The translations under genes were made by a program, and so were the position numbers. From Candidatus Dadabacteria bacterium (GTDB lineage: Bacteria > Bdellovibrionota_C > UBA2361 > J046): DNA of 63,267 bases. Positions 1-63,267 of this stretch are shown piece by piece. The first letter of the stretch is position 1. Every line of letters starts with the position of its first letter. The stretch spans positions 1 through 63,267 of the forward strand of contig RFHI01000055.1 of the NCBI GenBank assembly GCA_003696425.1, read 5' to 3'. A model generated the notes under the pieces. The model ran no database searches, had not been told where the DNA came from, and saw nothing but the letters and a program-made list of their open reading frames with translations.

Positions 1-1554
1 ATCCCGCATCCGTGTGGTGTAGATACCATTAAAGAGTTCAGAAAGCCGATTCAATTCGTTGAAGCCTCAATGAACCGAGGCAGTACACATTACATTGAAA
101 AAACCGTAAATAAATTACAGATTGAAGCGGCTGATACAGTCAGGCGTGAACTAATTGATGGCTTTAGCCTGCCTTTTGGAATGGGTGATATAAGTGATGC
201 ACAGTTTGCCATACAGGAAGTGCATAATGTTGCGAAAATAAAGGGGCATGGGGTTACCGGCCTTTTAGGTGGGCTGGGGTATGATTTCAGAGATCCTGAA
301 CAGGGCTTTAAGAGTCACCGGGATTACACCTATAAAACCTGGGACTATCAGAATAAGCAGTGGGTTGATCATAATCCGGTAGACCTTCGGCTTATGGTCG
401 ATAGAGACGGCAATAAACCGTGGGAAGATATTGAAAAGCGTGTGATTAATAATAACAGCTCAGCACGTTTCGGATACGGCAACGTTGAATACAGGCTTAT
501 CCAACCAACTCCTTATCTTCGTCGCGCTATTGATGCAATGATTTCATTTCTGCCAGTACTCCGTATGTATATCGGAAACTGTGAGAGGCGCAGAAGCGAA
601 ATAGTCTACTCCAGTGACTGGTCGGTCGCCTCAAGCAGATGGATGGTCGGTGAATCAATTTTACCAATCGGGGGTAGTGCCTGTTACAGGCGCCTGGGAA
701 GCAGCGCCAACTGGTGGGATGTAATCAGGAACTGCCCGGGCTGGTATCGAGATGCTTTCCGGTACCACACCGTTGCAACAGGCAATCTGCCAGTATGGCC
801 CACCGGAATATATTATTCACGCTCGCTTATGTGGAATACTTTTCAGGCAGCACAGGCTCCTCAAACTGGATATGCAAAAGCGGTTTCACAAAAATTGCTT
901 GATCCTATGGCGTGTTCACGTGTCAACGCAAACAGGGGTGATGCATACAGCACTCCAAGTGATATGCTTTATCCGCTGGCTGAATCACCTCCGCGTGTGC
1001 CGCACGGTTCGCCCTTTAACCCGTATAATCGCGGGATCACTAACGGATGCTACCGCGGTGGTCAGCAGAACTGGGCTATCCCGCTAACTAAGACACTTAA
1101 CGTACACCCTTCAACCATGTTTGAACAGGCTGCTATTCGCGCCATAAATACTGTAAGGTCAAACTATACTTCTGCTATAGCAGAGCGTGCTTATGCCTTT
1201 GACTTTAACCGCGATCGCTTCCAGTGGGTGCGAAATTCCGACTGGCCGGAGAAGATGTATGAAAGCGGTGAATGGAACCGTTGTTATAAACTCGGTCACT
1301 ATAGCCGTGAGTGGATGGAAGGTAATAAACGTGGTGAGATGAAAGGAAAATATATAAATGAAATTGATATATCAGCAGGCAACGAAGACTCGCTTGCCAG
1401 CGGTTATCACTGGAAGTTTTTCCGCTGCTGCAGGTATAACGATATCCGCTGTGGAGGGATAAACGTGCTCCCGGGCACTCCGCTTCCGCCAGTGCCCAAT
1501 CCCTTTTCATGCGGTCCTGGCTGCCACGGCTCACTCTGTGATATAAGGGGGTAA
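1..1554 (+). CDS. Trp/Cys-rich envelope protein, TraU-like T4SS component (probably 5'-truncated by window edge)
   Basis: Track ORF is 70..1554, but frame 1 has no stop in nt 1-69 and Met70 is not followed by a signal peptide, so the gene probably starts upstream. C-terminal strings DRFQWVRNSDWP and GYHWKFFRCCRY recall the conserved C-terminus of F-type TraU (from memory: ERWRYQMVNMYP, FGYLMWRKRNC). The next gene is TrbC-like, as in the F traU-trbC order. Confidence 0.4.
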   Translation: MPHPCGVDTIKEFRKPIQFVEASMNRGSTHYIEKTVNKLQIEAADTVRRELIDGFSLPFGMGDISDAQFAIQEVHNVAKIKGHGVTGLLGGLGYDFRDPEQGFKSHRDYTYKTWDYQNKQWVDHNPVDLRLMVDRDGNKPWEDIEKRVINNNSSARFGYGNVEYRLIQPTPYLRRAIDAMISFLPVLRMYIGNCERRRSEIVYSSDWSVASSRWMVGESILPIGGSACYRRLGSSANWWDVIRNCPGWYRDAFRYHTVATGNLPVWPTGIYYSRSLMWNTFQAAQAPQTGYAKAVSQKLLDPMACSRVNANRGDAYSTPSDMLYPLAESPPRVPHGSPFNPYNRGITNGCYRGGQQNWAIPLTKTLNVHPSTMFEQAAIRAINTVRSNYTSAIAERAYAFDFNRDRFQWVRNSDWPEKMYESGEWNRCYKLGHYSREWMEGNKRGEMKGKYINEIDISAGNEDSLASGYHWKFFRCCRYNDIRCGGINVLPGTPLPPVPNPFSCGPGCHGSLCDIRG

Positions 1555-1557
1555 AAA

Positions 1558-2475
1558 GTGTTAAAAAAGGTTTTAAAACTCGCACTCTTTTTTCTAATAT
1601 TCCGGCCGCTTATTGCAGAAGCTCAGAGTCCATCTAATTTTTTTAGTTCTGACTTTGCCCGCTCACCGGTAGAGCGCAGGCAAAAGAGAGAATTTAATAA
1701 GCCGGCCCATCCTTTGCAGGCTAAAAAGACGCCAACAACTGTTAGCCCCTGGCAAAAAAAGGACAGCGGCTTTTTTGGTAAAAATACAGCTGTTAAAAAA
1801 GACAGTCCTGCTAATGACAGAAAACAGCCTGAAAAACCGGGCTGGGTATCGGATGCTAAAAAAGAAGAAAGCGCCTTTCAGGACGAAGGCCTTGAGGTCC
1901 GTTATCTCGGAGTTATTGTAAATTTTTCTGACAGCGAGCACTTTAAAAGTACGCTAAAAGAACTGACTGATGTAGTAATTGAAAACGATTTTGGCGTTGG
2001 AAATATTTACACTGTCGGACTGCCATTTAGTAAAATCAACATGATGACTCTTATTAAACCGCTACTTGTGCGCGGAGCAGTTTTTAAGCTGCGCGGCACT
2101 CCGCCGGAAGAGTATAAAGTTAAGCTTTCACCAGCCTGGCTGGTGGCTACTGAAAAAGGGATATATGTGCTTGAAGGTGTAAGGCCGCTCAGGAAATTTT
2201 TTAATTCAAAAGGACGTTTTATTGACCGCACAAAGTATGAGCTTATGGGCGATATGGAAGTGGTAATGGATAAAACTGAAGATGCTGATTTGGCCAGTCA
2301 GAGCGGACAGGTTCAAACTGCAAATAACGATAATAATCCCCGCATAGAAAAAAAGCTGGCCGGCACTGTCATAACAGAGATACCGGCCGGTCTGGAAAAA
2401 GCATCGCTTAGACTTAAAGCTGCCTCTGATAAAATAGCTGCGGCAAAACCCGCTCTATCTCTCCCGTCCAAGTAG
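1558..2475 (+). CDS. secreted protein, possible F-type TrbC-like pilus-assembly protein
   Basis: GTG start shortly after a GGGGG RBS and 4 nt after the upstream stop. Signal peptide (LALFFLIFRPLIAEAQ) and a Lys-rich linker. The C-terminal domain VRYLGVIVNFSDSEHFKSTLKEL...SPAWLVATEKGIYVLEG resembles the TrbC/thioredoxin-fold pattern without CXXC. Confidence 0.35.
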   Translation: MLKKVLKLALFFLIFRPLIAEAQSPSNFFSSDFARSPVERRQKREFNKPAHPLQAKKTPTTVSPWQKKDSGFFGKNTAVKKDSPANDRKQPEKPGWVSDAKKEESAFQDEGLEVRYLGVIVNFSDSEHFKSTLKELTDVVIENDFGVGNIYTVGLPFSKINMMTLIKPLLVRGAVFKLRGTPPEEYKVKLSPAWLVATEKGIYVLEGVRPLRKFFNSKGRFIDRTKYELMGDMEVVMDKTEDADLASQSGQVQTANNDNNPRIEKKLAGTVITEIPAGLEKASLRLKAASDKIAAAKPALSLPSK

Positions 2476-3723
2476 TTTTTTGGCCTCAGCCGGCACTACC
2501 AGCCACTCTCTGGTGGTATGTTCAGCCTCTGCCACAAGCGATTCAAAAAGCGGCTCAGCCTGGCTTAAGCTAAGTACACGCCCGTCATCAAGCATAACCA
2601 GCATGGAGTTCTCATAATCTGACTGGTTTACGTTACTGTTTGAAACAACATGCAGGTAATATTCGGGATCAAAGCCTGCAGACTTAACGACATGCTCAGT
2701 CTCTTTTATTAGTTCGTCACGGTTATCATCTTCACGCACCCTAACTGTTTTAAAGAGATTTCTGTTAAGCAAGCGACTCGCAAGATCAGCCAGAATATTG
2801 TCATCAGATTCAGCCCAATGCATAAGGTGATAACGCCACCAGGCTTCACGCATATTAAAAATATCTTCAAGACTTAAATCCGCAGCAGAGCAGGCGGACA
2901 ATACATGCTGCATAGTATCATCGCAAAAATTCAGTTTAGTGCTAATCATCCGCGCTCTTTTTGCAATGGCCTTATTAAGCATATCTGCCGCCAGAAGTAC
3001 TCTGTGCTGATAAATCTGCCGGTACATGGCGTGACGCGACATGGCAAAATGCATCATGGCATCGAGGCGGTTTTCTCTTAAAGCCAGATGCCCGTCAGGA
3101 GTAATTACCAGCGCATCTGTAAGGGCAGGGATGTTGTATTTTCCGTAGCTGGTGCCGGCCATAATACTATCTACTACGCACCAGTTGCCGCGGTCAGCAT
3201 TCCAGCCACCGCCGGAGATAAGCTCCCGTGTCCACGCCGGGGCTTTTGCGTCTTCTGAAAGCACAGACACGATCTTATCGGGCAATTTTTGATCGTACCT
3301 TTTAAAGATCTCATTTAAGCCTATATCGTTCTTTATAATGCGGCAGCTAATCTCTTCATGCTGATCATCACCATCCGGAAACCAGGTCTTATAAGCAGTG
3401 TGTGATCCGGGCGCTATATGGCCAAGATCGTGCAAAAGCGCTGCTGCTGCTACTGCCAGCCGGTATTCGGAAACTGCATCAGCAGAACTTTTTTCAAGAC
3501 TCTGCATAACCAGCTCGGCCAGATGCGCCACTCCCAGACTATGACCAAAGCGTGAGTGTTCAGAAAACATATACACCAGGCGGGTATTAGCAGTCTGGCT
3601 GATATCCCGCAGGCGCTGTACCCAGGGTGTATCTATAAGCTCAAGCAGCAATGCCTGAGCCGGAATCTCTTTTGAAAAAGAGATTGAATAGTGTACCACA
3701 TCAGCAAAGGTAATTTTTGACAT
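2455..3723 (-). CDS. HD-domain phosphohydrolase, SAMHD1/dNTP triphosphohydrolase-like
   Basis: 422-aa ORF. N-terminal pattern IDTPWVQRLRDISQT...HSRFGHSLGVAHLA and LLHDLGHIAPGSH are the His...HD metal motifs of the dGTPase/SAMHD1-type HD family. Confidence 0.75.
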   Translation of the reverse strand: MSKITFADVVHYSISFSKEIPAQALLLELIDTPWVQRLRDISQTANTRLVYMFSEHSRFGHSLGVAHLAELVMQSLEKSSADAVSEYRLAVAAAALLHDLGHIAPGSHTAYKTWFPDGDDQHEEISCRIIKNDIGLNEIFKRYDQKLPDKIVSVLSEDAKAPAWTRELISGGGWNADRGNWCVVDSIMAGTSYGKYNIPALTDALVITPDGHLALRENRLDAMMHFAMSRHAMYRQIYQHRVLLAADMLNKAIAKRARMISTKLNFCDDTMQHVLSACSAADLSLEDIFNMREAWWRYHLMHWAESDDNILADLASRLLNRNLFKTVRVREDDNRDELIKETEHVVKSAGFDPEYYLHVVSNSNVNQSDYENSMLVMLDDGRVLSLSQAEPLFESLVAEAEHTTREWLVVPAEAKKLLGRER

Positions 3724-3730
3724 CTACTCC

Positions 3731-4855
3731 TCAATTTAAGTGTGTTCTGCTCAGAGTTGTTTGGTTTATTATTTCAATACCAAATGTATTAATGCCGGTA
3801 AGTTTCTTGGCACTGGTAGTCAGTAAGTCTATTTTTTCAACCCCGAGATCTCTTAGAATCTGCGCTCCCAGGCCGTACTCACGCATCATAGCCGCCGGTT
3901 TTTTACTAAACTCCTGCTGCCAGTCCGACACCTGTTTTCTGAGCTCACCGAGTGCTGTTCGTCTAAGATACACCAGCACCCCACTTTCACTCTGACCGAT
4001 AAGTTTCAGTGCATTTTCAAGCTGCCAACGGGTGGGGGGGGTATCACCACCGAAAACATCACCAAAGGTGAATTCAGGCTGCACTCTGGCCAGTACCGTT
4101 TGTCCCGGTTTAATCTCTCCCTTAACAAGTGCCAGATGCTCTCCTTCATGAAGCTTTGAGCGATACACATAAGATTTTAATTCCCCGGCAAGATCTGTCG
4201 GCAACCTGGCTTCAGCTACACGCTCTACCAATTTCTCGTGCTCAAGGCGGTAACGTATAATGTCAGAAATTGCCACCATAGGAATCCCTTCTTGCTTAGA
4301 AAGCTGCTCCTGCTCATCAACAGACATTAAATCCCCCGCACGATTTAAAAGCTCAACAAAGAAGGCCACCCTGCAATTTGACGCTGCTTTTACCAGATCG
4401 TATGCGGCCTCGGGTAAAGCACTTTTAACCAGCACACCACCATCTTTTACCAATAAGGGAAAGATATGTCCGGGCTTCACTATTTTGCGGGGATTTGGCT
4501 CTCTTTCAGCAAGAACAGATATTGTACGGGCACGATCTGAGGCACTTATACCTGTAGTAACCCCTTCACGTGCTTCGACTGAAACCAGTGCTGCTCTGGC
4601 AGCATTTTTTTGCCCCTTAAGAGCTGGCATATCAGGAATAAGAAAGGCCTCAGCCCGCTGCCTGGTAAGCGTTACATAATTAATACCACCAGATAATCTG
4701 AGTATGCGGTTTACCAGGTCAGCTTTGATACCACACCCGCATGCTGCAAGAGCCGAGGTTTTCCCGGTACTCAGGTCATCACGGATAATTACCGGCTCAC
4801 CCTTTTTAAGCTGATCAAGAGCTGTATTTAACTTACTGTGATTATTCTCTGTCAT
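3731..4855 (-). CDS. RibBA-like two-domain protein (DHBP synthase-like + GTP cyclohydrolase II-like), both active sites degenerate
   Basis: 374 aa, colinear with RibB (VEAREGVTTGISASDRA, KPGHIFPL) and RibA (LARVQPEFTFGDVFG). DRENEGD is replaced by LSTGKTS, GGHTEA by KSALPEA, all three Zn-binding Cys of GCHII are absent, and QEGRGIG is absent. Confidence 0.7.
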   Translation of the reverse strand: MTENNHSKLNTALDQLKKGEPVIIRDDLSTGKTSALAACGCGIKADLVNRILRLSGGINYVTLTRQRAEAFLIPDMPALKGQKNAARAALVSVEAREGVTTGISASDRARTISVLAEREPNPRKIVKPGHIFPLLVKDGGVLVKSALPEAAYDLVKAASNCRVAFFVELLNRAGDLMSVDEQEQLSKQEGIPMVAISDIIRYRLEHEKLVERVAEARLPTDLAGELKSYVYRSKLHEGEHLALVKGEIKPGQTVLARVQPEFTFGDVFGGDTPPTRWQLENALKLIGQSESGVLVYLRRTALGELRKQVSDWQQEFSKKPAAMMREYGLGAQILRDLGVEKIDLLTTSAKKLTGINTFGIEIINQTTLSRTHLN

Positions 4856-5082
4856 GAGACCGCATTATGCGAAAGCATGCTGTAATATGCAATTTTACTG
4901 CTGATTAAAAACAATTGCTGATTCCCCCTCTGTGCAGCCGTATGGATTGCTATTATATTGATATTACAGGAGGTTTTTCACGTTTAAATCTACCCCTGCC
5001 TCAGATATCGGTTAAGTAAGCTGGCATTATTGTCGATTTACTCTTATAGGCTGACGTTCGCCCTAAAAACTAGAGATTAATT

Positions 5083-5580
5083 ATGGAACAGGGCACCCAG
5101 ATCCCGGATTCACTTTCACATCTTCCCGAAGACGAGGCCCGTAAGGCTCTGGTGCGCGCACGTCGTACAGCTTTTGTAGCACGCTTTATTGTGCTCAGGG
5201 AATCAAAAAGAACTCGTGCCCACAGGGTGATTGAGGTTATGCAGTGGGACGATCAAACTACTGCAGAGGAGCTGGCTGAAGCATTTCGGGAAGTCTTTGT
5301 AAAAAACGGCGATAATATGATGCCAGTTGACCGCGATATTAGGCGCGCGCTGGCGCATGCCAACAGATCAATTAACCATTTTATCCGTGAATATAACCAG
5401 CGTGCTACCACTAATTTTATTGATGCGCTCATTGACTATGAACGCTCTAACTGCCTGCTCTTTGGGAATGAAGATGAAGAACAGCCCAGAACAGGAGGCT
5501 GGCGTTTGCCGCAAGAGCTGATAAAACAGCGCGAAGAGGGGAAAATTGATATAGGTAAACCACGCAGAAAAAAACACTGA
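5083..5580 (+). CDS. hypothetical protein (basic C-terminus), co-operonic with FlhB-CTD-like gene
   Basis: 165-aa ORF with an ATG start. It ends 9 nt before the next gene. No motif recognised. Confidence 0.5.
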   Translation: MEQGTQIPDSLSHLPEDEARKALVRARRTAFVARFIVLRESKRTRAHRVIEVMQWDDQTTAEELAEAFREVFVKNGDNMMPVDRDIRRALAHANRSINHFIREYNQRATTNFIDALIDYERSNCLLFGNEDEEQPRTGGWRLPQELIKQREEGKIDIGKPRRKKH

Positions 5581-5589
5581 AAATAACAG

Positions 5590-5913
5590 GTGACTAAGAA
5601 ACATAAAAAGAAAAACCCCGATCGATCCGTAGCGGTTCAATATACCGCTATTAACGAACTGCCAATAGTCCTTGCCAGTGGCAGTGGTGAGCTGGCACGC
5701 ACGATTCGACTTATTGCCAGCCGCCACGGCATCCCAATTACTGAAGATACAACGCTGGCAGAGCTGCTTTCAGAGCTGAACGCGGGAGACCCGATATCTC
5801 CTGAGTGTTATTCGCTTATGGCAGAAGTACTCACCTTCCTGTACTTTACAGACAAAAGCTGGCAGGAAAAGCATTCTTTCCTTGGAGATGTTTTTAATAC
5901 TCAGCCTGAATAA
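5590..5913 (+). CDS. stand-alone FlhB/EscU C-terminal-domain-like protein (YlqH-type)
   Basis: 107 aa. VAVQYTAINELPIVLASGSGELARTIRLIASRHGIPITEDTTLAELL...ISPECYSLMAEVLTFLY matches the post-NPTH part of FlhB/YscU (AVALxY..aPxVvAKG..lA..I..A...gvPi.e...LAr.L...IP..lY.aVAevl.fvy). No TM region and no NPTH site. Confidence 0.7.
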   Translation: MTKKHKKKNPDRSVAVQYTAINELPIVLASGSGELARTIRLIASRHGIPITEDTTLAELLSELNAGDPISPECYSLMAEVLTFLYFTDKSWQEKHSFLGDVFNTQPE

Positions 5914-5916
5914 AGA

Positions 5917-6075
5917 TTAGAAGAGAGCATAAATAAACGGTGACAGTGAAGTACCAGCCGTTGCTACTATCAAGACTCCCAGAAGTAAAAACACTGATAT
6001 CATCGGGACCAGCCACCAGGCCTTTTTTTCCATCAGGAGTGTGAAAATCTGCTTTACTGTAGAAGACTTAGCCAT
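5917..6075 (-). CDS. 52-aa small membrane protein (DUF5989-like), not in the ORF track
   Basis: My own translation: MAKSSTVKQIFTLLMEKKAWWLVPMISVFLLLGVLIVATAGTSLSPFIYALF. It has one TM helix and the KKxWWLxP...L/APFIYxLF signature I recall for the DUF5989/SxtK-like family. It is below the track length cutoff. Confidence 0.55.
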   Translation of the reverse strand: MAKSSTVKQIFTLLMEKKAWWLVPMISVFLLLGVLIVATAGTSLSPFIYALF

Positions 6076-6158
6076 AGTGCCTCGTTACTTAAAATGCCAA
6101 AATCAAGGCTATCTTAGTACTGGAGCTAAAAAAGGGCAACTCAGGTAAATTCCAGCAG

Positions 6159-6647
6159 CTAGGCTGCCTCGCGGCTCTCCATTTGTTCATCAATAATCTT
6201 ATCGACTTCTTCAATAAGAGAGCCAATCGCATAGCACCATACATACTGACCGGCTCTTCTGCCGGTAAGCACCTCTGCAATCTGTCCTTTATCCTCCACG
6301 CGATGTTTAATAAAAAGCTGCCTCCCATCTGTAAGCATAACCATATCACGCGGACTTTTGTGAAGTTTGGGAAGACGCTTCCGAAGATAATCTATACCTC
6401 TTCTGAAACGGTTTACCGGAAGCCCCTCACGCTTCATACGAAACAGCCAACAAAGTAAAATCAAATCTGCATAGGAGTATTTGTTACGACCGCGGCTTTT
6501 GGTTTTGCCGGTAGCAGGAACCAGATTGGTGCGGGCATAATAATTTAACAGAGCAAGGCCAATCTTTTCGGTATCACCCGTAAGCTTACGTAAGATGGCC
6601 TGCACCTCCTTAGCTGTAAATTCACGATTAAAAATGCGATCTCCCAT
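6159..6647 (-). CDS. MerR-like helix-turn-helix DNA-binding protein
   Basis: 162 aa. FTAKEVQAIL...LLNYYARTNLVP....RNKYSYADLILLCWLFRMKREGLPVNRFRRGIDYL fits the MerR-type HTH plus wing spacing. Confidence 0.45.
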   Translation of the reverse strand: MGDRIFNREFTAKEVQAILRKLTGDTEKIGLALLNYYARTNLVPATGKTKSRGRNKYSYADLILLCWLFRMKREGLPVNRFRRGIDYLRKRLPKLHKSPRDMVMLTDGRQLFIKHRVEDKGQIAEVLTGRRAGQYVWCYAIGSLIEEVDKIIDEQMESREAA

Positions 6648-6871
6648 ATGCCTCCTGAGAGCTGTAACTTTAAGTGTCTTAAAAATTAATTGTTATAGGC
6701 GGTTATGTCAATGCAAAATATCTGCTCCCCTAAATAACAATCTGAGCGCCAAAAAACCCTATAATTATCGAAAAATTAGCGTTCAATAATACCTTAACGC
6801 AGACTTTGACCTTATGAGTCAATTTTAACCGATTTAAAGCAGCTAATAAAGCTGCCACAACCTTTTTAGTC

Positions 6872-7768
6872 TTATCCGTTGTAGTGACAGAGGTTTTTCA
6901 GGGGCACGCTCTGCTCGCGCTCAGTGATAAAAGCCAGTAGATCCTCTATCAGCCCTACCTTCTCTTTGAGCGGTAAAGACATGCCCGGATGACATTTGAT
7001 GTCGGGATCAAGCCGGTCATCTTTAAAACTTAAAAAATCGCTTGCATGTAAAACGTATTGTCTGACCTTTCTAACAGAGCTGACAGTAATAAGAGACTTA
7101 AAAACGTTAAGCGGCATTACATAAGCAAAGGTATGATATACAGGAAATCTTAATAGCGGGACTGTTGTAACGGGAATTTCTGTCATATTTCCATGCACAG
7201 TTTTTATGGTAGTTATAGAAGCCTTCTTAAAGTGAAGCCTTAAACTGCTCAGCAAAATTTTAAAACTTCCGCCTGAACTGATTCGATTCTGTGACCTCTT
7301 TACAATTTGCAGGCGGTAAAGTGCCATAAGCGCAGAAGGGAACAGAGAGGCATCATAGAGATAGCCGGCTTTTGCCAAAACATCAATAAGTTCAGGACTG
7401 TAGGACCATGATGGGGCTCTGAAACCGAGTATGTCAGTGCCACTTATTTCTTCTAAAAGTGTCTTGGATAAAAAGAGCTCTCTTCGAACAGTTTCCGGAT
7501 CATTCAGATTAAGCAGCAGCTGATGAGTCATCGAGTGACTGGCAATTTCATGCCCACGACAAGCAATTTCTTTTACAATATCAGGAAACTCTTTTGCCTC
7601 ATCAGCTATAAAGAAAAAAGTGGCTTTAATTCCTTGACGATCAAAAACTTCCAGCAGCCTCGGTATTGCAGTACAATATACAGGATCGTTGCAATTAAAA
7701 TTCACCGCACGTCCATATCCGCGAAGATGGGCAGCAATTGAATCAACATCGACACTGACACCAATCAC
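6872..7768 (-). CDS. polysaccharide deacetylase (NodB-homology, ArnD/NaxD-like)
   Basis: 298 aa. FFFIADEA...GHEIASHSMTH...GFRAPSW are the NodB motifs. Last gene of a four-gene operon. Confidence 0.8.
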   Translation of the reverse strand: MIGVSVDVDSIAAHLRGYGRAVNFNCNDPVYCTAIPRLLEVFDRQGIKATFFFIADEAKEFPDIVKEIACRGHEIASHSMTHQLLLNLNDPETVRRELFLSKTLLEEISGTDILGFRAPSWSYSPELIDVLAKAGYLYDASLFPSALMALYRLQIVKRSQNRISSGGSFKILLSSLRLHFKKASITTIKTVHGNMTEIPVTTVPLLRFPVYHTFAYVMPLNVFKSLITVSSVRKVRQYVLHASDFLSFKDDRLDPDIKCHPGMSLPLKEKVGLIEDLLAFITEREQSVPLKNLCHYNG

Positions 7769-7769
7769 T

Positions 7770-9077
7770 TTATGCCCTCTCGATTACTCTGCTCAGTTCG
7801 CGCGCAAGCTGTATCGAGCTGTTCCATGAGGCAACCTCAGGATAAACCTGGGGTGTTGTACAAAGATAGAAATGCCCCGGTAAAAGCTCAAAAACAGGCT
7901 TTTGCTCCAGAAAACCGGTGGAAAAGAGTGGCTCTACAAACGGCGCTTTAAAACAAAAGCTCTCTTTTATTTTCGATGACTGCCCGGCCAAAAAATGCCT
8001 GACAAATGCGTCAGAAAATTCATCCCTGGTACTCTCTGTATTGCGACGATATTGCTCACTGTTCCTGTGACAATAGTACATAAGATGTACAGGGTATTCA
8101 CCGGCCAGATCATCGATATCAATCAGAGCCGAGAGATTCACAATACCCTGAAAGGGTAACTGCTCCTCAGGCGTAGCTGTCCAGTAACCCAGTTTGAGCG
8201 GCTCTTTAAGAAAGATAACTGTATTAATTACACCGGCATAATCAATTGAGCGGTATTTTTCAAGTCCACCTGCGACCTTATCATCTCTAACAATATCAAA
8301 AAGAAGCGGCAGCGGACAGGTTGCAACCACAGCGTCAAAGATAAAACTTCCCTCCGGCACAATAACCTCAAGAGCACCGTTATCAGCAGCACTTACCCCT
8401 GAGACCGGCTGATCGCTTAAAAGCGTGGCGCCTCTGGCTTTGCAGGCTTGAGAGAGAGCAGCAACGATCCTTCTGTATCCACCCCTTATATAGCCTTTTA
8501 CCTCTTTTTTTGCCCCTTTTTCACGGTTAAAACGGGCCCAGAACCAGAGCGCCGGAACGCCGTCAGCAGCGCCACCAAATTTGGCTGCAAGCAGCGGTCT
8601 GAAAAATTTCTGATATGTCTCGTTTCCACAAACAGGTATAATCCACTCTCTAAATGTAATTCGGTCAAGATTTTTGCCGCTGTGTAAAGTAGTATAAATT
8701 CCACTTGCCCCCAGCCTCAAGCGTCCTAAAAAAGATAGCGGTTTAAACTTAAGTAAATCACTGGCAGTATTAAGCGGATAAATCTGTCCTTGATGATAAT
8801 ACCCAAACTGACTCTCTTTCCAGTAAACCTCACGCTCTAATTTAAGCTCAGAAAGCAGTTTCAGCAGCGAGTCATCTGTGGGGAGCATACAGTGATAAAA
8901 TTTTTCAAAATAATTCCCGTTAAACTCAAACTGGCTACCAAGTCCGCCAAATTCACTGCTGGCCTCGTAAAGTGTAACCTTTTTTTCAGCACGCGCCAGA
9001 TAGTAGGCCAATGCAAGCCCACTTATACCTCCTCCGACTATAGCTATCTTACCTGCCAAACGCTTTTCCCCGTGCAA
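7770..9077 (-). CDS. FAD/NAD(P)-dependent oxidoreductase (amine oxidase/HemY/CrtI superfamily)
   Basis: 435 aa with an N-terminal dinucleotide fold (KIAIVGGGISGLALAYYLA...YEASSEFGG). It overlaps the upstream GT2 gene by 29 nt and abuts the deacetylase gene. Confidence 0.75.
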   Translation of the reverse strand: MHGEKRLAGKIAIVGGGISGLALAYYLARAEKKVTLYEASSEFGGLGSQFEFNGNYFEKFYHCMLPTDDSLLKLLSELKLEREVYWKESQFGYYHQGQIYPLNTASDLLKFKPLSFLGRLRLGASGIYTTLHSGKNLDRITFREWIIPVCGNETYQKFFRPLLAAKFGGAADGVPALWFWARFNREKGAKKEVKGYIRGGYRRIVAALSQACKARGATLLSDQPVSGVSAADNGALEVIVPEGSFIFDAVVATCPLPLLFDIVRDDKVAGGLEKYRSIDYAGVINTVIFLKEPLKLGYWTATPEEQLPFQGIVNLSALIDIDDLAGEYPVHLMYYCHRNSEQYRRNTESTRDEFSDAFVRHFLAGQSSKIKESFCFKAPFVEPLFSTGFLEQKPVFELLPGHFYLCTTPQVYPEVASWNSSIQLARELSRVIERA

Positions 9078-9783
9078 TTAGTTTAAGATACCGAAAAACC
9101 GTCGTAAAAACCGGCATTTTGCTCTCTCCCTGTTTTAAATCGTAACGCAAAACAAGTGGAACTTCAGTAGCGTTAAGCCCTGCTGCTCTCAGTATCAACA
9201 ACAGCTCAAGCATCGATTCAAAGCCGCGTGAGAGTTTAAATTCATCCAGGCCGCGGCTTTTCAGGGCGTCTTTTAATCTTTTAATTGAATAAGCTCTAAA
9301 GCCGGATGAGTAATCTTTTACTCCCTTATAAGGAAAGGAAAGCCGTAAGAGCCAGCTGGCGCCATTACTTAAAATTCTGCGGTAAAACGGCACTCCTATA
9401 ACCTGTGCTCCCTTTACAAAGCGGCTGGCAATCGCAAGATCATAGCCCGATTGAATTGCCTTTTCCAGCTCAGGAATATGACAGGGATCATGCGTATTAT
9501 CTGAGTCCATAATTACCATTATTCCCTGATAGTTTTTAAGAATATGTTTGATTCCGGTATTAAGTGCTGCGCCAAGTCCCTGATTTACAGGATGCTTTAA
9601 GATCTCAAGTTGCAAATGGTCCTTAAAAGCCTCGGCCACTTCTATAGTGCTATCACTTGAGCCATCATCAACCAGTACCACCTGAAGTGGGGTGAGAAAA
9701 CCACTCTGTTTTTCAAAAAGAGCCTTTAACAGCTCCGGTAAGTCCTGCTCTTCATTATATGCGGGAAGCATTACTACAGGCAT
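9049..9783 (-). CDS. family-2 glycosyltransferase, polyprenyl-phosphate sugar synthase-like (DPM1/ArnC/GtrB-type)
   Basis: 244 aa. PAYNEE...VLVDDGSSDST...VIMDSDNTHDP...ASRF....DYSSGFRAY is the typical GT2 Dpm1/ArnC pattern. Confidence 0.8.
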   Translation of the reverse strand: MPVVMLPAYNEEQDLPELLKALFEKQSGFLTPLQVVLVDDGSSDSTIEVAEAFKDHLQLEILKHPVNQGLGAALNTGIKHILKNYQGIMVIMDSDNTHDPCHIPELEKAIQSGYDLAIASRFVKGAQVIGVPFYRRILSNGASWLLRLSFPYKGVKDYSSGFRAYSIKRLKDALKSRGLDEFKLSRGFESMLELLLILRAAGLNATEVPLVLRYDLKQGESKMPVFTTVFRYLKLIARGKAFGR

Positions 9784-9789
9784 GGCAAA

Positions 9790-11364
9790 TTAACCTTTAC
9801 GTTTATTAAGATCATAAAGATAATAGTTATTGGCAGAATAAACTAAAAGGTCCATAAGCGTATAGCGCATTCTGTCAGTTAAATAGTATCTCGCTGAATA
9901 TTTTTCTTTTAAGCTGAAAAGCTCCTGTTTACTTAAATTTCGTTGATTTTTCCTTAATTCTGCTACTGCTCTATAGCCGCGGTGTTTAAATTCCATACCG
10001 CGGTTTATATCCTGCAGGCGCTTAAGCCACTCGTTAATCCGTCCGTCAAGCGGGGCCTGTCTGAACGAAACCACCTGGGCACGCTCAGAGCGCATCCAGA
10101 AATCAGAATACGATGGAGTAATAAAGATGCTGTCAGCTGGAGTATTTTTTCTAATCCAGGCATACATTGCGCCACGTCCGGCATGATCAGGCGGATCTTC
10201 AGTTAAATAATGATACTCGCGAACAATCCGAGCAGGAAGAGACTTAATTGTGTTATAGTAATTTTCATACAGTGCAACCTCTATATGGGCTGCAATAATA
10301 ACGAATGCCAAAAAAATTGTAGAGGGCTTTTTGTATGCAGCCGCAGAAAATAAAAAGCTGAGCGTAAAAACAAAAAATAAAAACGGCATTATTTCAGTGG
10401 CAAAGCGAAAGGGATAAAGTTTTAAAATAAAGAAAAGCTCAAAATAACGCGCGATAAGTCCGACAACAAATGAAAGCGTAATTGCGGCAATGACTCCCTG
10501 TAAATAGCGCCTTTTAAATTGATCTCCGGCACAAATCAGAGACACTGAAAAAAATGAGCAAATTATAAAGCCCCAAATCCTTATAAAATCATCTGTATCG
10601 ATAAAATCATATGGATCAGTAAAGTGTGGGACACGAAACATCACGTATATTTTATCAAAATTTCCGGCTGTGCCGGCAACCCCCTGTGACCATGCACATA
10701 TTAACAGAAACGGCATACTGATTAAGCCGGAAATTAAAATATACTTTATTAACTCAGCTCTTCCTGTTTTCTTAACATTTAAAAGGTAGCCAGAGCCTAA
10801 GGTAAATATTGTCCAGATACCAACAATCGGATGAATTAGTATAACCAGGCCGGAAAGCATGGCTGCCTGAACAGTCTTTTTATTAAGCGCCATAACAGCT
10901 GCCATGAAAAAGAAGGGGTAAGCCAGTGCCTTGGGCTCAAAAGATGAAACTATTTTGCTGTCAGCCATAGTAGACTGGCCGGAGAGAATCCACAAAATGA
11001 TTGCAAGGACAAAAGTAATATAGCGCCTGCCGGTAGCTTCGCAGAACAAAACCAGAGTGTAAGAGAGCAGCGCCCAGCAAAATAAGCGGCCCAGCATTAT
11101 AATTTGCCTGTATCCAAACCAGTGCCAGAGCGGCGCTACAAGGTGATCAAACAACCAGGAGGTGGGAGAGAGATGCCGCCAGATAAAATCATGCTTTAAA
11201 AAATCAGGATCAAAAATACGCCGTGAACCTAAAAGATAGGTATATTCATGCCCGTGTGGCTCAGTTTGCCAGCATAGAAACAAAAAAACAAAGAAAATTA
11301 TAATTACAGCAGCAGCTGAAAAGTATGGCCGCATATTGGGATGTTCAGACTCAACTTTTTGCAT
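9790..11364 (-). CDS. polytopic membrane protein, putative GT-C-type (ArnT-like) glycosyltransferase
   Basis: 524 aa with more than 10 predicted TM helices followed by a roughly 170-aa soluble C-terminal domain. It is the first gene of the operon with the GT2 and NodB deacetylase genes. The GT-C assignment is contextual only. Confidence 0.45.
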   Translation of the reverse strand: MQKVESEHPNMRPYFSAAAVIIIFFVFLFLCWQTEPHGHEYTYLLGSRRIFDPDFLKHDFIWRHLSPTSWLFDHLVAPLWHWFGYRQIIMLGRLFCWALLSYTLVLFCEATGRRYITFVLAIILWILSGQSTMADSKIVSSFEPKALAYPFFFMAAVMALNKKTVQAAMLSGLVILIHPIVGIWTIFTLGSGYLLNVKKTGRAELIKYILISGLISMPFLLICAWSQGVAGTAGNFDKIYVMFRVPHFTDPYDFIDTDDFIRIWGFIICSFFSVSLICAGDQFKRRYLQGVIAAITLSFVVGLIARYFELFFILKLYPFRFATEIMPFLFFVFTLSFLFSAAAYKKPSTIFLAFVIIAAHIEVALYENYYNTIKSLPARIVREYHYLTEDPPDHAGRGAMYAWIRKNTPADSIFITPSYSDFWMRSERAQVVSFRQAPLDGRINEWLKRLQDINRGMEFKHRGYRAVAELRKNQRNLSKQELFSLKEKYSARYYLTDRMRYTLMDLLVYSANNYYLYDLNKRKG

Positions 11365-11478
11365 AGGATGGTTTAAATCAGTAATTTAACGAAAAAGTCA
11401 GTAACTGCTGCAACTTACCGGCCTAAATAAATCTACTGGAATATCAAGTCTCTGCAAGCATAGCACGATATTTATTTT

Positions 11479-12756
11479 ATGGACTATGTACATTCTCAGC
11501 CGGTAGCTTTGTTTGTCATCGGCACACGCCCTGAAGCTATTAAGCTGGCGCCGCTAATATACGAACTAAAAAAACCTGATTCTACAATCAGACCTGTTAT
11601 TGTATCGACCGGTCAGCATAGAAGCATGCTCTTAGAGACACTGTCGGTACTCGGCTGTGATGTTGATTACGATCTCGCTATTATGCGCCCCCGTCAAACT
11701 CTGGAACACATTACCACTGAGGTTATTCAAGCTCTTCCAAAAATTTTTAAAGCAACAATCCCCCGCGCCGTGATAGTTCAGGGAGATACCACTTCAGCAT
11801 TTGCAGCAGCACTTTCAGCGTTTTACAATAATATACCTCTTTACCATGTTGAAGCCGGGCTGAGGACAGGCAATCTGAAGGCTCCTTACCCGGAAGAAGC
11901 CAATAGAGCTCTTATTGCCAGAGTGGCTAATCTTCATTTTGCCCCAACAGAAAAGGCAAAACACAACCTGCTGGCTGAAAATATAAATCCCGAGCTTATT
12001 CACGTAACGGGCAACACCATTATTGATGCTTTTAAACTTTTCGCCAGTCTGCCTGTTCCGGAATTTAATTCGGCTTTAAAAAAAGTTCTGCATTCAGGCA
12101 AAAAAATTGTACTGGTTACCTGCCACAGACGCGAAACTACCGGCCTGGCACAACGCCGGATTGCACGTGCGCTGGCTGAGCTTGCTGACAGCCATAAACA
12201 TGTTGAAATTATCTTTCCGCTTCACAAAAATCCCGCTGTACGCGAAAACTTTTGTTCTGAACTTAAAAACTGTTCGCGTGTCCATCTGATCGATCCACTA
12301 CCATACCATCAACTCGTGCATGTAATTAAATCATCATATCTGATTCTCACTGATTCAGGCGGCATTCAAGAGGAGGCCTGCGCTTGTGGCGTGCCGACCG
12401 GCATATTAAGGGAAGAAACAGAACGTACGGAAGGTATTAAGGCTGGTGTAGCATGCAGGCTGGGCACAGATCCACATCAGATAATAAGCTGGTGTGAATC
12501 TTTACTCAAGTCACCGGAAAAATATGCCAGATACAATAAAAGTTCTAACTGTTACGGTGACGGATTGGCAGCAAAGCGAATCATTTCAATTATATTGCAG
12601 CAGCCAGAATTCAACCCTGCTTCTGAAACTGAAATTGTCCTGACAGATTACAGGTTTGATTTGCCGCAATACCGAGCTGGCCAGGAAGATCACAGAAAAG
12701 AACAAGAAAGTAACGAAGTCCAAGCCGAAACGTCTGATAGACTTATTAGCCATTGA
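11479..12756 (+). CDS. wecB: UDP-N-acetylglucosamine 2-epimerase (non-hydrolysing) with C-terminal extension
   Basis: 425 aa. IGTRPEAIKLAPL, VQGDTTS, HVEAGLRT, PEEANR and SGGIQEEA are canonical WecB/MnaA motifs. About 55 extra C-terminal residues. Confidence 0.85.
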   Translation: MDYVHSQPVALFVIGTRPEAIKLAPLIYELKKPDSTIRPVIVSTGQHRSMLLETLSVLGCDVDYDLAIMRPRQTLEHITTEVIQALPKIFKATIPRAVIVQGDTTSAFAAALSAFYNNIPLYHVEAGLRTGNLKAPYPEEANRALIARVANLHFAPTEKAKHNLLAENINPELIHVTGNTIIDAFKLFASLPVPEFNSALKKVLHSGKKIVLVTCHRRETTGLAQRRIARALAELADSHKHVEIIFPLHKNPAVRENFCSELKNCSRVHLIDPLPYHQLVHVIKSSYLILTDSGGIQEEACACGVPTGILREETERTEGIKAGVACRLGTDPHQIISWCESLLKSPEKYARYNKSSNCYGDGLAAKRIISIILQQPEFNPASETEIVLTDYRFDLPQYRAGQEDHRKEQESNEVQAETSDRLISH

Positions 12757-12793
12757 CACTTTCAGATGGCAAATGACAGTAACAGCTGCTGAG

Positions 12794-13207
12794 CTATTGA
12801 CTGCCATAAAACAACTCTCGCAATGACTTAGCCCTTAATCGCCCTGCTGTACGTGAAGCGTGTAAGATACTCCCTTTTTTAATACGCTCAGGAATTTTTT
12901 TCGGGTTAAAATCCCCTCTGCCAACCCAGCCTACAATCAGTGGGCACGATTTTTGATATTCCTTTAAAATTGTAGCGAGCTCTTGTTGGAGGATCTCCTT
13001 TGATACTTTTGCTCTCATTTCTCCGGAAGCCACCCTGAGACCAACATCGTACGAAGTCTGCTTAAGAACCGGCTGCCGGTCTTCAGAGCTAATGGATTTT
13101 TCAGTTACAACAATTTTTACTGAACCAAGCAGCCTTGAAACGCACTTTTCATTCAGTCCGGCACTTGCTGCTACTTTTCTAAGCTCAGAGCTGTTAAATA
13201 ACTTCAT
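12794..13207 (-). CDS. hypothetical protein
   Basis: 137-aa ORF convergent with wecB. No motif recognised. Confidence 0.45.
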   Translation of the reverse strand: MKLFNSSELRKVAASAGLNEKCVSRLLGSVKIVVTEKSISSEDRQPVLKQTSYDVGLRVASGEMRAKVSKEILQQELATILKEYQKSCPLIVGWVGRGDFNPKKIPERIKKGSILHASRTAGRLRAKSLRELFYGSQ

Positions 13208-13429
13208 AATTGAAATTAAACCCTATCCTGCAAAAGCTCTCAAACCCGCAGGGCCGCTAGAGCTTATCCAAGTAAACGGCGTACTTGCACTATCAATACT
13301 TGAGAAAACAGTGCCATTCTTTACATTACTAATGGAAAAATCAGCCGCCAGGCATTATTTGCCGGCTGCAGGCCAAGCAACCCGTCAATTATGACCAATA
13401 ATTATAGGGAGATACAGTTTAAGCCCCTG

Positions 13430-13689
13430 TGGCATCAGCTTTGCTTCTGCTAAAGGCGACGGTACAGTTTTGACCAGTACTTAATGCTGGCATATTGCCG
13501 GGGCCTCCTTGACCACACGCACACACAGCCCACTTTCCCGGCCACTTGTATGCCAGCCAGAGTAGCGAGGGAAAATACTGTACTGCAGGTTGGATAGCTG
13601 AAAGGTTATCCGTTCATCTGCTGATAATAGCGAGGTAGATGATTTATCCTCAGCCGGTTAGTTTCAGAAAAGAAACTAGCCGGTTTTTT
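13430..13689 (+). ncRNA. candidate structured small RNA ending in an intrinsic terminator
   Basis: Non-coding stretch between divergent genes. An extended imperfect hairpin includes gctggcat 13486-13493 pairing with atgccagc 13550-13557, and gccggg 13497-13502 pairing with cccggc 13537-13542. Further out, gtacagtttt pairs with aaaatactgtac and tcagct with agctga. A second hairpin pairs tcatct with agatga (13614-13642). A strong terminator follows. The 5' end is not defined. Confidence 0.35.
13653..13689 (+). terminator. rho-independent terminator
   Basis: gccggttagtttc-agaaaa-gaaactagccgg forms a 12-bp stem (one G-U pair) with a 6-nt loop, followed by TTTTTT. There is no plus-strand CDS upstream. 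Confidence 0.8.
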
Positions 13690-13791
13690 ATTGACCGCAA
13701 ACATACTTAATTATTAAACCAAGAAACTGTAAAAATTTTTTTCAAAATATTAATTTTTTATCGGCCTGTTCTTTTATGTTATAAATAAACT

Positions 13792-14586
13792 ATGCCGGCT
13801 TTCCTTAGATATCTTACCTGTGTTGGAGTGCTCTTTCTGACTCCTTTTACTGCTTTAGCTGACTGGAACATTCACTGGAAAAAACTGGCGGATGATATGG
13901 AGATTGCTCAGCTTCAAATAAGTTCCACGCCACTTCTTTCAACACAGGTTACTTTAATTAGAACTCAACTGAAACGCTACAAACTGCGGGTAATATATTC
14001 TAAAAAATACGGCCGCAGCCGTAGTACTGTTAAAGAGCTGGCATTACAAAGTAACGCGCTGGTAGCAATAAATGCCAGCTTTTTTGACGAATACGGTAAA
14101 GCACTTGGTGTGGTAATAAGTAACGGCAGAATGTTAAACCGACTACACCGTGGAGGCAGTACATTAACGGGGATTCTGGCTGTCAGTAATAACTCAGTTG
14201 AAATAATTAGACGCGACTATTTCAACCCTATCAATGTAATCGAAGCTGTACAGGCCGGGCCACTACTGATTGAAAAGGGTAGGGCTGTAAAAGGATTAAG
14301 AAATGCTGACGAGCTCTCCAGAAGATCTGCAGTATGCATAGATGAGAAAAACAGATTTTTATTGATTTTTGTATCCTCTAATTTTGTTGGTGCTTCATTT
14401 AAGCAGCTTCAGCAGATTGCGCTAAACAACAACGTTCAATGCCGTACTGCCCTGAATCTTGATGGCGGAGGTTCGGCTCAGCTGTATGTCAGTAAAAAAC
14501 TTCCCGGAGCAGCTCGGGGTATTCGTGAAATATCAGTACCGGGGCGTGACCCTGTTCCGGTAGTACTCGGATTGTTTTTAAGATAG
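13792..14586 (+). CDS. phosphodiester glycosidase family protein (DUF2233/NAGPA-like), secreted
   Basis: 264 aa with a signal peptide. INASFFDEYGKALGVVISNG and LNLDGGGSAQL are typical of this family. Confidence 0.7.
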   Translation: MPAFLRYLTCVGVLFLTPFTALADWNIHWKKLADDMEIAQLQISSTPLLSTQVTLIRTQLKRYKLRVIYSKKYGRSRSTVKELALQSNALVAINASFFDEYGKALGVVISNGRMLNRLHRGGSTLTGILAVSNNSVEIIRRDYFNPINVIEAVQAGPLLIEKGRAVKGLRNADELSRRSAVCIDEKNRFLLIFVSSNFVGASFKQLQQIALNNNVQCRTALNLDGGGSAQLYVSKKLPGAARGIREISVPGRDPVPVVLGLFLR

Positions 14587-14766
14587 CCTCACAGATCGCG
14601 TTGGCAATAAGATATCAACTTCACTTACCAGACTAGTCACAATTTATCCACAGTATGCAAACATCCTGTGTGAATAATAAACTTATGAACTTTCTCTATC
14701 GAATCTTTGTTTAACAGGCAAATTCTGATAACAATATACAAGTTAATTACTGTTAAATACCGGGTA

Positions 14767-15309
14767 ATGAATAGCGAAACTTTCAGATCGCGCGTTTCAG
14801 CGCTCATAAAAAAAAGTCGTAAAGCACTAAGGCTTTACAGTTCAATGGGCCGGTTGCAGTCTCATGAGCACAGTGAACTTAGTGAAATGCAAATCCGCGA
14901 ATGGCAGGAAGTAAACTCGGAGCTCTCAGAACAGTTATCCTCAGCATTGGAAAGCCGTTATACCAGAAGGCTTGCTTCGAATGTGTTCCTGTTGAGGGAT
15001 CGTTTTTACAGCCGCTGGCGTGAGACAGAAGCAGAGGCACATCTTAAACAGCGTGAACTGATCTCAGCTTCAGAAAAAGGTGAATTTATTAAGGCAACCT
15101 TACTGGGGAGAGAGCTGGTAGTACTTAAAGCGCGCAAACAGGCCTGTCAGGCAGCTCATAATGAACTGCAGGAACTTATAGAGCGAAGTAAGCTTACGCC
15201 GCCACAAGTTCAGCATCAGGAAGATTCTGGAAAACAGCAAAAGGATAAAGGTAAGCCGGTAAAATCAGCAGTAGTTATCCCGCTCAGAAGAAAGGATGGC
15301 AGCAGCTGA
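14767..15309 (+). CDS. hypothetical coiled-coil protein
   Basis: The track ORF starts at TTG 14707. ATG 14767 (MNSETF) is the more plausible start. Charged helical sequence with no motif recognised. Confidence 0.45.
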   Translation: MNSETFRSRVSALIKKSRKALRLYSSMGRLQSHEHSELSEMQIREWQEVNSELSEQLSSALESRYTRRLASNVFLLRDRFYSRWRETEAEAHLKQRELISASEKGEFIKATLLGRELVVLKARKQACQAAHNELQELIERSKLTPPQVQHQEDSGKQQKDKGKPVKSAVVIPLRRKDGSS

Positions 15310-15416
15310 AATTCTGAGCAGGAAAATTTTTTTACTGAAAACTTGCTTTTTTAGTTTAAATAGCTTAAAGCTAATAAAAGTTTACGGACGAACCGGTTAA
15401 AGCAAGCAGTTTAAAA

Positions 15417-15638
15417 ATGGGAAAAATTATTGATATACGTAATTATCTGAAGGAATCCAATCCGGAAGTTATAAGACAGCGTGCAATAGCGCGCGCGCTC
15501 CTGACCCAGGCTGCTCATATCCTTGAAGATCTCGGTGGTCGTGACGAAAGAATTGCCTGGGTACTGGAGGATTGTTCCGAACTTCTAGCTAACCGCAAGA
15601 AAATAAACCTGCTAAAAAAGTGGGATCTTGAGCAGTAA
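15417..15638 (+). CDS. hypothetical small protein (73 aa)
   Basis: ORF only; no motif recognised. Confidence 0.35.
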   Translation: MGKIIDIRNYLKESNPEVIRQRAIARALLTQAAHILEDLGGRDERIAWVLEDCSELLANRKKINLLKKWDLEQ

Positions 15639-15676
15639 TAAACTAACTGTAATTTTTAAGATAATCACAACCAAAA

Positions 15677-16216
15677 TCAACCTATCTGCGCTAAAACTCT
15701 AACAGGTGCTCCTGTAAACGCTGACACAACCGGCACTGGCCCGGGACCAAATGTTCTGTCAATCAGAGTAGCCCAGCACAGAACCGGAATGCCCCGTAAA
15801 GTTGCTTTGGTGTGAGCTTCAAGACTGGATCTGGCGGTAGTAATTACATCTGTTACAAGAATAGCATTTTTACCTTTATACGTTTCACCGTGACCATTTG
15901 AAAGTTTCTCTTCCACATACTGCTCAAGCGGAATTTCATCTACACCCGGCAAAAGCTCGGCATACACCGCAGAAAGCCGTTCGGCAAAAAAAGTGTATCC
16001 TCCAGGCAGTTTAAGAAACACTTCTGGCTTTTGTGGACTCAGCACATTTATAATCCGATAGGCCACATACTCGGCACATGCATTTAAATCTGAATCTGTC
16101 AGGTCTTCCACTCGATAATACGTGTGACTTTCACATCGTGCGCCAATTGGAATGGGTTCATCATAAGTTTCTGTAATCTTGGCAAAAATCTCATTAATCT
16201 CTTCTACTGTTATCAT
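15677..16216 (-). CDS. phosphoribosyltransferase-fold protein
   Basis: 179 aa. KNAILVTDVITTARS matches the PRPP-binding loop (hydrophobic-hydrophobic-D-D-x-x-T-T-G-x-T type). Confidence 0.6.
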   Translation of the reverse strand: MITVEEINEIFAKITETYDEPIPIGARCESHTYYRVEDLTDSDLNACAEYVAYRIINVLSPQKPEVFLKLPGGYTFFAERLSAVYAELLPGVDEIPLEQYVEEKLSNGHGETYKGKNAILVTDVITTARSSLEAHTKATLRGIPVLCWATLIDRTFGPGPVPVVSAFTGAPVRVLAQIG

Positions 16217-16371
16217 GGGAGCGCTCCTGTACGCACACGATTACATCCGGTTTAGACCCCTAAGTAACTTATGTCAGAGTTTACTTAACTATTTTTCGGG
16301 GATAACTATTTATATACGATTAAGCCTCCAATAGGAACACGAATGATCTTGAAAAACTCCAATAATTCAAG

Positions 16372-16758
16372 CTACTGCAAACCGGCCCGCGCAGCGCTGA
16401 TAGCTTTTGAAAACGGAGACTTACTGTTAACAGCCTTAGCATAATAGGCGTCTATAGCACTGACCAGCCGATCAGGTGCTGGCGCTGAAGAGGAATAAAG
16501 CCTCCTGATACTCTCGAGAGATTCAATCGCTCTGTCAGGATTTTCTCTTATATATTCGGTTGTTATCTCGGTAACCCTGGCTGCATCCCGCCAGCCCTGA
16601 AGGTATCCGGCAACAAAGTGGCGTTTGGCTTCCTGATCCATTAACTTCCATATGGGCAAAAACGGTTTTTCAGAATTTTCCGCTCTCAGCCCACTGCGGG
16701 CAAGTCCACATGTAACAACACATCCAATAAAAAACACAACTAATTTGATTTTACTCAT
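16372..16758 (-). CDS. small secreted protein, unknown function
   Basis: 128 aa with an N-terminal signal-like segment (VVFFIGCVVTCGLARSG). Confidence 0.45.
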   Translation of the reverse strand: MSKIKLVVFFIGCVVTCGLARSGLRAENSEKPFLPIWKLMDQEAKRHFVAGYLQGWRDAARVTEITTEYIRENPDRAIESLESIRRLYSSSAPAPDRLVSAIDAYYAKAVNSKSPFSKAISAARAGLQ

Positions 16759-16897
16759 ACTATTAATTCCGTTAAATTTTTTTGGCTATAACTATATTAC
16801 GGTCTTAAGATACTGGCAATTTTTTTGCCAGCAGCATTCAGTTATACTAAAAGTGTAGCTTAACGGCGAATTGCATAAGAACACAGAAGATGGGCTA

Positions 16898-18064
16898 ATG
16901 ATTCAAATAAAACGCAGGAAGACGCACCCAGTCCAGGCAGGCAAGCTGACCATTGGTGGCTCAGCACCACTTTCGGTGCAGTCTATGTGTGCCACGCGCA
17001 CTTCTGATATAGAGGCAACACTTAAACAAATCAGGTTACTTGAAAAACATGGTGCTGATCTTATCAGAATTGCAGTTGACAGCAGAAAAGATGTTGCGGC
17101 GCTAAAAGAAATCCGCAGGGAAACAGATGCTGCTCTGGTGGTTGACCTGCAGGAAAGCTATCGGCTGGCGCGTGATATAGCTCCTCTGGTTCAAAAGCTC
17201 AGATACAACCCCGGCCATTTGCATCATCATAAAAAAGAAACGCCCGTATTTGAAAAGGTAAAATATATCGTAGAAGCAGCTGGAGAACATAATTGTGCGA
17301 TACGCATTGGTGTAAATTTTGGCTCACTTGATCCTGGCTTAAAAGAGAAAAACAGCTCCGCACTCTCTGCAGCGCTAAACTCTGCTTTACAGCATGTTGA
17401 ATACATGCAGAAGCTTAATTTTAAAAATTTCCTGGTATCGCTGAAAAGTTCAGATCCGTTAGCAGTTGTTGAAATCAACAGGAAATTTGCTGAATCTGCC
17501 CCTAACGTTCCACTACATCTGGGTGTTACTGAAGCAGGCATGCTGCCGCAAGGTGAAATTAAAACCAGGCTGGCTTTTGAAAAACTACTGGCTGCTGGAA
17601 TAGGGGATACCTTACGGGTGTCGCTTACACTTCCTTTTTCTGAGAAGTATCGTGAGATTGAAATTGGACGAAAAATAATTGAGGATGTTTACAGTGGGCG
17701 CTTTTTGTCAGTCCCTGCTGAAACTTTAAAGGGACTGAACATTATTTCATGCCCCTCATGCTCAAGGGTTGAAAATGAGGCCTTTATTGAGTTAGCAGAA
17801 CAAGTTCGGGAAATGTCCCGTTTTGCAGCCAGTGAAGATATTACTATTGCGGTAATGGGCTGTCGTGTTAACGGGCCCGGTGAAACTGACTCGGCCGATC
17901 TTGGGCTTTGGTGTGCTCCCAGTCATGTCAATTTGAAACGTGGCAGTCAGTTAGTTGGCAAATTCTCATATAATGAAATCCTGACCAGGGTGCGACAGGA
18001 GTTAAATGACCTGATAACAGCAAAAAGAAATGGCAAAATTGGGATTGCCCCTGATAAGGTATGA
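16898..18064 (+). CDS. ispG: 4-hydroxy-3-methylbut-2-en-1-yl diphosphate synthase
   Basis: IGGSAPLSVQSMC, LIRIAVD, GVNFGSL, ISCPSCSR and MGCRVNGPGE ([4Fe-4S] ligands). The track ORF starts at TTG 16871; ATG 16898 is chosen here. Confidence 0.9.
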   Translation: MIQIKRRKTHPVQAGKLTIGGSAPLSVQSMCATRTSDIEATLKQIRLLEKHGADLIRIAVDSRKDVAALKEIRRETDAALVVDLQESYRLARDIAPLVQKLRYNPGHLHHHKKETPVFEKVKYIVEAAGEHNCAIRIGVNFGSLDPGLKEKNSSALSAALNSALQHVEYMQKLNFKNFLVSLKSSDPLAVVEINRKFAESAPNVPLHLGVTEAGMLPQGEIKTRLAFEKLLAAGIGDTLRVSLTLPFSEKYREIEIGRKIIEDVYSGRFLSVPAETLKGLNIISCPSCSRVENEAFIELAEQVREMSRFAASEDITIAVMGCRVNGPGETDSADLGLWCAPSHVNLKRGSQLVGKFSYNEILTRVRQELNDLITAKRNGKIGIAPDKV

Positions 18065-18142
18065 TAAAGATGTATTGAGGTGCTTTCGGAAAGCATCCTT
18101 CCAATGGTATTATAGAGTAATAAACGGTTTTACAGGGAAAAA

Positions 18143-20542
18143 ATGGCTGATAATAAGCAGTCCAATGGGCGTGCTTTTAATCTTGGCAAGGTTAAACTGG
18201 GCAAAAGCCTGCAAATGACTGCCCCGGAACAGTTGGGTGATGATGTACGGCAGGCCACCTCGAACAGCATTCATCAGATAAGCCCATCCGCCGTTTTTGT
18301 TGCGGCTCTGACGAACAGCTCGGGCTCGGTTATAAGACCACTAGTTCTTGAACATGGAAAACTTACGCTTATTCGTCTGCTGGAACTAGCGGACACGGAC
18401 AAGCGGAGAGAGCTTGAAGAACTCTATCATTTAATCCGTAGCACTCCTGCTGTTGGACAACATACTGCCAGTGGATTTTTAAGTGATAAATTCTGGCTTA
18501 AGCGGCCGTTTTATGAGCATACCCTGGCTGATAAAAGCCTGTCAGACTTTGACTTCCTGCAGATGGTTCAAAAACTCTTAGAACTGCTTCATCTTATGAA
18601 GCAGCGAAACATAGTTCACGGGCATATTAATGAAGCCAACATTTGCTTTGACCATGATAATACTCTCCATCTGGTAGATTTTGGAATGTCTGCTGCTGCC
18701 GGTATAAACGCGCACGATGATTTTATTGCCCCGGAGATTAAAGCTGGAAAACAGGCAACTATAAGTAGCGACCTGTATTCTCTGGGCAAACTGATTAATC
18801 GTCGCGCTTCGGGGCAGTTTCTGGAAGCACATAAGGATATTGTTTCCAGGTTGTTAACTCCTGAGCCTTTAGGACGACCTTCGCTGGCGGAAGTTCACAA
18901 GGCGCTCATACCTGCTGAAAAGACGCCACAAACGACAGATAGTCGTCTTGTCTCTACTGCTACAGGGGCAAAACTAAAATCTGGGAAGTTTATTAACCCT
19001 TCACAGGTTAAAATTGCGGTGTCTTCCCCAGCGGCGGAACCTGATCTGGAAGAAACCCAGATGATTATACCTCCAGCGCCACCTGCTCAACGCAGTTCAG
19101 ATAAGACCAGGCCTAATAGAGACACCATTCGAGAAACCGGCTCCGGCAAATCTCCGCTTGAATCCGTTCCAATCCATGTACTGATACTGCTGGTCCTGAT
19201 TGCTCTAAGCGGACTGGTAATATACCGTTTGACGGGATCGCCAGCTGAAAATGCAAACACCTCGAAAGAGAACCCGGTCTCACTCGAACTGATGTGGACT
19301 TCCAGAAGACCCTCACTTATGAAGCAGGTGGCAGAGCGGGCAGTCGTTGAAGGAGATCAGAAAGCAGCAATGTTAATCATTAACGATGCCCTGGCCGGTG
19401 AAAATCGACCTCAGGTGGCCTCTGATTTCATCCGCTTTGCCTTTGATCCCCGCTGGGAAGCACAATTAAGCGAAGACGACCGTAAATTTGTTTTACAGGT
19501 AGCACTTGCTGGCCTCATAAGTATTCACACAAAACCTCTAAAACTCGAAGATCGCCATCCTGCTCTAATTCTGGGTGTGCTGGGCACTTTAAATGACACT
19601 GCCCTGATAGCTTCACAGCTGCGCTCTGTACCGATTAGTCGCATGTTATCGCTGCCCGCTCCCTATGGACCAAGCTTTGCGCTGTTAAAAGCAGCTGGAG
19701 TTGAAAATATGGCTGCACCTGAGGCACGCTCTTTAGCTATCCTGTTATTTAAGAAAAAAATTGATTTAATGGAAATTGATCAATTCTTTGGAGCACCCAC
19801 TGGTCGAAATCAGCTCTTTAAAAAGCTGCTGGTACTAAAGCCAGTTATTGCAAAAAAGCCGGACCTGGCTCAGCCAGTCCTTAATGCCTTAAAATACCGC
19901 CGTGGTAGTATAGCTGCACTGATAAATTGGTTTCAGGAGGAAAAATCAGCTGAATGGGATAGGGTACCTCCTCAAGTTAAACTGGATATTATTAGCGGTT
20001 CTTTATCCGCAAGTGACTTGCAGGACGCACAGCTGGCTGATCTCTTGAAGTATCCGCTAAAAGTAATAAGAGAAAAAGCTGCAAAAGAGCTTGCCAAGCG
20101 TTATCCTCAGGAACAAGAGGCTTTCCGTTATCTTGGCTCAGCCAGAAACCCACTATCGCGTTTCCAAACGCTCTCGTTTGTAGCTATGCTCGGTATGAAA
20201 GGAGCTGCCAGAGAAGCATTTATTGCCCGCTGGTTTAAAACATATCCTGAACCGTCCAGCATCGTTGAGTTGTTAATTGCCAGAGTAAGCGTGCCGGCGG
20301 GCGATTTTTTTAATTTACAGGCCGCACGTTACCTGAGTAAGCGGAAATGGAGTGCAACACCTTTACAGCTCAGAAAACTTACCTCCCATAGAGAAGAGCT
20401 TGTGCGTGCACTGGCTTATTTCAAATTGGATCCGCACGATAATGAGCATCGTGCGATTTTAAAAAATATGGCAAGGGTAGAGCCAAGTGCCAGGCTTAGA
20501 AAAGAGATAGCTGAGAAACTGGCTGGATTTAAAATTAACTGA
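18143..20542 (+). CDS. membrane-anchored Ser/Thr-kinase-like protein (predicted pseudokinase) with helical-repeat C-terminal domain
   Basis: 799 aa. The kinase C-lobe is present: VHGHINEANI in place of HRDxKxxN (catalytic Asp replaced by His), DFG, APE and SDLYSLG. No GxGxxG or VAIK motif is seen. One TM helix (VLILLVLIALSGLVIY), then about 440 aa of helical repeats. Confidence 0.6.
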   Translation: MADNKQSNGRAFNLGKVKLGKSLQMTAPEQLGDDVRQATSNSIHQISPSAVFVAALTNSSGSVIRPLVLEHGKLTLIRLLELADTDKRRELEELYHLIRSTPAVGQHTASGFLSDKFWLKRPFYEHTLADKSLSDFDFLQMVQKLLELLHLMKQRNIVHGHINEANICFDHDNTLHLVDFGMSAAAGINAHDDFIAPEIKAGKQATISSDLYSLGKLINRRASGQFLEAHKDIVSRLLTPEPLGRPSLAEVHKALIPAEKTPQTTDSRLVSTATGAKLKSGKFINPSQVKIAVSSPAAEPDLEETQMIIPPAPPAQRSSDKTRPNRDTIRETGSGKSPLESVPIHVLILLVLIALSGLVIYRLTGSPAENANTSKENPVSLELMWTSRRPSLMKQVAERAVVEGDQKAAMLIINDALAGENRPQVASDFIRFAFDPRWEAQLSEDDRKFVLQVALAGLISIHTKPLKLEDRHPALILGVLGTLNDTALIASQLRSVPISRMLSLPAPYGPSFALLKAAGVENMAAPEARSLAILLFKKKIDLMEIDQFFGAPTGRNQLFKKLLVLKPVIAKKPDLAQPVLNALKYRRGSIAALINWFQEEKSAEWDRVPPQVKLDIISGSLSASDLQDAQLADLLKYPLKVIREKAAKELAKRYPQEQEAFRYLGSARNPLSRFQTLSFVAMLGMKGAAREAFIARWFKTYPEPSSIVELLIARVSVPAGDFFNLQAARYLSKRKWSATPLQLRKLTSHREELVRALAYFKLDPHDNEHRAILKNMARVEPSARLRKEIAEKLAGFKIN

Positions 20543-20551
20543 GCTTAATAA

Positions 20552-20582
20552 AAAACCCCGCATAAAAGCGGGGTTTTTTTAA
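20552..20582. terminator. bidirectional rho-independent terminator
   Basis: AAAAAA-ccccgc-ataaaa-gcgggg-TTTTTTT lies between the convergent kinase-like and pilin-like genes. Confidence 0.85.
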
Positions 20583-20600
20583 TTTTACCTGCGCTTAATA

Positions 20601-20987
20601 CTAAGCTTGTAAATGTTGATCATTAAAGAAAGTCGATATAATTGAGCGCAGGATAAATGCGCCAACGGCTACAACAAGCAGCGAAAGCGCAGCTCTGTAC
20701 TGTCCGAAAGCAGAGCTTAAAATTGCACCAATTCCGGCAGCTACCATTACCAGAATACCGAAGCTGCCTTCGATATGGGTAAGAATTATGTTCGCTGACT
20801 CGGCGAGTCTGGTGTCATTATACTTCGCAGTGAGCTGTGCAACAGCACCATCAGCCAGTCCCGCCGCTAAAAGCACAATACCAAGCAGGAAAAGTATAGC
20901 TCGCCCCTGCTTCTCTGAAGGCGCATAAAAACATGCACCGAGATTCTGTCCAACCTTTGTGTATAGATTCTTAATTTTATTTTTCAT
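20601..20987 (-). CDS. pilin-like small membrane protein (TraA/VirB2/TrbC architecture)
   Basis: Start chosen at ATG 20987 (GGAG about 10 nt upstream); the track ORF extends to 21062. It has a leader of about 50 aa ending AVAQ. The mature part is about 78 aa: a hydrophilic N-terminus, a TM helix (FGILVMVAAGIGAILSSAF), a short basic loop and a second TM helix (AALSLLVVAVGAFILRSII). Confidence 0.45.
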   Translation of the reverse strand: MKNKIKNLYTKVGQNLGACFYAPSEKQGRAILFLLGIVLLAAGLADGAVAQLTAKYNDTRLAESANIILTHIEGSFGILVMVAAGIGAILSSAFGQYRAALSLLVVAVGAFILRSIISTFFNDQHLQA

Positions 20988-21163
20988 GACCAAAATACTC
21001 CGTATAGTATTTGAATCCACCATTTTTAAAACCGACACTCTGCAAAATTGCAGGCGTCCCACTTCTACTAATTGTTATGCCACCCAAAGTCGCAGTGGTG
21101 ACATAAAAAGTCAGGTTTTTTAAGCACAGAAAAAATATTTTTACTGTAATTATAGTGTGTTAT

Positions 21164-21697
21164 CTAGCCACGTGCACGGGCCGAGAGTCCCGGAAGGTAG
21201 CGCTCGGGGTTTTGGGGTTTTCCGTTTTTACGGATTTCAAAGTGAAGATGAGGGCCAGTTACACGCCCACTTGTTCCCACAGTCCCAATGATCCTGCCAG
21301 CCTTAACAATCTCGCCGGGCTTAACCTTTATACTCTCAAGATGGCCGTAATGACTTGTAATACCATTATTGTGCTGAATCACAACAAGCCTGCCGTAGCC
21401 ACCAAAGGGGTCGGCAAAGACAACAGTTCCAGCAGCTACTGCCCTTACGGCTGCTCCACTCGGCGCTGCCAGATCTACACCGCTATGATGTCTGATAACT
21501 CGTTTAATAGGATCTTTTCGTTTACCGAAAGAGCTGGAAAGACGCGGACCAAGTAACGGATAGACAAAAGCTGGGGCAGCAAAAACAGACGATGCCGCAC
21601 TGCGAACATTCCCACCTGGTAACGCCAGCGCCGATAAAAGACTAACGACTAACAGAGGCGCTAATACGCCTGAAACTTTCACTCTCAAGATTTGCAT
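21164..21697 (-). CDS. M23 (LytM-type) peptidoglycan metalloendopeptidase, secreted
   Basis: HSGVDLAAP...HYGHL...GRVTGPHLHFEI gives intact HxxxD and HxH motifs. Start placed at ATG 21697 (AAGGGA RBS) with a signal peptide. The gene overlaps the upstream gene end. Confidence 0.8.
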   Translation of the reverse strand: MQILRVKVSGVLAPLLVVSLLSALALPGGNVRSAASSVFAAPAFVYPLLGPRLSSSFGKRKDPIKRVIRHHSGVDLAAPSGAAVRAVAAGTVVFADPFGGYGRLVVIQHNNGITSHYGHLESIKVKPGEIVKAGRIIGTVGTSGRVTGPHLHFEIRKNGKPQNPERYLPGLSARARG

Positions 21698-22628
21698 TGT
21701 ATCCCTTAATCCTGATAGTTTTATTCGGAGAGGCTTTTCGGTGTGCTCCAAAGCTCACTACACTTGATGAAATCCAGGCTCTTGAACCAGTTGGCGTAAT
21801 TACGCGATACCAGTCCCCGAATCTTTTTTCAACGGCCAATCTGGTCCCTTTCCGGACCGTCATAAGGGGCGAATTGTTAATTCCTGCACCACTTCGAAGA
21901 TTAGCCTTATTAACAACAACCGTCGCTATAGGCATATCTGAGAACACTTCCTCCGAGCTTAAATCTGTCGGCACAGGACTTCCTCCTGCTGCTGCTCCTG
22001 GTGACCTGTGCGGAGCAAAGCGGGCAAGAGCCTTATTATTTCTCTGCTCAACTATGGCAGAGAGTCTTTCAACTTCTGTCTCTGCAAAAATTAAACGGTT
22101 ACGTGCTTCATTGAGTTTGGCCTCCAGATCAGCAAGTTTTTCCTGAGCTTCTCTGGCTTGCATCTCAAATTTCTTACTGTTTTTCTTGTATGCAGCAAGC
22201 TGTCTATCCTTCTCCGCCAGCTTGCTTTTAAGTCCCTTTAAGCGGCTTTTAAGATCAGCAATAAGCTGGCTCTGCAAATTGTTTCTGTTATCAGCAGACT
22301 CTTTTTGTTGAAGCTCTTTAACCCATTCTGGTGCTTGAGTCTCTGTCTTAGTTTGCTGCAGATTATCGGCTTCTGCTGTGCGACTATTTTTGTTTGCTAC
22401 GATAGCAGTTTTCACCTCTTGAGAGACTTTCTCGGGTGGCTTAATAACATCTACGGAACTTTCAAATCCCTGCTGAGAGGAGCCATTCTGTTTTCTCAAA
22501 GTCTCCAGCTCCTGCCTTAAAGCATCAATATCAATAGCTTCCTGGGAAAGAGCAACTGAAAATGGACTTACAGCTGATAAAGCTATTATCAGGAGAAATA
22601 AACAATTTTTTACTCTAAGCATATCCAA
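21642..22628 (-). CDS. secreted coiled-coil protein with C-terminal SH3b-like domain
   Basis: 328 aa: signal peptide, long Gln/Lys/Glu-rich coiled coil, then NKANLRSGAGINNSPLMTVRKGTRLAVEKRFGDWYRVITPTGSRAWISSSVV (bacterial SH3 pattern). Confidence 0.6.
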   Translation of the reverse strand: MDMLRVKNCLFLLIIALSAVSPFSVALSQEAIDIDALRQELETLRKQNGSSQQGFESSVDVIKPPEKVSQEVKTAIVANKNSRTAEADNLQQTKTETQAPEWVKELQQKESADNRNNLQSQLIADLKSRLKGLKSKLAEKDRQLAAYKKNSKKFEMQAREAQEKLADLEAKLNEARNRLIFAETEVERLSAIVEQRNNKALARFAPHRSPGAAAGGSPVPTDLSSEEVFSDMPIATVVVNKANLRSGAGINNSPLMTVRKGTRLAVEKRFGDWYRVITPTGSRAWISSSVVSFGAHRKASPNKTIRIKGYNANLESESFRRISASVSR

Positions 22629-22658
22629 CCTCGTTATAAAAACCTGTTAAACCTACTA

Positions 22659-23195
22659 TCAGGCCGTGGCACGCTCAACCACAGTCCGGCTGGCCTGACG
22701 GGCAAGTTTCTGCCGCCTGTCACGCTCTGACTGAATCATATCCTGCACCTCTTGAGGTGCTGCAACGCCTGAAAAAATTATCTCTATGCTTCCTGTGGCA
22801 GCTGTGCCTATTTCTACTGTACCAATATCAAGAATCCTTTCACTAATTGTCTGTTCTTTTTCTACAATCCTGATATCTTCATAACGCACACGCACCACCC
22901 GCTGCCGTAAAGAGAGTATTCCCACCCTAAGTTCAACCCCTCTACTGTCAACAATATACTTTACATTATAAATCTGGTAGATAGCCTTGCCGATAGGGAA
23001 AAGTGGGAGAAACCAGAAAAGTGGTAGGTTCAAATAAAAAGCAGAATTGCCAATTGTAAAAAGATGCCCCGATATTACACTCCAGGGATACTGACGCGAC
23101 AGCACAATACTTAAAATGCTGAACACCACAAACATGGCCACATTGGACAACTCTGCCCGCCAGACCCTTGGTATTACTATCGCACCTTTAATCAT
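22659..23195 (-). CDS. membrane protein with bacterial PH (bPH_2/YdbT-like) domain
   Basis: 178 aa with two N-terminal TM helices, then YIVDSRGVELRVGILSLRQRVVRVRYEDIRIVEKEQTISERILDIGTVEI (bPH_2 pattern). Confidence 0.6.
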   Translation of the reverse strand: MIKGAIVIPRVWRAELSNVAMFVVFSILSIVLSRQYPWSVISGHLFTIGNSAFYLNLPLFWFLPLFPIGKAIYQIYNVKYIVDSRGVELRVGILSLRQRVVRVRYEDIRIVEKEQTISERILDIGTVEIGTAATGSIEIIFSGVAAPQEVQDMIQSERDRRQKLARQASRTVVERATA

Positions 23196-23210
23196 AAAAA
23201 AACCTGCCTG

Positions 23211-23618
23211 TTATTGCAGTCCTACCAGCTCTTCTATCTCTTTTAACTTGTTTTCTGCTGACCTGGAGCCAGTATGCGCCCTGGTTGTCTTCGATACATT
23301 ACGCTGCCCACGCGGCCGGCTAAACAAAGAATCCAGATCTTCCACATCTCCGTAATTATTTTTCTTCTTCAGCACAGGCGCTGTCTTACGTGCAGGAACA
23401 CGCCGGCTTTCAGTAACTATCCTCTTCGCAGGAGATGAGTAGTGTACTGAAGGCGTGCTGGTCTGTATGGCCGGCCTCCTTTGATTAAGAGGCACCCTTT
23501 CAATCCCGCCACCTGAAAGACGAAAAACAGCAAAGGCACAGGCCACAAAAAATATAGTGGCTAAATGAACTTTATTGGTTAGTGGAGCTATAAAATTATT
23601 AACACTTATCAGGCTCAT
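23211..23618 (-). CDS. single-pass membrane protein, basic C-terminal tail (positional TrbI-like)
   Basis: 135 aa with one TM helix (LATIFFVACAFAVF). It sits downstream of traC-like, as trbI does in F. There is no sequence motif, so the call is positional only. Confidence 0.35.
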   Translation of the reverse strand: MSLISVNNFIAPLTNKVHLATIFFVACAFAVFRLSGGGIERVPLNQRRPAIQTSTPSVHYSSPAKRIVTESRRVPARKTAPVLKKKNNYGDVEDLDSLFSRPRGQRNVSKTTRAHTGSRSAENKLKEIEELVGLQ

Positions 23619-23632
23619 AATTACCTCAAAAA

Positions 23633-23935
23633 TTATTTACCGGGTTGCTTGTAATAACGCCAGCGTCCCTGCCTAATTTCAACAACTTCCTGGTGAGCAG
23701 GGCGGTAGTAGTGCCCCTCCGGATCGAGTCCCGGTGGAACCGTGACAACATCAACCATCGGCTCCTCCCAGATGTACTGAACCACTCCCGGAACCGGCAA
23801 CTCACCGGATGTTCTCTCCACATAAACTTCTCTCTGCGATGCCGGAGCTGTCTGTGACGCCGATGATGCTGCGCAGCCTGAAATTGCTCCGGCTGATATC
23901 ATAGCCATTGTAACATAGAATAATTTAAGCTTCAT
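23633..23935 (-). CDS. small lipoprotein
   Basis: 100 aa with lipobox AISGC. Immediately downstream of the traC-like gene. Confidence 0.5.
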   Translation of the reverse strand: MKLKLFYVTMAMISAGAISGCAASSASQTAPASQREVYVERTSGELPVPGVVQYIWEEPMVDVVTVPPGLDPEGHYYRPAHQEVVEIRQGRWRYYKQPGK

Positions 23936-23984
23936 AGTTCATTCTCCCATAAATCCTTCAAAATAACCTTATACTGTTTAGTCT

Positions 23985-26723
23985 TTAGCTCCCTACAGCA
24001 TCCTCCATCATGTTAAGAACAATGTTCGAAACGCTCGAAGCTCCATCACCATTACTGGCCATACTCTGACGGGCCATCTGGCGCTCCATTAAAGCTTTAG
24101 CACCATTTGGTGCGATTTCCACTGCGTGCTGTAGCGCCAGGAAAAAGTCTCCATCAACCCGCTGCAGTATGTCTTCAAACAGCTGGTTATCGTCACCGTT
24201 ATTAGTGCTGGCCCAGTAGAACGCCGGCTCCAGAGGAAGACACATAGCTCCCTCGCCAAAATCTGAAGAGAGATAAAACTGGGATTCAACGCCTTTAACA
24301 GTCTTAAGTCGCAAGATAACGTCAGACTGCTGTTCACTCAAATTAAAGGCTTTGGCAGTGTAGTGGAATTTACTGGGATCCTGTCTTAAAAAGATCTTGT
24401 TAGCACAGTTTTGCACAATTGCCTGCCCACCAGTACCAACATAAAAGTCTTCTCCTGACTGGGAGGCCGCAATCACTATACCTTTTCTCTTACGGTAGAG
24501 TCTAAAGGCGGTCTCAATAGTACCAGCAGCAGTTTTACCAATTAAGTCATGTGCTTCATCAAACACCAGAATTTTACGGGCATCAAGCTCCTTGGGATCG
24601 TTCATGACTGTGTCGGCCCAGAGCATTGCCACTTTGAGAAATACCCGCTGCAAGTCCGGATTGCGGCTTAATGCTTTCATATCAAAGACTATGAAACGCT
24701 CTTTAAGCTGCAGCGATCCTGGCCGGTCAAAAAAGCGTGCAAAGGTGCCATCACCATAATAATCACCGATTAACATGGCAACACGCTGACGACGCATAGC
24801 ATTGTCTTCTGATTCGTGTACCTTTTTGGGAGCTCGCAAAACCGAAACAACATCTGAGAGAATAAACTCTCTTCTCATAGGACCGTTACGGTATATGCGA
24901 TGAGCTTCTACCAGTGATTCGGTTACAGCCTGGCGATCAAGACGCTCAAGATGTTTATTGCCGTCAATTGCCATATCAACAATAATATCTGCTGACATAT
25001 CAATCAGGTCTTTATAATCTTCATTCTTTGCGTCTGCCGGAGTTTCTCCAAGACGTGCCAAAAAATTCATTGACGGGGCTTTGGAGGGTGTGGCTTCATA
25101 AATTTTCCCGCCGAAAAGTTTAGCAACTTTTTCAAAACCGCACGGCTGCCCAATCATACCTTTATCGAATACAAAAACTATCGGCTCACGCTCTTTGATT
25201 CTTCCATCAGCCAGTGTGGCGTAATGCCCACGATACATTGTAATAAGAATATAACAGAGCAGATAGCTTTTACCTGCGCCAGACACACCACTAATCAATA
25301 CATTGGGTGCAGTATTGGAATCATAAAAGTCAAAATTAACAAGCTCACGATTCCACAGACTGGGCAGTACAAAAAGAGGCCCTTTGCTTCCTTTCCAGTT
25401 ACCCCAGAGCGGAAAGAGCCTTACCGCACGCGATGAACGCATCATAGTAGTCCAACCGGGACCATCAGTGCTAGGATCATAACAACCGGGCAGGGTACTT
25501 ACCATTACGCCCAAATCGGCAATCTCGTGAATCATACCGCGTGCGCCGTTCATATGCGGGAAAGTGGCTAACGCCTCTGAGCTAGCCCGCATAGCCTCAT
25601 CCTCAGTCTGGCAAATAAATGTCTGATGAACTCCTACCCGCACAATTTGTGATGTATTGCTGTAAAGTTCCTGACGAGCAGCGCGAATTGCGGCAATCTG
25701 ATGCTGCACTTTCTGATTAGCGCGCCCACGCCCGCCAAATTCCTGGAAACCAAGGCTTTTATCGAGTTTATCAAGGCGGCTTAACTGTGCTTCACGCGGA
25801 TCCTTGGAAAAAGTAACGCTAACTATATTTTCATAGGGCGATGATAACAGTGGCGAAATCATGAGTGGAACACACGCCTTGGGTGGTTTAACCATTGAAA
25901 CAGTTCTGTATACCCGCCCATCCTTTTTAATTATACCGTTTCTTGGATGCTCAACAGCAGTTTCTGAAACCTGGTTTGCAAGAAAATCGTGAGGATCAAA
26001 AACTGGCACTGGCACTGCTGTATTGCGCCCACGTTTAAACTTACCGGACTTTACGCTGCGGCGATTAAGCAACGGATAAAGAAGATTTATAAGTCTTTGT
26101 CCGTCAATTCTCTGTGGACGAAAACCAAGATCAGCAAGTTTTTGAACATTTCCATCAATAATACCGCGAAACTCATTGGCATAAAGCTGATATTCTTTTT
26201 TCCGCTGCTCAGCACTCACCCCAACCTTACCTTTTACAAGCATCGTCAGGGTCTGGCTTATCTGCTGCATGGCACTCTGGGCCTTCCAGGGCGGGTCATA
26301 TCTAAAGCCACACACAAGTCTTAACTTTCGTGGCCTACGATGAATGTAATGACTGGTAGCAGATTTCCTGAGCATTCTAACCCAGCGACGAGCCATCCAG
26401 CCAGCAGGGCCGTTAGTAGGATATCGATCGATACAGGCCTTTAACAGATCATCGACATCAAAAGTCGTAATCCAGCAAAACTGGGCGCTGATCGTATGCT
26501 CAAATGAATCGAGCATCTCCTGTACATGCGCGCACATACGGTAAGCATCCGAATCAGATGTCTTTGTTATCCACTGCGGTTGAAGCTCCCACAGCGACCA
26601 GAGTGATGCGTCTGAATGAACAAAAATCTGTTGCTCCTCATCATACTTGGCGTACGGCAGGAGCTTGTTAAAGACAGTCTCATCCTGATAAAGTCGTTCT
26701 CTGGTTATTCTACTTATGCTCAT
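23985..26723 (-). CDS. traC: type IV secretion ATPase, VirB4/TraC family
   Basis: 912 aa. Walker A is VLISGVSGAGKSYLL and Walker B is KILVFDEAHDLIG. Size and N-terminal domain are typical of F/G-type TraC. It follows the TraV-like lipoprotein gene. Confidence 0.85.
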   Translation of the reverse strand: MSISRITRERLYQDETVFNKLLPYAKYDEEQQIFVHSDASLWSLWELQPQWITKTSDSDAYRMCAHVQEMLDSFEHTISAQFCWITTFDVDDLLKACIDRYPTNGPAGWMARRWVRMLRKSATSHYIHRRPRKLRLVCGFRYDPPWKAQSAMQQISQTLTMLVKGKVGVSAEQRKKEYQLYANEFRGIIDGNVQKLADLGFRPQRIDGQRLINLLYPLLNRRSVKSGKFKRGRNTAVPVPVFDPHDFLANQVSETAVEHPRNGIIKKDGRVYRTVSMVKPPKACVPLMISPLLSSPYENIVSVTFSKDPREAQLSRLDKLDKSLGFQEFGGRGRANQKVQHQIAAIRAARQELYSNTSQIVRVGVHQTFICQTEDEAMRASSEALATFPHMNGARGMIHEIADLGVMVSTLPGCYDPSTDGPGWTTMMRSSRAVRLFPLWGNWKGSKGPLFVLPSLWNRELVNFDFYDSNTAPNVLISGVSGAGKSYLLCYILITMYRGHYATLADGRIKEREPIVFVFDKGMIGQPCGFEKVAKLFGGKIYEATPSKAPSMNFLARLGETPADAKNEDYKDLIDMSADIIVDMAIDGNKHLERLDRQAVTESLVEAHRIYRNGPMRREFILSDVVSVLRAPKKVHESEDNAMRRQRVAMLIGDYYGDGTFARFFDRPGSLQLKERFIVFDMKALSRNPDLQRVFLKVAMLWADTVMNDPKELDARKILVFDEAHDLIGKTAAGTIETAFRLYRKRKGIVIAASQSGEDFYVGTGGQAIVQNCANKIFLRQDPSKFHYTAKAFNLSEQQSDVILRLKTVKGVESQFYLSSDFGEGAMCLPLEPAFYWASTNNGDDNQLFEDILQRVDGDFFLALQHAVEIAPNGAKALMERQMARQSMASNGDGASSVSNIVLNMMEDAVGS

Positions 26724-27213
26724 CTCTGACAGCCTCTTTTGAAAAATATTCCGGTTTGACAGCCTTGTTTTTTAAAACCCGTATCTCTTTATTCTTATGG
26801 TCAATTACCAAATGTACATTCGCCTTTTTAGCCAGGGCTGCTCCAAGTTCATCCAAAGTTCCCAGCGTATTGATGGTAATCCTCTGATTTGCTATTGTCC
26901 CGGCTACATAGCTCCTGTAACGCATTGCTCTGGCAAGCGAATTAGCAGCCTGTTCCAGGGTAGCGTTATTTAATTTAAGCTGCATTATCGGGTCAATTTT
27001 GGGTGCACTGGTATAGACAACCCTGGCTGGGGCCGGATCGGGAAGATGTGCCCAACGCAATCTGTTATATACCGGCTCGGGCGGCAGCTGACTACTGGCA
27101 ACTCTAAACACTTTTCTTTTCTTAGGCTCCTGATACTTTTTGCCTATTGTTGTGCTACAACCGAAAACCAGCATCAATGTTCCCAATAATAATATAAATC
27201 TGGCTTGTTTCAT
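26710..27213 (-). CDS. lipoprotein with secretin-N0/TcpQ/DotD/PilL-like domain
   Basis: 167 aa with lipobox LVFGC. LKLNNATLEQAANSLARAMRYRSYVAGTIANQRITINTLGTLDELGAALAKKANVHLVIDHKNKEIRV follows the N0/STN-type pattern. It overlaps the traC start by 14 nt. Confidence 0.45.
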   Translation of the reverse strand: MKQARFILLLGTLMLVFGCSTTIGKKYQEPKKRKVFRVASSQLPPEPVYNRLRWAHLPDPAPARVVYTSAPKIDPIMQLKLNNATLEQAANSLARAMRYRSYVAGTIANQRITINTLGTLDELGAALAKKANVHLVIDHKNKEIRVLKNKAVKPEYFSKEAVRDEHK

Positions 27214-27229
27214 TCTTACTCAAATCTCC

Positions 27230-27682
27230 TTACGGTGACTCATTAGAGTTAACATATGGCACATTGGACGCTTTTGACTCGCCGTTTCCAAGCTGACTTT
27301 CAAGCTCAAAGGCATCCTGTACTGCCCAGCGTTCTTTAAGAACTTTAAGGTAGTAATAATGAGCTGGAACCAGATCACCATGACTATTTAAATGATCAGG
27401 AATCCACATTATTCTTACTACAGCAGGTTGCATTACCGGCTTGACTGGCTGTGGTGTATGCGCCCGTTGGTATGAAGCCATCTGTTCAAGTGCCTGTCGA
27501 GCAGTGTCAAACGGTCCGCTTCCACCAAGAGCATGGTCATTGGGCTCACCCTTAAAGGCCACTGGGCTGGGAGGTTCACTAAAGGGATTAAGAACGTTAC
27601 CAACTGAAGCACAGGCGTTTAACAAGAGTAATATAGTCAGCAACGTTGTGAATTTAGTCAATTTAACAGTTTTCATGATCAA
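27230..27682 (-). CDS. T4SS outer-membrane lipoprotein, TraV-like
   Basis: 150 aa with lipobox LLNAC. It lies between the TraB-like and TraC-like genes, as traV (or the TIGR03751 lipoprotein) does. Confidence 0.5.
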   Translation of the reverse strand: MIMKTVKLTKFTTLLTILLLLNACASVGNVLNPFSEPPSPVAFKGEPNDHALGGSGPFDTARQALEQMASYQRAHTPQPVKPVMQPAVVRIMWIPDHLNSHGDLVPAHYYYLKVLKERWAVQDAFELESQLGNGESKASNVPYVNSNESP

Positions 27683-27707
27683 CCTCTTAAAAAACGCTAT
27701 AAGTCAC

Positions 27708-28940
27708 CTAATCAAGTGAAGTAAAAACCACTCCACTGTCTTCATCCTCTAATTCATCATATAAATCCGGTATAGTTACCGGCTTTGAAAATACAGCAGT
27801 GGCCTCACGGCCTGAATATATTCTGACATGGGCCGGCATATTTTTTAGCCTTTCTTTCAAAAGATTTGCCCAGCTTTCAGCTCCTGACGCTAGCATTTTA
27901 CCGGCAGTATAAACAGGAACGTTTCCGGTAAGATTCTCCACAACTGTTCCGTCAAATCCGGCTGTCTGTCTGGACTGACTTTTTGCAATCCCATCGCCCA
28001 AAGCCCCCAGGCCTCCTACCATCATTGTACCGGCAATAGCCTTACCGAGTGGATCAATAAGAATGCCTTCCATGCCGCGAATACCATCTTCGCCGACCAC
28101 CCAGCCGTCAATCGAAACCGTTTTACGACGACCACTATTAGGAAGTCTTATGCTCATAGTTGTCAGACGGAAAAGTGCTCTTGCATTCGCAATTGATCCC
28201 TGGGCTGCAGCCATAATGTGCGCCTCTCCAACTGGCAGGGTAGAACCATCAGGACCTTTGATCGGCCCAATTGTTTTAAGCACAACGGGATAGGGAGTCC
28301 CATCAGTGGGGGCATCAACACCTGCCAGAAGTTTAAATCTTACCGAGTCACCAGGACCAATATAAACTACTCGACCCGGTTCGGGGGGAGCTGGTGGCAC
28401 AGGTTCCTGGTCCTCCAACGAACCAAAAGTATCAAGAGCGTTTTCGTCAAATGCCGGTGGCACATCACCACCATATGAAGCAGCTGGCTCCTGAGACGGG
28501 TCCTGCCAGTCCACCGGTTCACCTGGATTATAATTATCTTCACCAGGCGGCATATATCCTGCTGGCGCTGCCTCAGTTTCTTCTATGCGTTCAAGTATTT
28601 TCTTAAATATCTCAGCTGTGCGAGCCTCGTACTGTTTCATATTTTCACGATTTTCCTGCAGCTCTTGCTGCTGCTTTTTAGTCTGCTCATTGAGCTGTTC
28701 AAGCTGCTTGGAAAATGCTGTTATTAAGTCCTTGTATGCTTCTTCCGCCCCCATAGCACCGCTATCCGGGTTTTCAGGTATGGTCTGATGCAATTTGGTA
28801 ATTGGTCTCCTGTGAGGACGCGGATTGGGCATAATCATCCAGACTAAGAAGAACAAAACCACTCCTCCTACAATTACCTGGGTCTTGCGATCTTCCTTAA
28901 TTAAAAGCTGAAAATCCTGTAATTTCTGTTTGATACTCAT
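27708..28940 (-). CDS. traB: T4SS core protein, TraB/VirB10-like
   Basis: 410 aa: short cytoplasmic N-terminus, one TM helix, a coiled coil (QLNEQTKKQQQELQENRENMKQYE), a Pro-rich linker (PVPPAPPEPG) and a C-terminal beta-rich domain. This is the VirB10/TraB architecture and gene position. Confidence 0.65.
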   Translation of the reverse strand: MSIKQKLQDFQLLIKEDRKTQVIVGGVVLFFLVWMIMPNPRPHRRPITKLHQTIPENPDSGAMGAEEAYKDLITAFSKQLEQLNEQTKKQQQELQENRENMKQYEARTAEIFKKILERIEETEAAPAGYMPPGEDNYNPGEPVDWQDPSQEPAASYGGDVPPAFDENALDTFGSLEDQEPVPPAPPEPGRVVYIGPGDSVRFKLLAGVDAPTDGTPYPVVLKTIGPIKGPDGSTLPVGEAHIMAAAQGSIANARALFRLTTMSIRLPNSGRRKTVSIDGWVVGEDGIRGMEGILIDPLGKAIAGTMMVGGLGALGDGIAKSQSRQTAGFDGTVVENLTGNVPVYTAGKMLASGAESWANLLKERLKNMPAHVRIYSGREATAVFSKPVTIPDLYDELEDEDSGVVFTSLD

Positions 28941-28947
28941 CTTTGAT

Positions 28948-29754
28948 CTACCTTGTTTTTCTAGGTCTGGTTATTACATAAACTTTTGCCGTGTCTTTAC
29001 CAGATATCTGTTGCTCGATTGTTAAGGGTCGGGCAGCAATCTCCCAGCGGTTAGCACTTATTGCCCGCGTACCGTCCAGCCGGAATGTAGCCGGATTAAG
29101 CAGCTGAGTCTGATCTAAAAGATTTTGAGCATCCAATACATAGCCCCATAAATTTGGTCCGATAAAAATCTTGTCTATAGTGGTAAGCAACGTGCCATCG
29201 TTCAAAACCACTGTTCCTTTGTATTTATCTGTCATCTGATAACCACGGATTGAATCCTTACCGAATTCAGCAACCAGTACCATCTCACGCATTAATCCAC
29301 TGACCTGACTTGGAGGCGCATATTCATATTGCCGTTCTTTGTGTCGTGGCAAGTCTTCTTCTTCCGATGAAAGGATCAGTCCACGGCGGCTGTCAGTTAC
29401 ATTGACAACATCGTCACGAGGCTTTTCATCAGTGGCACGCTTAATGCGAATGGGGTAGGATCTCCCATCCTCTAACCGAACAATCGCAGCTTCACCTGCT
29501 GTTGTAAGGCTTTCATTTGCGAAAATGATCAGATCGGCATCTTTACGATCCAGCATTACCGCTGAAACTTTCTTCTTGAAACCGCCCGAGATTTTGCCCG
29601 GAAAATGAACCTGGGTCGGTTCCCCGGGGGCTACCCGTATTTCAATCTCTTTATTCTCAAACTCTACTTCACGAGCCATTGCAGCGCTGCTATTTATGAG
29701 TAGCAGTCCTAACATTAATAAAAGCATCTTTCCTGCTAAACAGTCTCTCTTCAT
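28948..29754 (-). CDS. traK: T4SS periplasmic/outer-membrane core protein, TraK/VirB9-like
   Basis: 268 aa with a signal peptide and beta-rich sequence. It lies between the TraE-like and TraB-like genes. Confidence 0.55.
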   Translation of the reverse strand: MKRDCLAGKMLLLMLGLLLINSSAAMAREVEFENKEIEIRVAPGEPTQVHFPGKISGGFKKKVSAVMLDRKDADLIIFANESLTTAGEAAIVRLEDGRSYPIRIKRATDEKPRDDVVNVTDSRRGLILSSEEEDLPRHKERQYEYAPPSQVSGLMREMVLVAEFGKDSIRGYQMTDKYKGTVVLNDGTLLTTIDKIFIGPNLWGYVLDAQNLLDQTQLLNPATFRLDGTRAISANRWEIAARPLTIEQQISGKDTAKVYVITRPRKTR

Positions 29755-29765
29755 TGCTCTACTCC

Positions 29766-30413
29766 CTAATTTAAAACGTTTTCATGCTTTACATCCGTTA
29801 TAACAATCCCGTATGGATTAAGCGGATTACGTGGTACAGTCGTCATAGTTACCGTAAAACGTGACCTTACCGGTGGAAGTTCACGTCCGGCTATTATCTT
29901 TAAACGTTCTCCTGTTACACTGAGTACAGCAGTATCACGTGAAGGCCTTGTTATTTTAGTCTTAAGCGGATCTGCGAAAAATATCTGGGTACGATTTGTT
30001 GTTTCGATTGCCTGAAGTTCGGTTTCCATCATTTCTTTGCGAAACTTGGTAAGCATTGGTTCACGGAGCATTTCAGCTGCTTTGAGAAATTGCCTGCGAG
30101 CCACATTGGACTGATAGCTTGCTATGAGATTAATAAACTCTGTACCGGTATTAATGAACTCAGTATCCGGTATTTCCTGAGCCTGGTACTGCCCCGGCAG
30201 CGGCTTAGCTGGAACATTCAAGATAGTCGTGCGTGTGCCGTAGAGCCACATGCACATTATTAACGTAAAAAATGTTATTGGTACCTGTAGAACTGCAATA
30301 CCGCGCCAGAGCATGGCCTGCTCACGGTAGTTCTCCCAGAGCTTAAAGGTGTCATTCTCACCACGAGAATCGATGATATTGGCATCTTTAAGTATCTTTG
30401 CTGCCTTAGCCAT
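29766..30413 (-). CDS. traE: T4SS inner-membrane protein, TraE/VirB8-like
   Basis: 215 aa with a single TM helix (IAVLQVPITFFTLIMCMWLY) and a periplasmic domain whose spacing resembles F TraE (FINLIASYQSNV...TQIFFADP...VTGERL). Confidence 0.55.
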   Translation of the reverse strand: MAKAAKILKDANIIDSRGENDTFKLWENYREQAMLWRGIAVLQVPITFFTLIMCMWLYGTRTTILNVPAKPLPGQYQAQEIPDTEFINTGTEFINLIASYQSNVARRQFLKAAEMLREPMLTKFRKEMMETELQAIETTNRTQIFFADPLKTKITRPSRDTAVLSVTGERLKIIAGRELPPVRSRFTVTMTTVPRNPLNPYGIVITDVKHENVLN

Positions 30414-30458
30414 CTAAAAAAACCTCCAGAAAATTAAAACCTGTTCGGATGCTCAAAA

Positions 30459-30902
30459 CTACTGCGACTCTTCCTCTTCCTCCATTAAGTAGATGAAATT
30501 GTCGTCATCATCCTCCAAATCTTCTCCGTTGCCTTCAAAAATCTGATCCAACCCGAGTTTCATGTACATACTCTCAGTATCCTGTTCTCTAAGTGGCGCG
30601 CCACTCCAGATCGGCTGAACACAGGCAGGCGCCGGTATGCCCGGAGGACAAGCCCCCATTGCTGCCATAACTGCGTTACAAATGCCGCGCTCCTCATCCG
30701 GAAATTTTGAACGAATTGCTACCATGCCATAAACAACAGCAAGTCCCAGGCCAATAAAAAGGGGCATTGAACGAGCAAGATTCATCTGAAGAACTTCCGG
30801 GGCTAACATGAAAACTGTTATACCCGATATCCAGTCGGAGATTTTTGCTCCAAGCAGGGTATAGCTCTCATTTAAGCAGGGTATTACAGTTCCATTGTCC
30901 AT
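30459..30902 (-). CDS. traL: T4SS membrane protein, TraL/VirB3-like, with poly-acidic C-terminal tail
   Basis: 147 aa. IPCLNESYTLLGAKISDW matches the TraL N-terminal pattern (iPxyLdxpxxxlg). Two TM helices. The tail is GEDLEDDDDNFIYLMEEEEESQ. Confidence 0.5.
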   Translation of the reverse strand: MDNGTVIPCLNESYTLLGAKISDWISGITVFMLAPEVLQMNLARSMPLFIGLGLAVVYGMVAIRSKFPDEERGICNAVMAAMGACPPGIPAPACVQPIWSGAPLREQDTESMYMKLGLDQIFEGNGEDLEDDDDNFIYLMEEEEESQ

Positions 30903-30927
30903 ATTTAAACCCTTTTATTTAATATCA

Positions 30928-31275
30928 TTACTTCTGTCCTCCAGAGAGCCTCGGATCAGGCTCAAAGCGCACACCCTTTTCAGTAATCACCGGCTGCGGA
31001 TCAAGAATCTTCTCCAGATCGTGTGCTCTATCAATTAAAGTTGTACGCCACTCTTTTGTATTTAACAGCGCCTGCGGATCTGCCATTTGCATGCCGCGAT
31101 CAAATTCCCGCACGGCAGCAAGAAGTAAAGATCTGGCTCTGGCATAGTGGCCAACTGCCGCTGCAAGCTCAGCCCCACGAGCGCGCTCAAGAGCTGCCGA
31201 AGTATTCTCCGCAGAGGCTATCTGCGCCCATATCAGCACAAGCCCCAGGCAGACAAGATATCTGAGATTATTCAT
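30928..31275 (-). CDS. small secreted helical protein, first gene of the T4SS operon
   Basis: 115 aa with a signal peptide (LVLIWAQIASA). Positional analogue of the small secreted proteins at the head of G-type tfc operons; no firm motif. Confidence 0.45.
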   Translation of the reverse strand: MNNLRYLVCLGLVLIWAQIASAENTSAALERARGAELAAAVGHYARARSLLLAAVREFDRGMQMADPQALLNTKEWRTTLIDRAHDLEKILDPQPVITEKGVRFEPDPRLSGGQK

Positions 31276-31604
31276 TTTTTTGCTCCCTCAAAGAGATTGA
31301 CACAACTCTGTTTCTGGAGTCAGTTCAATACTGTTATGAGGGTGAAAGTGCTCAATGATACGTAAAGTGATAATTTAATCAGCAGATTTTAATTATTGAG
31401 GGCCAGCCGTAAATTTCAGAAGCAGAATCTTTTAAATTAACGATATTAATTCTAGAGGTCCGAGCGCCCAAAGGGCGCACTGCGCCATAATGGCCTAAAA
31501 TTGCTTAGAAACTTAATAAATATTAAAATTGCTCCAGTTAGTCTAGAGATACTACGCAGTAACAATTTAACTTAACTAATTCAAAAGCAAGGTACTAGTT
31601 CCAG
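31276..31604. promoter_or_regulatory. divergent promoter region of the two T4SS operons; candidate oriT/operator
   Basis: AT-rich 329-bp gap between divergent operons with an isolated GC-rich element at 31464-31486: gcgccc-aaa-gggcgc, overlapping ggcgc-act-gcgcc (mutually exclusive hairpins). tctagag is repeated at about 31451 and 31541. Confidence 0.4.
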
Positions 31605-33665
31605 GTGTCATCGCTCAAACCTGATAAGGTTATAGAAAAGGAAGTAGGAGAGCTAACTTTACCTGCTGTCCGTAGAGGCAAAAGCCTTCTTATTATTGCT
31701 GTAATTTTGCTGTTAACCGTCACAGCATTTTTCATTGTAACCGTAACAGGTAGCCAGTTATCCACAGCCAGAGAATTTAGTATTAAAAAACAACTTGTAA
31801 AGTCAGGCAGCCCCTGGGCTGTGCAGCTGGTTAAAAGCGAGATAGCCTATGAAAAGTGGCTTATGCAGCATGCCTCTGATAGTGAGCTTTATATATTTAA
31901 AGGCGTTGTCGGTTTTGTTTTAAGCTCAGCCCTGAAACGTGAAGTCTCTTCAAAAAAAAGTATATTTGGCAACGCAATTTCCCGAAGCTTTGAAGCTGCG
32001 CTCCTACGTATCTCGTTTTTTATTCTGGCATCCTGGCGGCTCTGGCTGTTGGCGATACTAACTGCAATTTACCTCGGCATCAAATCATGGAAAGTTCATA
32101 AGGGTGACGATCTTTTGGGCCAATCTGGAAATGGCAGATTATTCTATTCCGGTATTAATGCCCGACTTGAAAATCTTACTTCTGAAGGCATTCCAGATAT
32201 TCACCGCGTGGGCCTGGCATGCCCCGAAAAAGAGAGCGAAAGCAGAACCAGAAACTCAGCGATTGGAAAGTTGCTTGACGCTTATGGTGCACTGAATGAT
32301 ACGAACATCACGCTGGCAGCTATTATATTAAAGCACTCTGACTGGGCAGGATTTATAGTTGATGGCGCTACAGAACTGCCAGTAACTGAGTTCAACCTTG
32401 CAGCAACATCTTTGGAAGTTCTCAACAAAGCATTGGCAGTGCATGCTCTCTATCAAAAAACTGGCGCACTACCCTCACAACTTCCCTGGGAAGAACAGCC
32501 AGTTTCAACAAATCAGCAGGAACTCATGCTTATAGCTGAACAACAGCAGCGGGTAACCAGCCTGAAGGAATACGGGCGGCTGCTAGAATATGCTCTTGAT
32601 CGTGTACTTACTCCGGCAATGCGGCAGATAATATCTGAAATACCTGCTGAAGAAATAGCCACACTGGTTCTTGCCCACCAGGCTGGCAAGGTACTCGCCT
32701 ATACTCCGGCAGGTGGCAGCTGGTTTAAAGAATCAAAATTCGAGCAACTCTCAGCACGGGCAGTACTCCACTCTGTAGCTGCTTACGGTCAGGAATACGA
32801 CTACTATACGAGAACGAATTTACGACAGGCATTGATTTACGGATCGCGCAGCACAGTATTTGGGCCGGTTCGACTACCTGTTGATATCAGCGCGCGGGCA
32901 CTTGCCATGCGACAATGGGTAGAGATCCTTATGGCCACGCCGGCCAATCTGGTCCCTACTGCTGATGAGGTAGAGCTCTTTGGCCTGGTTCGGGAAAGTT
33001 TTACTCTGTGGCAGGCCACATTTTTTGATAGGATAGTTGCCGGAGACCAAAAATTCAGTGGAGTTTTTGCGCCCCGAGGTGTAAATCTGGTGTTCTTTAG
33101 TCTTGCCGCAATTATTGAATCACTTGAAAGCTGTTTTGACAAACAGGCTCTGGACCGCCTGATGTATCTTATCGAGCTTGCGGGTAAGCGTCAGGCAGAG
33201 CTTATAAGAAACCTTGAAAAATCCGATGACGAAGCCCTTACTATCCCTATTTATGAACGAATTCCAGTACCAGTCAGTGAAAGTGAAATACAAAAACTTA
33301 GTAAGCACCATCAAATAGACCCTGATTCACTGCGACACTGGTCTGCATTACGTTATATTTTAAGTGCACACGGCTTTTTAGCACGCAGAGTAGGGGACCG
33401 TACCGTGCCGGAAAGCGGTGTAACTTTTGTAGTTTTTGAATCTAATCAAAGCACCACCGAAGCCGGTAAGTCCGAATTAATTGGTCGTGCAGCACAGGTT
33501 GTTTTTAGGGGCAATCCCTTTCAGGAGCATTTCGGCCCGCACTGGCGCGATAAGTTTACCGCAGTAAACTCTGCTGTGATCGCAGAAACTCCCGAAGAGT
33601 ACCAGCGGGTGTTAAACGGCAGAACTGAACCAGGTCAAACAGAAAATGAGGCAGTTAACGGATAA
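31605..33665 (+). CDS. polytopic membrane protein with large cytoplasmic domain, encoded immediately upstream of the coupling protein
   Basis: 686 aa with a GTG start. There are 3-4 TM helices in the first 160 aa or so, then about 520 aa of soluble sequence with no catalytic motif I recognise. It ends 13 nt before the T4CP start. Confidence 0.5.
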   Translation: MSSLKPDKVIEKEVGELTLPAVRRGKSLLIIAVILLLTVTAFFIVTVTGSQLSTAREFSIKKQLVKSGSPWAVQLVKSEIAYEKWLMQHASDSELYIFKGVVGFVLSSALKREVSSKKSIFGNAISRSFEAALLRISFFILASWRLWLLAILTAIYLGIKSWKVHKGDDLLGQSGNGRLFYSGINARLENLTSEGIPDIHRVGLACPEKESESRTRNSAIGKLLDAYGALNDTNITLAAIILKHSDWAGFIVDGATELPVTEFNLAATSLEVLNKALAVHALYQKTGALPSQLPWEEQPVSTNQQELMLIAEQQQRVTSLKEYGRLLEYALDRVLTPAMRQIISEIPAEEIATLVLAHQAGKVLAYTPAGGSWFKESKFEQLSARAVLHSVAAYGQEYDYYTRTNLRQALIYGSRSTVFGPVRLPVDISARALAMRQWVEILMATPANLVPTADEVELFGLVRESFTLWQATFFDRIVAGDQKFSGVFAPRGVNLVFFSLAAIIESLESCFDKQALDRLMYLIELAGKRQAELIRNLEKSDDEALTIPIYERIPVPVSESEIQKLSKHHQIDPDSLRHWSALRYILSAHGFLARRVGDRTVPESGVTFVVFESNQSTTEAGKSELIGRAAQVVFRGNPFQEHFGPHWRDKFTAVNSAVIAETPEEYQRVLNGRTEPGQTENEAVNG

Positions 33666-33678
33666 GATTTAAGAGCAG

Positions 33679-35838
33679 ATGGCCAGAGATTACAAAAATA
33701 TTACAATTGATGAAATACAGCAGCAGGAACGAGCGCGTGCGCTCAAAAATGTTGCGCTTGCCAGCGGGGCCGGTCTGGCACTGGCTGCCAGCCCACTTAT
33801 GAGCTCAGCAGATCCAACTCTTTTTCTGGGGTTAGGCGTTTTGCCGGCTTACGCTCTGGCACAGTATGCCCGGACACTCAGCAGGCAGATCTGGATTGAG
33901 AGAGAACGCCGTAAAGAATCGCGTTTAAGAGGTGGCAGGAAGGTACTGGGCATGCCGCCGCAACGGGATGCTTTTCAAAAGGAGCTTGAAAGGTGCAGGC
34001 AGGAAGGTAAAAAAATCATTGATCGCTACATGGTTGGTTTTTCACTGGAGACAGGTGAACCCCTCTGGATAGATGATAATGATCTCTGCAGCCATGCCTG
34101 CGTGTTTGCCAAGACAGGTGTAGGTAAAACTCTCTGGCTGGAATCATTGATGTTTCAGCAAATGGCCCGCGGCCGTGCCAGCGGCTGTACTTTTATTGAT
34201 GCCAAGCGGGATTCCGGCACACTGGCACAGATCATTTTAATGGCGCTTATAACTGGCCGAATAGAAGATCTTATTGTTGTTGATCCGTTTGACCCGGTAC
34301 ACTCATACAATTTTGTCATGACCAATCAGCGCGCTGATGTAAAAGCCCGTAAAGTGCTAAGAGCCGGACTGCCACCAACATCTGATCAAAGCACTACCAA
34401 GCACTACGACAGGCTGGCGGCTGATTCCATTTACCGGCTGGTACGCGCAATGGAGCGCTTTGGACTATCGTGGTCAATAAAGGATATGGCAGTGGCCCTT
34501 TCAGCTTTCAATTTAGCATATCCGCAGTTAAGGGAGATGCTCAGCAGAATAGGCGCAAGACAGGCAATGGTTGAACTGGGGCATCTGGCAGCAAGCTATA
34601 GAAACCCGAAGGGCACTCTGGATACTACCAGAATAACTGACAACCTGCGGGGAATTGCATCTGAGCTGCATGCGATTTCCGGCAGTGAAATGGGAGGCGT
34701 TTTCTGTACCAGTTATACCGATCTGGTGCTTACAGATGCCATTTTGCGCGGCAAGATAATTTATTTTATGCTGCCGCGTCTTGAAGAAGCCGAGAGTGCT
34801 TCCCGCATGGTTAAGGTCTTTAGAGAAGATCTTGAAGTTGCTATAGGTGAAATCACTTCTTCCCGCGCTTTTAATCTTGAAGATCCCCATCTTGTAATAA
34901 TAGATGAAGGCGCATCAACTTTTGGTCCGACCTGGGCAAATCTATTTGAACTTGCAAGAAAAGGGCGCTTTGCGCTGATTTTTGGAGCGCAATCCACGGG
35001 CGGATTAACCGATCAGTCAATGGGGCTAAGCGAACAGTTCTATGAACGTGTAATGGCCAACGTTAACCTTAAGGTGATTATGAGGGTAGGGGACAACCGT
35101 ACTGCCGAGGATATGGCCGAGTGGATTGGTAAAGTTTCAACTCTTAAAAAATCAGTTGGGGCCGGAGTTACTACCAGTCTCTCTTCTAATGTGCTGCGCG
35201 GAACATTAGATGTTACCGGCAGAAAAACGGGTGGAGAATCACAAACTATAAGTGTACAGGAAAGCGAAGAATACCTGGTAAGTCCTGAAGAATTAAAACA
35301 TGAAATGTCGGCAGAGAAGGGCCTGGCCTGGTTTGATCTCGGTGACGGGCGCATAGTTAAAGGACGTGCCTTCTGGTTTAATGCCGAGCTGCCGGATAGC
35401 TGGGAGGGCAGAGAATTTCTTACAAGACTTGAGCGCTATGAGGTTGACGAAATAGGCCTGGCCGACTGGGTTGATGAACAGATTCTGTATCGTGAGCAGG
35501 ATGAAACTACTGATACCGCTAACGGCACAAAAAACAGCAGCGGGCCAAAAAAGATTGCTGCCACTGAAACTAAAAAACTGCCTGACTTACAGCAAAAAGC
35601 CGAAACAGCAGAGTCTTCTGCGGAAAAAAGCGGTCCATTTAAACTCAGTCCTATTCCGCGTGGAGCTGGAGGAAAACCACGCGGTTCAGTCACAGCTCTT
35701 CCGGCAGGGGGACATCAAAAGGCAAAGCAGCATGATACGGCCAAGTCTGCTCAAAAGGATGCTAACGATGAAGGCGGCAGTGAAAAATCAGCTAAAGAGT
35801 CCAAAAATCCGCCGCGCAGACGGCTTAAGTTCCGCTGA
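33679..35838 (+). CDS. traD: type IV coupling protein, TraD/VirD4 family ATPase
   Basis: 719 aa with two N-terminal TM helices. Walker A is VFAKTGVGKTLW and Walker B is HLVIIDEGAS. Lys/Ala/Glu-rich disordered C-terminal tail. Confidence 0.8.
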   Translation: MARDYKNITIDEIQQQERARALKNVALASGAGLALAASPLMSSADPTLFLGLGVLPAYALAQYARTLSRQIWIERERRKESRLRGGRKVLGMPPQRDAFQKELERCRQEGKKIIDRYMVGFSLETGEPLWIDDNDLCSHACVFAKTGVGKTLWLESLMFQQMARGRASGCTFIDAKRDSGTLAQIILMALITGRIEDLIVVDPFDPVHSYNFVMTNQRADVKARKVLRAGLPPTSDQSTTKHYDRLAADSIYRLVRAMERFGLSWSIKDMAVALSAFNLAYPQLREMLSRIGARQAMVELGHLAASYRNPKGTLDTTRITDNLRGIASELHAISGSEMGGVFCTSYTDLVLTDAILRGKIIYFMLPRLEEAESASRMVKVFREDLEVAIGEITSSRAFNLEDPHLVIIDEGASTFGPTWANLFELARKGRFALIFGAQSTGGLTDQSMGLSEQFYERVMANVNLKVIMRVGDNRTAEDMAEWIGKVSTLKKSVGAGVTTSLSSNVLRGTLDVTGRKTGGESQTISVQESEEYLVSPEELKHEMSAEKGLAWFDLGDGRIVKGRAFWFNAELPDSWEGREFLTRLERYEVDEIGLADWVDEQILYREQDETTDTANGTKNSSGPKKIAATETKKLPDLQQKAETAESSAEKSGPFKLSPIPRGAGGKPRGSVTALPAGGHQKAKQHDTAKSAQKDANDEGGSEKSAKESKNPPRRRLKFR

Positions 35839-36052
35839 AAACCGGGCAAAAAAACAGGCCAGCGCCCAAAAGATCTATTATTGTGCAATTTCAATAGGTT
35901 ATAAACGGGGCGCCACAAATTTTAATTTTGAAAGTATTTTCAAAATATAATAGTATACTTATCCTATACAGGCAGGATACTGCACAGACCGTGGTAAATC
36001 CTATGGCTGGCCGGTACTCCGTACAAACCTGCAATATTTAGGTGAGAAGGTT

Positions 36053-36544
36053 ATGTATGTAGGTGGGATATCGTTTTCCATAAACAAGTCTTTCGGAAGC
36101 TTACAACTTGTTCCGCAAAAAGATGGCTTAAGATTTCATTACGTACCGATTGTAGACGGAATAGAACAGTTTGATAACCCGGGGTTTCTCGATCTGCTGG
36201 TGCCGCTCGATGCGGTTGGCGGAATCTGGGCTACCTGCCGTGCGTTTCTGTATGGAGTAGAGTCGCTTGATGAAAATATAATCATGCAGGGCGATGAATC
36301 AAAGGGGGAGTCAGATACTTTAATAAAACTTTACCGTGATAAACCACGTGGCCAGCATGGGAAACTTACCGGTGAAGAAGTTTGCTGGCTCAGGCTTGTA
36401 ACCGGGCGTTCAGAAGAGGAGCGCCGCAGGATAAAGCTTGGTCCACGCGATCTCCTGTGCCTTGAGCTTGCCTGTAATACTGTAATGGTTTTGGCGGGAG
36501 AGGCCGGTACTCATCAGCCAGAATTATATAAGGCACAGAAGTAA
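36053..36544 (+). CDS. hypothetical protein (163 aa)
   Basis: ORF downstream of the T4CP gene. No motif recognised. Confidence 0.45.
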   Translation: MYVGGISFSINKSFGSLQLVPQKDGLRFHYVPIVDGIEQFDNPGFLDLLVPLDAVGGIWATCRAFLYGVESLDENIIMQGDESKGESDTLIKLYRDKPRGQHGKLTGEEVCWLRLVTGRSEEERRRIKLGPRDLLCLELACNTVMVLAGEAGTHQPELYKAQK

Positions 36545-36582
36545 AGTATCTGGCATTTGTTTTTCTGAATAACCAGCAAATC

Positions 36583-37506
36583 ATGATGATTCTCTGTAAC
36601 GATCTCGGTGAGTCGGGTATTGCTGCCGCAGCTAATATCCTCTCTTCCGGCGGAGCGGCGTTGGATGCGATAGAAGCCGGCATCAGGGTTACAGAAAAAG
36701 ATCCTTCAGTGCGTTATGTTGGCCTGGGAGGAGATCCAAATATCTTAGGCGAAATGGAACTCGACGCCGCCATTATGGATGGAAGCACGGGTCAGGCCGC
36801 AGGCGTCGGTGCTCTTAAAGGGTTTTTGCATCCTATATCAGTGGCCAGAAAAATCATGACAGAATTGCCTCACGTTATGCTTGTTGGGGAAGGGGCAGCC
36901 CGCTTTGCCGGAGAAATAGGTGCTGAGCGAGCTGACCTTTTAACTGCTGAAGCAAAAAAGCGTTACAACCAGTGGATAAATTCGAGGCTGCCAGATCAAT
37001 ATCATCATTCAGTGGATACAGTGGAACTTAAAAGCTACGTCTGGCCCGAAAAAGAGTCCCGAGCAAGAAGAGACACCGTTGTTTATATAGCAATTGATAA
37101 TAGTGGTAGCATTGCCGCCGGCACAAGCTCCTCCGGCTGGGGATACAAGTATCCGGGTCGGCTGGGAGATTCGCCAATAATTGGAGCCGGGCTTTACGCA
37201 CAAAACGGCGCTGGAGCCTGTGTCTGTACCCATACCGGTGAAATGTCCATAAGAACAGCTGCGGCAGCAACAACTGTACGCTTTATGCAGCAGGGACTCT
37301 CCGTAAAGGAAGCCCTTCATAGAACCATGTTAGAGGTGGCTAAACTTAGTGGCGGCTACCGCGGTTCACTGGCTATCTATGCGGTTAATTGTAAACATGA
37401 AACCCACGCACTATTTTACGGAAACCGCGCTGCGATACCGAAATACTGCCTGTGGCAAAACAACACACAAGAATTTAACCTGGCTCCAGATTATTATTGT
37501 CATTAA
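36583..37506 (+). CDS. Ntn-hydrolase, glycosylasparaginase / isoaspartyl peptidase (asparaginase_2) family
   Basis: 307 aa. ALDAIEAGIRVTE, GLGGDPN, ELDAAIMDG, the RDT-VVYIAID autoprocessing-type site and GDSPIIGAGLYA are family motifs. Confidence 0.8.
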   Translation: MMILCNDLGESGIAAAANILSSGGAALDAIEAGIRVTEKDPSVRYVGLGGDPNILGEMELDAAIMDGSTGQAAGVGALKGFLHPISVARKIMTELPHVMLVGEGAARFAGEIGAERADLLTAEAKKRYNQWINSRLPDQYHHSVDTVELKSYVWPEKESRARRDTVVYIAIDNSGSIAAGTSSSGWGYKYPGRLGDSPIIGAGLYAQNGAGACVCTHTGEMSIRTAAAATTVRFMQQGLSVKEALHRTMLEVAKLSGGYRGSLAIYAVNCKHETHALFYGNRAAIPKYCLWQNNTQEFNLAPDYYCH

Positions 37507-37574
37507 GCGCCACCTTCATCCCGAAAGCACCTGTAAAGAAGAGAAGAGCGCTACAGCCCCGTCAAACCAGCGGT

Positions 37575-37610
37575 TATTTTGACCGATAAGTAACGTTATC
37601 GGTCAAAATA
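37575..37610. repeat. 15-bp perfect inverted repeat (hairpin) between convergent genes; possible terminator or protein-binding palindrome
   Basis: tattttgaccgataa-gtaacg-ttatcggtcaaaata. No clean U-tract on either side. Confidence 0.6.
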
Positions 37611-37660
37611 GCAATTAAAAAATTATGCTGTTTAAGGCGGTTGGTAAATCCCTAATAATT

Positions 37661-40357
37661 TTAGTCTCTAAGCCTTTTGCGCGCGTTCTTCATCAGTTCC
37701 TGATTATCACTGTAGCAGCGGTAAAAGCCCTCATAAAACATAAACTTCTCAGGCGCATCACGAATTAATATCTCTGGTCTGGCCAGATAATCAAAATGAT
37801 GATTGGCTGCATCCTCCCAGACATCAACTCTTGTATAAAGATCATCATCAAAATGGTGGCGGCCATTTCCGGCATTATACGACATTAACAGGTTTATCCC
37901 TTTACTGAACGTAAACATAACCGTTTTGCCATCGATTTCATACGGCCAGTCCTGATACATTCTCCTGCCGTTAAGCTCAAAGACTCTTCCTTTTGGGTCA
38001 AGTAACCTGTAACTGTCCGCAGGATAAACCCGCCAGCCGGATATACGCATAAAGCCCTCAAGGTCAAAACGCCAGAATGACGGGCCAAGTACCCGTTCTG
38101 TTTTTCTGGAAATTAAAGTGCGATAACGCGAAGCTCTTGCATTAACTGATTTAAGGCCCATATCGTCAATGGTTTTCTTTAGCTGCTTCTCTATGAAGCT
38201 ATTATCTGCACCTCTTACCGCAAGCGGACTGACAAAAATGATAAGCTGTCTGCTTTCAGTGTCTGACGCCAGAACCGGCGTATCATACTCTGCGGGCCGT
38301 ACGGTAATCCCAGAGGTATAAACCTCAAGATTATCTTTAGGCAGAATCTTTAAAAGTGCAGCAATTTTTTTAACGGCATCTTCTGACCAGTACTTAAACT
38401 TGCCATTCTGCGGCTCGGGAGTTTCAAAATTTACACCATAGTCCCGCTCAAGCCTGAGAATTCTTTTAGCTGCCCGGGCTATCTCTCTAAGTTCTGCAGG
38501 GTCACTAACAGAATTTCTAGCTGCCCTTAATGCATCCAGGGTTGAACAGGCAGCTATAAAGCGATGCCTGCCATATTCTGTTTCGCGGTAAAGACCTTCA
38601 CTGTCAGCCAGTTTTTTTGCATCTTCAGCACGCCTTTCAAGCTGCTTCAAAAACTTCGTCGTAGTAGCTTTGCTCCAGTGCTTCAGCACCCGTTTATTTG
38701 GAATGGTAATAGCCTGTAATGTTCTTCCAAGTACCCCCACGGCTGTAAGCTCTCGCAAACCATAATCGTTTCTGTCAATCAGAAAGTCCTCTCCCAGGCG
38801 GTCAATAACTTTGGCAAGCTCAAGCGGATTCCTGCTCTGCCGTAAAAGTACATTAAGAAGCCTGTTAGCTTTTTCAGGCTCATGAGTTGTCACAATATTC
38901 TTTGCTATATCGGCTATAACCTTATCACGCTCAGAAGCTACAACGACCCTTTCAGTATCACCAAGCTGCACACTGTGACCTAGTTCGTGTAAGAGTACCC
39001 CGGTAATGTGCTTTACGCCTGATTCTCTGACCTGATTTCTATCGTCCTTTAATGCATAATCAGCAACGTAAACTGCACCATCGTCATCATTACGCGCGCC
39101 CGAACAGGTCAGATCGTTATCGATTACACTAACCCGTTTAAGCTCACCAATACGGGGTGTTGTAATCAGTACACCCTCCGGAATTAGTTTCAGCGCATGC
39201 CTTACCTGATCCAACTCAGAAGCACTCCAGAACTTCTGATAACGGCCGTTGCCACCCTTTTCGCCTGTAAGGTTAATCCCATATTCAAATTCGACCGATA
39301 ACATTCCATCCAGCAGTCTGGCCAGCTCATAGCGTGATTTACGGTCGCGTCTTACCCGTCTTTCAGTAGCCAAAAAGGTAAGATCTTTTCTGGCAATTTT
39401 TTTTAAGTGCCGCGCGTATTCAGTGTCCCGCAACTCCTTAAATTGATTAATTTTATCTATGCGTTCTTCAAGGGCAAAGCGCACATTATCAAAATAAGCA
39501 GATAAATGCTGTTGAGTTGCTCGACTGCCCGGCAGTACAGGAAAATATGCTTCCCGCATTGCTGCCCCAATCTTTGCCCGCGCAACAAATTCCTTAAATG
39601 TGGCTCCCAGTTTTGCAAGTCGTCTTGCTCCAATATCCTTTACAAGATCTTCAAGCTCTGCCTGATCTTTTACTGAAGAGAGAATCATTTTAAGAATGAT
39701 GCTCTTGCGCTGCGGATTAATGCCGCGAAGCTGTGTTCTCCTGAATGTTTTGGCGAGTTCCTCGGTTGAGCTGAAATAAAGTACCTGGGGAAGCTGGGAC
39801 TGCAAAAAGCCCTGATCCCCTTTTTCTTTTAAGATTAATGTAATAAGCCCGCGTGAAAAGGCAGCCCTCATGGGCTTTGATACGTGTTTTAGGGCAAGCA
39901 GCTGGTCAGTTAAATGTAAATCCGGATTTTTTAAAAAATCACGCTCTGATTTGGCGTTCTTTTCGGCCAGTTCATAAAGAAGTCCCTGATAAACAGCATG
40001 CGTGAGCGTATACTGTTCGCTGGAGGTAACCGGTAGAGAGAGTATTTCCTGAGTGCGCCTGCTGAATCCGCTGGCAGAAAACGTAACACCAAGAGATTTA
40101 AAGAGCAGCGCTTTTTCCTGATTATTTAACGCTTCGCCGTAATCAATCGATTTGAGGATTTTTCTAAGTTCTCTTCTGGTACGGCTATTAAGCGGCCTGT
40201 CCCTTTCTATACACTCTTTAAGCTCATCTGGAATAGCTCGCAGGGCTGCCCTGACCTGTTCCCATGGGGACTCCGGCAAATTGCCCGATAAGTTATCTGC
40301 ACTTCCAACTGCCGGTCCGTGGCCCTCTTTACTGCTGGGATCATTACCTTCAAACAT
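37661..40357 (-). CDS. large HExxH zinc-metallopeptidase-like protein with internal module duplication; candidate secreted effector
   Basis: 898 aa. HELGH lies at nt 38975-38989. Two homologous modules of about 105 aa occupy aa 305-410 and 585-690 (RDTEYARH/RETEYGRH; EYGINLTGEKGGNGRYQKFWSASEL vs DYGVNFETPEPQNGKFKYWSEDAV; LKLIPEGVL vs LKILPKDNL). Only the first is followed by HExxH. Confidence 0.6.
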   Translation of the reverse strand: MFEGNDPSSKEGHGPAVGSADNLSGNLPESPWEQVRAALRAIPDELKECIERDRPLNSRTRRELRKILKSIDYGEALNNQEKALLFKSLGVTFSASGFSRRTQEILSLPVTSSEQYTLTHAVYQGLLYELAEKNAKSERDFLKNPDLHLTDQLLALKHVSKPMRAAFSRGLITLILKEKGDQGFLQSQLPQVLYFSSTEELAKTFRRTQLRGINPQRKSIILKMILSSVKDQAELEDLVKDIGARRLAKLGATFKEFVARAKIGAAMREAYFPVLPGSRATQQHLSAYFDNVRFALEERIDKINQFKELRDTEYARHLKKIARKDLTFLATERRVRRDRKSRYELARLLDGMLSVEFEYGINLTGEKGGNGRYQKFWSASELDQVRHALKLIPEGVLITTPRIGELKRVSVIDNDLTCSGARNDDDGAVYVADYALKDDRNQVRESGVKHITGVLLHELGHSVQLGDTERVVVASERDKVIADIAKNIVTTHEPEKANRLLNVLLRQSRNPLELAKVIDRLGEDFLIDRNDYGLRELTAVGVLGRTLQAITIPNKRVLKHWSKATTTKFLKQLERRAEDAKKLADSEGLYRETEYGRHRFIAACSTLDALRAARNSVSDPAELREIARAAKRILRLERDYGVNFETPEPQNGKFKYWSEDAVKKIAALLKILPKDNLEVYTSGITVRPAEYDTPVLASDTESRQLIIFVSPLAVRGADNSFIEKQLKKTIDDMGLKSVNARASRYRTLISRKTERVLGPSFWRFDLEGFMRISGWRVYPADSYRLLDPKGRVFELNGRRMYQDWPYEIDGKTVMFTFSKGINLLMSYNAGNGRHHFDDDLYTRVDVWEDAANHHFDYLARPEILIRDAPEKFMFYEGFYRCYSDNQELMKNARKRLRD

Positions 40358-40551
40358 TAAACTACTAATGTGAACTGCCTAAAAATAACTGCATAAAAAA
40401 CAGCGATTCTAATATACCGCTTCAGAGTAAAATAGCATAAAGATAAAACGGCATCTTAAATAAACTATTTTCTTAAGTAATATCAATTAGTTATCTGCTT
40501 AATTGCTTTTGAATAACAGCTGATAACAGTTTAAAATCAATACATAATTTT

Positions 40552-42639
40552 TTGTATGGTGGTCTGGTACAGCAGATGACGCGGCGCGGAAAAAATCAGG
40601 GCAAAAACCCGTCTCAATCTGAAATTGATTTTTCAATCAGTCTCTCAATGCCCGACCCTGGAGTTTCAGAACAGAGTGATCGTACGTCCCCCGACAGTAA
40701 GCGCTTTTTTAAATCAGATGAAAGTTCTGTTGCAGATCTACAGACACGCACTGTAACAGACATTCTTCCAGGTTATCCTCTTAAAGCTGATAACATTGAG
40801 TGCATACCTGAACAGGTCAAAGCAGTTTTAAGAGCAGAAAGCGGCAAAAATTTTCTCTTTGAAGCACCTACCGGAAGCGGCAAGTCGTACATCGCTGCCA
40901 TGATAGCAGCCGGAAAGATCGCTGCCGGCAAACGCGTACTTTATCTGACCGCGACTGAAACTGCTCTTGGGCAGTTTGAAGGCGACCTGGAACGAACCCT
41001 TGCCGTGCCACGCCAACAATTCTTGGCTGTAAGCGGCAAAATACCGCCCACGGAAAGAGAGAAACTCTATAGTGAAGGCCTCCCTTCACTGCTTGCTGCA
41101 CTACCAGGTACTATTCAAAATGATCTTGAAAAAGGCCGCATTAAACCATCAGATTTCAGTCTTATCATAATTGATGAAGTACATATGCTGCGAGGCGATC
41201 ACGCCTTCTCAAAAGTGCTGGAGTACTTTAAAGATCACTCCCCCCAGATAATCGGCATGACTGCCACGGTGCCGGTCAAAGAAGAACGGCGTGCGTTTCT
41301 ACTTGAAAGGCTCGGTGTACAAAGTGAAACAGCTCTTAATCTCCCGGTACGGCCTCTAATAGAAAAGGTAATTTACTGTGAGCCTTCCAAACGCCAGAGA
41401 GATGCCGGCGCTCTTTTAGAACGGGCAGCCGGAGATCTGTTCACTGAGCTTCTCAACATGTCCGTGATGCAGGAAATAATAACGAATGCTGAAGAATTAA
41501 AGTCAAAAAACGATAAAGCACGGCAATTTGTTGAGGCCTATAACAAAGTGACAGGCGCGCCTCCCTACGGGTTTAAAATGCCCTCAGCATCTGATTACAA
41601 CACTATACACAACTATATTTGGAGCCTGTTTCAGGGCTTTTTTCCTAAAAGCGGGGTGAACACACCGGCCTATCGCAAACATCAAAATCCTTACGGCGGC
41701 CCCCTTTCTGTTTCAGCAGCGATCGGTGTTGTAAGACACCTGCACTCGTCTCTTTTGACAATTGGTCTTGAGCCAACACTAAATAAAATAACTGAAGATC
41801 TAATCAGGCTGTATACCCCTCAACGAGTACTTAAAAAACGGCCGGGCCGGTACATGCGACGAGCTTATCTTAACCCGCACACGCTTGAAGCTATAGATAC
41901 CATTACTAAAGGCACACCCTTCCAAAGAATACTGCCGCAAGTCGATATGAATGTACCTGAAGAGCGTAGCCGCCTGCGCACCACTCTTCAAGTGGCCTTC
42001 TCAGAAGACGATCCTCAGTCTGCACGGGGCCAGAAGCTCCTAAAATTTGTCGGTGAACTAAAAAAATCTATTCCGGATATGATCAGAGAATTAAGGCAGA
42101 GTCCGGAACCCGACCACCCTGCCCTGCCGCTGGTAACTGAAGCCCTCCGCGATCATCTGAGAACACATCCGGGCAGTAAGGGTATAATCATCACCGAAGA
42201 TACCTATCATGCCAAAACGTTGGCTGAGATTTTAACTGACGAGCTGAAGGATGTTGGCATCAAACCGGTCGTAGTTAAAAGTGAAAATAGTGCCAGGGCC
42301 AAGCGGGCAACACAAAAAAATATTGAAGCCTTTAAGAAGGGAGAGGTCAATTTAATTGTTGGCACATCTGCAATTGAACAATCCTTCCACGCTGCAGACA
42401 CCGATTTTGTGGTTATCTGGAACCCCACATCGGTGTGGGAACGCTTTGCTCAGCAGCGTGGACGCGTGCGACAGCGCGGCCAAGCTGAAAGCGCTCTGGT
42501 ACTTACTAAAATTACCCGTGGGACAGAAGACGAGATAAGAGACCGCGTGGCTCGCAGTAAAAACCGAAGGAAAGAACGTGAAAGGCAGATTCGCGCCGCC
42601 AAAGAATTACAGGGGGATCTCTTTGGAGATCTCGGATAA
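40552..42639 (+). CDS. SF2 DEAD/DEAH-box helicase, Hef/FANCM/RIG-I-like layout
   Basis: 695 aa (TTG 40552, or ATG 40576). Motif I is FEAPTGSGKSY; motif II is PGTIQNDLEKGRIKPSDFSLIIIDEVHML; motif III is MTAT. An insertion of about 300 aa precedes RecA2. Motif V is VGTSAIEQSF and motif VI is QQRGRVRQRG. Confidence 0.8.
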   Translation: MYGGLVQQMTRRGKNQGKNPSQSEIDFSISLSMPDPGVSEQSDRTSPDSKRFFKSDESSVADLQTRTVTDILPGYPLKADNIECIPEQVKAVLRAESGKNFLFEAPTGSGKSYIAAMIAAGKIAAGKRVLYLTATETALGQFEGDLERTLAVPRQQFLAVSGKIPPTEREKLYSEGLPSLLAALPGTIQNDLEKGRIKPSDFSLIIIDEVHMLRGDHAFSKVLEYFKDHSPQIIGMTATVPVKEERRAFLLERLGVQSETALNLPVRPLIEKVIYCEPSKRQRDAGALLERAAGDLFTELLNMSVMQEIITNAEELKSKNDKARQFVEAYNKVTGAPPYGFKMPSASDYNTIHNYIWSLFQGFFPKSGVNTPAYRKHQNPYGGPLSVSAAIGVVRHLHSSLLTIGLEPTLNKITEDLIRLYTPQRVLKKRPGRYMRRAYLNPHTLEAIDTITKGTPFQRILPQVDMNVPEERSRLRTTLQVAFSEDDPQSARGQKLLKFVGELKKSIPDMIRELRQSPEPDHPALPLVTEALRDHLRTHPGSKGIIITEDTYHAKTLAEILTDELKDVGIKPVVVKSENSARAKRATQKNIEAFKKGEVNLIVGTSAIEQSFHAADTDFVVIWNPTSVWERFAQQRGRVRQRGQAESALVLTKITRGTEDEIRDRVARSKNRRKERERQIRAAKELQGDLFGDLG

Positions 42640-42656
42640 GAGAGCCAGGGCTTAAG

Positions 42657-44648
42657 ATGGTCAATCATTCCCTACACAACAGCCAGAAGAGTGAAAGCGG
42701 CTCTATTGAGACATCCGATCTCAGCAGGGCAGCCAGAGCCCTTCCTCACTTTATACCAGAGTGGAAATACAGCTGGGTTAATAGTGTTGAGCAGCTTAAA
42801 ACTCTGGCAGATATACTCAGCAATGTAAAAGTATTTTCGATCGATACAGAAACCGGTGGAAGAGCGCAGTATGGTGAGACACTAAGCACGCACCTTTCAC
42901 TTATACAGATAGGATTTATAGATAAAAATGGACAAGGCCAAACATACCTGGTTGATGTACGCCAACTTGAAAGGCTTTTGTCAACAGCTGATGACCGGGC
43001 AAGCAATCCGTTACTTGCACTTAAAGCAGTGCTCGAAAACGGGAATATTAAAAAAGTTGCTCATAATAAGAGCTTTGAGATTGAGCAACTTGCCAAATAC
43101 GGCATTAAACTTACCAACACCGATGACACCATGGATATGGCCAGAAGAGCAAGGCCTGACCTGGCTTCGGTTACGCTGGGGGCTTGTGTTACAGAAGTAC
43201 TCGGCTTTTATCTTCCAAAAGAAGAGCAAACTACCGACTGGCTGGAGAGGCCGCTTACAAAGGAGCAAATTGACTATGCACGAGCTGATGCAGAAATCAC
43301 CCTGATTTTATATAGCCGGCTTAAAGAGCTTTTACAAGAACAGCGGCCACCTGAAACTGACAGGCCTGAGAAGCTTCTTGCCTCCATCAGAGATGACTAC
43401 ATTCAGTCCAGAAGGCTTTTAAGAGAAAGCGGCATTACAGTTCAATATGCCCTCCAAAGCGCTAAAATACGTGCAATTGAAAATAAAATCAGAGAATTGC
43501 TCGAGCACGAGTTCGATCTCACTGGCTGTGATCCGTTAAAGATTAAAACATCCCTTGGAAAAGTTTTGCTTGCCACTCGTGCTGTAACAGCGCTGGATGT
43601 AGAAAAGCTTAAAAGGCAGCACCCTGAAGCTGCTGAACAGCTGCTTCGCTATGAGGTTAAACGCTCGGAACTTAGAAGGGAGCTGCGCGCACGGGTTTAT
43701 CACGACCCCTCATACACTGAAGGCCAGATGTTTGCTGAGCTCGAGCAGATTCTGCCGGTTGTTGGCCGTGGCTCCATGCATATTAAGGAACTTACTCTTG
43801 ATCTTGATGAATATTACGGGACTGAACACGACCGAATGGGTACTGTTTTATCACAGATTGACAATGAATTTCTGCAGAGGCAGGAAATTACACCTGCAGC
43901 TCTCAGCGTGCTTGCTGCGCACGCAAGAAAATATATACCTGAACTGCCACGTAATTCTTTGCCGGCAGCCGCCTTAGAGATTTTAGATAAATCTTTTGAC
44001 TATATCAGCACAGGCATGTCAGATGAGCAAAAAAATTCGATAAGAAAGCACAATGCCGCGATAATTATTGAACTCAAACAAACGCTGGACAATATGGATA
44101 AAGAAGTTGATGCTGCAATACCTGCTGAGGCTACAGCAGCATTCGTTAAACTTAATGATATCGCCGGGCCACTTTTCCAGCAGCCGATTGATCTTGAAAA
44201 ACCTGTAACTGAACTTCTTAAAGCTCTTATTAAAGAACGCGGAAAGCAGCTTGCACTTTTAAGAGAAGCAGGCATTGCTAATAGCTTTACAGTCTGCTGT
44301 GTAAGAGCAGCAAACACCCGTGGTAAATTAGAAGAAGTCATTGATCAGCGTGTTTCAAAGCGACGGGTCGCACCGTTACACCTTAAAACTGAGGCCGGAA
44401 ATGTTACCCTGTCTGTCTCACGCATCAGGACATTGAAATATGAAAAGCTCAAAGAGCTTTATCCTGAACTGGCCGAAAAGCTGGCTTATCAGACCACTAC
44501 CCAGCAGGAGCTTATCGAGTTTTGGACTAAAAAAGGAATAAGCAGAACCGCTCAGGAAAAACTGCTTAAAACTCTATGGACTGAACAGGGGCGATCACAC
44601 CCCTCTGTTTCAATTTACCCGCGCTACAAACTGCTCTATACAGACTGA
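42657..44648 (+). CDS. DEDDy 3'-5' exonuclease (RNase D/WRN-exo type) with long duplicated C-terminal extension
   Basis: 663 aa. ExoI is FSIDTETGG, ExoII is KVAHNKSFEIEQL and ExoIII is QIDYARADAEI. The C-terminal 430 aa contain two gapless homologous modules, aa 250-335 and 530-615. Confidence 0.8.
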   Translation: MVNHSLHNSQKSESGSIETSDLSRAARALPHFIPEWKYSWVNSVEQLKTLADILSNVKVFSIDTETGGRAQYGETLSTHLSLIQIGFIDKNGQGQTYLVDVRQLERLLSTADDRASNPLLALKAVLENGNIKKVAHNKSFEIEQLAKYGIKLTNTDDTMDMARRARPDLASVTLGACVTEVLGFYLPKEEQTTDWLERPLTKEQIDYARADAEITLILYSRLKELLQEQRPPETDRPEKLLASIRDDYIQSRRLLRESGITVQYALQSAKIRAIENKIRELLEHEFDLTGCDPLKIKTSLGKVLLATRAVTALDVEKLKRQHPEAAEQLLRYEVKRSELRRELRARVYHDPSYTEGQMFAELEQILPVVGRGSMHIKELTLDLDEYYGTEHDRMGTVLSQIDNEFLQRQEITPAALSVLAAHARKYIPELPRNSLPAAALEILDKSFDYISTGMSDEQKNSIRKHNAAIIIELKQTLDNMDKEVDAAIPAEATAAFVKLNDIAGPLFQQPIDLEKPVTELLKALIKERGKQLALLREAGIANSFTVCCVRAANTRGKLEEVIDQRVSKRRVAPLHLKTEAGNVTLSVSRIRTLKYEKLKELYPELAEKLAYQTTTQQELIEFWTKKGISRTAQEKLLKTLWTEQGRSHPSVSIYPRYKLLYTD

Positions 44649-44704
44649 ACCCTACTTTATATTCATATGCCGATAAGGTATGATCGCCTGCAATAAACGG
44701 GGAA

Positions 44705-45304
44705 TTGGCTTTGGCTGCTAAACTAGTCCTTATAGATAATTATGATTCATTTACTTATAACCTCTACCAGCAACTGCTGGTGGCAGCAGAAAATACACCC
44801 TTAAGCGTAACTGTATATAGAAATGATAGCGTTGACGCTGCGACTGTTTTATCTTTGGGGTTCGATGGACTGGTAATTTCACCTGGCCCGGGCTGGCCGG
44901 ATGATTCGGGAATATCAAAAGAACTAATCCGCCAGTGGCCGAAAGACAAACCCCTGCTGGGAGTATGTCTCGGCCATCAGACTCTGGCCGCCGTATGTGG
45001 CGCAAAAATCAGGCGCAGCATAAAGCCACTTCACGGAAAGACATCGAAGGTACAACTTAAAGACTCAACACTCTTTAAAAAATTGCCCGATAAGATTGAA
45101 GTCATGCGTTATCACTCCCTGGTTGTTTCCTCTGACTCATTGCCACAGGAACTAGAGGTGACAGCCACTGATGAAAACGGGGAGATCATGGCGCTTGAGC
45201 ACAAGACCAGAAAAGCCTGGGGGATTCAGTTTCATCCGGAATCCTTTCTGACCCCTGCTGGAAACCAAATTATAAGGAATTTTTTAGAGGAGCTTCGAGA
45301 GTGA
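44705..45304 (+). CDS. pabA: aminodeoxychorismate/anthranilate synthase glutamine amidotransferase component
   Basis: 199 aa. LIDNYDSFTYNL, SPGPG, LLGVCLGHQ and IQFHPES form the class-I GATase triad context. Confidence 0.85.
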   Translation: MALAAKLVLIDNYDSFTYNLYQQLLVAAENTPLSVTVYRNDSVDAATVLSLGFDGLVISPGPGWPDDSGISKELIRQWPKDKPLLGVCLGHQTLAAVCGAKIRRSIKPLHGKTSKVQLKDSTLFKKLPDKIEVMRYHSLVVSSDSLPQELEVTATDENGEIMALEHKTRKAWGIQFHPESFLTPAGNQIIRNFLEELRE

Positions 45305-46728
45305 AAGTCCTGAAAGTTACCGAATCTATAGTTTCAGCAGATCTTATTCGAGCAGCTGAAAACTGTTCAAAGCTTCCAGGGTATTGCTGTCTTAATACAC
45401 CAGATGCCCGCTACTTTTTTCTTGAACCGTTACAACTGATAGTAGCGGGGGCGAATAGTTGTAATATTATTGCGAATTCAGGCAGCGAACAAATTAACAT
45501 AGATCCCATTACCGTCATTGATAAATATTTAAATCCAATCCTTACTTCTACCTCAAATGTTAAATTACTACCTTGTGCTGCGGGCTATTTTGCTTATGAA
45601 CTTGCAGACTTCCTGCCCGCTGTTCCGTGGAGTGACACTAAAAGCCTGTCCTGTCCTGTTATTCATTTTGCGATCTATTCAAAAATACTTAAATACAAGC
45701 CGGGCACAGCTGTGGCCAGACTCTATACTGTTCGCTATGTAAAAGATCTTAAGCCCTTATGGCTTTTCCGGGATGTTACTGCTACAGATTACTACCGATC
45801 TTACCCGTCTAATTCGGACTTTAATATCAATAATCTTTACTGCCAGGCAAAGGCGGATCTCGATAGCTGCGCACTCCCGGATGCCGGCACGTATAAAACC
45901 AGAATAAAAAAAATTATCGAACTTATAGCTGACGGCCAGGTGTATCAGATAAACCTTACCCGCAGATATGAGCTCCCGTGTGAATTAGAGCCGTACAATT
46001 TTTATCTGATCATGGAACAGATGGCAGCTGCAGAGTATCGCGGGTATTTAAACTGCACATCAATGGACGGAAATCCTTTTTCAATAGTAAGCGCTTCTCC
46101 GGAGCGATTTTTCTCACTTAGGAACAATGCACTTATTTCCTCCCCAATCAAAGGCAGTGCTCCACGTTCGAGTTCACCTGAACAGGATCATCTCCTGCGA
46201 GAGAGTCTTTTAAGCAGCGAAAAAGACAGGGCTGAACTTGCCATGATTGTTGATCTTATAAGAAATGATCTGGGAAGAATCGCTGTAACCGGTTCAGTCA
46301 GGGTAAATGGACACGCGTTACTGAAGAAGCTACCTCACATTTACCACCTTTATTCAGACGTAAGCTGCAGGCTGCCTGAATCTGTAACGCTTACCGATAT
46401 CATTAATGCCCTATTCCCGTGCGGTTCTATTACCGGTGCTCCTAAAATAGCAGCCATGCAATATATTCGCGAGCTTGAGTGCTGTCCGCGCGAAGTTTAT
46501 ACCGGAGCAATCGGCTGTATCGGGCCGGGGAACTTTGCTGATTTTAATGTTGCTATTCGTACCGGCATAATTAAAAATCAGAAGCTCAGCTTTAATACCG
46601 GTGGCGGTATTGTCTTTGACTCCAAACCGGAGCTTGAGCATCAGGAAAGCATAACAAAGGCGCTCGATATTTTTGCTGCATGGTTGACAAGTGCAGCTAA
46701 CCAGTTGGAATCACATGTTGCATTCTAA
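45301..46728 (+). CDS. pabB: aminodeoxychorismate synthase component I (chorismate-binding enzyme)
   Basis: 475 aa with a GTG start overlapping the pabA stop by 4 nt. GQVYQINLTRR, SPERFF, PIKGS, EKDRAELAMIVDLIRND and PCGSITGAPK are present. PabB versus TrpE cannot be decided by eye. Confidence 0.75.
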   Translation: MKVLKVTESIVSADLIRAAENCSKLPGYCCLNTPDARYFFLEPLQLIVAGANSCNIIANSGSEQINIDPITVIDKYLNPILTSTSNVKLLPCAAGYFAYELADFLPAVPWSDTKSLSCPVIHFAIYSKILKYKPGTAVARLYTVRYVKDLKPLWLFRDVTATDYYRSYPSNSDFNINNLYCQAKADLDSCALPDAGTYKTRIKKIIELIADGQVYQINLTRRYELPCELEPYNFYLIMEQMAAAEYRGYLNCTSMDGNPFSIVSASPERFFSLRNNALISSPIKGSAPRSSSPEQDHLLRESLLSSEKDRAELAMIVDLIRNDLGRIAVTGSVRVNGHALLKKLPHIYHLYSDVSCRLPESVTLTDIINALFPCGSITGAPKIAAMQYIRELECCPREVYTGAIGCIGPGNFADFNVAIRTGIIKNQKLSFNTGGGIVFDSKPELEHQESITKALDIFAAWLTSAANQLESHVAF

Positions 46729-46841
46729 TCAAAATAGTGTTTTCCATATGGTAGTAAATCCTGTTAAGCTTATTAAAAATCAGATATTAACCGCCGGCTA
46801 CTAATGTTGGCCGCGAATTTTGCAACCTAGAGTAAGTTACT

Positions 46842-47612
46842 ATGCGTATTGCACTGATTCAGTTCGACATAGCCTGGAACAATCCTGAAAAAAACATTGA
46901 AACCTGTACAAAGATAGTAAACCGTGCAGTTGAAGGCGGTGCGCGACTGGTTATACTTCCGGAAATGTTTACAACCGGCTGTTCCAACCCGACTGGAGAG
47001 GCTGCTCTGCACGCTTTCAAAACCGGCGACAGCTTTCTTAAAGAAGCTTCTCAGGAACACGGTGTATTTATCTGCGGCTCAATCCCTGTACTTGAATCAG
47101 CCTCGGATAAACCGTCAAATTCCATCCGACTCTACTCACCGGAAGGCTTAGCAGGCGAATATGCTAAGATACATCTCTTCAGCATGGATGGCGAAGACCG
47201 GGAGTACTTAAGCGGCACCTCTACCTTGACCCGTAAAATTGAGGATTTCAGTGCCTCCTTTTTTATTTGCTACGATCTGCGCTTCCCTCAAATATTCTCC
47301 AAAGTCGCCAGAGAAACGGACATATATGTTATTCCGGCCAACTGGCCTGCCAACCGTGAATACCACTGGCGCAGCCTGTTAGTAGCTCGTGCAATTGAAA
47401 ACCAGGCCTTTGTAGTGGCAGTTAACCGGGTTGGTTCAGGTGGCGGCAAACGCTACCCCGGCTCATCAATGATAATATCTCCGATGGGAGAAGTACTAAG
47501 ACGCGGCAGCGACAAAGAAGAGCTGTTACTTTGTGACCTCGATGTTGAAGACGTTCGCAAGGTAAGAGCTGCATTACCCTTTCTTGAAGACCGCCGGGAA
47601 GAGTTGTATTAA
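46842..47612 (+). CDS. carbon-nitrogen hydrolase (nitrilase superfamily, omega-amidase/YafV-like)
   Basis: 256 aa. LVILPEMF (Glu), FFICYDLRFP (Cys) and the ARAIENQAFVVAVNRVG signature. Confidence 0.8.
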   Translation: MRIALIQFDIAWNNPEKNIETCTKIVNRAVEGGARLVILPEMFTTGCSNPTGEAALHAFKTGDSFLKEASQEHGVFICGSIPVLESASDKPSNSIRLYSPEGLAGEYAKIHLFSMDGEDREYLSGTSTLTRKIEDFSASFFICYDLRFPQIFSKVARETDIYVIPANWPANREYHWRSLLVARAIENQAFVVAVNRVGSGGGKRYPGSSMIISPMGEVLRRGSDKEELLLCDLDVEDVRKVRAALPFLEDRREELY

Positions 47613-47792
47613 GTGCATTACTAGACCCGACTATCATTGCGATTACACTTATCCATTACATTAAGCAAACTCCTGGATCGCTGCACTTGCCTTCCGCCTC
47701 ATAATTTATAACCTTCCGGATCTGTGATCTCAGGATAACTGTCCTTGAGAGCCATGGCTGACAACAGTGTTCACACGGTTCCCCTTTGCGCA

Positions 47793-48128
47793 TTACAGGG
47801 AGGCATCACAATTCAGTGGCTGAACGCGCATTGTTTTAGCTAATAAGGGGAAAAGCCTTTTGTGATTCAAACTACGCTGGTGAAAATAATAATTAGTGGT
47901 ATTTGCGAAATCATATATCACGCAAATAGACCGGCGGCAGCTGAGCTGAAGCGATGCAGTGCCCGATTTCAGTCGGGCGCAAAAACAATGTGCAGCCAGC
48001 AGGCTGGCTGCATTCATCAGCTTGCCTTTCTTCTCTCGATTTTGAACCTTAAGCGTAGTTTCATCCGCCCGAATATACGGTTTTGCAAGAATAGCTTTAA
48101 GGATAGCAGACGCTACAGGCTCAAGCAT
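47793..48128 (-). pseudogene. IS66 transposase (TnpC) central fragment with DDE-region remnant
   Basis: LEPVASAILKAILAKPYIRADETTLKV matches LxPLxxxLxxxlxxxxvlxxDETpxxVL. The downstream frame decays: VIYDF, LNCDASL and CNAQRG are remnants of the YxW, LQxDGY and CWAHxRR motifs. Confidence 0.55.
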
Positions 48129-48480
48129 AGCTGCTACATGACCTAACCCGCATTTTTCACGAGAAATTTTAGTGGACCCAGGTTGTCCGCCTAATTTATT
48201 GGGAAAAAGATTGATATTGCCAGGTCACAGTTTTACTACCGATCGTAGTCCTACTGCGAGGCGCACTTTTGGCCGATCTTGAATGACTAAGCGTTCACAG
48301 GTGTAAAAGATAGCTGTCTGAACTTAATTAGGGAGCGCGACAATAAGTACTAATTCTACTTATTTCTTGTCATCCCCTGATCGGGGATGGCAGTTTTTGT
48401 GAACGCTTAATTTTGTCACCCCGGATTTGCTCCGCAAATCCACCCCTGAGGGGTTGGTAGACAGCTTAATTGGTTAACTA
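48129..48480. repeat. non-coding insertion inside the IS66 tnpC remnant with 12-bp inverted repeats and three tight hairpins
   Basis: taagcgttcaca (48288-48299) and tgtgaacgctta (48398-48409) are inverted repeats. Hairpins: atcccc-tgatc-ggggat (48372-48388), ggatttgc-tcc-gcaaatcc (48423-48441) and acccc-tga-ggggt (48442-48454). Confidence 0.4.
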
Positions 48481-48663
48481 GCATTGTGGTTGAGCGTTGA
48501 ATTGTGCTCGCCATACTCCAGTATTCCTGCGCTTTTTTAATTCAACCTCGGCTAAAAATTGCGCCTCTCGTGACGGATTCTCATGAAAAAAGCGGGCTAA
48601 CCACTCGCACATACGCTGACGAAGTGTCTTAATCCCGTGGCGGGAAAATATCTGCTCCTGCCG
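48481..48663 (-). pseudogene. IS66 transposase (TnpC) N-terminal-region fragment
   Basis: My own translation, RQEQIFSRHGIKTLRQRMCEWLARFF..., resembles the TnpC segment RQxxIFaReGvxLsRstLadWv. It has no start codon. Confidence 0.45.
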
Positions 48664-48680
48664 TTAAACAGTATATGATC

Positions 48681-48878
48681 TTATAATTTGTTGACTCTGT
48701 CCCAGTACAGGATCTTTACGCGGTCACTACGACGACTTAAAAATACACAGATGCCACTTCGAGGCGGGTTGCACCCCATGCATTCCTGCATCATGCTGGC
48801 AAGCCGGTCAAAGCCACGCGGCATATCCGTTGCTGCTTTGTACAGAAATGCCTGCGTACCTGGCTTAAGCCTTAGCAC
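48681..48878 (-). pseudogene. IS66 Orf2 (TnpB) fragment, C-terminally truncated
   Basis: TDMPRGFDRLASMMQECMGCNPPRSGICVFLSRRSDRVKILYWDR matches the IS66 TnpB consensus (DMRkgfdgLaalv...dPfsGalFvFrnrrgdrlKiLyWd) and stops prematurely. Confidence 0.65.
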
Positions 48879-49048
48879 AGAGCTTCCACTATGAGCTTAA
48901 GTTCCCTGCTGTCAAATCCGGCGGCTGGTACGTGCAGTGTAGCTGAACCAATCTGAATGGTAAGCTCCGGGCCAGTTCGAAGTTCTACAAAGCCAGGCTT
49001 TGATTCTAAAAGACCCGGATACCATGGGCCGGAAAGGACGGTTACATC

Positions 49049-50104
49049 TCAGGCGGGTATCTGTTCCAAAAGCCTGGCTGCATGTAACCTTGCCCGAGCT
49101 CTCAAAAGGTTTTGCTGTGGGTATTTAATCTTAAAATAGACATCTCCCTTTAAATAGTCAGTTAAAAATCTAACTGATTCATTTAAGGCAAAAAGAGCAG
49201 GAGCTTTTCTGAATAGAGCCTTTTCTTCAGAAGTTAGAAACTCCTTGAGTACAGGCATAAAACCTTCATTGATCGATTCAAATATATCTGCTCTGAATTG
49301 TATTTTTGAGAGGTCTTCCTCATCCTCTCTCCCACTTATGCATGTAAATGTAATCAGGTTTCCGTAATCATACACGATGCTGCCCGGCATACAGGTGTCA
49401 TAATCAACAACCGAAACTGCACGACCACTTAAATCAAAGAGCACATTATTAAATTTTAAATCGTTATGAGTGACCCTGTATGGGATCTCCCCCCTTTCCA
49501 GCGCATCATGAATAACTGCTGCATCTTTGCGCAGCTCCAAAACCGCTTCGATTAACCCGCTGCACTCAGCCACACGCCCAAAGAGATCTTTCCCAACTGC
49601 ATCTTCGAGAGCAGTGTAGCGCGCCGGTAAATTATGAAAGTCCAAAATTACTGCCTGCATCTCGGAAGGATTAAGACTGAAAAGAGCTGCCTCAAATACG
49701 GCACAAATCTTTCCAGCCTCCCTTGCCTGTTTTATATTAGTACAAATATCGAAAGATTCAGTTGCGGGAACAGCACTGTACATGCGCCAGTAATTACCGG
49801 TTGAATCCTGCTGATACAGCTCTCCGTCTGGGGCCGGCACAATTTCGGGAACTATTAAACCATAGTTTAATGCTACCGGGCTGCTACGGACGGCTTGAAG
49901 GGCCTTACTTATATTGTTCATCAGCAGATTAACATCACCAAATATGCCATGATTAATTTTTTGCAGAATGAATTGTGTCTGGAAGCCGGCGACAGTTACT
50001 ATATAAGTGTCGTGTATATGCCCACGATCCAGCCTGCTAACTTGTACAGCATTTAATGTCTTAAGGAATGCGGCTGTGATCTGATTTAATTCTTTTTCAT
50101 CCAT
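49049..50104 (-). CDS. APH/choline-kinase-fold phosphotransferase (N-acetylhexosamine-kinase-like)
   Basis: 351 aa. The catalytic loop is THNDLKFNNVLFD, followed by VVDYDT (DxD metal site). Brenner-type kinase fold pattern. Confidence 0.7.
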   Translation of the reverse strand: MDEKELNQITAAFLKTLNAVQVSRLDRGHIHDTYIVTVAGFQTQFILQKINHGIFGDVNLLMNNISKALQAVRSSPVALNYGLIVPEIVPAPDGELYQQDSTGNYWRMYSAVPATESFDICTNIKQAREAGKICAVFEAALFSLNPSEMQAVILDFHNLPARYTALEDAVGKDLFGRVAECSGLIEAVLELRKDAAVIHDALERGEIPYRVTHNDLKFNNVLFDLSGRAVSVVDYDTCMPGSIVYDYGNLITFTCISGREDEEDLSKIQFRADIFESINEGFMPVLKEFLTSEEKALFRKAPALFALNESVRFLTDYLKGDVYFKIKYPQQNLLRARARLHAARLLEQIPA

Positions 50105-50267
50105 AAGCTACTGAAAAACAATCATAATTTGCACAACCACCCTGTAAAAGCCAGTATTTCCCCACCATAAAAATAGTTACCAGTAAATTCAAGCAATTAT
50201 TTTTTACCCTCTGGTCATTGTCATTTACATTGGTAATACTCAAGGCGTTATCAAAGGATTTGTCTGT

Positions 50268-50495
50268 ATGGAAAAGTACCTGGTTCTTACAACAACAACC
50301 GAACGCTCATTGGCAAACCGGGCATGTACAACTCTGGAGCAGGCAGGTATTCCTGTCCTGGTTGAACATGTCGAGATTAGTGAGAGCGGCCTGCGTGCAA
50401 CCGGCTATCGCGTGCTGGTTCCTGCACAGTTTACTCAAACTGCCATGCGTCTGGTTAAAGTTGACAGTACGCGTAAAGTCGCTGGCATACAGTAG
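50268..50495 (+). CDS. small DUF2007-like (putative signal-transducing) protein
   Basis: 75 aa. A beta-alpha-beta pattern with A..A...L...GIP resembles DUF2007. The overlapping frames at 50218 and 50307 are judged spurious. Confidence 0.4.
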   Translation: MEKYLVLTTTTERSLANRACTTLEQAGIPVLVEHVEISESGLRATGYRVLVPAQFTQTAMRLVKVDSTRKVAGIQ

Positions 50496-50592
50496 CTTGC
50501 TCTCTAACACTTTTTAACAATCTGCACCCCCGCAGGCGGGTGGCGCGGTGCTTTTGGCCGGGATAAGATCGCGGCACAAGATCCTCAAGATC

Positions 50593-52371
50593 TTAGTGTA
50601 GTTCAGAAACAGATGAACGTCTGCTCTTTTCGTCCTGAATATCATACAACCAGATATTCTTCCGTACTGCAGTTAAAGCCCTTCTGTAATTACTCTCTTT
50701 AGAGTTAATTTTAACAGCGAGACGACTGGCGCAGGTGTCAGCCTGCAGGACATCATTAATTTTCTGGCTGTCAAAATCGCTTACCTGTAGTAACGGTACA
50801 TTATCAAGAAAGATCCTGGCAGTTAATGTTATACGCAAATGCAACTCAATATTCTCGGGATACGACTCACCGCACGTAAAAAAGTACCTGAACCCGGGCA
50901 GTTCATCCTGCAAAAGCCGCAATTTGTGAAGATGCACGAAACGCTCTTCCCAACTGTCATTTTGACTTATCCGCAAACAACAACACGAGCCTGCGCCGTA
51001 CCTGTGCACCCAGCGCACAACACGCAGCCATTCTTCAGCACTAAAACTTGTATGCCCCGCTTCTCTCATGCGCGTGGTAATTAACAGCTCACCGCCTTCA
51101 GCAGATACCGCATCTAAACCTGCAGTCACCAGACGGGCAATTGCTTCCTGGGTGCTGATTCTATTTCGTCTTGCAAGCAGTATCAGCTGCCCGACCGAAA
51201 AAGCTTCAATAAACAACCCGTAGCGTTCCTTAATTTTATGGAAAAGGGTTTCGTAATGTTCAATTTTGTTTAAACGTGAATTCTGAGGGTCAAATCTTAA
51301 GCTTTTAATGCCACTCTCAACCATTCTTTGCAAACGACTTTCCAAAATATTCTTGTCACGCAAGTGTTCTTCTTGATGCAGCACCTGTACCGCAAATGAA
51401 GGCTTTATCACAACTTTTGAACGCAGCTGCTCGGCCACCATTGACAAATCAGCAATTGAAGCCTTGCGTGCCAACCGTACAGCAGAGGAAATATCAAGCC
51501 GTTTACCGTCTAATACATTCTGTAAGATCTGCCAGACGGGCATAGCAGCGACTGAGCTGCCCGCTTCTTTTTTAAATAGCGAGTAAACAGCAGGCCTGTA
51601 CCGGCACGCTGGCAACAAATTACAATCCGCTGACATATCCAGAAAATTCTGCAAGCCCTCTATTATTCTTGAATTTAAATAATAAGCAAAGGCCTGTCTC
51701 ACTGTGTTAACGTATTTTTCAGATTCCTTCAGTTTTACATCATCTCCAACCGTAACCGGCCTTGCCAGCGACAATCGTGCTGTAGCAGATTGCTGCAGCG
51801 CCCGGTTTAAGATCTGATGCTGCTTAACAGTAAGCGCTCCCGGCCGCATTGCCCAAACAAGTGCAACAAACGGCAATCCTGTTACCCGATACCACTCTCT
51901 GACGAGATCAGTACAGCGCATACCTTCACAAGTGGGAATAACTGGCGATTCGTCCAGAACAAGTAATGCTTCGTTCCTTGCCAGCATATCGCCAGTTACA
52001 TAATCCGGAGTTCTAACCAGCATCGGCGAAAAACTCCAAAAGCGCTTAAGCAATAACCGCAGAAGCAACGCTGACGAGCTCGATCCCTGATAGAGATAAA
52101 TACGTGATATACCTTCCAGTGGCACACGGTGGTAAAGCTTAATAGTGCCATGGCCTGTACGGGAGGCCAGTCCATAATTAAGGCCTACATACCCTCCATG
52201 CGCAGCTAACTCTGCTACCGGGATTAAGGCAAGGTCTACTTCTCCTTCATGCAATTTACGCGCACTGGCAGTTGCGCTGTTTTCCTGATACTCAACAAAA
52301 TCCAGGCCGGCCAGGTGACGGTACGGCATTGTTATAATATAATTTGTATTAGAGACCTTTATTCTTTTCAT
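50593..52371 (-). CDS. mqnA: MqnA-like (chorismate dehydratase, futalosine pathway) fused to a radical-SAM-like MqnC/MqnE/CofH-type barrel lacking the Fe-S motif
   Basis: 592 aa. The N-terminal 270 aa or so show the MqnA/VitK2_biosynth pattern (NTNYIITMPY...EGEVDLALIPVAE...GSSSSALLLRLLL). The C-terminal 300 aa or so are colinear with MqnC/E (GKRLDISSAVRLA...LRITLTARIFLDNVPLLQVS), but SFAVQVLHQEE occupies the place of the CxxxCxxC segment. Confidence 0.65.
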   Translation of the reverse strand: MKRIKVSNTNYIITMPYRHLAGLDFVEYQENSATASARKLHEGEVDLALIPVAELAAHGGYVGLNYGLASRTGHGTIKLYHRVPLEGISRIYLYQGSSSSALLLRLLLKRFWSFSPMLVRTPDYVTGDMLARNEALLVLDESPVIPTCEGMRCTDLVREWYRVTGLPFVALVWAMRPGALTVKQHQILNRALQQSATARLSLARPVTVGDDVKLKESEKYVNTVRQAFAYYLNSRIIEGLQNFLDMSADCNLLPACRYRPAVYSLFKKEAGSSVAAMPVWQILQNVLDGKRLDISSAVRLARKASIADLSMVAEQLRSKVVIKPSFAVQVLHQEEHLRDKNILESRLQRMVESGIKSLRFDPQNSRLNKIEHYETLFHKIKERYGLFIEAFSVGQLILLARRNRISTQEAIARLVTAGLDAVSAEGGELLITTRMREAGHTSFSAEEWLRVVRWVHRYGAGSCCCLRISQNDSWEERFVHLHKLRLLQDELPGFRYFFTCGESYPENIELHLRITLTARIFLDNVPLLQVSDFDSQKINDVLQADTCASRLAVKINSKESNYRRALTAVRKNIWLYDIQDEKSRRSSVSELH

Positions 52372-52381
52372 TTAATCAGCT

Positions 52382-53419
52382 TCACTGTACCCTGCTACAA
52401 CGGCTGCGGCTGCCCGACTTTTTGCTGAGAACTTCCCTCAATCTCTCTATCCTGTCTATTCCAAGCGCATCTGCCGTAAAATCATCCACAGCGCCATAAC
52501 CAAAATCATTGGCACCAAACCGCTTTGCCATCCGCATACCTTCCAGCGAAAGCGCCACAGAGGTAGCGCGTATAAAGCGAATTTTATCAAGAACTATAGC
52601 ACCTATGGCTGCAACTCTAAGCACCCGAAGTTCAGCTGCTGCACTGCCCCTCTCAAGCAAACTGGGAATCCATAGATCAAGAGTCCGATCGCGATCCATT
52701 ACCTCCCGTAAATGCTTTAGAACATCAACAATTTCCTGATCGGAACTTATTAAATCAAGATTAGTTCTGACAGCATAAGTGAGCCCCACTTCTTTTAACA
52801 AATGAAGCCGCTCAGTTGCCGCCGTACCAAGTACCCCACTTAAACCTGCTTCCTTCAACTGAATTAATCTGCTGACCACAAGATCATCTGGCAGCGAGCC
52901 AGACCCACCCGCACGAGTCCCCATAATTTCTCCAACTGACGAGCCCAGAATTTTAACAGGCCCGAAGCGCTGCCTGATTTCACTAAAAAGCCGGGTAATT
53001 GATGTTTTAAGTCTCTCAAAGGGAATCTGATCAACAAGCACAGCAGGCCTGCTACTTGCACACTCTGCAATACGCTTAAATGATCGCTCTATCAATTCTA
53101 ACTCACTACACTCCCATAACCACGAGCTTAACGGCAATACCAGAATTGGTTGCGGCAATCGCAACTCCCGTAATCGTCCCGGGCATAGCTCAATTAATTT
53201 CAATAAAAGCCCTGTGGAAGCTTTTTCAACCAGAAATTTCATTTCATCCGTTGTCAGGCGCTCGCCCGACAATACTTTGTGACCAATATCAAGGGCGTGA
53301 TACTCTTTCAGGCAGCGTTCGATAAACGGATTTAGTTTTCCTTCTATTAAAGAGGTCTCAAATTTATTTAGATCTACTTTTTTCCCGGCGATAATGCCAA
53401 ATTTTGCTATATTACCCAC
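52382..53419 (-). CDS. radical-SAM-like (MqnC/MqnE/CofH-type) TIM-barrel paralog lacking CxxxCxxC
   Basis: 345 aa with a GTG start. GERLTTDEMKFLVEKAS...RVAAIGAIVLDKIRFIRAT...RFGANDFGYGAVDD is colinear with MqnC/E family ends. There is no Cys triad. Confidence 0.55.
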   Translation of the reverse strand: MGNIAKFGIIAGKKVDLNKFETSLIEGKLNPFIERCLKEYHALDIGHKVLSGERLTTDEMKFLVEKASTGLLLKLIELCPGRLRELRLPQPILVLPLSSWLWECSELELIERSFKRIAECASSRPAVLVDQIPFERLKTSITRLFSEIRQRFGPVKILGSSVGEIMGTRAGGSGSLPDDLVVSRLIQLKEAGLSGVLGTAATERLHLLKEVGLTYAVRTNLDLISSDQEIVDVLKHLREVMDRDRTLDLWIPSLLERGSAAAELRVLRVAAIGAIVLDKIRFIRATSVALSLEGMRMAKRFGANDFGYGAVDDFTADALGIDRIERLREVLSKKSGSRSRCSRVQ

Positions 53420-53682
53420 TCTTAGGTTTACACCTTAAAATTAACTATATTGAAGACCAGGACAGGACGGCTGGCCCCTTTCCCCCAAACGGCATTAGAT
53501 AGTTATTACTAACTCTGCCGACCAGCCATAAACGCACACAGGTTACGTCACTCTTAGGGAGTACTTACCCACAGCTGCTCAAAACCCGCTACTAGAGAAT
53601 ATCAATTTTCAGCAGGCTGTGCAATCATACAGGGGGCTTACAGATGTGTTCCTACTGCCAGATAACACGCCGATAATACGCA

Positions 53683-54417
53683 TTAATTCGGGCCTGTAAT
53701 GTAATACAAGTATCCTATGCCGCCGCTTAAGGATCGAAAGCCTCCCGGTTTAAAACCACAAGCTTCAAAAATACTTAAAAGAGCATTTCCACAGGGAAAT
53801 GTTTCTGATGTCTGAGGAAGATAAGAATAGGCTTCACGGTTCCCTGTTAACAGATAGCCTATTAATGGAATGCAGTATTTTGAGTACAACCTAAAAATAT
53901 ACCGCCAGGGCTTAAACTGAGGTTGACCGAATTCAAGTACCAGTAACTGTCCGGCAGGTTTTAGCACCCGTCTGATTTCCATCAGACCATTGTGAAGATT
54001 TTCAAAATTACGAATACCAAAGGCCACTGTAATCAGGTCAAAACTATTATCTTTAAATGGCAATCGGAGCGCATCTCCCTGTAATAACGCAGCATGAGAT
54101 GCGTTCCTACTTATACACTTTTTAACGCCAAGTTTTAACATCGGGAAACAAAAATCTACAGCAACAACCCGCTTAAAGTGAGATGCCAGTGGTGGAACCA
54201 GATCAGCAGTGCCAGTACAAAGATCCAGTGCACACCCTGCACTATTACTTCTAACCATTTGTAATAAAGCCCGCCGCCATAAAAAATGGGCACCGCCGCT
54301 TAAAACGGTATTGGCCAAGTCATAGTGTCCGGCGATAGAGGCAAACATGCTGCGGACCTTGCTTGATTCTTTAATATTATCAGTCCCTAAGACTTTTACT
54401 GAAGATCTGCTGCCCAT
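53683..54417 (-). CDS. ubiE: demethylmenaquinone/ubiquinone C-methyltransferase
   Basis: 244 aa. VRSMFASIAGHYDLANTVLSGGAHFLWRR and LDLCTGTADL (SAM motif I), RLPFKDNSFD and FGIRNF. Confidence 0.85.
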   Translation of the reverse strand: MGSRSSVKVLGTDNIKESSKVRSMFASIAGHYDLANTVLSGGAHFLWRRALLQMVRSNSAGCALDLCTGTADLVPPLASHFKRVVAVDFCFPMLKLGVKKCISRNASHAALLQGDALRLPFKDNSFDLITVAFGIRNFENLHNGLMEIRRVLKPAGQLLVLEFGQPQFKPWRYIFRLYSKYCIPLIGYLLTGNREAYSYLPQTSETFPCGNALLSIFEACGFKPGGFRSLSGGIGYLYYITGPN

Positions 54418-54546
54418 AATAGCGATCTAACATTATTATGCTTTAATGCCAACGACACTATGAAATATTATTTACAGATTAGCAGCGCAGGCCGACAATA
54501 AACCAAAGCAAGAATCAAAATTATAGCCTTAGTGTTTTAATAACTT

Positions 54547-55428
54547 ATGATTGCTGCGCTGACTGAAAAATTATGCTTTGCCTTTCCTCTGGTTGCTGCA
54601 ATTTTCTTTCTGCGCATCCCTCTTGAGCCTGAACTGCTTCAAAAATACCTGGAGCGACTTTTAATTTTAATTTTAGTTTATCTAATCTGGCTGCTCACAT
54701 TACCAGCAATTGTTAAGGTTGCTAATCTTAAAAAATATAAAGTTGGAAAAATTTACCGGATATCAGGATGGCTTATAACGCTTGCTCTAATCATACTGTC
54801 AGTTTTTCTCCTGCAGGTAGTTTACAATCACTTTAACTTCAGAACATTCCTGGTCGTTGCGAATGCTATGGCCTGCGAAGCGCTTACAGTTGCTCTTAAG
54901 TTGAGAAATTACAGGCTCCCTGCCCTTCTAACGAGATTTGCTGCATCCTCTTCTTGGGGCATAGCTGGTTTCGCCGTTTTTCAAAATACTCTCTACTGGC
55001 AAACCGTGGTGTTATCCGCCGGAATAGCGCTGGTACTTACCACAACAGATATTGCTGAGTCCGTTCCCATACCGGCAAAAAGTGACGTTAAGCGCTCCCG
55101 TAAAAGGCAAAAAAGAAATAAGTCGGCAAAATCCATAAAAAAAAAAAAAAACCTTGCAACTTATTTGTCACACCCTCTGCCTGTAGAGAAACTCTATCCG
55201 GCTTTTCTTTTTGGTGGACCAGCCCTATTGGTTGTTCTTTACCTTTTAAAGGAGCTTCCGGAACGCTACGGTTTTATACTGATAGCGCCGTCAACCATGA
55301 TTCCATGGCTTACGGTGTTGCACGAACAGAAAGAGCTAAACGAAACTGCCAGAAAGAGCTTTATTTATCAGAATCGCCTGGCCGTGCTGCTGTTTGTTGT
55401 TATTATTGTGGTTTTTGGTATATTTTAA
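54547..55428 (+). CDS. polytopic membrane protein with Lys-rich cytoplasmic loop
   Basis: 293 aa, about 8 TM helices. The loop KRSRKRQKRNKSAKSIKKKKN is encoded partly by an A15 run. Confidence 0.5.
   Translation: MIAALTEKLCFAFPLVAAIFFLRIPLEPELLQKYLERLLILILVYLIWLLTLPAIVKVANLKKYKVGKIYRISGWLITLALIILSVFLLQVVYNHFNFRTFLVVANAMACEALTVALKLRNYRLPALLTRFAASSSWGIAGFAVFQNTLYWQTVVLSAGIALVLTTTDIAESVPIPAKSDVKRSRKRQKRNKSAKSIKKKKNLATYLSHPLPVEKLYPAFLFGGPALLVVLYLLKELPERYGFILIAPSTMIPWLTVLHEQKELNETARKSFIYQNRLAVLLFVVIIVVFGIF
55137..55151 (+). repeat. A15 homopolymer inside the CDS
   Basis: Counted directly: ata aaa aaa aaa aaa aac encodes IKKKKN. Confidence 0.95.
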
Positions 55429-55463
55429 ATGACTATTTACTTAGACTTTAAAGGTATACAATC

Positions 55464-56225
55464 GTGCATGCAGCTAAATTACTATCAATAGCTACAATCT
55501 TACTGCTCATACCAATACACAGCATAGTTGCTGCACCTGGTACATCATCCGGCAGTCCTCGTTCAGTAGAACTGAACGAACGCGGAGTAAAACTCGCCAC
55601 TATGGGAAAACTTGCTGAAGCAGAGAAGTATTTCCGACAGGCACTAGCTGTTGACCACGGCAATATTACAGCCGCTTTTAACCTGGCCGGTATATATTTA
55701 AGAATGAGTAAAGCTGGTGCTGCTATAAAACTACTTAAGGAATATACAGTCAGTTATAAAGAAGATGCCGGCCTCTTCGCCAGGCTGGGAGATGCCTATT
55801 TTGCTACCAAGGACTTAAAACACGCCAGAGAAAGCTATGAAAACGCTTTAAAACTTGATCCTAACTATAAAGGCGTACATTCAAAGCTTGCAACAATAAT
55901 GCTTATGAACAATGATTTGGCCTCTGCTGAAAAGCTGCTGTTGCGAGCAGCTGAACTGGATCCATCCGATGAACAGGTTCTGGCAAATCTTGCAAGTGTT
56001 TTTCTGGCAACCGGCAAGGCTGAAAAAGCTATTAGTACAGCTAAAAGGGCACTACAAATACAGCCCTCAAGCGATCTCTATATAACTCTGGGAAGCGCAT
56101 ACGAGCTGTTAAATGACCCTGCAAATGCCCTGATTGCTTTCAAACGCGCTCGTGACTTGGGATCAAAAGATAAGCACCTGCTGTCAAAAATTTCAGCACT
56201 CGAAAAAATTAATTCTAAGGGATAA
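55464..56225 (+). CDS. secreted tetratricopeptide-repeat protein
   Basis: 253 aa with a GTG start and a signal peptide. Several 34-aa TPR units (AEKYFRQALAVDHGN, ARESYENALKLDPNY, AEKLLLRAAELDPSD, etc.). Confidence 0.75.
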   Translation: MHAAKLLSIATILLLIPIHSIVAAPGTSSGSPRSVELNERGVKLATMGKLAEAEKYFRQALAVDHGNITAAFNLAGIYLRMSKAGAAIKLLKEYTVSYKEDAGLFARLGDAYFATKDLKHARESYENALKLDPNYKGVHSKLATIMLMNNDLASAEKLLLRAAELDPSDEQVLANLASVFLATGKAEKAISTAKRALQIQPSSDLYITLGSAYELLNDPANALIAFKRARDLGSKDKHLLSKISALEKINSKG

Positions 56226-56228
56226 TTG

Positions 56229-57737
56229 ATGAATAAAAACGACGATCTCCTATCCAAGATAGTTTCCCTTGCAAAGCGTCGTGGTTTTATATTTCAGAGC
56301 AGTGAAATTTACGGTGGTTTGAAAAGCGCCTATGATTATGGGCCATTAGGCGTTGAACTCAAGCGGAATATCGCCAATCAGTGGTGGCGTACAATGGTGC
56401 TTGAGCGTGAAGATGTGGTCGGGTTAGATGCTGCAATTATGATGCATCCTAAGGTGTGGGAAACTAGCGGCCATGTATCAGGATTCTCGGATCCTTTAGT
56501 AGATTGCCTTAACTGCAAAGAGCGCTTCAGGGCTGATAAGGCTCCACAACTACCAGTTGGAACAGCCGTAACCTACCGGCAGGGTGGAAAGCCAAACGGG
56601 AAAGAGATAAGTTCAGTCGTCGGGGAACGTGGTTATGTCTGTCCCAACTGCAATTCAACTGAATTATCTGACGAACGTCAATTTAATTTGATGTTCAGAA
56701 CTTCAATTGGCCCAATTGATCCGGTTGATAGTTTTATTAATGAAATTGCTGAAAAAAAGCTCTCGCGCCAGGAATTACGCGAAAAATACGAAGAACTTCT
56801 CTCTAAGTCAGTTATCTACCTGCGCCCGGAAACTGCGCAGGGCATATTTATGCAGTATCTTAATGTCCAGCAGTCTCTTTCAATGAAAATTCCTTTTGGC
56901 ATAGCTCAACAGGGCAAGGCATTTCGTAATGAAATTACTACTGAACGATTTATCTTCAGAACCTGCGAGTTTGAGCAGATGGAAATGGAATATTTTGTTG
57001 AGCCCGGCACACAGCGACAGTGGCTGGAATACTGGACCTCGGAGCGCATTAAGTGGTGGCAAAGCTTTGCTAACAACAGGGACAATTTCCGATTACGCGA
57101 GCATACCCCCGATGAACTGGCACACTATGCGGATTGCTGTTTTGACATAGAATACCGTTACCCCTGGGGCTGGGATGAACTTGAGGGGGTAGCTTCCAGG
57201 ACAGACTACGATCTCTCTAAACATGCTGCAGCAAGCGGAGTCAAACTCTCGTATTTTGATCAAACCAGGACAAATCCAGACACAGGCAAACCAGGTTGGC
57301 GTTATACACCCTACGTCATTGAACCGGCTTCGGGTCTTACTCGTGCAGTACTGATGTATTTACTTGATGCTTACTCTGAAGAGAGCGGAATAGACGCACA
57401 AGGAAGAGAAAAAACGCGCACACTACTAAAACTCCATCCGCTGCTAGCGCCAATCAAAGTGGCCGTACTCCCACTTGTCAAAAAAGATGGATTGCCGGAT
57501 ATTGCCAGGAAAATCGTAGAAAAATTCTTTAAAGCAGGTATCAATGCCTCTTATGATGAACAACACTCTATTGGGAAGCGCTATTCACGACACGATGAAG
57601 TAGGCACGCCGTTTTGTCTTACAGTTGATCACCAAACCAGCACAGATGATACTGTAACCATTAGGGATCGCGACACTACCAGGCAGGAGCGCATCCCGAT
57701 CGATAAAGCTCTTGAAGTAGTTAAGGCAAAATTATAG
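56229..57737 (+). CDS. glyQS: glycine--tRNA ligase, homodimeric (alpha2) type
   Basis: LAKRRGFIFQSSEIYGGLKSAYDYGPLGVELKRNI, RPETAQGIF, FRNEITT and the class-II motifs, with a C-terminal anticodon-binding domain. ATG 56229 is preferred over TTG 56226. Confidence 0.9.
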   Translation: MNKNDDLLSKIVSLAKRRGFIFQSSEIYGGLKSAYDYGPLGVELKRNIANQWWRTMVLEREDVVGLDAAIMMHPKVWETSGHVSGFSDPLVDCLNCKERFRADKAPQLPVGTAVTYRQGGKPNGKEISSVVGERGYVCPNCNSTELSDERQFNLMFRTSIGPIDPVDSFINEIAEKKLSRQELREKYEELLSKSVIYLRPETAQGIFMQYLNVQQSLSMKIPFGIAQQGKAFRNEITTERFIFRTCEFEQMEMEYFVEPGTQRQWLEYWTSERIKWWQSFANNRDNFRLREHTPDELAHYADCCFDIEYRYPWGWDELEGVASRTDYDLSKHAAASGVKLSYFDQTRTNPDTGKPGWRYTPYVIEPASGLTRAVLMYLLDAYSEESGIDAQGREKTRTLLKLHPLLAPIKVAVLPLVKKDGLPDIARKIVEKFFKAGINASYDEQHSIGKRYSRHDEVGTPFCLTVDHQTSTDDTVTIRDRDTTRQERIPIDKALEVVKAKL

Positions 57738-57769
57738 CTTCATCTGCGTACTAGCATAATAAACCACTG

Positions 57770-58492
57770 ATGAAAGACACACGGAAACAAGATCGTTTAA
57801 CAGCAATAGCTGTTTTTGTCATTAGCCTAATAGTTACAAGCTATGCATACGCAACCTTAATACGTGAGCAGAGAGCTATCAGCAGCTTGGTGCATAAATT
57901 GCAGCCAGGACACAGCAGTTACATAATTAGCTCTGCCGAAAAGTGCGCTGGAAATTTTTCGCTAGACTTTACTCCAGCAAGAGAAAAGTCTGTTCTAAAA
58001 GTCAAAGGATCCCTAAATGTAAAGCTTACTGAGAAAACGCTGCTGCTCCCCTTTTCGTTTGAAGCTGTATTCAACGCACTTGGCCAACTAGGTGGCAGTA
58101 TATTGCGTGTTTCAATCGCAAATATTGAAATTCGAGCCGGAACTTCTGAAATTAATCCGATCAAATTCAGCCTGAGTGTTAGTAGCGACAGGGCAAACAT
58201 CCGCAAAGAAGTTGTTGCCCCCGGGCCAATTGAGCTGGCATCAGAAGGGCCCGGGTCTTACAGCATTAGATACAGCCAATTAAAACTTCCTGCTTATATG
58301 CTTGAGCAGGTTGAGCGTCAACCCTTAATCAAGAGCCTTAAGATAAAAGTATACAGAAGTAACAAAAATCACCTTGACTGCAATAAGTATACCGGAGCAA
58401 TAGATATATCCTGGTTGAATAACAGTTATAACCAGCTATCAAATCTTGGTTTGCATAAAGTAATTCAATTAATGCTAAACAATTCGAAGTGA
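57770..58492 (+). CDS. membrane-anchored hypothetical protein
   Basis: 240 aa with an N-terminal TM anchor. It overlaps the next gene by 4 nt. Confidence 0.5.
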   Translation: MKDTRKQDRLTAIAVFVISLIVTSYAYATLIREQRAISSLVHKLQPGHSSYIISSAEKCAGNFSLDFTPAREKSVLKVKGSLNVKLTEKTLLLPFSFEAVFNALGQLGGSILRVSIANIEIRAGTSEINPIKFSLSVSSDRANIRKEVVAPGPIELASEGPGSYSIRYSQLKLPAYMLEQVERQPLIKSLKIKVYRSNKNHLDCNKYTGAIDISWLNNSYNQLSNLGLHKVIQLMLNNSK

Positions 58493-60195
58493 GCAAACTT
58501 TTAATTTTAAGACCGAAGATTCTTTCAATTCGCAATCAGTTGCGTTTAAACCGCAGCAGCTTATCTACCACTATTCGTGATGCTGTTATTCTATTGTTTG
58601 CCTTAACGGTTGTGCTCGCAATTTTTCGGGGCACACTTGCAGCACTCGCTAAACTTGAAAGCTTTAAGCAACTGGCATACCTTCCGCCATCCCAGCCAAT
58701 AGCTTTGGTTCTTATGCTGTTGTTTTTCAGTCTGGTTATTACCGGTTTTGCAACTGCACTTGGCACTCTCTTTTTGGCTAAGGATCTTGAGCTACTACAC
58801 TCCTCACCTATAAGTATGCGTAATTTTTTTATCGGCAAGCTTATTTACATTACGCTGCAATCTTCGTGGATGCCATTAATATTCCTGCTGCCTTTTTTAG
58901 CTGCTTTTGGTTGGGCATATAATGTCTCTTTCCTCTTCTATATCACTGCAGTAGCGTTACTTGTTCCGTTCTTTTTGATTGCATCTTCTCTGGGGATAAT
59001 TATCGCCATAGCTTTAACTGCCACAGTACCTGCTAATCGAACCAGATCATTATTATGGCTTGTCATTGTTTTGGGACTTTATGGGCTGTATTATGTGGTT
59101 GAACTGGTTTCGAGTGCAGGAGGAGGGGGAACAGGAGTCATTGACGTTATTCGAAGCATCGCGGTTCTCTCTGCTCCACAGGCCATATGGCTTCCTTCAA
59201 ACTGGGTAGCAGCTATAATTGGAGCTATACTTGAACCGCGCCTGGCAGACGATAGTGCCATACGACTCACGGCACTTATAAGCACCACCTTTCTCTTGTG
59301 TAGCCTGGCTTATCTGTTGTTTGATGGGCTATATTTAAAAGCCTGTTCATTAACACGAAACACTCTTGGAAAAAACGCTTCCTCTGGAACCACACTTCTT
59401 GTGCTTCCTGCAAAACTCTTCTCATTAAAATCACGGGCTTTTTCCGCTATCTTTTTAAAGGATTACCGCAATATAATGCGCGACCTGGCTCAGTCTTCTC
59501 AGCTTTTAATCTTAATTGGAATCTGTCTAATCTATGTCTATAATCTTCGCATTTTTCACACAGTAGAGAGTTTGCCTGAAGGTATTCGTGAAACCTGGCA
59601 GGAGTTCCTTGGTATAGCCAATATAGGGATCGGGGCTTTTATTGCAACGGCGATGTGCACTCGCTTTGTATTTCCCTCCATTTCTCTGGAAGGACGTTCA
59701 ATTTGGATACTACAAACTGCTCCAATCAAAACAACTGACATCTTATGGGCTAAATTTTACAACTGGATTTTTTCAGTGTCTCTGGTAGCAGTAATAATTT
59801 TTAGCTGTGGAGCTCTCATAACCGGTCTTTCGCTGGAAATTGCAACATTGCATACAGCAACTGCTGTAATTATATGCTACGGCCTTGTTGGCCTGGCCGT
59901 AGGATATGGTGCCTACTTCGCTAATTTCAACTGGGAGCACCCTTCAGAGCTAGCCGCGAGTTTTGGCAGTTTGTGTTATATGCTGTCAGCCATTATTTTA
60001 ATTTTGCTCAGCATACTTCCGGGAGCTTTTGCCATTTATCTTGCAGGACGTCTACCCGCAGCGCTGGGACTCACCAGGATTACCTGGTTAGCCGGGATTA
60101 GCTGCGGACTTTTTTTGCTGTTCATGATTAACAGAATGGTGGCACGCACAGCCTTAACGACTGGCGCCAGAAAGCTGAACGAACGTCAAACTTAA
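58489..60195 (+). CDS. polytopic membrane protein (possible ABC-2/exporter-type permease)
   Basis: 568 aa with more than 10 TM helices and a GTG start overlapping the upstream stop. No ATPase partner is present in the window. Confidence 0.5.
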   Translation: MSKLLILRPKILSIRNQLRLNRSSLSTTIRDAVILLFALTVVLAIFRGTLAALAKLESFKQLAYLPPSQPIALVLMLLFFSLVITGFATALGTLFLAKDLELLHSSPISMRNFFIGKLIYITLQSSWMPLIFLLPFLAAFGWAYNVSFLFYITAVALLVPFFLIASSLGIIIAIALTATVPANRTRSLLWLVIVLGLYGLYYVVELVSSAGGGGTGVIDVIRSIAVLSAPQAIWLPSNWVAAIIGAILEPRLADDSAIRLTALISTTFLLCSLAYLLFDGLYLKACSLTRNTLGKNASSGTTLLVLPAKLFSLKSRAFSAIFLKDYRNIMRDLAQSSQLLILIGICLIYVYNLRIFHTVESLPEGIRETWQEFLGIANIGIGAFIATAMCTRFVFPSISLEGRSIWILQTAPIKTTDILWAKFYNWIFSVSLVAVIIFSCGALITGLSLEIATLHTATAVIICYGLVGLAVGYGAYFANFNWEHPSELAASFGSLCYMLSAIILILLSILPGAFAIYLAGRLPAALGLTRITWLAGISCGLFLLFMINRMVARTALTTGARKLNERQT

Positions 60196-60223
60196 ATGTT
60201 ATTTCAGGCACAAGAGATACTTT

Positions 60224-61147
60224 TTATTTCAGCACTACCCCCGATAGCTCCGCCAGATAATACAGCCCTGCCCGTCCCCTGACAGTATCGCTCAAATGCG
60301 CCAGGCCACGCAGAGCTTTCTTAAAATCCTCAAGCGGCTCTTTCCTATAGCGCAGTTCAGGATATTCATTCTCTTTTAATGGTTTACCAAGCTCATCAAA
60401 GACAGCGCGGGCAGCAGTACGTACACCACCGAAACCATCGACTAATCCAAGCTTTTTAGCATCACTACCAACTATTACACGTCCGTCGGCAAACTCTTTT
60501 ACTTTCTCAAGTGGCAACCCGCGTCCTTTCACGACAGCATCTACGAACTGGGCATGAACTTTCTTCACTGTACTTTCGAGAAAGGCTTTCTCTTCAGGCT
60601 TCATCCCTCTGAAAGGATTGCCAACATCCTTCATTTTACCGCTTTTTACGGTGACCATCTTAAACCCGTACTTATCTGCAATAGCGCTAAAATTAGGCAC
60701 CTGCAAGATAACACCTATTGAACCTGTCAGTGTTCCCGGCTGACAGAAAATTTTAGAAGCACCAAGCGCAGAGTAAAAACCTCCGGATGCCGCCACACTT
60801 CCCATGGAGGCTATTACCGGTTTGATCTTTTTAATTTTTCTTACAGCATCGTAAATATCCTGGGAGGGACCAACAGCACCTCCTGGGGAATTAATCCTAA
60901 GCACTATCCCTTTAACTTCCTTATCTCTTGCTTGTTTATAAAGTTCATTTACAACATCTTTGGACGACTCAATTTCGCCTTCCAGCTCAACCACAGCGAC
61001 TACATTTTTCCCGCTACCAACCAGGTTCTTACCTTCGATAAGCGATTCCATTGCCACCAGTACAACTGCAGCAAAGACTGGAACCACCAGAAACACAACC
61101 AGTAATACCGTCAAGAACTTCGCGAGCCAGATAAAATATTCTTTCAT
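60224..61147 (-). CDS. sppA: signal peptide peptidase SppA, 36K type
   Basis: 307 aa with an N-terminal TM helix. RINSPGGAV, ASGGFY and GSIGV (Ser/Lys dyad context). Confidence 0.85.
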   Translation of the reverse strand: MKEYFIWLAKFLTVLLVVFLVVPVFAAVVLVAMESLIEGKNLVGSGKNVVAVVELEGEIESSKDVVNELYKQARDKEVKGIVLRINSPGGAVGPSQDIYDAVRKIKKIKPVIASMGSVAASGGFYSALGASKIFCQPGTLTGSIGVILQVPNFSAIADKYGFKMVTVKSGKMKDVGNPFRGMKPEEKAFLESTVKKVHAQFVDAVVKGRGLPLEKVKEFADGRVIVGSDAKKLGLVDGFGGVRTAARAVFDELGKPLKENEYPELRYRKEPLEDFKKALRGLAHLSDTVRGRAGLYYLAELSGVVLK

Positions 61148-61159
61148 CGTTCTAGGTCT

Positions 61160-61732
61160 CTAACTAAACAGTTGTTGTTCTATTAAGCCACACAAGATAT
61201 GTCCAATCATTATATGACTCTCCTGAATACGTGCTGTATTATCCGAAGGTACAACAATACTGAGATCGGCAATATCCTTTAAACGACCACCCCCTTTCCC
61301 AGTTAAAACAGCTGTAAAGGCTCCGTTTTTTTTGCCCTGTTCAATGCCCTTAACGACATTCACTGAATTGCCGCTGGTACTAAGCCCCAAGACGACATCC
61401 TTATTAGTTGCTAGCCCCTCCACTTGCCTCTCAAAAACCTGGTCAAAGCTCCAGTCATTACCAACTGCGGTAAGCAACGAGGAGTTAGTAGTAAGCGCTA
61501 TTGCCAGCAGACAACGTCTTTCTTTCATTTCAAACTGATGCACCAATTCTGTCTCAATATGCTGTGCGTCAGCTGCACTACCCCCATTGCCAAACAGTAG
61601 CAGCTTGCCTCCGTCCTGATACGACTTGACCAGCCTATCCGCAAGTTCTTCAATTCCTTCTACAAGCTCTTCAAGGACCTTTGTTTTAACAGCAATACAG
61701 TCTCTAATGGATTGCTCGATATATTTCTTCAT
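61160..61732 (-). CDS. gmhA: D-sedoheptulose-7-phosphate isomerase
   Basis: 190 aa. FGNGGSAADAQH, LSTSGNS and the SIS-domain pattern. Confidence 0.85.
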   Translation of the reverse strand: MKKYIEQSIRDCIAVKTKVLEELVEGIEELADRLVKSYQDGGKLLLFGNGGSAADAQHIETELVHQFEMKERRCLLAIALTTNSSLLTAVGNDWSFDQVFERQVEGLATNKDVVLGLSTSGNSVNVVKGIEQGKKNGAFTAVLTGKGGGRLKDIADLSIVVPSDNTARIQESHIMIGHILCGLIEQQLFS

Positions 61733-61749
61733 CGAACTTAATTATCTGC

Positions 61750-62835
61750 TTAGAATTCGTTAATTGCAACAGCCTTTCTGGCAGACTCCAACAATTCGCT
61801 TGCATGAGAATGATCAGGTTTAAAGCGCATAGCAATATCCCAGACTCTTCGTAAATACAGATGTAAGTCAAATTCCCAGGTAAATCCTATACCGCCATGC
61901 AGCTGAATAGCCTTTTCAACCACTGAAGGTCCGTATCTAACTGCCAGGGTAATGGCAGCAGATGATGCCAGGCTGAGCTGCTCCGTGGAACTATCTACCG
62001 CCCAGGCAGCAAAATCAGTTAGAGCAGTCAGTGCCTCTGTTTTGAGATACATCTCAGAAGCACCGTGCTGCACCGCCTGAAACCCTCCTACCGGCACACC
62101 AAACTGCTTGCGTTCCTTTGTATATTCCACAGTCATTTCCACAGCACGAGAGGCCGCTCCGGAAATCTCTGCCGATTTAATAATACGATAAAAAGCAGTA
62201 AATTCCTGTGGCGTTATCCCCTCAAGCTTATGGGCTACTGTTTCACTGAATGCCAGGTTGCTTAATGCACTTGTGAGATCAAGAGAGCCGCAGGCACTAA
62301 CCTGAACAGATTCATCATTTTTGTAAGAGCCAACCAAAAAGAGACCATCTTTGGACACTATCAGAAGAATATCTCCCGTTTCTACGGCAGCCACATATTT
62401 TGCCTCTCCACTAATTTTTGCTGTACCGTTTTTAGATTCCTTAATTTCAAGATCTGTCCTGCTAGCTGAAAGCACGAGTGGAACAACCTTTTGCCTGCCG
62501 GCTAAAATATCGTCCCTGAGGACACTATCACCTCCCCCTGTTTTAGAGGCAAGATACGGTCCCGCCAGAATTATTTCAGCTATACATTCCGGGAATAGCG
62601 CTCTACCAGCCTGATACGCTATCGCCGAAAGCCCCTGGAAAGAGGGTCTACAGTCTGGATCAGCACCGAATATTTCCAGCACACCCAGTTCATCAATTTT
62701 TTTCCAGAGCCTGGTGTCGTTTCTTATTTTATTATTAATGCGCTCACGTAAATATTCTGATGATATCTGTTCAGAAAAAAACTTCCTTACAGTATTTTCA
62801 AGCTCCAGCTCTTCTTCGGTCAAAAAATATCCCAT
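61750..62835 (-). CDS. acyl-CoA dehydrogenase family protein
   Basis: 361 aa. C-terminal FGVPVGGFQAVQH and HGGIGFTWEFDLHLYLRR are typical of ACAD family members. Confidence 0.7.
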   Translation of the reverse strand: MGYFLTEEELELENTVRKFFSEQISSEYLRERINNKIRNDTRLWKKIDELGVLEIFGADPDCRPSFQGLSAIAYQAGRALFPECIAEIILAGPYLASKTGGGDSVLRDDILAGRQKVVPLVLSASRTDLEIKESKNGTAKISGEAKYVAAVETGDILLIVSKDGLFLVGSYKNDESVQVSACGSLDLTSALSNLAFSETVAHKLEGITPQEFTAFYRIIKSAEISGAASRAVEMTVEYTKERKQFGVPVGGFQAVQHGASEMYLKTEALTALTDFAAWAVDSSTEQLSLASSAAITLAVRYGPSVVEKAIQLHGGIGFTWEFDLHLYLRRVWDIAMRFKPDHSHASELLESARKAVAINEF

Positions 62836-63125
62836 TATAACATTCCCAACATTCCTTTTACTTCATCACTCGGCTGCCAGGGAGGATCGAAAACTACCTT
62901 TACTTCAACATTTTCGACGCCCTCAATTTCTGACACTTTTTGGCGTACCTGGTCCACCAGCATTGGTCCGGCCGGACAGGCAGGCGTTGTGAAAGTCATC
63001 TCAATATTAACTGTACTGCCATCAATTTCAATATTATAAACAAGCCCAAGAAACCAGATGTCCAAAAAAATCTCCGGATCCTCAATTGTCTGTAGAACTT
63101 CTATGATCTGTTCACGTGTTACCAT
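62835..63125 (-). CDS. DUF59/SufT-like metal-sulfur cluster assembly protein
   Basis: 96 aa. V.DPE....I..LGL+Y.+ and the TTPACPAG motif. Confidence 0.75.
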   Translation of the reverse strand: MVTREQIIEVLQTIEDPEIFLDIWFLGLVYNIEIDGSTVNIEMTFTTPACPAGPMLVDQVRQKVSEIEGVENVEVKVVFDPPWQPSDEVKGMLGML

Positions 63126-63267
63126 ATGAATTCTGTCAATTTTAGGTGATAGTAATAGGTTACAGTCTCAACAAACAAGGTCAGCTTTAAAGCACATACA
63201 AGTGCTAAGAAATTTACTCTCTTCAAAATATTACACAAATTATGCCTGAGAGTACAAGTAACCGGCC

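Follow-up and report, generated by a model that had tools for sequence, protein, structure and literature searches.

A reduced F-lineage type IV secretion locus with a coupling ATPase and a predicted Whirly-fold partner, probably exapted for a host function in uncultured Bdellovibrionota

The locus lay within a window of 63,267 nucleotides, the whole stretch of DNA analysed, and comprised a tightly packed 14-gene operon on the minus strand (20601-31275) and a divergent 3-gene operon on the plus strand (31605-36544). An earlier note had ended the locus at 35838, but the system runs to 36544. Along the minus strand from 31275 to 21164, neighbouring genes overlapped by up to 14 nt or stood up to 49 nt apart, in addition to the overlap of the SH3 and M23 genes described below. 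A strong bidirectional intrinsic terminator (20550-20579; 12-bp stem, T and A runs flanking both sides) closed the T4SS operon and sat between its last gene and a convergent kinase-like gene. The operons were separated by an AT-rich divergent promoter region (31276-31604; 36% G+C, GC hairpin), in which neither a motif kept across relatives nor an oriT-like feature was recognised. All locus ORFs were full length relative to their orthologues. The kinase-like gene (18143-20542, plus strand; Pfam Pkinase 5e-9) encoded a membrane-spanning protein of 799 aa whose HRD catalytic motif is replaced by HGH, and was a frequent conserved neighbour, syntenic in 20 loci. Its product may have a regulatory role or simply be encoded nearby.

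A VirB4/TraC ATPase of 912 aa (23985-26723, minus strand; Walker A GVSGAGKS, Walker B ILVFDEAHD) was matched by Pfam TraC_F_IV (3.8e-14) and P-loop_TraG (8e-11), and by F TraC in hhalign (100%). The best NCBIfam VirB4 model was TIGR02746 (F-type TraC; 183 bits), followed by VirB4_CagE (119) and TIGR03744 (61), with every NCBIfam T4SS model far under its cut-off. Clusters of VirB4 relatives at 69-77% identity numbered more than 300, and the closest match among 72,556 plasmids searched was 22-28% identical.

The other core genes were on the same strand. The TraB/VirB10 homologue (27708-28940; N-terminal TM, coiled coil, Pro-rich linker, TrbI domain) matched Pfam TrbI (2.2e-9), NF010289 (F TraB, 1e-7) and F TraB in hhalign (99.5%). 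The VirB8-class bitopic protein TraE (29766-30413) matched TIGR02761 weakly in its window copy (E = 0.026), and 18 of 20 TraE orthologues matched Pfam TraE (best 1.3e-9). Between these two genes, a periplasmic, TraK/VirB9-like product bearing a signal peptide (28948-29754) gave weak matches, both under cut-off, to Pfam TraK_C (3.8e-4) and TIGR02756 (6.6e-3), and an hhalign score of 44% (controls ≤2%). A TraV-like outer-membrane lipoprotein (27230-27682; invariant Cys24) matched Pfam TraV under the gathering score (1.3e-3) and F TraV in hhalign (74%, E = 2.9e-5). The calls made for these proteins in the earlier note had HMM or profile support, weak for TraK. Its TraL call agreed with the size, position and topology of the 147-aa ORF: this membrane protein in the TraL/VirB3 position (30459-30902), which contains IPCLNESYTLLG, was assigned from position and topology only, neither HMMs nor profiles nor PDB comparison supporting the family (0 of 20 orthologues; hhalign 0%).

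At its end the operon encoded a VirB2/TraA-type pilin precursor, g153 (20601-20987, minus strand), assigned from profile matches and topology. Its longest ORF extends to 21062, the likely start being the M at 20987, and the product combines a long leader with an AxA|Q cleavage-type site and a pair of hydrophobic helices. Pfam TrbC/VirB2 was matched along nearly all of the profile, though under the gathering score: the window protein gave E = 0.14, orthologues gave 0.051 and 0.0021, and the best value in 8 members was 2.9e-5. In addition, 3 family members matched NCBIfam VirB2, and hhalign matched F TraA (79%, E = 1.6e-5; off-target controls ≤26%).

Further minus-strand genes encoded a secreted M23/LytM peptidoglycan endopeptidase (21164-21751; Pfam Peptidase_M23 5.7e-37; 47 of 56 loci), with an ordinary signal peptide and intact active-site motifs HxxxD (HSGVD) and HxH (HLH), located where VirB1-type assembly hydrolases sit. 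The start of this gene overlapped the end of that for a secreted protein with a coiled coil and, at its C-terminus, a bacterial SH3 domain (21642-22628; Pfam SH3_3 2.5e-11; 52 of 56 loci), likely the cell-wall-targeting partner of the enzyme. A further gene specified a membrane protein that contains a bacterial PH domain (22659-23195; Pfam bPH_2 1.1e-8; 33 of 56 loci). Three lineage-specific proteins had no family match: a variable single-pass protein of 135 aa (23211-23618; 22 of 56 loci), a lipoprotein of 100 aa (23633-23935; lipobox ISGC; 56 of 56 loci), and a secreted helical protein of 115 aa encoded by the first gene of the operon (30928-31275; 64 loci; 260-350 aa in more distant relatives). 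A second lipoprotein, of 167 aa (26710-27213; invariant Cys19; 80 of 82 loci), possibly carries a DotD/N0-like domain: DotD was its top PDB match, weakly (E = 0.12), and Pfam DotD matched 2 members of a mixed orthologue set (best E = 0.0026) whose assignment to this lipoprotein family is inferred.

The divergent operon began with g686, a lineage-specific membrane protein of 686 aa (31605-33665, plus strand) with 2-3 N-terminal TM helices and a mostly helical domain of ~500 aa, in the slot where conjugative elements often carry a relaxase. It had no match in Pfam, NCBIfam or PADLOC, a domain was found in none of the 83 clusters of its homologues, and its AF2 model (pLDDT 80.5) had no PDB fold match (best E = 0.35); a conserved Tyr/His-triad or HD motif was sought in it and not found. 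After a gap of 13 nt, translationally close, followed a coupling ATPase (T4CP) of 719 aa (33679-35838, plus strand; Walker A AKTGVGKT, Walker B LVIIDEGAS) with a basic low-complexity tail. The VirD4/TraD type given to it in the earlier note agreed with its matches to Pfam TraG-D_C (1.2e-7), TIGR03743 (59 bits) and its best solved relative, PDB DotL (3e-12); DotL transports proteins. T4CPs form part of the FtsK/HerA-type translocase superfamily (PMC12857230). Median T4CP identity across relatives was 69%. The T4CP was 59% identical to a Leptolyngbya plasmid gene and ~30% to T4CPs of MPF_F plasmids, those of Pseudomonas plasmids, including pSTY, being tied as the best T4SS-linked match. The Leptolyngbya homologue stood alone on a cyanobacterial linear plasmid, beside a protelomerase with no T4SS nearby, so members of this T4CP subfamily can function in other settings. 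The T4CP also matched PADLOC mad8, which reflects generic P-loop similarity because mad8 matched an unrelated helicase in the window as well.

The third gene encoded g163, a cytoplasmic protein of 163 aa (36053-36544, plus strand) and the most conserved of the system (612 clusters, ~70-78% identity among the matches listed), with no Pfam domain and no PADLOC match. Its AF2 model (pLDDT 89) predicted two beta-beta-beta-beta-alpha repeats in a Whirly/PUR fold, which is typical of single-stranded nucleic-acid binders. Foldseek matched the model to PBF-2 (E = 3.3e-4), to WHY1, WHY2 and StWhy2 (probability 1.0, TM 0.56-0.60), to PUR-alpha and to MRP1/2, and more weakly to SsgB-type cell-division proteins. 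Across the Whirly, PUR-alpha and MRP1/MRP2 matches the probability was 0.98-1.0, with TM of 0.52-0.60 to Whirly and MRP proteins and 0.35-0.40 to PUR-alpha. Unlike these proteins, g163 is bacterial and T4CP-linked, its nucleic-acid binding is putative, and similarity at the sequence level was undetectable, including to any solved Whirly protein. SsgB-type proteins have a Whirly-type fold and do not bind DNA, so the fold is not proof of binding by g163, which could instead be a regulator or T4CP adaptor. The g686 and T4CP genes were adjacent to the T4SS in 34 of 43 informative loci, VirB4 and T4CP co-diverged (r = 0.90), and the trio was located elsewhere in about 1 in 5 genomes. In every arrangement seen, g163 was beside the T4SS or the T4CP: it stayed by the T4SS where the T4CP did not (L025, L054), and by the T4CP where that operon lay elsewhere.

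The ORFs named in the earlier note all existed at the sizes and strands claimed, and the four ATPase motifs and IPCLNESYTLLG that it quoted were present. It had missed the pilin, the M23 peptidase with its SH3/coiled-coil partner, and g163; of what it called novel envelope proteins, some were indeed without a family match, but the M23 peptidase, SH3_3 protein, bPH_2 protein and pilin were recognisable. Given the HMM and profile matches for VirB4, TraB, TraE, TraV, TraK, pilin and T4CP, the locus is almost certainly a T4SS, neither the VirB4 nor the T4CP HMMs having failed. Of the MPF-F or MPF-G affinity proposed earlier, the F part was the better supported (TIGR02746 against TIGR03744). Judged from gene order and profiles, descent is from the F lineage, nearer F than G, because of the (L)-E-K-B-V-C order, the best VirB4 model, the match of the pilin to the F TraA profile, and the same divergent layout in the MPF_F plasmid pSTY, where the T4CP operon faces traL-E-K-B-V-A-C.

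A Pfam scan of the ORFs filling the coding space of the 63-kb window, with 11 short ORFs nested in larger locus genes left out, detected no relaxase, integrase, partition protein, VirB11, VirB6/TraG, TraN, TraH, TraF, TraW or TraU, confirming the absences listed in the earlier note. TrbC and TrbI, as F-system genes, and a VirB6-like polytopic protein were absent from the locus; without the last of these, the channel may be incomplete or finished by genes elsewhere. No relaxase, oriT or other DNA-processing gene was linked to the T4SS in any locus examined, and no ComEC or DprA gene was linked within the window. The sole mobile-element trace was a 111-aa IS66 transposase fragment (47793-48128), 12 kb from the locus.

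All genomes compared were MAGs. VirB4 was carried by 114 species-level genomes, and the same gene order was found in at least 80 species-level MAGs, the 80 retrieved having one gene order; nearly all were labelled Bdellovibrionota or older names for the group, and the host group is an uncultured clade of the (largely predatory) Bdellovibrionota. In the retrieved loci, ispG and the kinase-like gene often recurred as neighbours. Housekeeping genes (ispG, ribBA, pabAB, menaquinone genes, ubiE, an aminoacyl-tRNA synthetase) extended for 20 kb and 27 kb on the two sides of the locus, with the same G+C and no compositional step. Pairwise identities of VirB4 and IspG were correlated (r = 0.92, Mantel p = 0.001, n = 16), VirB4 being the more conserved (0.83 vs 0.76). 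Some genomes had the locus split into two operons with core genes between, as on one 348-kb contig where the operons were ~30-50 kb apart. From these flanks, composition, shared synteny, co-divergence, separation by core genes and full-length ORFs, the locus is very probably chromosomal, vertically inherited and functional. A chromosomally domesticated machine and an undescribed MPF subtype had been proposed as alternatives; both are supported and are mutually compatible, the former by flanks, synteny and co-divergence, the latter by the distance of VirB4 from all plasmids searched and the low scores of the NCBIfam T4SS models.

Compared with the MPF-F references (Pseudomonas pSTY; Methylobacter, Vibrio and Novosphingobium F-type plasmids), the locus shared the gene order from the traL position to C, a TraC-like VirB4, the TraA-type pilin and the absence of VirB11, and, with the divergent-T4CP sub-type, a T4CP operon transcribed away from the Mpf operon. 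It differed in that its proteins were only 22-30% identical, the F genes listed above were missing, the pilin gene was last in the operon, the peptidoglycan hydrolase was M23 and not a lytic transglycosylase, extra lipoproteins and a bPH protein were present, g686 and g163 were unrelated to plasmid T4CP neighbours, and the locus was chromosomal and vertically inherited, without relaxase or oriT. Helicobacter pylori ComB is VirB-type (MPF-T) and, like this locus, a reduced chromosomal T4SS without relaxase, devoted in its case to nucleic acid; unlike ComB, which is not known to have a VirD4, the locus has a conserved, T4SS-linked T4CP. The DNA-secreting T4SS of the Neisseria gonorrhoeae GGI is, as here, chromosomal and F-like; it uses a coupling protein of TraD type and handles ssDNA for a purpose that is not self-transfer. 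In contrast to this locus, the GGI is a horizontally acquired island with a full F gene set, the MOBH relaxase TraI (PMC6736028) and ParA/ParB, none of which was found here. T4SS of Patescibacteria (CPR) are likewise phylogenetically distinct, widespread in an uncultured lineage, chromosomal, usually without relaxase, provided with VirB2-like pilins and read as co-opted non-conjugatively (PMC12102498); theirs derive from the monoderm MPF-FATA class, whereas this locus is of the diderm F lineage and combines outer-membrane parts of the VirB7/9/10 type with a T4CP and a partner of predicted Whirly fold. No description of such a system was found in the literature searched.

The locus is probably a reduced, vertically inherited F-lineage T4SS exapted for a host function other than the spread of mobile elements, because a fixed vertical chromosomal trait is combined with a coupling ATPase and a protein with a predicted fold of ssDNA-binder type. 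A domesticated F-lineage T4SS, with nucleic-acid transfer favoured, is the best explanation as a whole and has somewhat better than even odds. Nucleic acid as the cargo is a tentative proposal; it is suggested by the confident g163 model, whose best matches are Whirly, PUR-alpha and MRP proteins that bind ssDNA or RNA, and single-stranded nucleic acid or nucleoprotein is favoured over protein effectors, although the kinship of the T4CP with the protein transporter DotL counts against it, as does the lack of a linked relaxase, oriT or other DNA-processing gene in the loci examined. By homology, TraB/VirB10, TraK/VirB9, TraV/VirB7-like, TraE/VirB8, the VirB3-position protein, VirB4 and the two extra lipoproteins would form an envelope-spanning channel, and the 14-gene operon would probably also make a VirB2/TraA-type pilus. 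The M23 endopeptidase and SH3 partner would open the peptidoglycan in place of VirB1, and the divergent operon would contribute the coupling ATPase, g686 as a novel membrane partner, and g163. In the least certain step, g163 may bind single-stranded nucleic acid or form part of a nucleoprotein cargo, passing it to the coupling ATPase or taking it from there. The machine might thus move nucleic acid, by export or import, between its own cell and a contacted cell without a cis-encoded relaxase.

Contact-dependent protein delivery is known from the bacteria-killing T4SS of Xanthomonadales and the Dot/Icm system. That the present system injects proteins into a contacted prey or host cell, in predation or epibiosis, with effectors encoded elsewhere and g163 as T4CP adaptor, chaperone or regulator, is rather unlikely. 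Such a role would suit the predatory habit of cultured Bdellovibrionota (the present clade is uncultured) and the DotL match, and effector translocators usually show just this signature, a chromosomal T4SS that has a T4CP but no relaxase (PMC12857230, PMC12102498). The M23 peptidase and SH3 partner could attack prey walls, but the ordinary signal peptide and VirB1-type position of the enzyme speak against this; moreover, the neighbours were housekeeping genes, with nothing linked that resembled an effector gene, an immunity pair or a known translocation-signal domain, and the only conserved cytoplasmic partner, g163, has a predicted fold of nucleic-acid-binding type. An adhesive or retractile VirB2-type pilus, or DNA import as by ComB, either with no dedicated export substrate, is improbable. 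The pilin and F pilus-assembly core (E, K, B, V, C), the absence of the mating-pair-stabilisation genes TraN and TraG, and the link to a putative ssDNA-binding-type protein agree with it; yet TraW, U, F, H and TrbC, which assemble the F pilus, are missing, no ComEC or DprA accompanies the locus in the window, and a highly conserved T4CP diverges in step with VirB4, whereas ComB-type uptake systems are not known to have a VirD4 coupling protein.

That g686, T4CP and g163 form a separate module, often adjacent to the T4SS and serving DNA segregation or translocation, or anti-phage defence by P-loop translocase, Whirly sensor and membrane effector, is very improbable. The trio is its own operon and sometimes lies elsewhere, a close T4CP homologue is solitary beside the protelomerase, mad8 matched the T4CP, and Whirly/sPC4 domains act as sensors in defence systems (PMC12065111); but the trio is mostly adjacent and its T4CP co-diverges with VirB4, g163 on its own keeps its place beside the Mpf operon in loci whose T4CP lies elsewhere, g686 and g163 had no PADLOC match and that of mad8 was generic, and defence systems are typically patchy and of fast turnover, against 70-78% conservation across the clade here. 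A fragment of an ordinary integrative conjugative element or plasmid, with relaxase and integrase just outside the window, is extremely unlikely. Its F-type gene order and the nearby IS66 fragment fit such an origin, and the relaxase and integrase scan covered the 63-kb window; against it stand the long housekeeping flanks without a G+C step, the conserved chromosomal neighbourhood, the core genes separating the two operons, the lack of a close plasmid relative of VirB4 or of a strong match to a described ICE or plasmid family, the co-divergence of the locus with IspG across species, and a conservation of VirB4 exceeding that of this housekeeping enzyme.

The minus-strand run of tightly spaced genes described in the earlier note was confirmed by ORF listing and translation, and comprised 14 genes from 31275 to 20601 (the Mpf operon). 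Spacing in the Mpf operon was 7 to 49 nt, or genes overlapped, as far as the gene for an M23 peptidase; a gap of ~100-175 nt separated that gene from the last one, and a strong bidirectional terminator (20550-20579) closed the operon. Across a 329-bp AT-rich spacer, the facing plus-strand operon with a coupling ATPase was also found as claimed (31605-35838), with genes for a 686-aa membrane protein (g686; 31605-33665) and a VirD4/TraD-type coupling ATPase (T4CP; 33679-35838). The extent of 20601-35838 proposed for the locus was retained at its start and revised at its end, as the coupling operon extended to 36544 with the gene for a 163-aa protein (g163; 36053-36544). All of the Walker motifs previously quoted were read in the translated ORFs. 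A GC-rich hairpin (GAGCGCCC-AAA-GGGCGC; 31456-31476) lay within the otherwise AT-rich divergent promoter region, and was without conservation in the intergenic regions of 39 relatives. An oriT or operator in this region was considered and rejected, with no k-mer or inverted repeat conserved across 40 relatives. Neither a tRNA scan nor an Rfam scan of the window gave a match.

VirB4 (locus tag D6719_02610) was identified as an ATPase of the VirB4 family, having both Walker motifs (A and B) and PDB matches to VirB4 and TrwK, and it matched Pfam TraC_F_IV (3.8e-14) and P-loop_TraG (8e-11), both over the gathering score. On NCBIfam it scored 183 bits with TIGR02746 (F-type TraC), 119 bits with TIGR00929 and 61 bits with TIGR03744, far under all of the cut-offs of these models (520-643 bits). 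TraB/VirB10 matched Pfam TrbI (2e-9) over the gathering score, and TraV (1.3e-3) and TraK_C (3.8e-4) were each matched under it. TraE in the window reached only E 0.026, and Pfam TraE was matched in 18 of 20 orthologues (best 1.3e-9).

Orthologue profiles (up to 40 sequences per gene) were compared by hhalign, all against all as a control, with F-type profiles of 2-4 sequences each from annotated plasmids of Klebsiella, Vibrio, Methylobacter and Novosphingobium. On-target probability was 100% for VirB4, 99.5% for TraB, 74% for TraV, 44% with clean controls for TraK, 3% for TraE and 0% for TraL, and no off-target cell was >26%. The TraL-E-K-B-V-C gene order was present, as had been claimed, when compared with reference plasmids; given its 0% in hhalign, TraL was a positional call only. 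Neither scans of 20 orthologues with Pfam and NCBIfam, nor a PDB profile search, nor hhalign against four F TraL sequences found any TraL, and PDB sequence-profile searches with the pilin, TraK, TraV, g167 (a lipoprotein), TraL and g163 gave nothing significant. The VirB10/TraB-, VirB9/TraK- and VirB7/TraV-type subunits of an envelope-spanning core were all represented, the calls of TraL, TraK, TraV, the DotD-like protein and the pilin being putative ones that rest on sub-threshold or profile-profile support.

The product of the last gene of the Mpf operon (20601-20987) combined a long leader and an AxA|Q site with two hydrophobic helices. Its family matched Pfam TrbC/VirB2 near full length and weakly (E 0.14 in the window, 0.05 and 0.002 in orthologues, 2.9e-5 at best), with every match under the TrbC gathering score of 27.9 bits, and its profile matched F TraA pilins at 79% in hhalign; the product is read as a probable pilin. 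The M23 peptidase (21164-21751; 5.7e-37) had its HxxxD and HxH motifs intact, and the start of its gene overlapped the end of the upstream gene for a coiled-coil and SH3_3 protein. Because VirB1 equivalents of Gram-positive systems include LytM-type domains (PMC12857230), the M23 enzyme is most simply read as an assembly hydrolase. The novelty attributed to the remaining envelope proteins of the operon held for some of them; the probable pilin, the M23 and SH3_3 pair and a bPH_2 membrane protein (22659-23195) were recognisable and had been overlooked. Lipoproteins were encoded at 23633-23935 and at 26710-27213 (g167, minus strand), the latter with faint similarity to DotD. The first gene of the Mpf operon encoded 115 aa in the window, and its homologue in more distant relatives (loci L060, L064, L067, L070, L074 and L077) 260-350 aa, so that a larger periplasmic protein may have been shortened in the window version.

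Pfam scans of the ORFs filling the 63-kb coding space bore out the reported absence of a relaxase, an integrase, a partition protein, VirB11, VirB6/TraG, TraF, TraH, TraN and TraW, and likewise detected no TraU or TrbC across the window. There were no integrase, att sites, or plasmid replication or partition genes in the window, no conserved intergenic motif indicative of an oriT, and no relaxase beside the T4CP operon in the other genomes inspected. A VirB6 subunit is expected to have 4-6 TM helices (PMC12857230); no protein of the locus had more than ~3 predicted TM helices, or a TraG_N or VirB6 match. The MPF-F assembly and stabilisation genes (TraF, H, N, U, W, TrbC and TraG) were absent from the window by Pfam and NCBIfam, and the hhalign matrix was negative for TraW, TraU, TraF, TrbC and TrbI, whereas the reference F-type loci, with flanks fetched, contained TraU, TrbC and TraN in three out of four cases and TraF, TraH and TraG in one out of four. 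It is possible that a relaxase, VirB6 or effectors are encoded outside the window. The sole trace of a mobile element in the window was an IS66-family transposase fragment (47793-48128, minus strand; 111 aa, ~35 residues matching), within a 1.4-kb stretch without long ORFs (47613-49048).

The T4CP had the P-loop NTPase, the TraG-D_C/TrwB-type domain and the N-terminal membrane anchor of VirD4/TraD proteins. TraG-D_C was matched over the gathering score (1.2e-7) and TrwB_AAD_bind barely under it (20.3 bits, cut-off 20.5), TIGR03743 scored 59 bits (cut-off 366), and DotL was matched in the PDB (3e-12). The adjoining g686 was lineage-specific, with 83 homologue clusters and no domain in any of them; its AlphaFold model (pLDDT 80.5) paired 2-3 membrane helices at the N-terminus with a ~500-aa helical domain, and had no match in the PDB (best E 0.35). 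A relaxase of the MOBH/HD type was rejected for g686: the HDxGK-like LAHQAGK of the window copy was not conserved (consensus LALEAGK), and, as its invariant residues included no Tyr/His-triad or HD set, g686 was not a recognisable relaxase. An extended VirB6/TraG was not supported either, with 2-3 TM helices only and no family match.

Homologues of g163 formed 612 clusters; among the 120 listed, with 67-78% identity, none had a Pfam domain, and g163 had no sequence-level match to solved structures. Its AlphaFold model (pLDDT 89) had the two beta-beta-beta-beta-alpha repeats of the Whirly/PUR fold, and the top Foldseek matches were PBF-2 (E 3.3e-4), WHY1, WHY2 and StWhy2 (TM 0.56-0.60; probability 1.0), with PUR-alpha and the trypanosome guide-RNA-binding MRP1/MRP2 also matched and SsgB, a cell-division protein of the same fold, matched more weakly. 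Hence g163 is predicted to have a Whirly fold, typical of single-stranded nucleic-acid binders. A reading of g686, T4CP and g163 as a defence system was discarded, with no PADLOC match for g686 or g163 and a generic P-loop match for the T4CP only.

When a single genome was scanned for each GTDB species, 114 genomes encoded a related VirB4 at 60-77% identity; the genomes analysed were all MAGs. By tblastn of the window proteins against the best 80 of the 114 loci and two from other look-ups, a single gene order was shared across the 82 loci: 115-aa gene, TraL position, TraE, TraK, TraB, TraV, lipoprotein, VirB4, lipoprotein, (135-aa gene), (bPH), SH3, M23 and pilin. The first nine genes, from the 115-aa gene to the lipoprotein after VirB4, were complete in 60 of the 82 loci, the remainder being truncated where their contigs end. 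In 56 loci the sequence extended far enough downstream of VirB4 to score the genes there; the 100-aa lipoprotein occurred in all 56, SH3 in 52, M23 in 47, the pilin in 35 and bPH in 33. The g686-T4CP operon was adjacent and divergent in 34/43 informative loci; on one 348-kb contig the trio of g686, T4CP and a 162-aa gene lay ~30-50 kb from the Mpf operon, amid core genes, and in L025 and L054 g163 stayed at the Mpf operon although the T4CP had moved. Variable, housekeeping genes followed g163, and ispG and a kinase-like gene were recurrent neighbours of the T4SS.

The flanks of the locus in the window were housekeeping genes (ribBA, ispG, pabAB, a nitrilase-type hydrolase, menaquinone (futalosine) genes, ubiE, an aminoacyl-tRNA synthetase and others), and its G+C of 0.44-0.48 was no different from theirs. 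Pairwise identities of VirB4 were correlated with those of IspG (r=0.92, Mantel p=0.001; 16 genomes) and of the T4CP (r=0.90), and VirB4 was more conserved than IspG (mean identity 0.83 vs 0.76). Synteny, housekeeping context and co-divergence together argue for vertical inheritance under strong purifying selection, and against both a mobile element and a decaying remnant; an ordinary ICE is a less likely explanation of the locus. The earlier interpretation as a chromosomally domesticated machine or an undescribed MPF subtype was supported, and sharpened, by the lineage-wide synteny and the distance from described systems. The relatives were labelled Bdellovibrionota, Bdellovibrionales, Oligoflexia or with older deltaproteobacterial names, and no cultured genome was among the best 80 of the 114 loci. 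As the T4SS locus and its housekeeping neighbours were common to the window and these relatives, the organism was taken to belong to an uncultured clade of Bdellovibrionota. MAGs of this group are abundant in Lake Mendota, Erken and wastewater. The NCBI label of the source MAG, Candidatus Dadabacteria bacterium, looks like a misassignment, the relatives sharing the T4SS and ispG neighbourhood being labelled otherwise.

Against 72,556 plasmids, VirB4 reached 22-28% identity at best, F-type TraC and PFL_4706-type ATPases included. TIGR02746, the MPF-F model, was the best-scoring T4SS model for VirB4, although it fell far short of the cut-off of 567 bits. An MPF-G assignment through TIGR03744-TIGR03752 failed, as TIGR03744 scored 61 vs 520.6 bits, TIGR03752 28 vs 241 bits, and no others were matched. 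The T4CP was ~30% identical to those of a Pseudomonas plasmid group, the layout of which was read in one plasmid, pSTY of Pseudomonas sp. VLB120 (MPF_F/MOBF): there, as in the window, the T4CP operon was divergent from ompA-traL-E-K-B-V-A-C, but the genes adjoining the T4CP in pSTY-type plasmids were unrelated to g686 and g163. Kinship of g686 or g163 with T4CP neighbours on plasmids (pSTY, Vibrio DUF4400, Allochromatium and Myxococcus) was rejected at hhalign values of ~1% or less. pSTY points to an F sub-lineage that may have been the source of the Bdellovibrionota system. The closest conceptual precedent is the T4SS of Patescibacteria, which is chromosomal and mostly relaxase-less and derives from the monoderm MPF-FATA class (PMC12102498). 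No description of the present system was found in the literature searched; it represents an F-type T4SS variant that is new, fixed in its lineage and accompanied by novel accessory proteins.

What was established is a T4SS gene set with intact ATPase, coupling protein, hydrolase and probable pilin, conserved throughout the lineage. By homology, the Mpf operon would provide a VirB7/9/10-type outer complex, a VirB3/4/8-type inner complex and a VirB2-type pilus, the M23 enzyme would make room in the cell wall, and the T4CP would recruit and energise the substrate. T4CPs are FtsK/HerA-type translocases, and the only conserved cytoplasmic partner, g163, has a predicted fold of the single-stranded nucleic-acid binder type; both points favour, more tentatively than homology does the assembly above, a nucleic acid or nucleoprotein as the cargo, moved without a cis-encoded relaxase. 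The system is thus of interest as a probable exaptation and as a candidate relaxase-independent nucleic-acid transporter. The main rival is an injector of protein effectors in predation or epibiosis, in which g163 would be an adaptor or regulator. The similarity of the T4CP to DotL, the missing relaxase and the biology of the phylum all agree with an effector injector, but no effector genes were linked to the locus.

A pilus-only or ComB-like uptake apparatus is less likely: ComB-type T4SS are composed of VirB2-B4 and B6-B10 without a coupling protein, whereas in the window system the T4CP is present and conserved, and the system is F-type, not VirB-type. Less likely as well is an independent T4CP module. 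The T4CP was 59% identical (84% coverage) to a gene (L083, 14863-16932) of pLBX, a linear plasmid of Leptolyngbya boryana; that gene adjoined a protelomerase and ParA/ParB, and no further T4SS gene lay within 15 kb of it. Transfer between phyla, or a role of the T4CP subfamily independent of T4SSs, is suggested. In an exhaustive HMMER search the relatives of the T4CP were graded from 64% down to 25% identity, and the subfamily is therefore broader than the clade; within the clade, the T4CP co-diverged with VirB4. A fuller proposal on nucleic-acid transport, held to be rather improbable, is that relaxase-independent nucleic-acid translocation is a core trait of the whole clade, with a minimal F-derived channel and a T4CP fed by, or feeding, g163 and the novel membrane partner, for import from or injection into contacted cells. 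If true, T4SSs would gain a new functional class, and exchange between predator and prey or between symbiont and host a new mode.

Major interactions between hosts and microbes, and among microbes, are based on T4SSs repurposed from conjugation, as in Legionella, Bartonella, Xanthomonas, Helicobacter and Patescibacteria. The present locus adds a probably repurposed T4SS, undescribed in the literature searched, in a phylum known for predation, as a lineage-wide core trait conserved beyond IspG. Without TraF, H, N, U, W and G, and with no obvious VirB6, it suggests that few F-type parts may suffice, and it brings three new partners: an M23 hydrolase that would substitute for VirB1, a novel membrane protein next to the T4CP, and a protein with a predicted Whirly fold. 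A nucleic-acid cargo moved without a relaxase would challenge the rule that a relaxase pilots T4SS DNA transfer; a protein cargo would point to a weapon or feeding device, dependent on contact, among uncultured Bdellovibrionota of freshwater and wastewater. In mobilome screens these loci will appear as relaxase-less "MPF-F-like" matches, which are not to be taken for degraded conjugative elements.

Other genes of the window included one for a membrane-spanning protein of 799 aa, kinase-like in its N-terminal domain (18143-20542, plus strand), which neighboured the T4SS in at least 20 relatives. HGH replaced HRD in its catalytic loop, so it may be a pseudokinase; kinship with the large kinase of a Myxococcus plasmid T4SS cluster (L085) was rejected, as only the catalytic-loop region aligned. 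After a DEAD/ResIII helicase (695 aa) came a 663-aa protein bearing a DNA_pol_A 3'-5' exonuclease domain (40552-44648, plus strand), the latter with a PADLOC match to the C-terminus of the BREX helicase BrxHI, and an 898-aa ORF (37661-40357, minus strand) had no Pfam, NCBIfam or PADLOC match. The helicase and exonuclease pair and the 898-aa ORF (37661-44648) were dismissed as DNA-processing partners, being beside the system in no relative. A stand-alone 107-aa ORF (5590-5913, plus strand) matched the C-terminal domain only of the FlhB/YscU export gate (Bac_export_2, 3.7e-14).

Follow-up and report, generated by a model that had tools for sequence, protein, structure and literature searches.

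A helicase gene and an exonuclease gene lie side by side on the plus strand of the DNA analysed here, a stretch of 63,267 nucleotides from a Candidatus Dadabacteria bacterium (contig RFHI01000055.1; the whole stretch is called the window). The helicase stop codon ends at 42639 and the exonuclease ATG begins at 42657, leaving a gap of 17 nt; the two adjacent same-strand ORFs described in an earlier note made from the sequence were found where it placed them. The two genes form an operon. The pair is far beyond what chance would produce, since its matches have E-values of 1e-19 to 1e-33 and both ORFs exceed 660 codons. Directly downstream are housekeeping genes of the pabA/pabB type. The features of the region are as follows.

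23985-35838: F-type T4SS (TraC, TrbI/TraB, TraK, TraD-like), 4.7 kb from the pair with three genes between
37661..40357, minus strand: gene, divergent to the helicase, for an 898-aa protein that has two internal repeat regions and a HELGH motif of the zincin type
40358..40551, no strand: AT-rich intergenic region of 194 bp that separates the divergent 898-aa and helicase genes
40552..42639, plus strand: Hef/FANCM-family SF2 helicase gene (Pfam DEAD, ResIII, Helicase_C; NCBIfam; PDB; Foldseek)
40615..40632, plus strand: N-terminal motif QSEIDF, candidate clamp- or partner-binding, at a conserved Q-x-x-hydrophobic-x-aromatic position
40783..41337, plus strand: RecA-like lobe 1 with motifs Q, I, Ia, Ic (PGTIQNDL), II (DEVH) and III
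41359..42111, plus strand: all-helical insertion of ~250 aa at the HEL2i position (AF2 model secondary structure; family-specific sequence)
42112..42531, plus strand: RecA-like lobe 2 with the DHPxx motif and motifs IV, V and VI
42610..42636, plus strand: C-terminal peptide QGDLFGDLG, candidate beta-clamp-binding (4/5 positions of QL(S/D)LF)
42657..44648, plus strand: DEDDy 3'-5' exonuclease gene, 663 aa
42768..43334, plus strand: DNA_pol_A_exo1 (DEDDy) catalytic domain (PF01612, E = 3.6e-26, aa 38-226)
43371..43673, plus strand: repeat 1 of a duplicated ~100-aa helical module in the C-terminal extension (self-BLAST)
44211..44513, plus strand: repeat 2 of the same module (self-BLAST)

The helicase and the exonuclease

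Translated from its TTG, the helicase ORF encodes 695 aa; the database protein (P0001, 687 aa) begins eight codons later at the ATG at 40576, which is probably the start. Motifs I (PTGSGKS, aa 106), II (DEVH, 208), III (MTAT, 236), V (GTSAIEQS, 604) and VI (QQRGRVRQ, 634), all listed by the earlier note, were each located in the ORF. The Hef-like block that it quoted was also confirmed, as PGTIQNDL...IIIDEVHMLRGDHAF aligns residue by residue with TPQTIENDL...IVFDEAHRAVGNYAY of Pfu Hef (1wp9, E = 9e-33), and this Pyrococcus Hef helicase domain is the best PDB sequence match of the protein. The insertion claimed between the RecA lobes is present and entirely helical in the AF2 model (pLDDT 85, residues 1-50 disordered), but measures ~250 aa (aa ~265-520) rather than ~300 aa.

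The best NCBIfam match of the helicase was Hef, at 146.8 bits and below the model cutoff of 610, and Foldseek ranked 1wp9 first (1e-23), followed by the FANCM translocase (9el5, E = 5e-21) and then RIG-I, MDA5 and Dicer. Membership of the Hef/FANCM/RIG-I/Dicer SF2 family, as the earlier note proposed, is supported by sequence and by fold. On the RecA core, the helicase and its relatives form a monophyletic clade of their own adjoining Hef (40/40 bootstraps) and do not cluster with Lhr or RecQ. The clade is very rare and very divergent, comprising about ten lineages at 20-30% identity, the named ones being SAR324 and Bdellovibrionales MAGs, and its members occur patchily in small clusters of one to five sequences each. 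Among 148 Hef-like representatives, an insertion-specific HMM matched only its nine training sequences together with P0022 and P0117; the insertion gave no match to PF21210, whereas 66 of 74 classical Hef-likes match it. No ERCC4 nuclease of the Hef type was found in the Pfam search, and domain searches detected no RIG-I C-terminal domain, CARD, dsRBD or HRDC. The helicase is a rare bacterial relative of the archaeal and eukaryotic Hef/FANCM DNA-repair helicases. Its acquisition from a eukaryote-like source, which the earlier note had raised, appears unlikely because it is most closely related to classical Hef-type helicases, one third of them with ERCC4+HhH, and to the bacterial clade.

The catalytic residues of the exonuclease (DEEYD) are D62/E64 in ExoI (DTE), E141 in ExoII and Y207/D211 in ExoIII (Y-x3-D). 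Its assignment to the RNase D/WRN-type family on the ExoI-III motifs stands (PF01612), although the earlier note missed that the acidic residue of ExoII (HNKSFEIE) is Glu and not Asp. Relatives within PF01612 include RNase D, Rrp6 and NrnC, and the WRN exonuclease was a PDB sequence match. The domain is most similar to PolA-type exonuclease domains (including L017); the best NCBIfam match was a bifunctional 3'-5' exonuclease/DNA polymerase (66.8 bits versus 46.9 for RNase D), and TIGR01388 rnd was matched at 2e-12. The second-closest relative, at 35% identity, is a metagenomic Lhr-exo fusion (L016), and identity to the helicase-linked exonucleases is 31% (L009) and 28% (L001). The C-terminal extension, which the earlier note put at ~430 aa, is 428 aa long; searches returned no Pfam match, no PDB sequence match and no detectable homologues for it, and a profile built from exo+PolA relatives reaches aa 279. 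Self-BLAST aligned aa 239-339 with aa 519-619 (29% identity over 101 aa, E = 3e-12 without composition correction).

Nuclease partners in related loci

In a gene-neighbourhood survey, the helicase was systematically linked to DNA nucleases across ten lineages. A DEDDy exonuclease adjoins it in three lineages: the window, its closest relative (L009, SAR324; a 668-aa exonuclease at a 14-nt gap) and a Bdellovibrionales MAG (L001). That the two genes are a functional module, as proposed earlier, is supported because their pairing as neighbours recurs in L009 and L001; a survey from the exonuclease side found no additional Hef-like pairs among 80 metagenomic loci. RecJ is linked in four lineages, sharing an operon with the helicase in L001, lying downstream of it in L008 and fused to it in P0022 and P0117, and these partners are of the bacterial type with RecJ_OB; bacterial RecJ hydrolyses ssDNA only (PMC6158738). 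A Cas4-like PD-(D/E)XK nuclease lies directly downstream of the helicase in two lineages (L003 and L005), where an ABC ATPase with partial AriA/mad3-like matches is a further flanking gene. Nucleases of the PD-(D/E)XK/Cas4-like type act on DNA. A baeRF/Host_attach gene adjoins the helicase homologue in L006 and L014, and housekeeping or repair genes (LigA, UvrD, ArgRS, Ffh) were found near other family loci.

A proposed role in DNA processing and its alternatives

We favour a reading of the operon as a DNA-processing helicase-exonuclease machine, a bacterial counterpart of archaeal Hef-HAN with a WRN- or RecQ-RecJ-like logic, and give it a probability of about 0.55. The pair most likely processes DNA ends or stalled replication forks, and probably neither senses RNA nor serves the nearby secretion system. 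The helicase, having lost or never had the ERCC4 nuclease of Hef, would rely on a separately encoded nuclease. Its substrates would be branched or duplex DNA, for example broken ends and forks that have stalled or regressed, which it would bind and remodel or unwind; this would expose a 3' end, which the DEDDy partner, probably in physical contact with the helicase, would degrade 3'->5'. Elsewhere in the clade, the helicase is coupled instead to RecJ (5'->3') or to a Cas4/AddB-like PD-(D/E)XK nuclease.

Hef-HAN, overlooked by the earlier note, is the best precedent for the pair. Archaeal HAN is a single-strand-specific 3'-5' exonuclease which binds Hef, is stimulated by it and acts in stalled-fork repair (PMC5717133), and Hef contacts HAN or PCNA through its disordered region (PMC6158738). 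The Thermococcus/Pyrococcus helicase core is the closest known by sequence and fold; Hef likewise carries an alpha-helical insertion separating its RecA lobes and a sliding-clamp-type motif in a disordered region, and it too partners with a single-strand 3'-5' exonuclease (PMC5717133, PMC6158738). HAN belongs to the DHH/RecJ family, as do the partners in four of the bacterial lineages. In contrast to Hef, to which it is only ~21-30% identical, the window helicase is without ERCC4 nuclease, HhH2 and PF21210, and its insertion is about twice as long. Its partner is a DEDDy (DnaQ-fold) and not a DHH enzyme, the partners in the bacterial clade are genetically linked as operons or fusions, and the RecJ of its relatives is bacterial-type with RecJ_OB, whereas HAN has been reported only in Euryarchaeota (PMC6158738). 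FANCM/Mph1/Fml1 belong to the same helicase family, and the FANCM family binds dsDNA and carries a HEL2i-like insertion (PMC3590228); unlike FANCM, the window helicase is bacterial, much smaller and without the degenerate ERCC4/FAAP24-type C-terminus or the MHF-binding region. WRN and bacterial RecQ-RecJ also couple a helicase to a 3'-5' DEDDy exonuclease or RecJ, but the window helicase is not of the RecQ family, has no RQC or HRDC, and is a polypeptide separate from its nuclease. Similarly, the exonuclease shares the DEDDy fold and ExoI-III, including Y-x3-D, with RNase D and family-A polymerase exonuclease domains, but has Glu in ExoII, no detected HRDC or polymerase palm/finger motifs, and a unique duplicated helical extension.

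RNA surveillance or decay, by a RIG-I/Dicer-like duplex-RNA-activated ATPase and an RNase D/Rrp6-like exoribonuclease comparable to Mtr4-Rrp6 or helicase-containing degradosomes, is improbable. The HEL1-HEL2i-HEL2 architecture is indeed that of RIG-I-like receptors and Dicer, strong fold matches (E = 1e-20 to 1e-18) were obtained to the RLR, DRH-1 and Dicer helicases, with RIG-I, MDA5 and Dicer scoring only slightly under Hef and FANCM, and the exonuclease has RNase D, Rrp6 and NrnC as relatives; yet Hef and FANCM outrank all RNA helicases, the best family matches of the exonuclease are DNA-polymerase-type, and the window helicase is without CARDs, C-terminal regulatory domain, PAZ, RNase III or dsRBD. 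The RIG-I-like and RNA-silencing framing of the earlier note is unsupported, because the nucleases paired or fused with the helicase in its relatives are DNA nucleases (RecJ, which is DNA-specific (PMC6158738), and PD-(D/E)XK enzymes), the top matches are Hef and FANCM, and RLR accessory domains were not detected. That the pair serves the adjacent F-type T4SS by processing incoming DNA or the transferred strand is barely plausible. The system lies nearby, as the earlier note observed, the pair being 4.7 kb downstream of the gene for the TraD-like coupling protein, and helicases and nucleases are known to take part in conjugative DNA processing; the functional link is unsupported because no other family locus has T4SS genes (no Tra/Trb gene in the available flanks of L001-L012 and L014). 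Moreover, three unrelated genes, including an asparaginase gene, separate the pair from the T4SS, the downstream genes are of the housekeeping type, and none of the conjugative plasmids in PLSDB carries a homologue.

A novel anti-phage or anti-plasmid module is a tentative and, on balance, unlikely alternative; its helicase would sense foreign DNA or translocate on it and pass it to an interchangeable nuclease effector, and the HExxH protein or the ABC ATPase may be further accessory proteins. The sporadic, cross-phylum, low-copy distribution of the helicase family fits such a module, as do its extreme divergence (20-30% identity) and the modular exchange of DEDDy, RecJ or PD-(D/E)XK effectors. 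Defence systems, too, characteristically exchange their nuclease partners, and rarity and fast evolution are seldom seen in core repair genes but typify accessory or conflict genes; that the family is extremely rare, patchy and fast-evolving, and swaps its nucleases, counts against a repair role. Further points in favour are the ABC ATPase and Cas4-like nuclease at L003 and L005, the baeRF/Host_attach gene at L006 and L014, the proximity of the window copy to a conjugative T4SS, and the resemblance of the exonuclease domain to the exonuclease at the C-terminus of a BrxHI-type Lhr helicase model (PADLOC PDLC02501, 3e-16), L016 being such a fusion. However, Lhr with its WH_Lhr is a different SF2 family, the window helicase matches BrxHI models in RecA2 only, and no BREX genes are present. 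No known defence system was recovered, since 5027 PADLOC models gave partial generic matches and no full-length match, and relatives were absent from 72,556 plasmids (PLSDB), 50,697 phages and IMG/VR contigs. The flanks contain no other defence genes, the neighbours are housekeeping genes (pabA/pabB, LigA, UvrD, ArgRS), and the bona fide RecJ fusions and clamp-motif-like peptides better fit replication or repair.

Terminal motifs and the divergent gene

A terminal motif resembling the beta-clamp-binding motif, whose consensus QL(S/D)LF usually stands at the C-terminus (PMC9690074), is present in family members, at the C-terminus in the window and at the N-terminus in relatives. In 9 of 12 sequences examined, the N-terminal Q-x-x-hydrophobic-x-aromatic motif precedes Walker A by 67-97 aa (background rate 0.13 per 100 aa); P0049 bears a degenerate version, QSLF, and the QSEIDF of the window, in the disordered N-terminus, is a weak copy. 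Within the proposed DNA-processing machine, the QxxLF-type peptide may anchor the helicase on the beta sliding clamp, by analogy with archaeal Hef and PCNA. The motif is short and degenerate, which counts against a clamp function.

Sigma-70-like promoter matches were found at 40509-40548 in the divergent intergenic region, where a single weak inverted repeat and no recognisable operator were seen. The 898-aa protein (HELGH at aa 457-461, DNA 38975-38989) gave only sub-threshold Pfam matches (E = 0.016 and 0.098) and no PDB match. In L006, a 914-aa gene situated 4 nt upstream of that locus's helicase encodes a homologous protein (blastp 4.6e-14 and 6e-9; jackhmmer), and the motif GV[LI]L.HELGH is conserved. 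This ~900-aa HExxH protein, which recurs in two lineages (the window and L006) and was overlooked by the earlier note, is probably a third component of the helicase-exonuclease module.

Helicase fold and family

Both genes of the pair were recovered exactly where the earlier note had placed them, as adjacent ORFs on the same strand with a gap of 17 nt. Between the pair and an F-type T4SS lie three genes, namely a 163-aa ORF, a gene for an asparaginase and, on the other strand, an 898-aa gene; pabA/pabB-type genes and a nitrilase-family gene lie immediately 3' of it. The features of this region are:

23985-35838: F-type T4SS (TraC, TrbI/TraB, TraK-like, TraD-like coupling protein)
37661-40357, minus strand: 898-aa gene, divergent from the helicase
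40552-42639, plus strand: Hef/FANCM-family helicase ORF, 695 aa from a TTG start (P0001 in the database is called from an ATG 8 codons further on)
42657-44648, plus strand: DEDDy exonuclease ORF, 663 aa
43371-43673 and 44211-44513: ~100-aa helical repeats of the exonuclease extension

The helicase carries motifs I (PTGSGKS), II (DEVH), III (MTAT), V and VI, in agreement with the first reading of the sequence, and its Pfam matches were DEAD, ResIII and Helicase_C alone. The top NCBIfam model was Hef (PRK13766), and the closest solved structure by sequence was the helicase domain of Pyrococcus furiosus Hef (1wp9, E 9e-33), followed by LGP2, MDA5, RIG-I, FANCM and Dicer. The motif Ic/II block (TPQ..NDL...FDEaH..gnyaY) quoted in the earlier note aligns residue for residue with 1wp9, DHPAL occupies the DHPKE position of the HPK-type motif before RecA2, and both the RecA1 and RecA2 cores carry the motifs typical of the Hef/FANCM/RIG-I-like sub-family. 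An AlphaFold (AF2) model built on 99 homologues (pLDDT 85, pTM 0.83) is disordered over aa 1-50 and shows two RecA lobes with an all-helical, HEL2i-type insertion of ~250 aa (aa ~270-510) between them; one long helix forms the C-terminus. Foldseek ranked 1wp9 first for this model (E ~1e-23), then the FANCM translocase domain, DRH-1, RIG-I, LGP2, MDA5 and the Dicer helicase; the alignments to 1wp9, FANCM and RIG-I spanned at least ~600 columns, with TM values of 0.67-0.70 relative to 1wp9. The FANCM family (Hef, FANCM, Mph1, Fml1) acts on dsDNA, and the HEL2i insertion is common to it and its RNA-activated relatives (PMC3590228). Since the sequence ranking, the fold ranking and the common HEL2i insertion agree, assignment of the helicase to the Hef/FANCM/RIG-I-like family is sound, and the original Hef-type call stands.

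The protein is nevertheless not a classical Hef. Identity with archaeal Hef proper was rejected on the score of 146.8 bits against an equivalog cutoff of 610 and on the lack of a C-terminal ERCC4/HhH2 region: the protein ends ~40 aa past motif VI, with no ERCC4 (XPF-type) nuclease or HhH domain found by Pfam. The Hef helical-bundle model PF21210 does not recognise the insertion sequence; among 74 Hef-like proteins examined for comparison, PF21210 was found in 66 and ERCC4 together with HhH in 25. Nor is it a RIG-I-like receptor, as the tail is a single helix in place of a C-terminal regulatory domain, and Pfam detected no RIG-I_C-RD, CARDs or Dicer accessory domains. A housekeeping SF2 helicase was likewise rejected, the RecG, RadD, RecQ and Lhr-type models scoring 14-33 bits against cutoffs of 570-880.

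To which sequences, then, is it related? A HMMER search of 1.84 billion representatives with the helicase returned 2237 matches, of which only one other than the helicase itself fell below 1e-30, and the best non-self match was only 29% identical. An HMM of the insertion region, made from nine candidate relatives and run against the 148 best representatives of these matches, found strong matches beyond its training sequences in two homologues only (P0022 and P0117), the next having E 0.0066. With the insertion left out, the RecA cores of the 12 family sequences formed one clade in 40 of 40 neighbour-joining bootstraps, compared with 87 Hef-like sequences. The helicase thus falls in a clade of its own beside Hef and not with ordinary bacterial families such as Lhr or RecQ, the grouping that the earlier note had allowed for. 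Its suggestion of a eukaryote-like acquisition found no support, the best relatives being classical Hef-type helicases and this bacterial clade.

The family is rare. Its members share only 20-30% identity, form 90% clusters of 1-5 sequences each, and include as named sources one SAR324 MAG and one Bdellovibrionales MAG (accessions for source MAGs of the family are GCA_020434495.1, GCA_012797725.1 and GCA_016307145.1); one group is annotated 'ERCC4-related helicase' by JGI. No close relative was found in GTDB species representative genomes scanned with six short helicase peptides, and none of the family in plasmids, phages or IMG/VR contigs, and the sole match in a genome-contig scan with P0001 was 49 aa around motif II in an unrelated Eubacteriales contig. 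A word-indexed homologue search returned the helicase itself and three weak matches, and nothing for the exonuclease; with the family profile it returned generic RecG, Mfd and type-III-restriction-like helicases, not family members. Our literature searches turned up no account of the bacterial clade or of its pairing with nucleases.

The exonuclease and its extension

The partner matches PF01612 (DNA_pol_A_exo1) at aa 38-226 (E 3.6e-26, 92.4 bits against a cutoff of 23.6) and has the DEDDy residues D62/E64 in ExoI, E141 in ExoII and Y207/D211 in ExoIII. The ExoI (D-x-E) and ExoIII (Y-x3-D) motifs are therefore as first described; ExoII differs, carrying Glu (HNKSFEIE) in place of Asp, a conservative change. 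This substitution was considered as a signature of helicase-linked exonucleases and discarded, since relatives that stand alone, are fused to Lhr or are linked to PolA have it as well. Among NCBIfam models a bifunctional exonuclease/DNA-polymerase (66.8 bits) outranked RNase D (TIGR01388). RNase D proper was rejected (46.9 bits against a cutoff of 299, no HRDC match), as was a family-A DNA polymerase (PRK14975), in view of the lack of a PF00476 palm/finger match.

We scanned metagenomes with a profile of three helicase-linked exonucleases, which returned 80 loci and, among these, no further pair with a Hef-like helicase. The closest (L015) encodes a stand-alone 321-aa exonuclease with 41% identity. 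The second-closest (L016, 3-3251) has an ORF of at least 1082 aa in which an Lhr-type helicase (DEAD, Helicase_C, WH_Lhr) is followed by a C-terminal DEDDy exonuclease 35% identical to that of the window; it is a second, independent helicase-DEDDy combination and resembles one PADLOC BrxHI model. A further locus, L017, has a family-A polymerase domain alongside the exonuclease.

Some 428 aa follow the exonuclease domain. This extension is internally duplicated (aa 239-339 against 519-619, 29% identity, E 3e-12) and has no homologues in Pfam or the PDB; a jackhmmer search found none in the other partner proteins, and the idea of an extension common to them was rejected by all three comparisons. 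A profile of relatives that combine an exonuclease with PolA aligns over aa 28-279, which is ~50 aa past the domain and into repeat 1, and reaches repeat 2 at E 0.05; no polymerase catalytic motifs were detected in the extension. Judged by sequence, it is possibly a degenerate PolA-derived scaffold. The repeat pattern, LRE(S/A)GI ... KT..G.V.L ... EKLK..(H/Y)PE.AE.L, bears a faint and statistically weak likeness to the exo-pol linking segment of family-A polymerases. A single-sequence AlphaFold prediction of the exonuclease was unusable (pLDDT 37).

Nuclease partners, terminal motif and HExxH protein

Contigs of family members were retrieved from among the best 150 of the 2237 matches and, with the homologues P0065 and P0129 counted as one, represent ten lineages.

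Genes linked to the helicase in ten lineages
Window: DEDDy exonuclease 17 nt downstream; 898-aa HExxH protein divergent upstream
P0005 (SAR324, closest relative), contig L009: 668-aa DEDDy exonuclease 14 nt upstream of the helicase
P0207/P0016 (Bdellovibrionales), L001: RecJ overlaps the helicase start; 980-aa DEDDy protein divergent from the RecJ-helicase operon
P0208/P0049, L008: RecJ-like gene 8 nt downstream
P0022, L010 1925-5686: one polypeptide of ~1255 aa, an entire RecJ (DHH-DHHA1-RecJ_OB) followed by the helicase
P0117, L002 8001-11777: one polypeptide of ~1255 aa, an entire RecJ (DHH-DHHA1-RecJ_OB) followed by the helicase
P0013, L003 2389-8373, and P0054, L005 1-5615 (two lineages): ABC-type ATPase, helicase, and PD-(D/E)XK/Cas4-like nuclease (~555 aa) immediately downstream
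P0212/P0065, L006: 914-aa homologue of the window 898-aa gene, 4 nt upstream of the helicase
P0067: short contig, small neighbours without known function

The helicase is linked to a nuclease in eight of the ten lineages (DEDDy in three, RecJ in four, PD-(D/E)XK in two; DEDDy and RecJ occur together in one of them). By estimate, PF01612 and RecJ genes each occur about once per genome, and linkage at this frequency is therefore not a matter of chance. The helicase-DEDDy pair itself is kept in independent genomes (three of the ten lineages), the remaining linked lineages using RecJ or PD-(D/E)XK; conservation of the two genes as neighbours in L009 and L001, whose exonuclease domains are 31% and 28% identical to that of the window, upholds the two-gene module proposed in the earlier note. 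The N-termini of the ~1250-aa relatives were considered as a fused DEDDy partner and proved to be RecJ; these polypeptides are a natural fusion linking the helicase family to ssDNA exonucleases. Upstream of the helicase in L003 and L005, the ABC-type ATPase (645 aa) gives partial AriA/mad3-like matches, and the three-gene set is followed by LigA in L003 and lies beside UvrD in L005. Flanking genes across the family loci include LigA, UvrD, ArgRS and Ffh.

Two smaller observations concern these loci. A small convergent Host_attach/baeRF_family12 gene directly follows the helicase homologue in the P0212/P0065 lineage and is conserved in three contigs (L006 9951-10448, L014 2498-2995 and L007 2632-3087). 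A weak OB-fold match (PF01336, E ~0.007 each) lies N-terminal to the exonuclease domain in L009 (596-2602, aa 90-140) and L001 (2905-5847, aa 389-449) and is absent from the window exonuclease; the archaeal Hef-associated nuclease, HAN, also has an OB fold.

In nine of the 12 sequences examined, the disordered tail contains a short motif, Q-x-x-[FLIM]-x-[FLY] or Q-x-[F]-L-F, 67-97 aa before Walker A, against a background of 0.13 per 100 aa in 137 non-family sequences. Examples are QRFLFGD, QGFLFGD, QGHFDF, QRHFDF, QQYFQF and QAILDL, with QLTLF further upstream and a degenerate QSLF version in P0049. In the window helicase the N-terminal copy (QSEIDF) is weak, and the C-terminus reads ...ELQGDLFGDLG, where QGDLF agrees with the clamp consensus QL(S/D)LF at four of five positions. 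The candidate clamp-binding peptides are:

Window: KELQGDLFGDLG
P0065: APGQRFLFGD

The bacterial clamp-binding consensus QL(S/D)LF is usually terminal and tolerates variation (PMC9690074). As the tail motif recurs and the consensus has these properties, binding of the helicase to the clamp through its terminal motif is a reasonable inference.

The divergent 898-aa protein contains two regions of internal repeats and a HELGH motif of the zincin type. Its two Pfam matches were both sub-threshold, no PDB sequence matched it, and its sole detectable homologue is the 914-aa protein (L006 5252-7996), with which it shares GV[LI]L.HELGH. The 898-aa protein may serve the module as a protease or in some other accessory role. 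The promoter region between it and the helicase showed no SOS-box-like sequence and no other clear operator.

Proposed role and genomic setting

We favour the reading of the window pair as a helicase-exonuclease module for processing DNA forks or DNA ends, with a probability of roughly 0.55. The nearest parallel, which the earlier note overlooked along with the recurring HExxH gene, is archaeal Hef-HAN. HAN, a 3'-5' exonuclease of the RecJ family that is specific for single strands, binds to Hef, which stimulates it, and has been implicated in the repair of stalled forks (PMC5717133); Hef contacts HAN or PCNA through its disordered region, and HAN is reported only from Euryarchaeota (PMC6158738). 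The bacterial clade follows the logic of Hef-HAN with other parts, in that its Hef-type motor lacks a nuclease of its own, is coupled genetically to DEDDy, RecJ or PD-(D/E)XK, and has a clamp-motif-like tail. The motor would act with a 3'-5' DEDDy exonuclease, RecJ or PD-(D/E)XK nuclease, and its tail may engage the clamp. The DNA substrate, the physical contact between helicase and exonuclease, and clamp tethering are what we infer.

A more tentative proposal, to which we give clearly less than even odds, is that the family as a whole represents an unrecognised bacterial Hef/FANCM branch of clamp-tethered helicase-nuclease machines, with interchangeable DEDDy, RecJ or PD-(D/E)XK nucleases (in operons or fusions) and with or without a zincin-like protein. 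Such machines would form a fork or DNA-end (possibly DNA-protein crosslink) pathway parallel to Hef-HAN/FANCM and lacking in model bacteria, or else a new DNA-targeting immune family.

A novel defence system is the serious alternative for the pair, if a rather unlikely one. The family is rare, patchy and fast-diverging, its effectors are swapped between lineages, two lineages have the ABC-ATPase/Cas4-like context and another the baeRF-family neighbour, and the exonuclease is similar to that of BrxHI-type Lhr helicases. The PADLOC comparison proposed in the earlier note nevertheless identified no known system: PADLOC-DB v2 gave partial RecA-lobe matches (Cas3, DinG, BrxH, DpdF, PbeA), one BrxHI model matched over its exonuclease part, none of these matches was full-length, and the window has no system partner genes. 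Carriage on mobile elements was not seen either, and the neighbours are housekeeping genes. The RNA-silencing framing of the earlier note fares worse; RNA surveillance by the pair is improbable given that the partner nucleases are DNA-specific and that Hef and FANCM rank above every RNA helicase. An accessory role in the T4SS, suggested by its proximity, is less probable still, as none of the other family loci retrieved has T4SS genes and the association is not conserved. Our finding is not evidence for T4SS function or for eukaryote-to-bacterium transfer.

To our knowledge, fork-remodelling helicases of the Hef/FANCM type are regarded as peculiar to archaea and eukaryotes, and the Hef-family literature that we consulted on this question covers archaeal and eukaryotic members only. 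Textbook bacterial fork rescue relies on RecG, RuvAB, RecQ-RecJ and RecBCD. Our results point to a monophyletic bacterial clade of the Hef/FANCM family whose members are joined to exonucleases in operons, as divergent genes or by fusion, and hence to the Hef-HAN/WRN-like solution of helicase plus exonuclease having been assembled in bacteria as well, from different parts. If the terminal motif binds DnaN, the Hef-PCNA parallel would extend to the bacterial clamp; a defensive module would instead mean a new immune family of helicases with nucleases, akin to RIG-I/Dicer ancestors. The compact two- and one-polypeptide versions (the latter being the RecJ-helicase fusions) suit biochemistry.

The remainder of the contig is ordinary chromosome (ribBA, ispG, ubiE, a futalosine-pathway gene, a class II aminoacyl-tRNA synthetase and others) with a window GC of ~45%. 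Within this chromosomal context the T4SS cluster is a highly divergent system for conjugation or secretion; its TraC is only 22-25% identical to any TraC in PLSDB, Pfam recognised no integrase or relaxase around it, and a 686-aa ORF within the region (31605-33665) was without match. All window proteins tested were singletons at 90% identity in a collection of ~15 billion proteins, and the source organism appears to belong to a poorly sampled lineage. Just upstream of the T4SS region, a 799-aa protein (18143-20542) contains a eukaryotic-type Ser/Thr protein kinase domain (PF00069).
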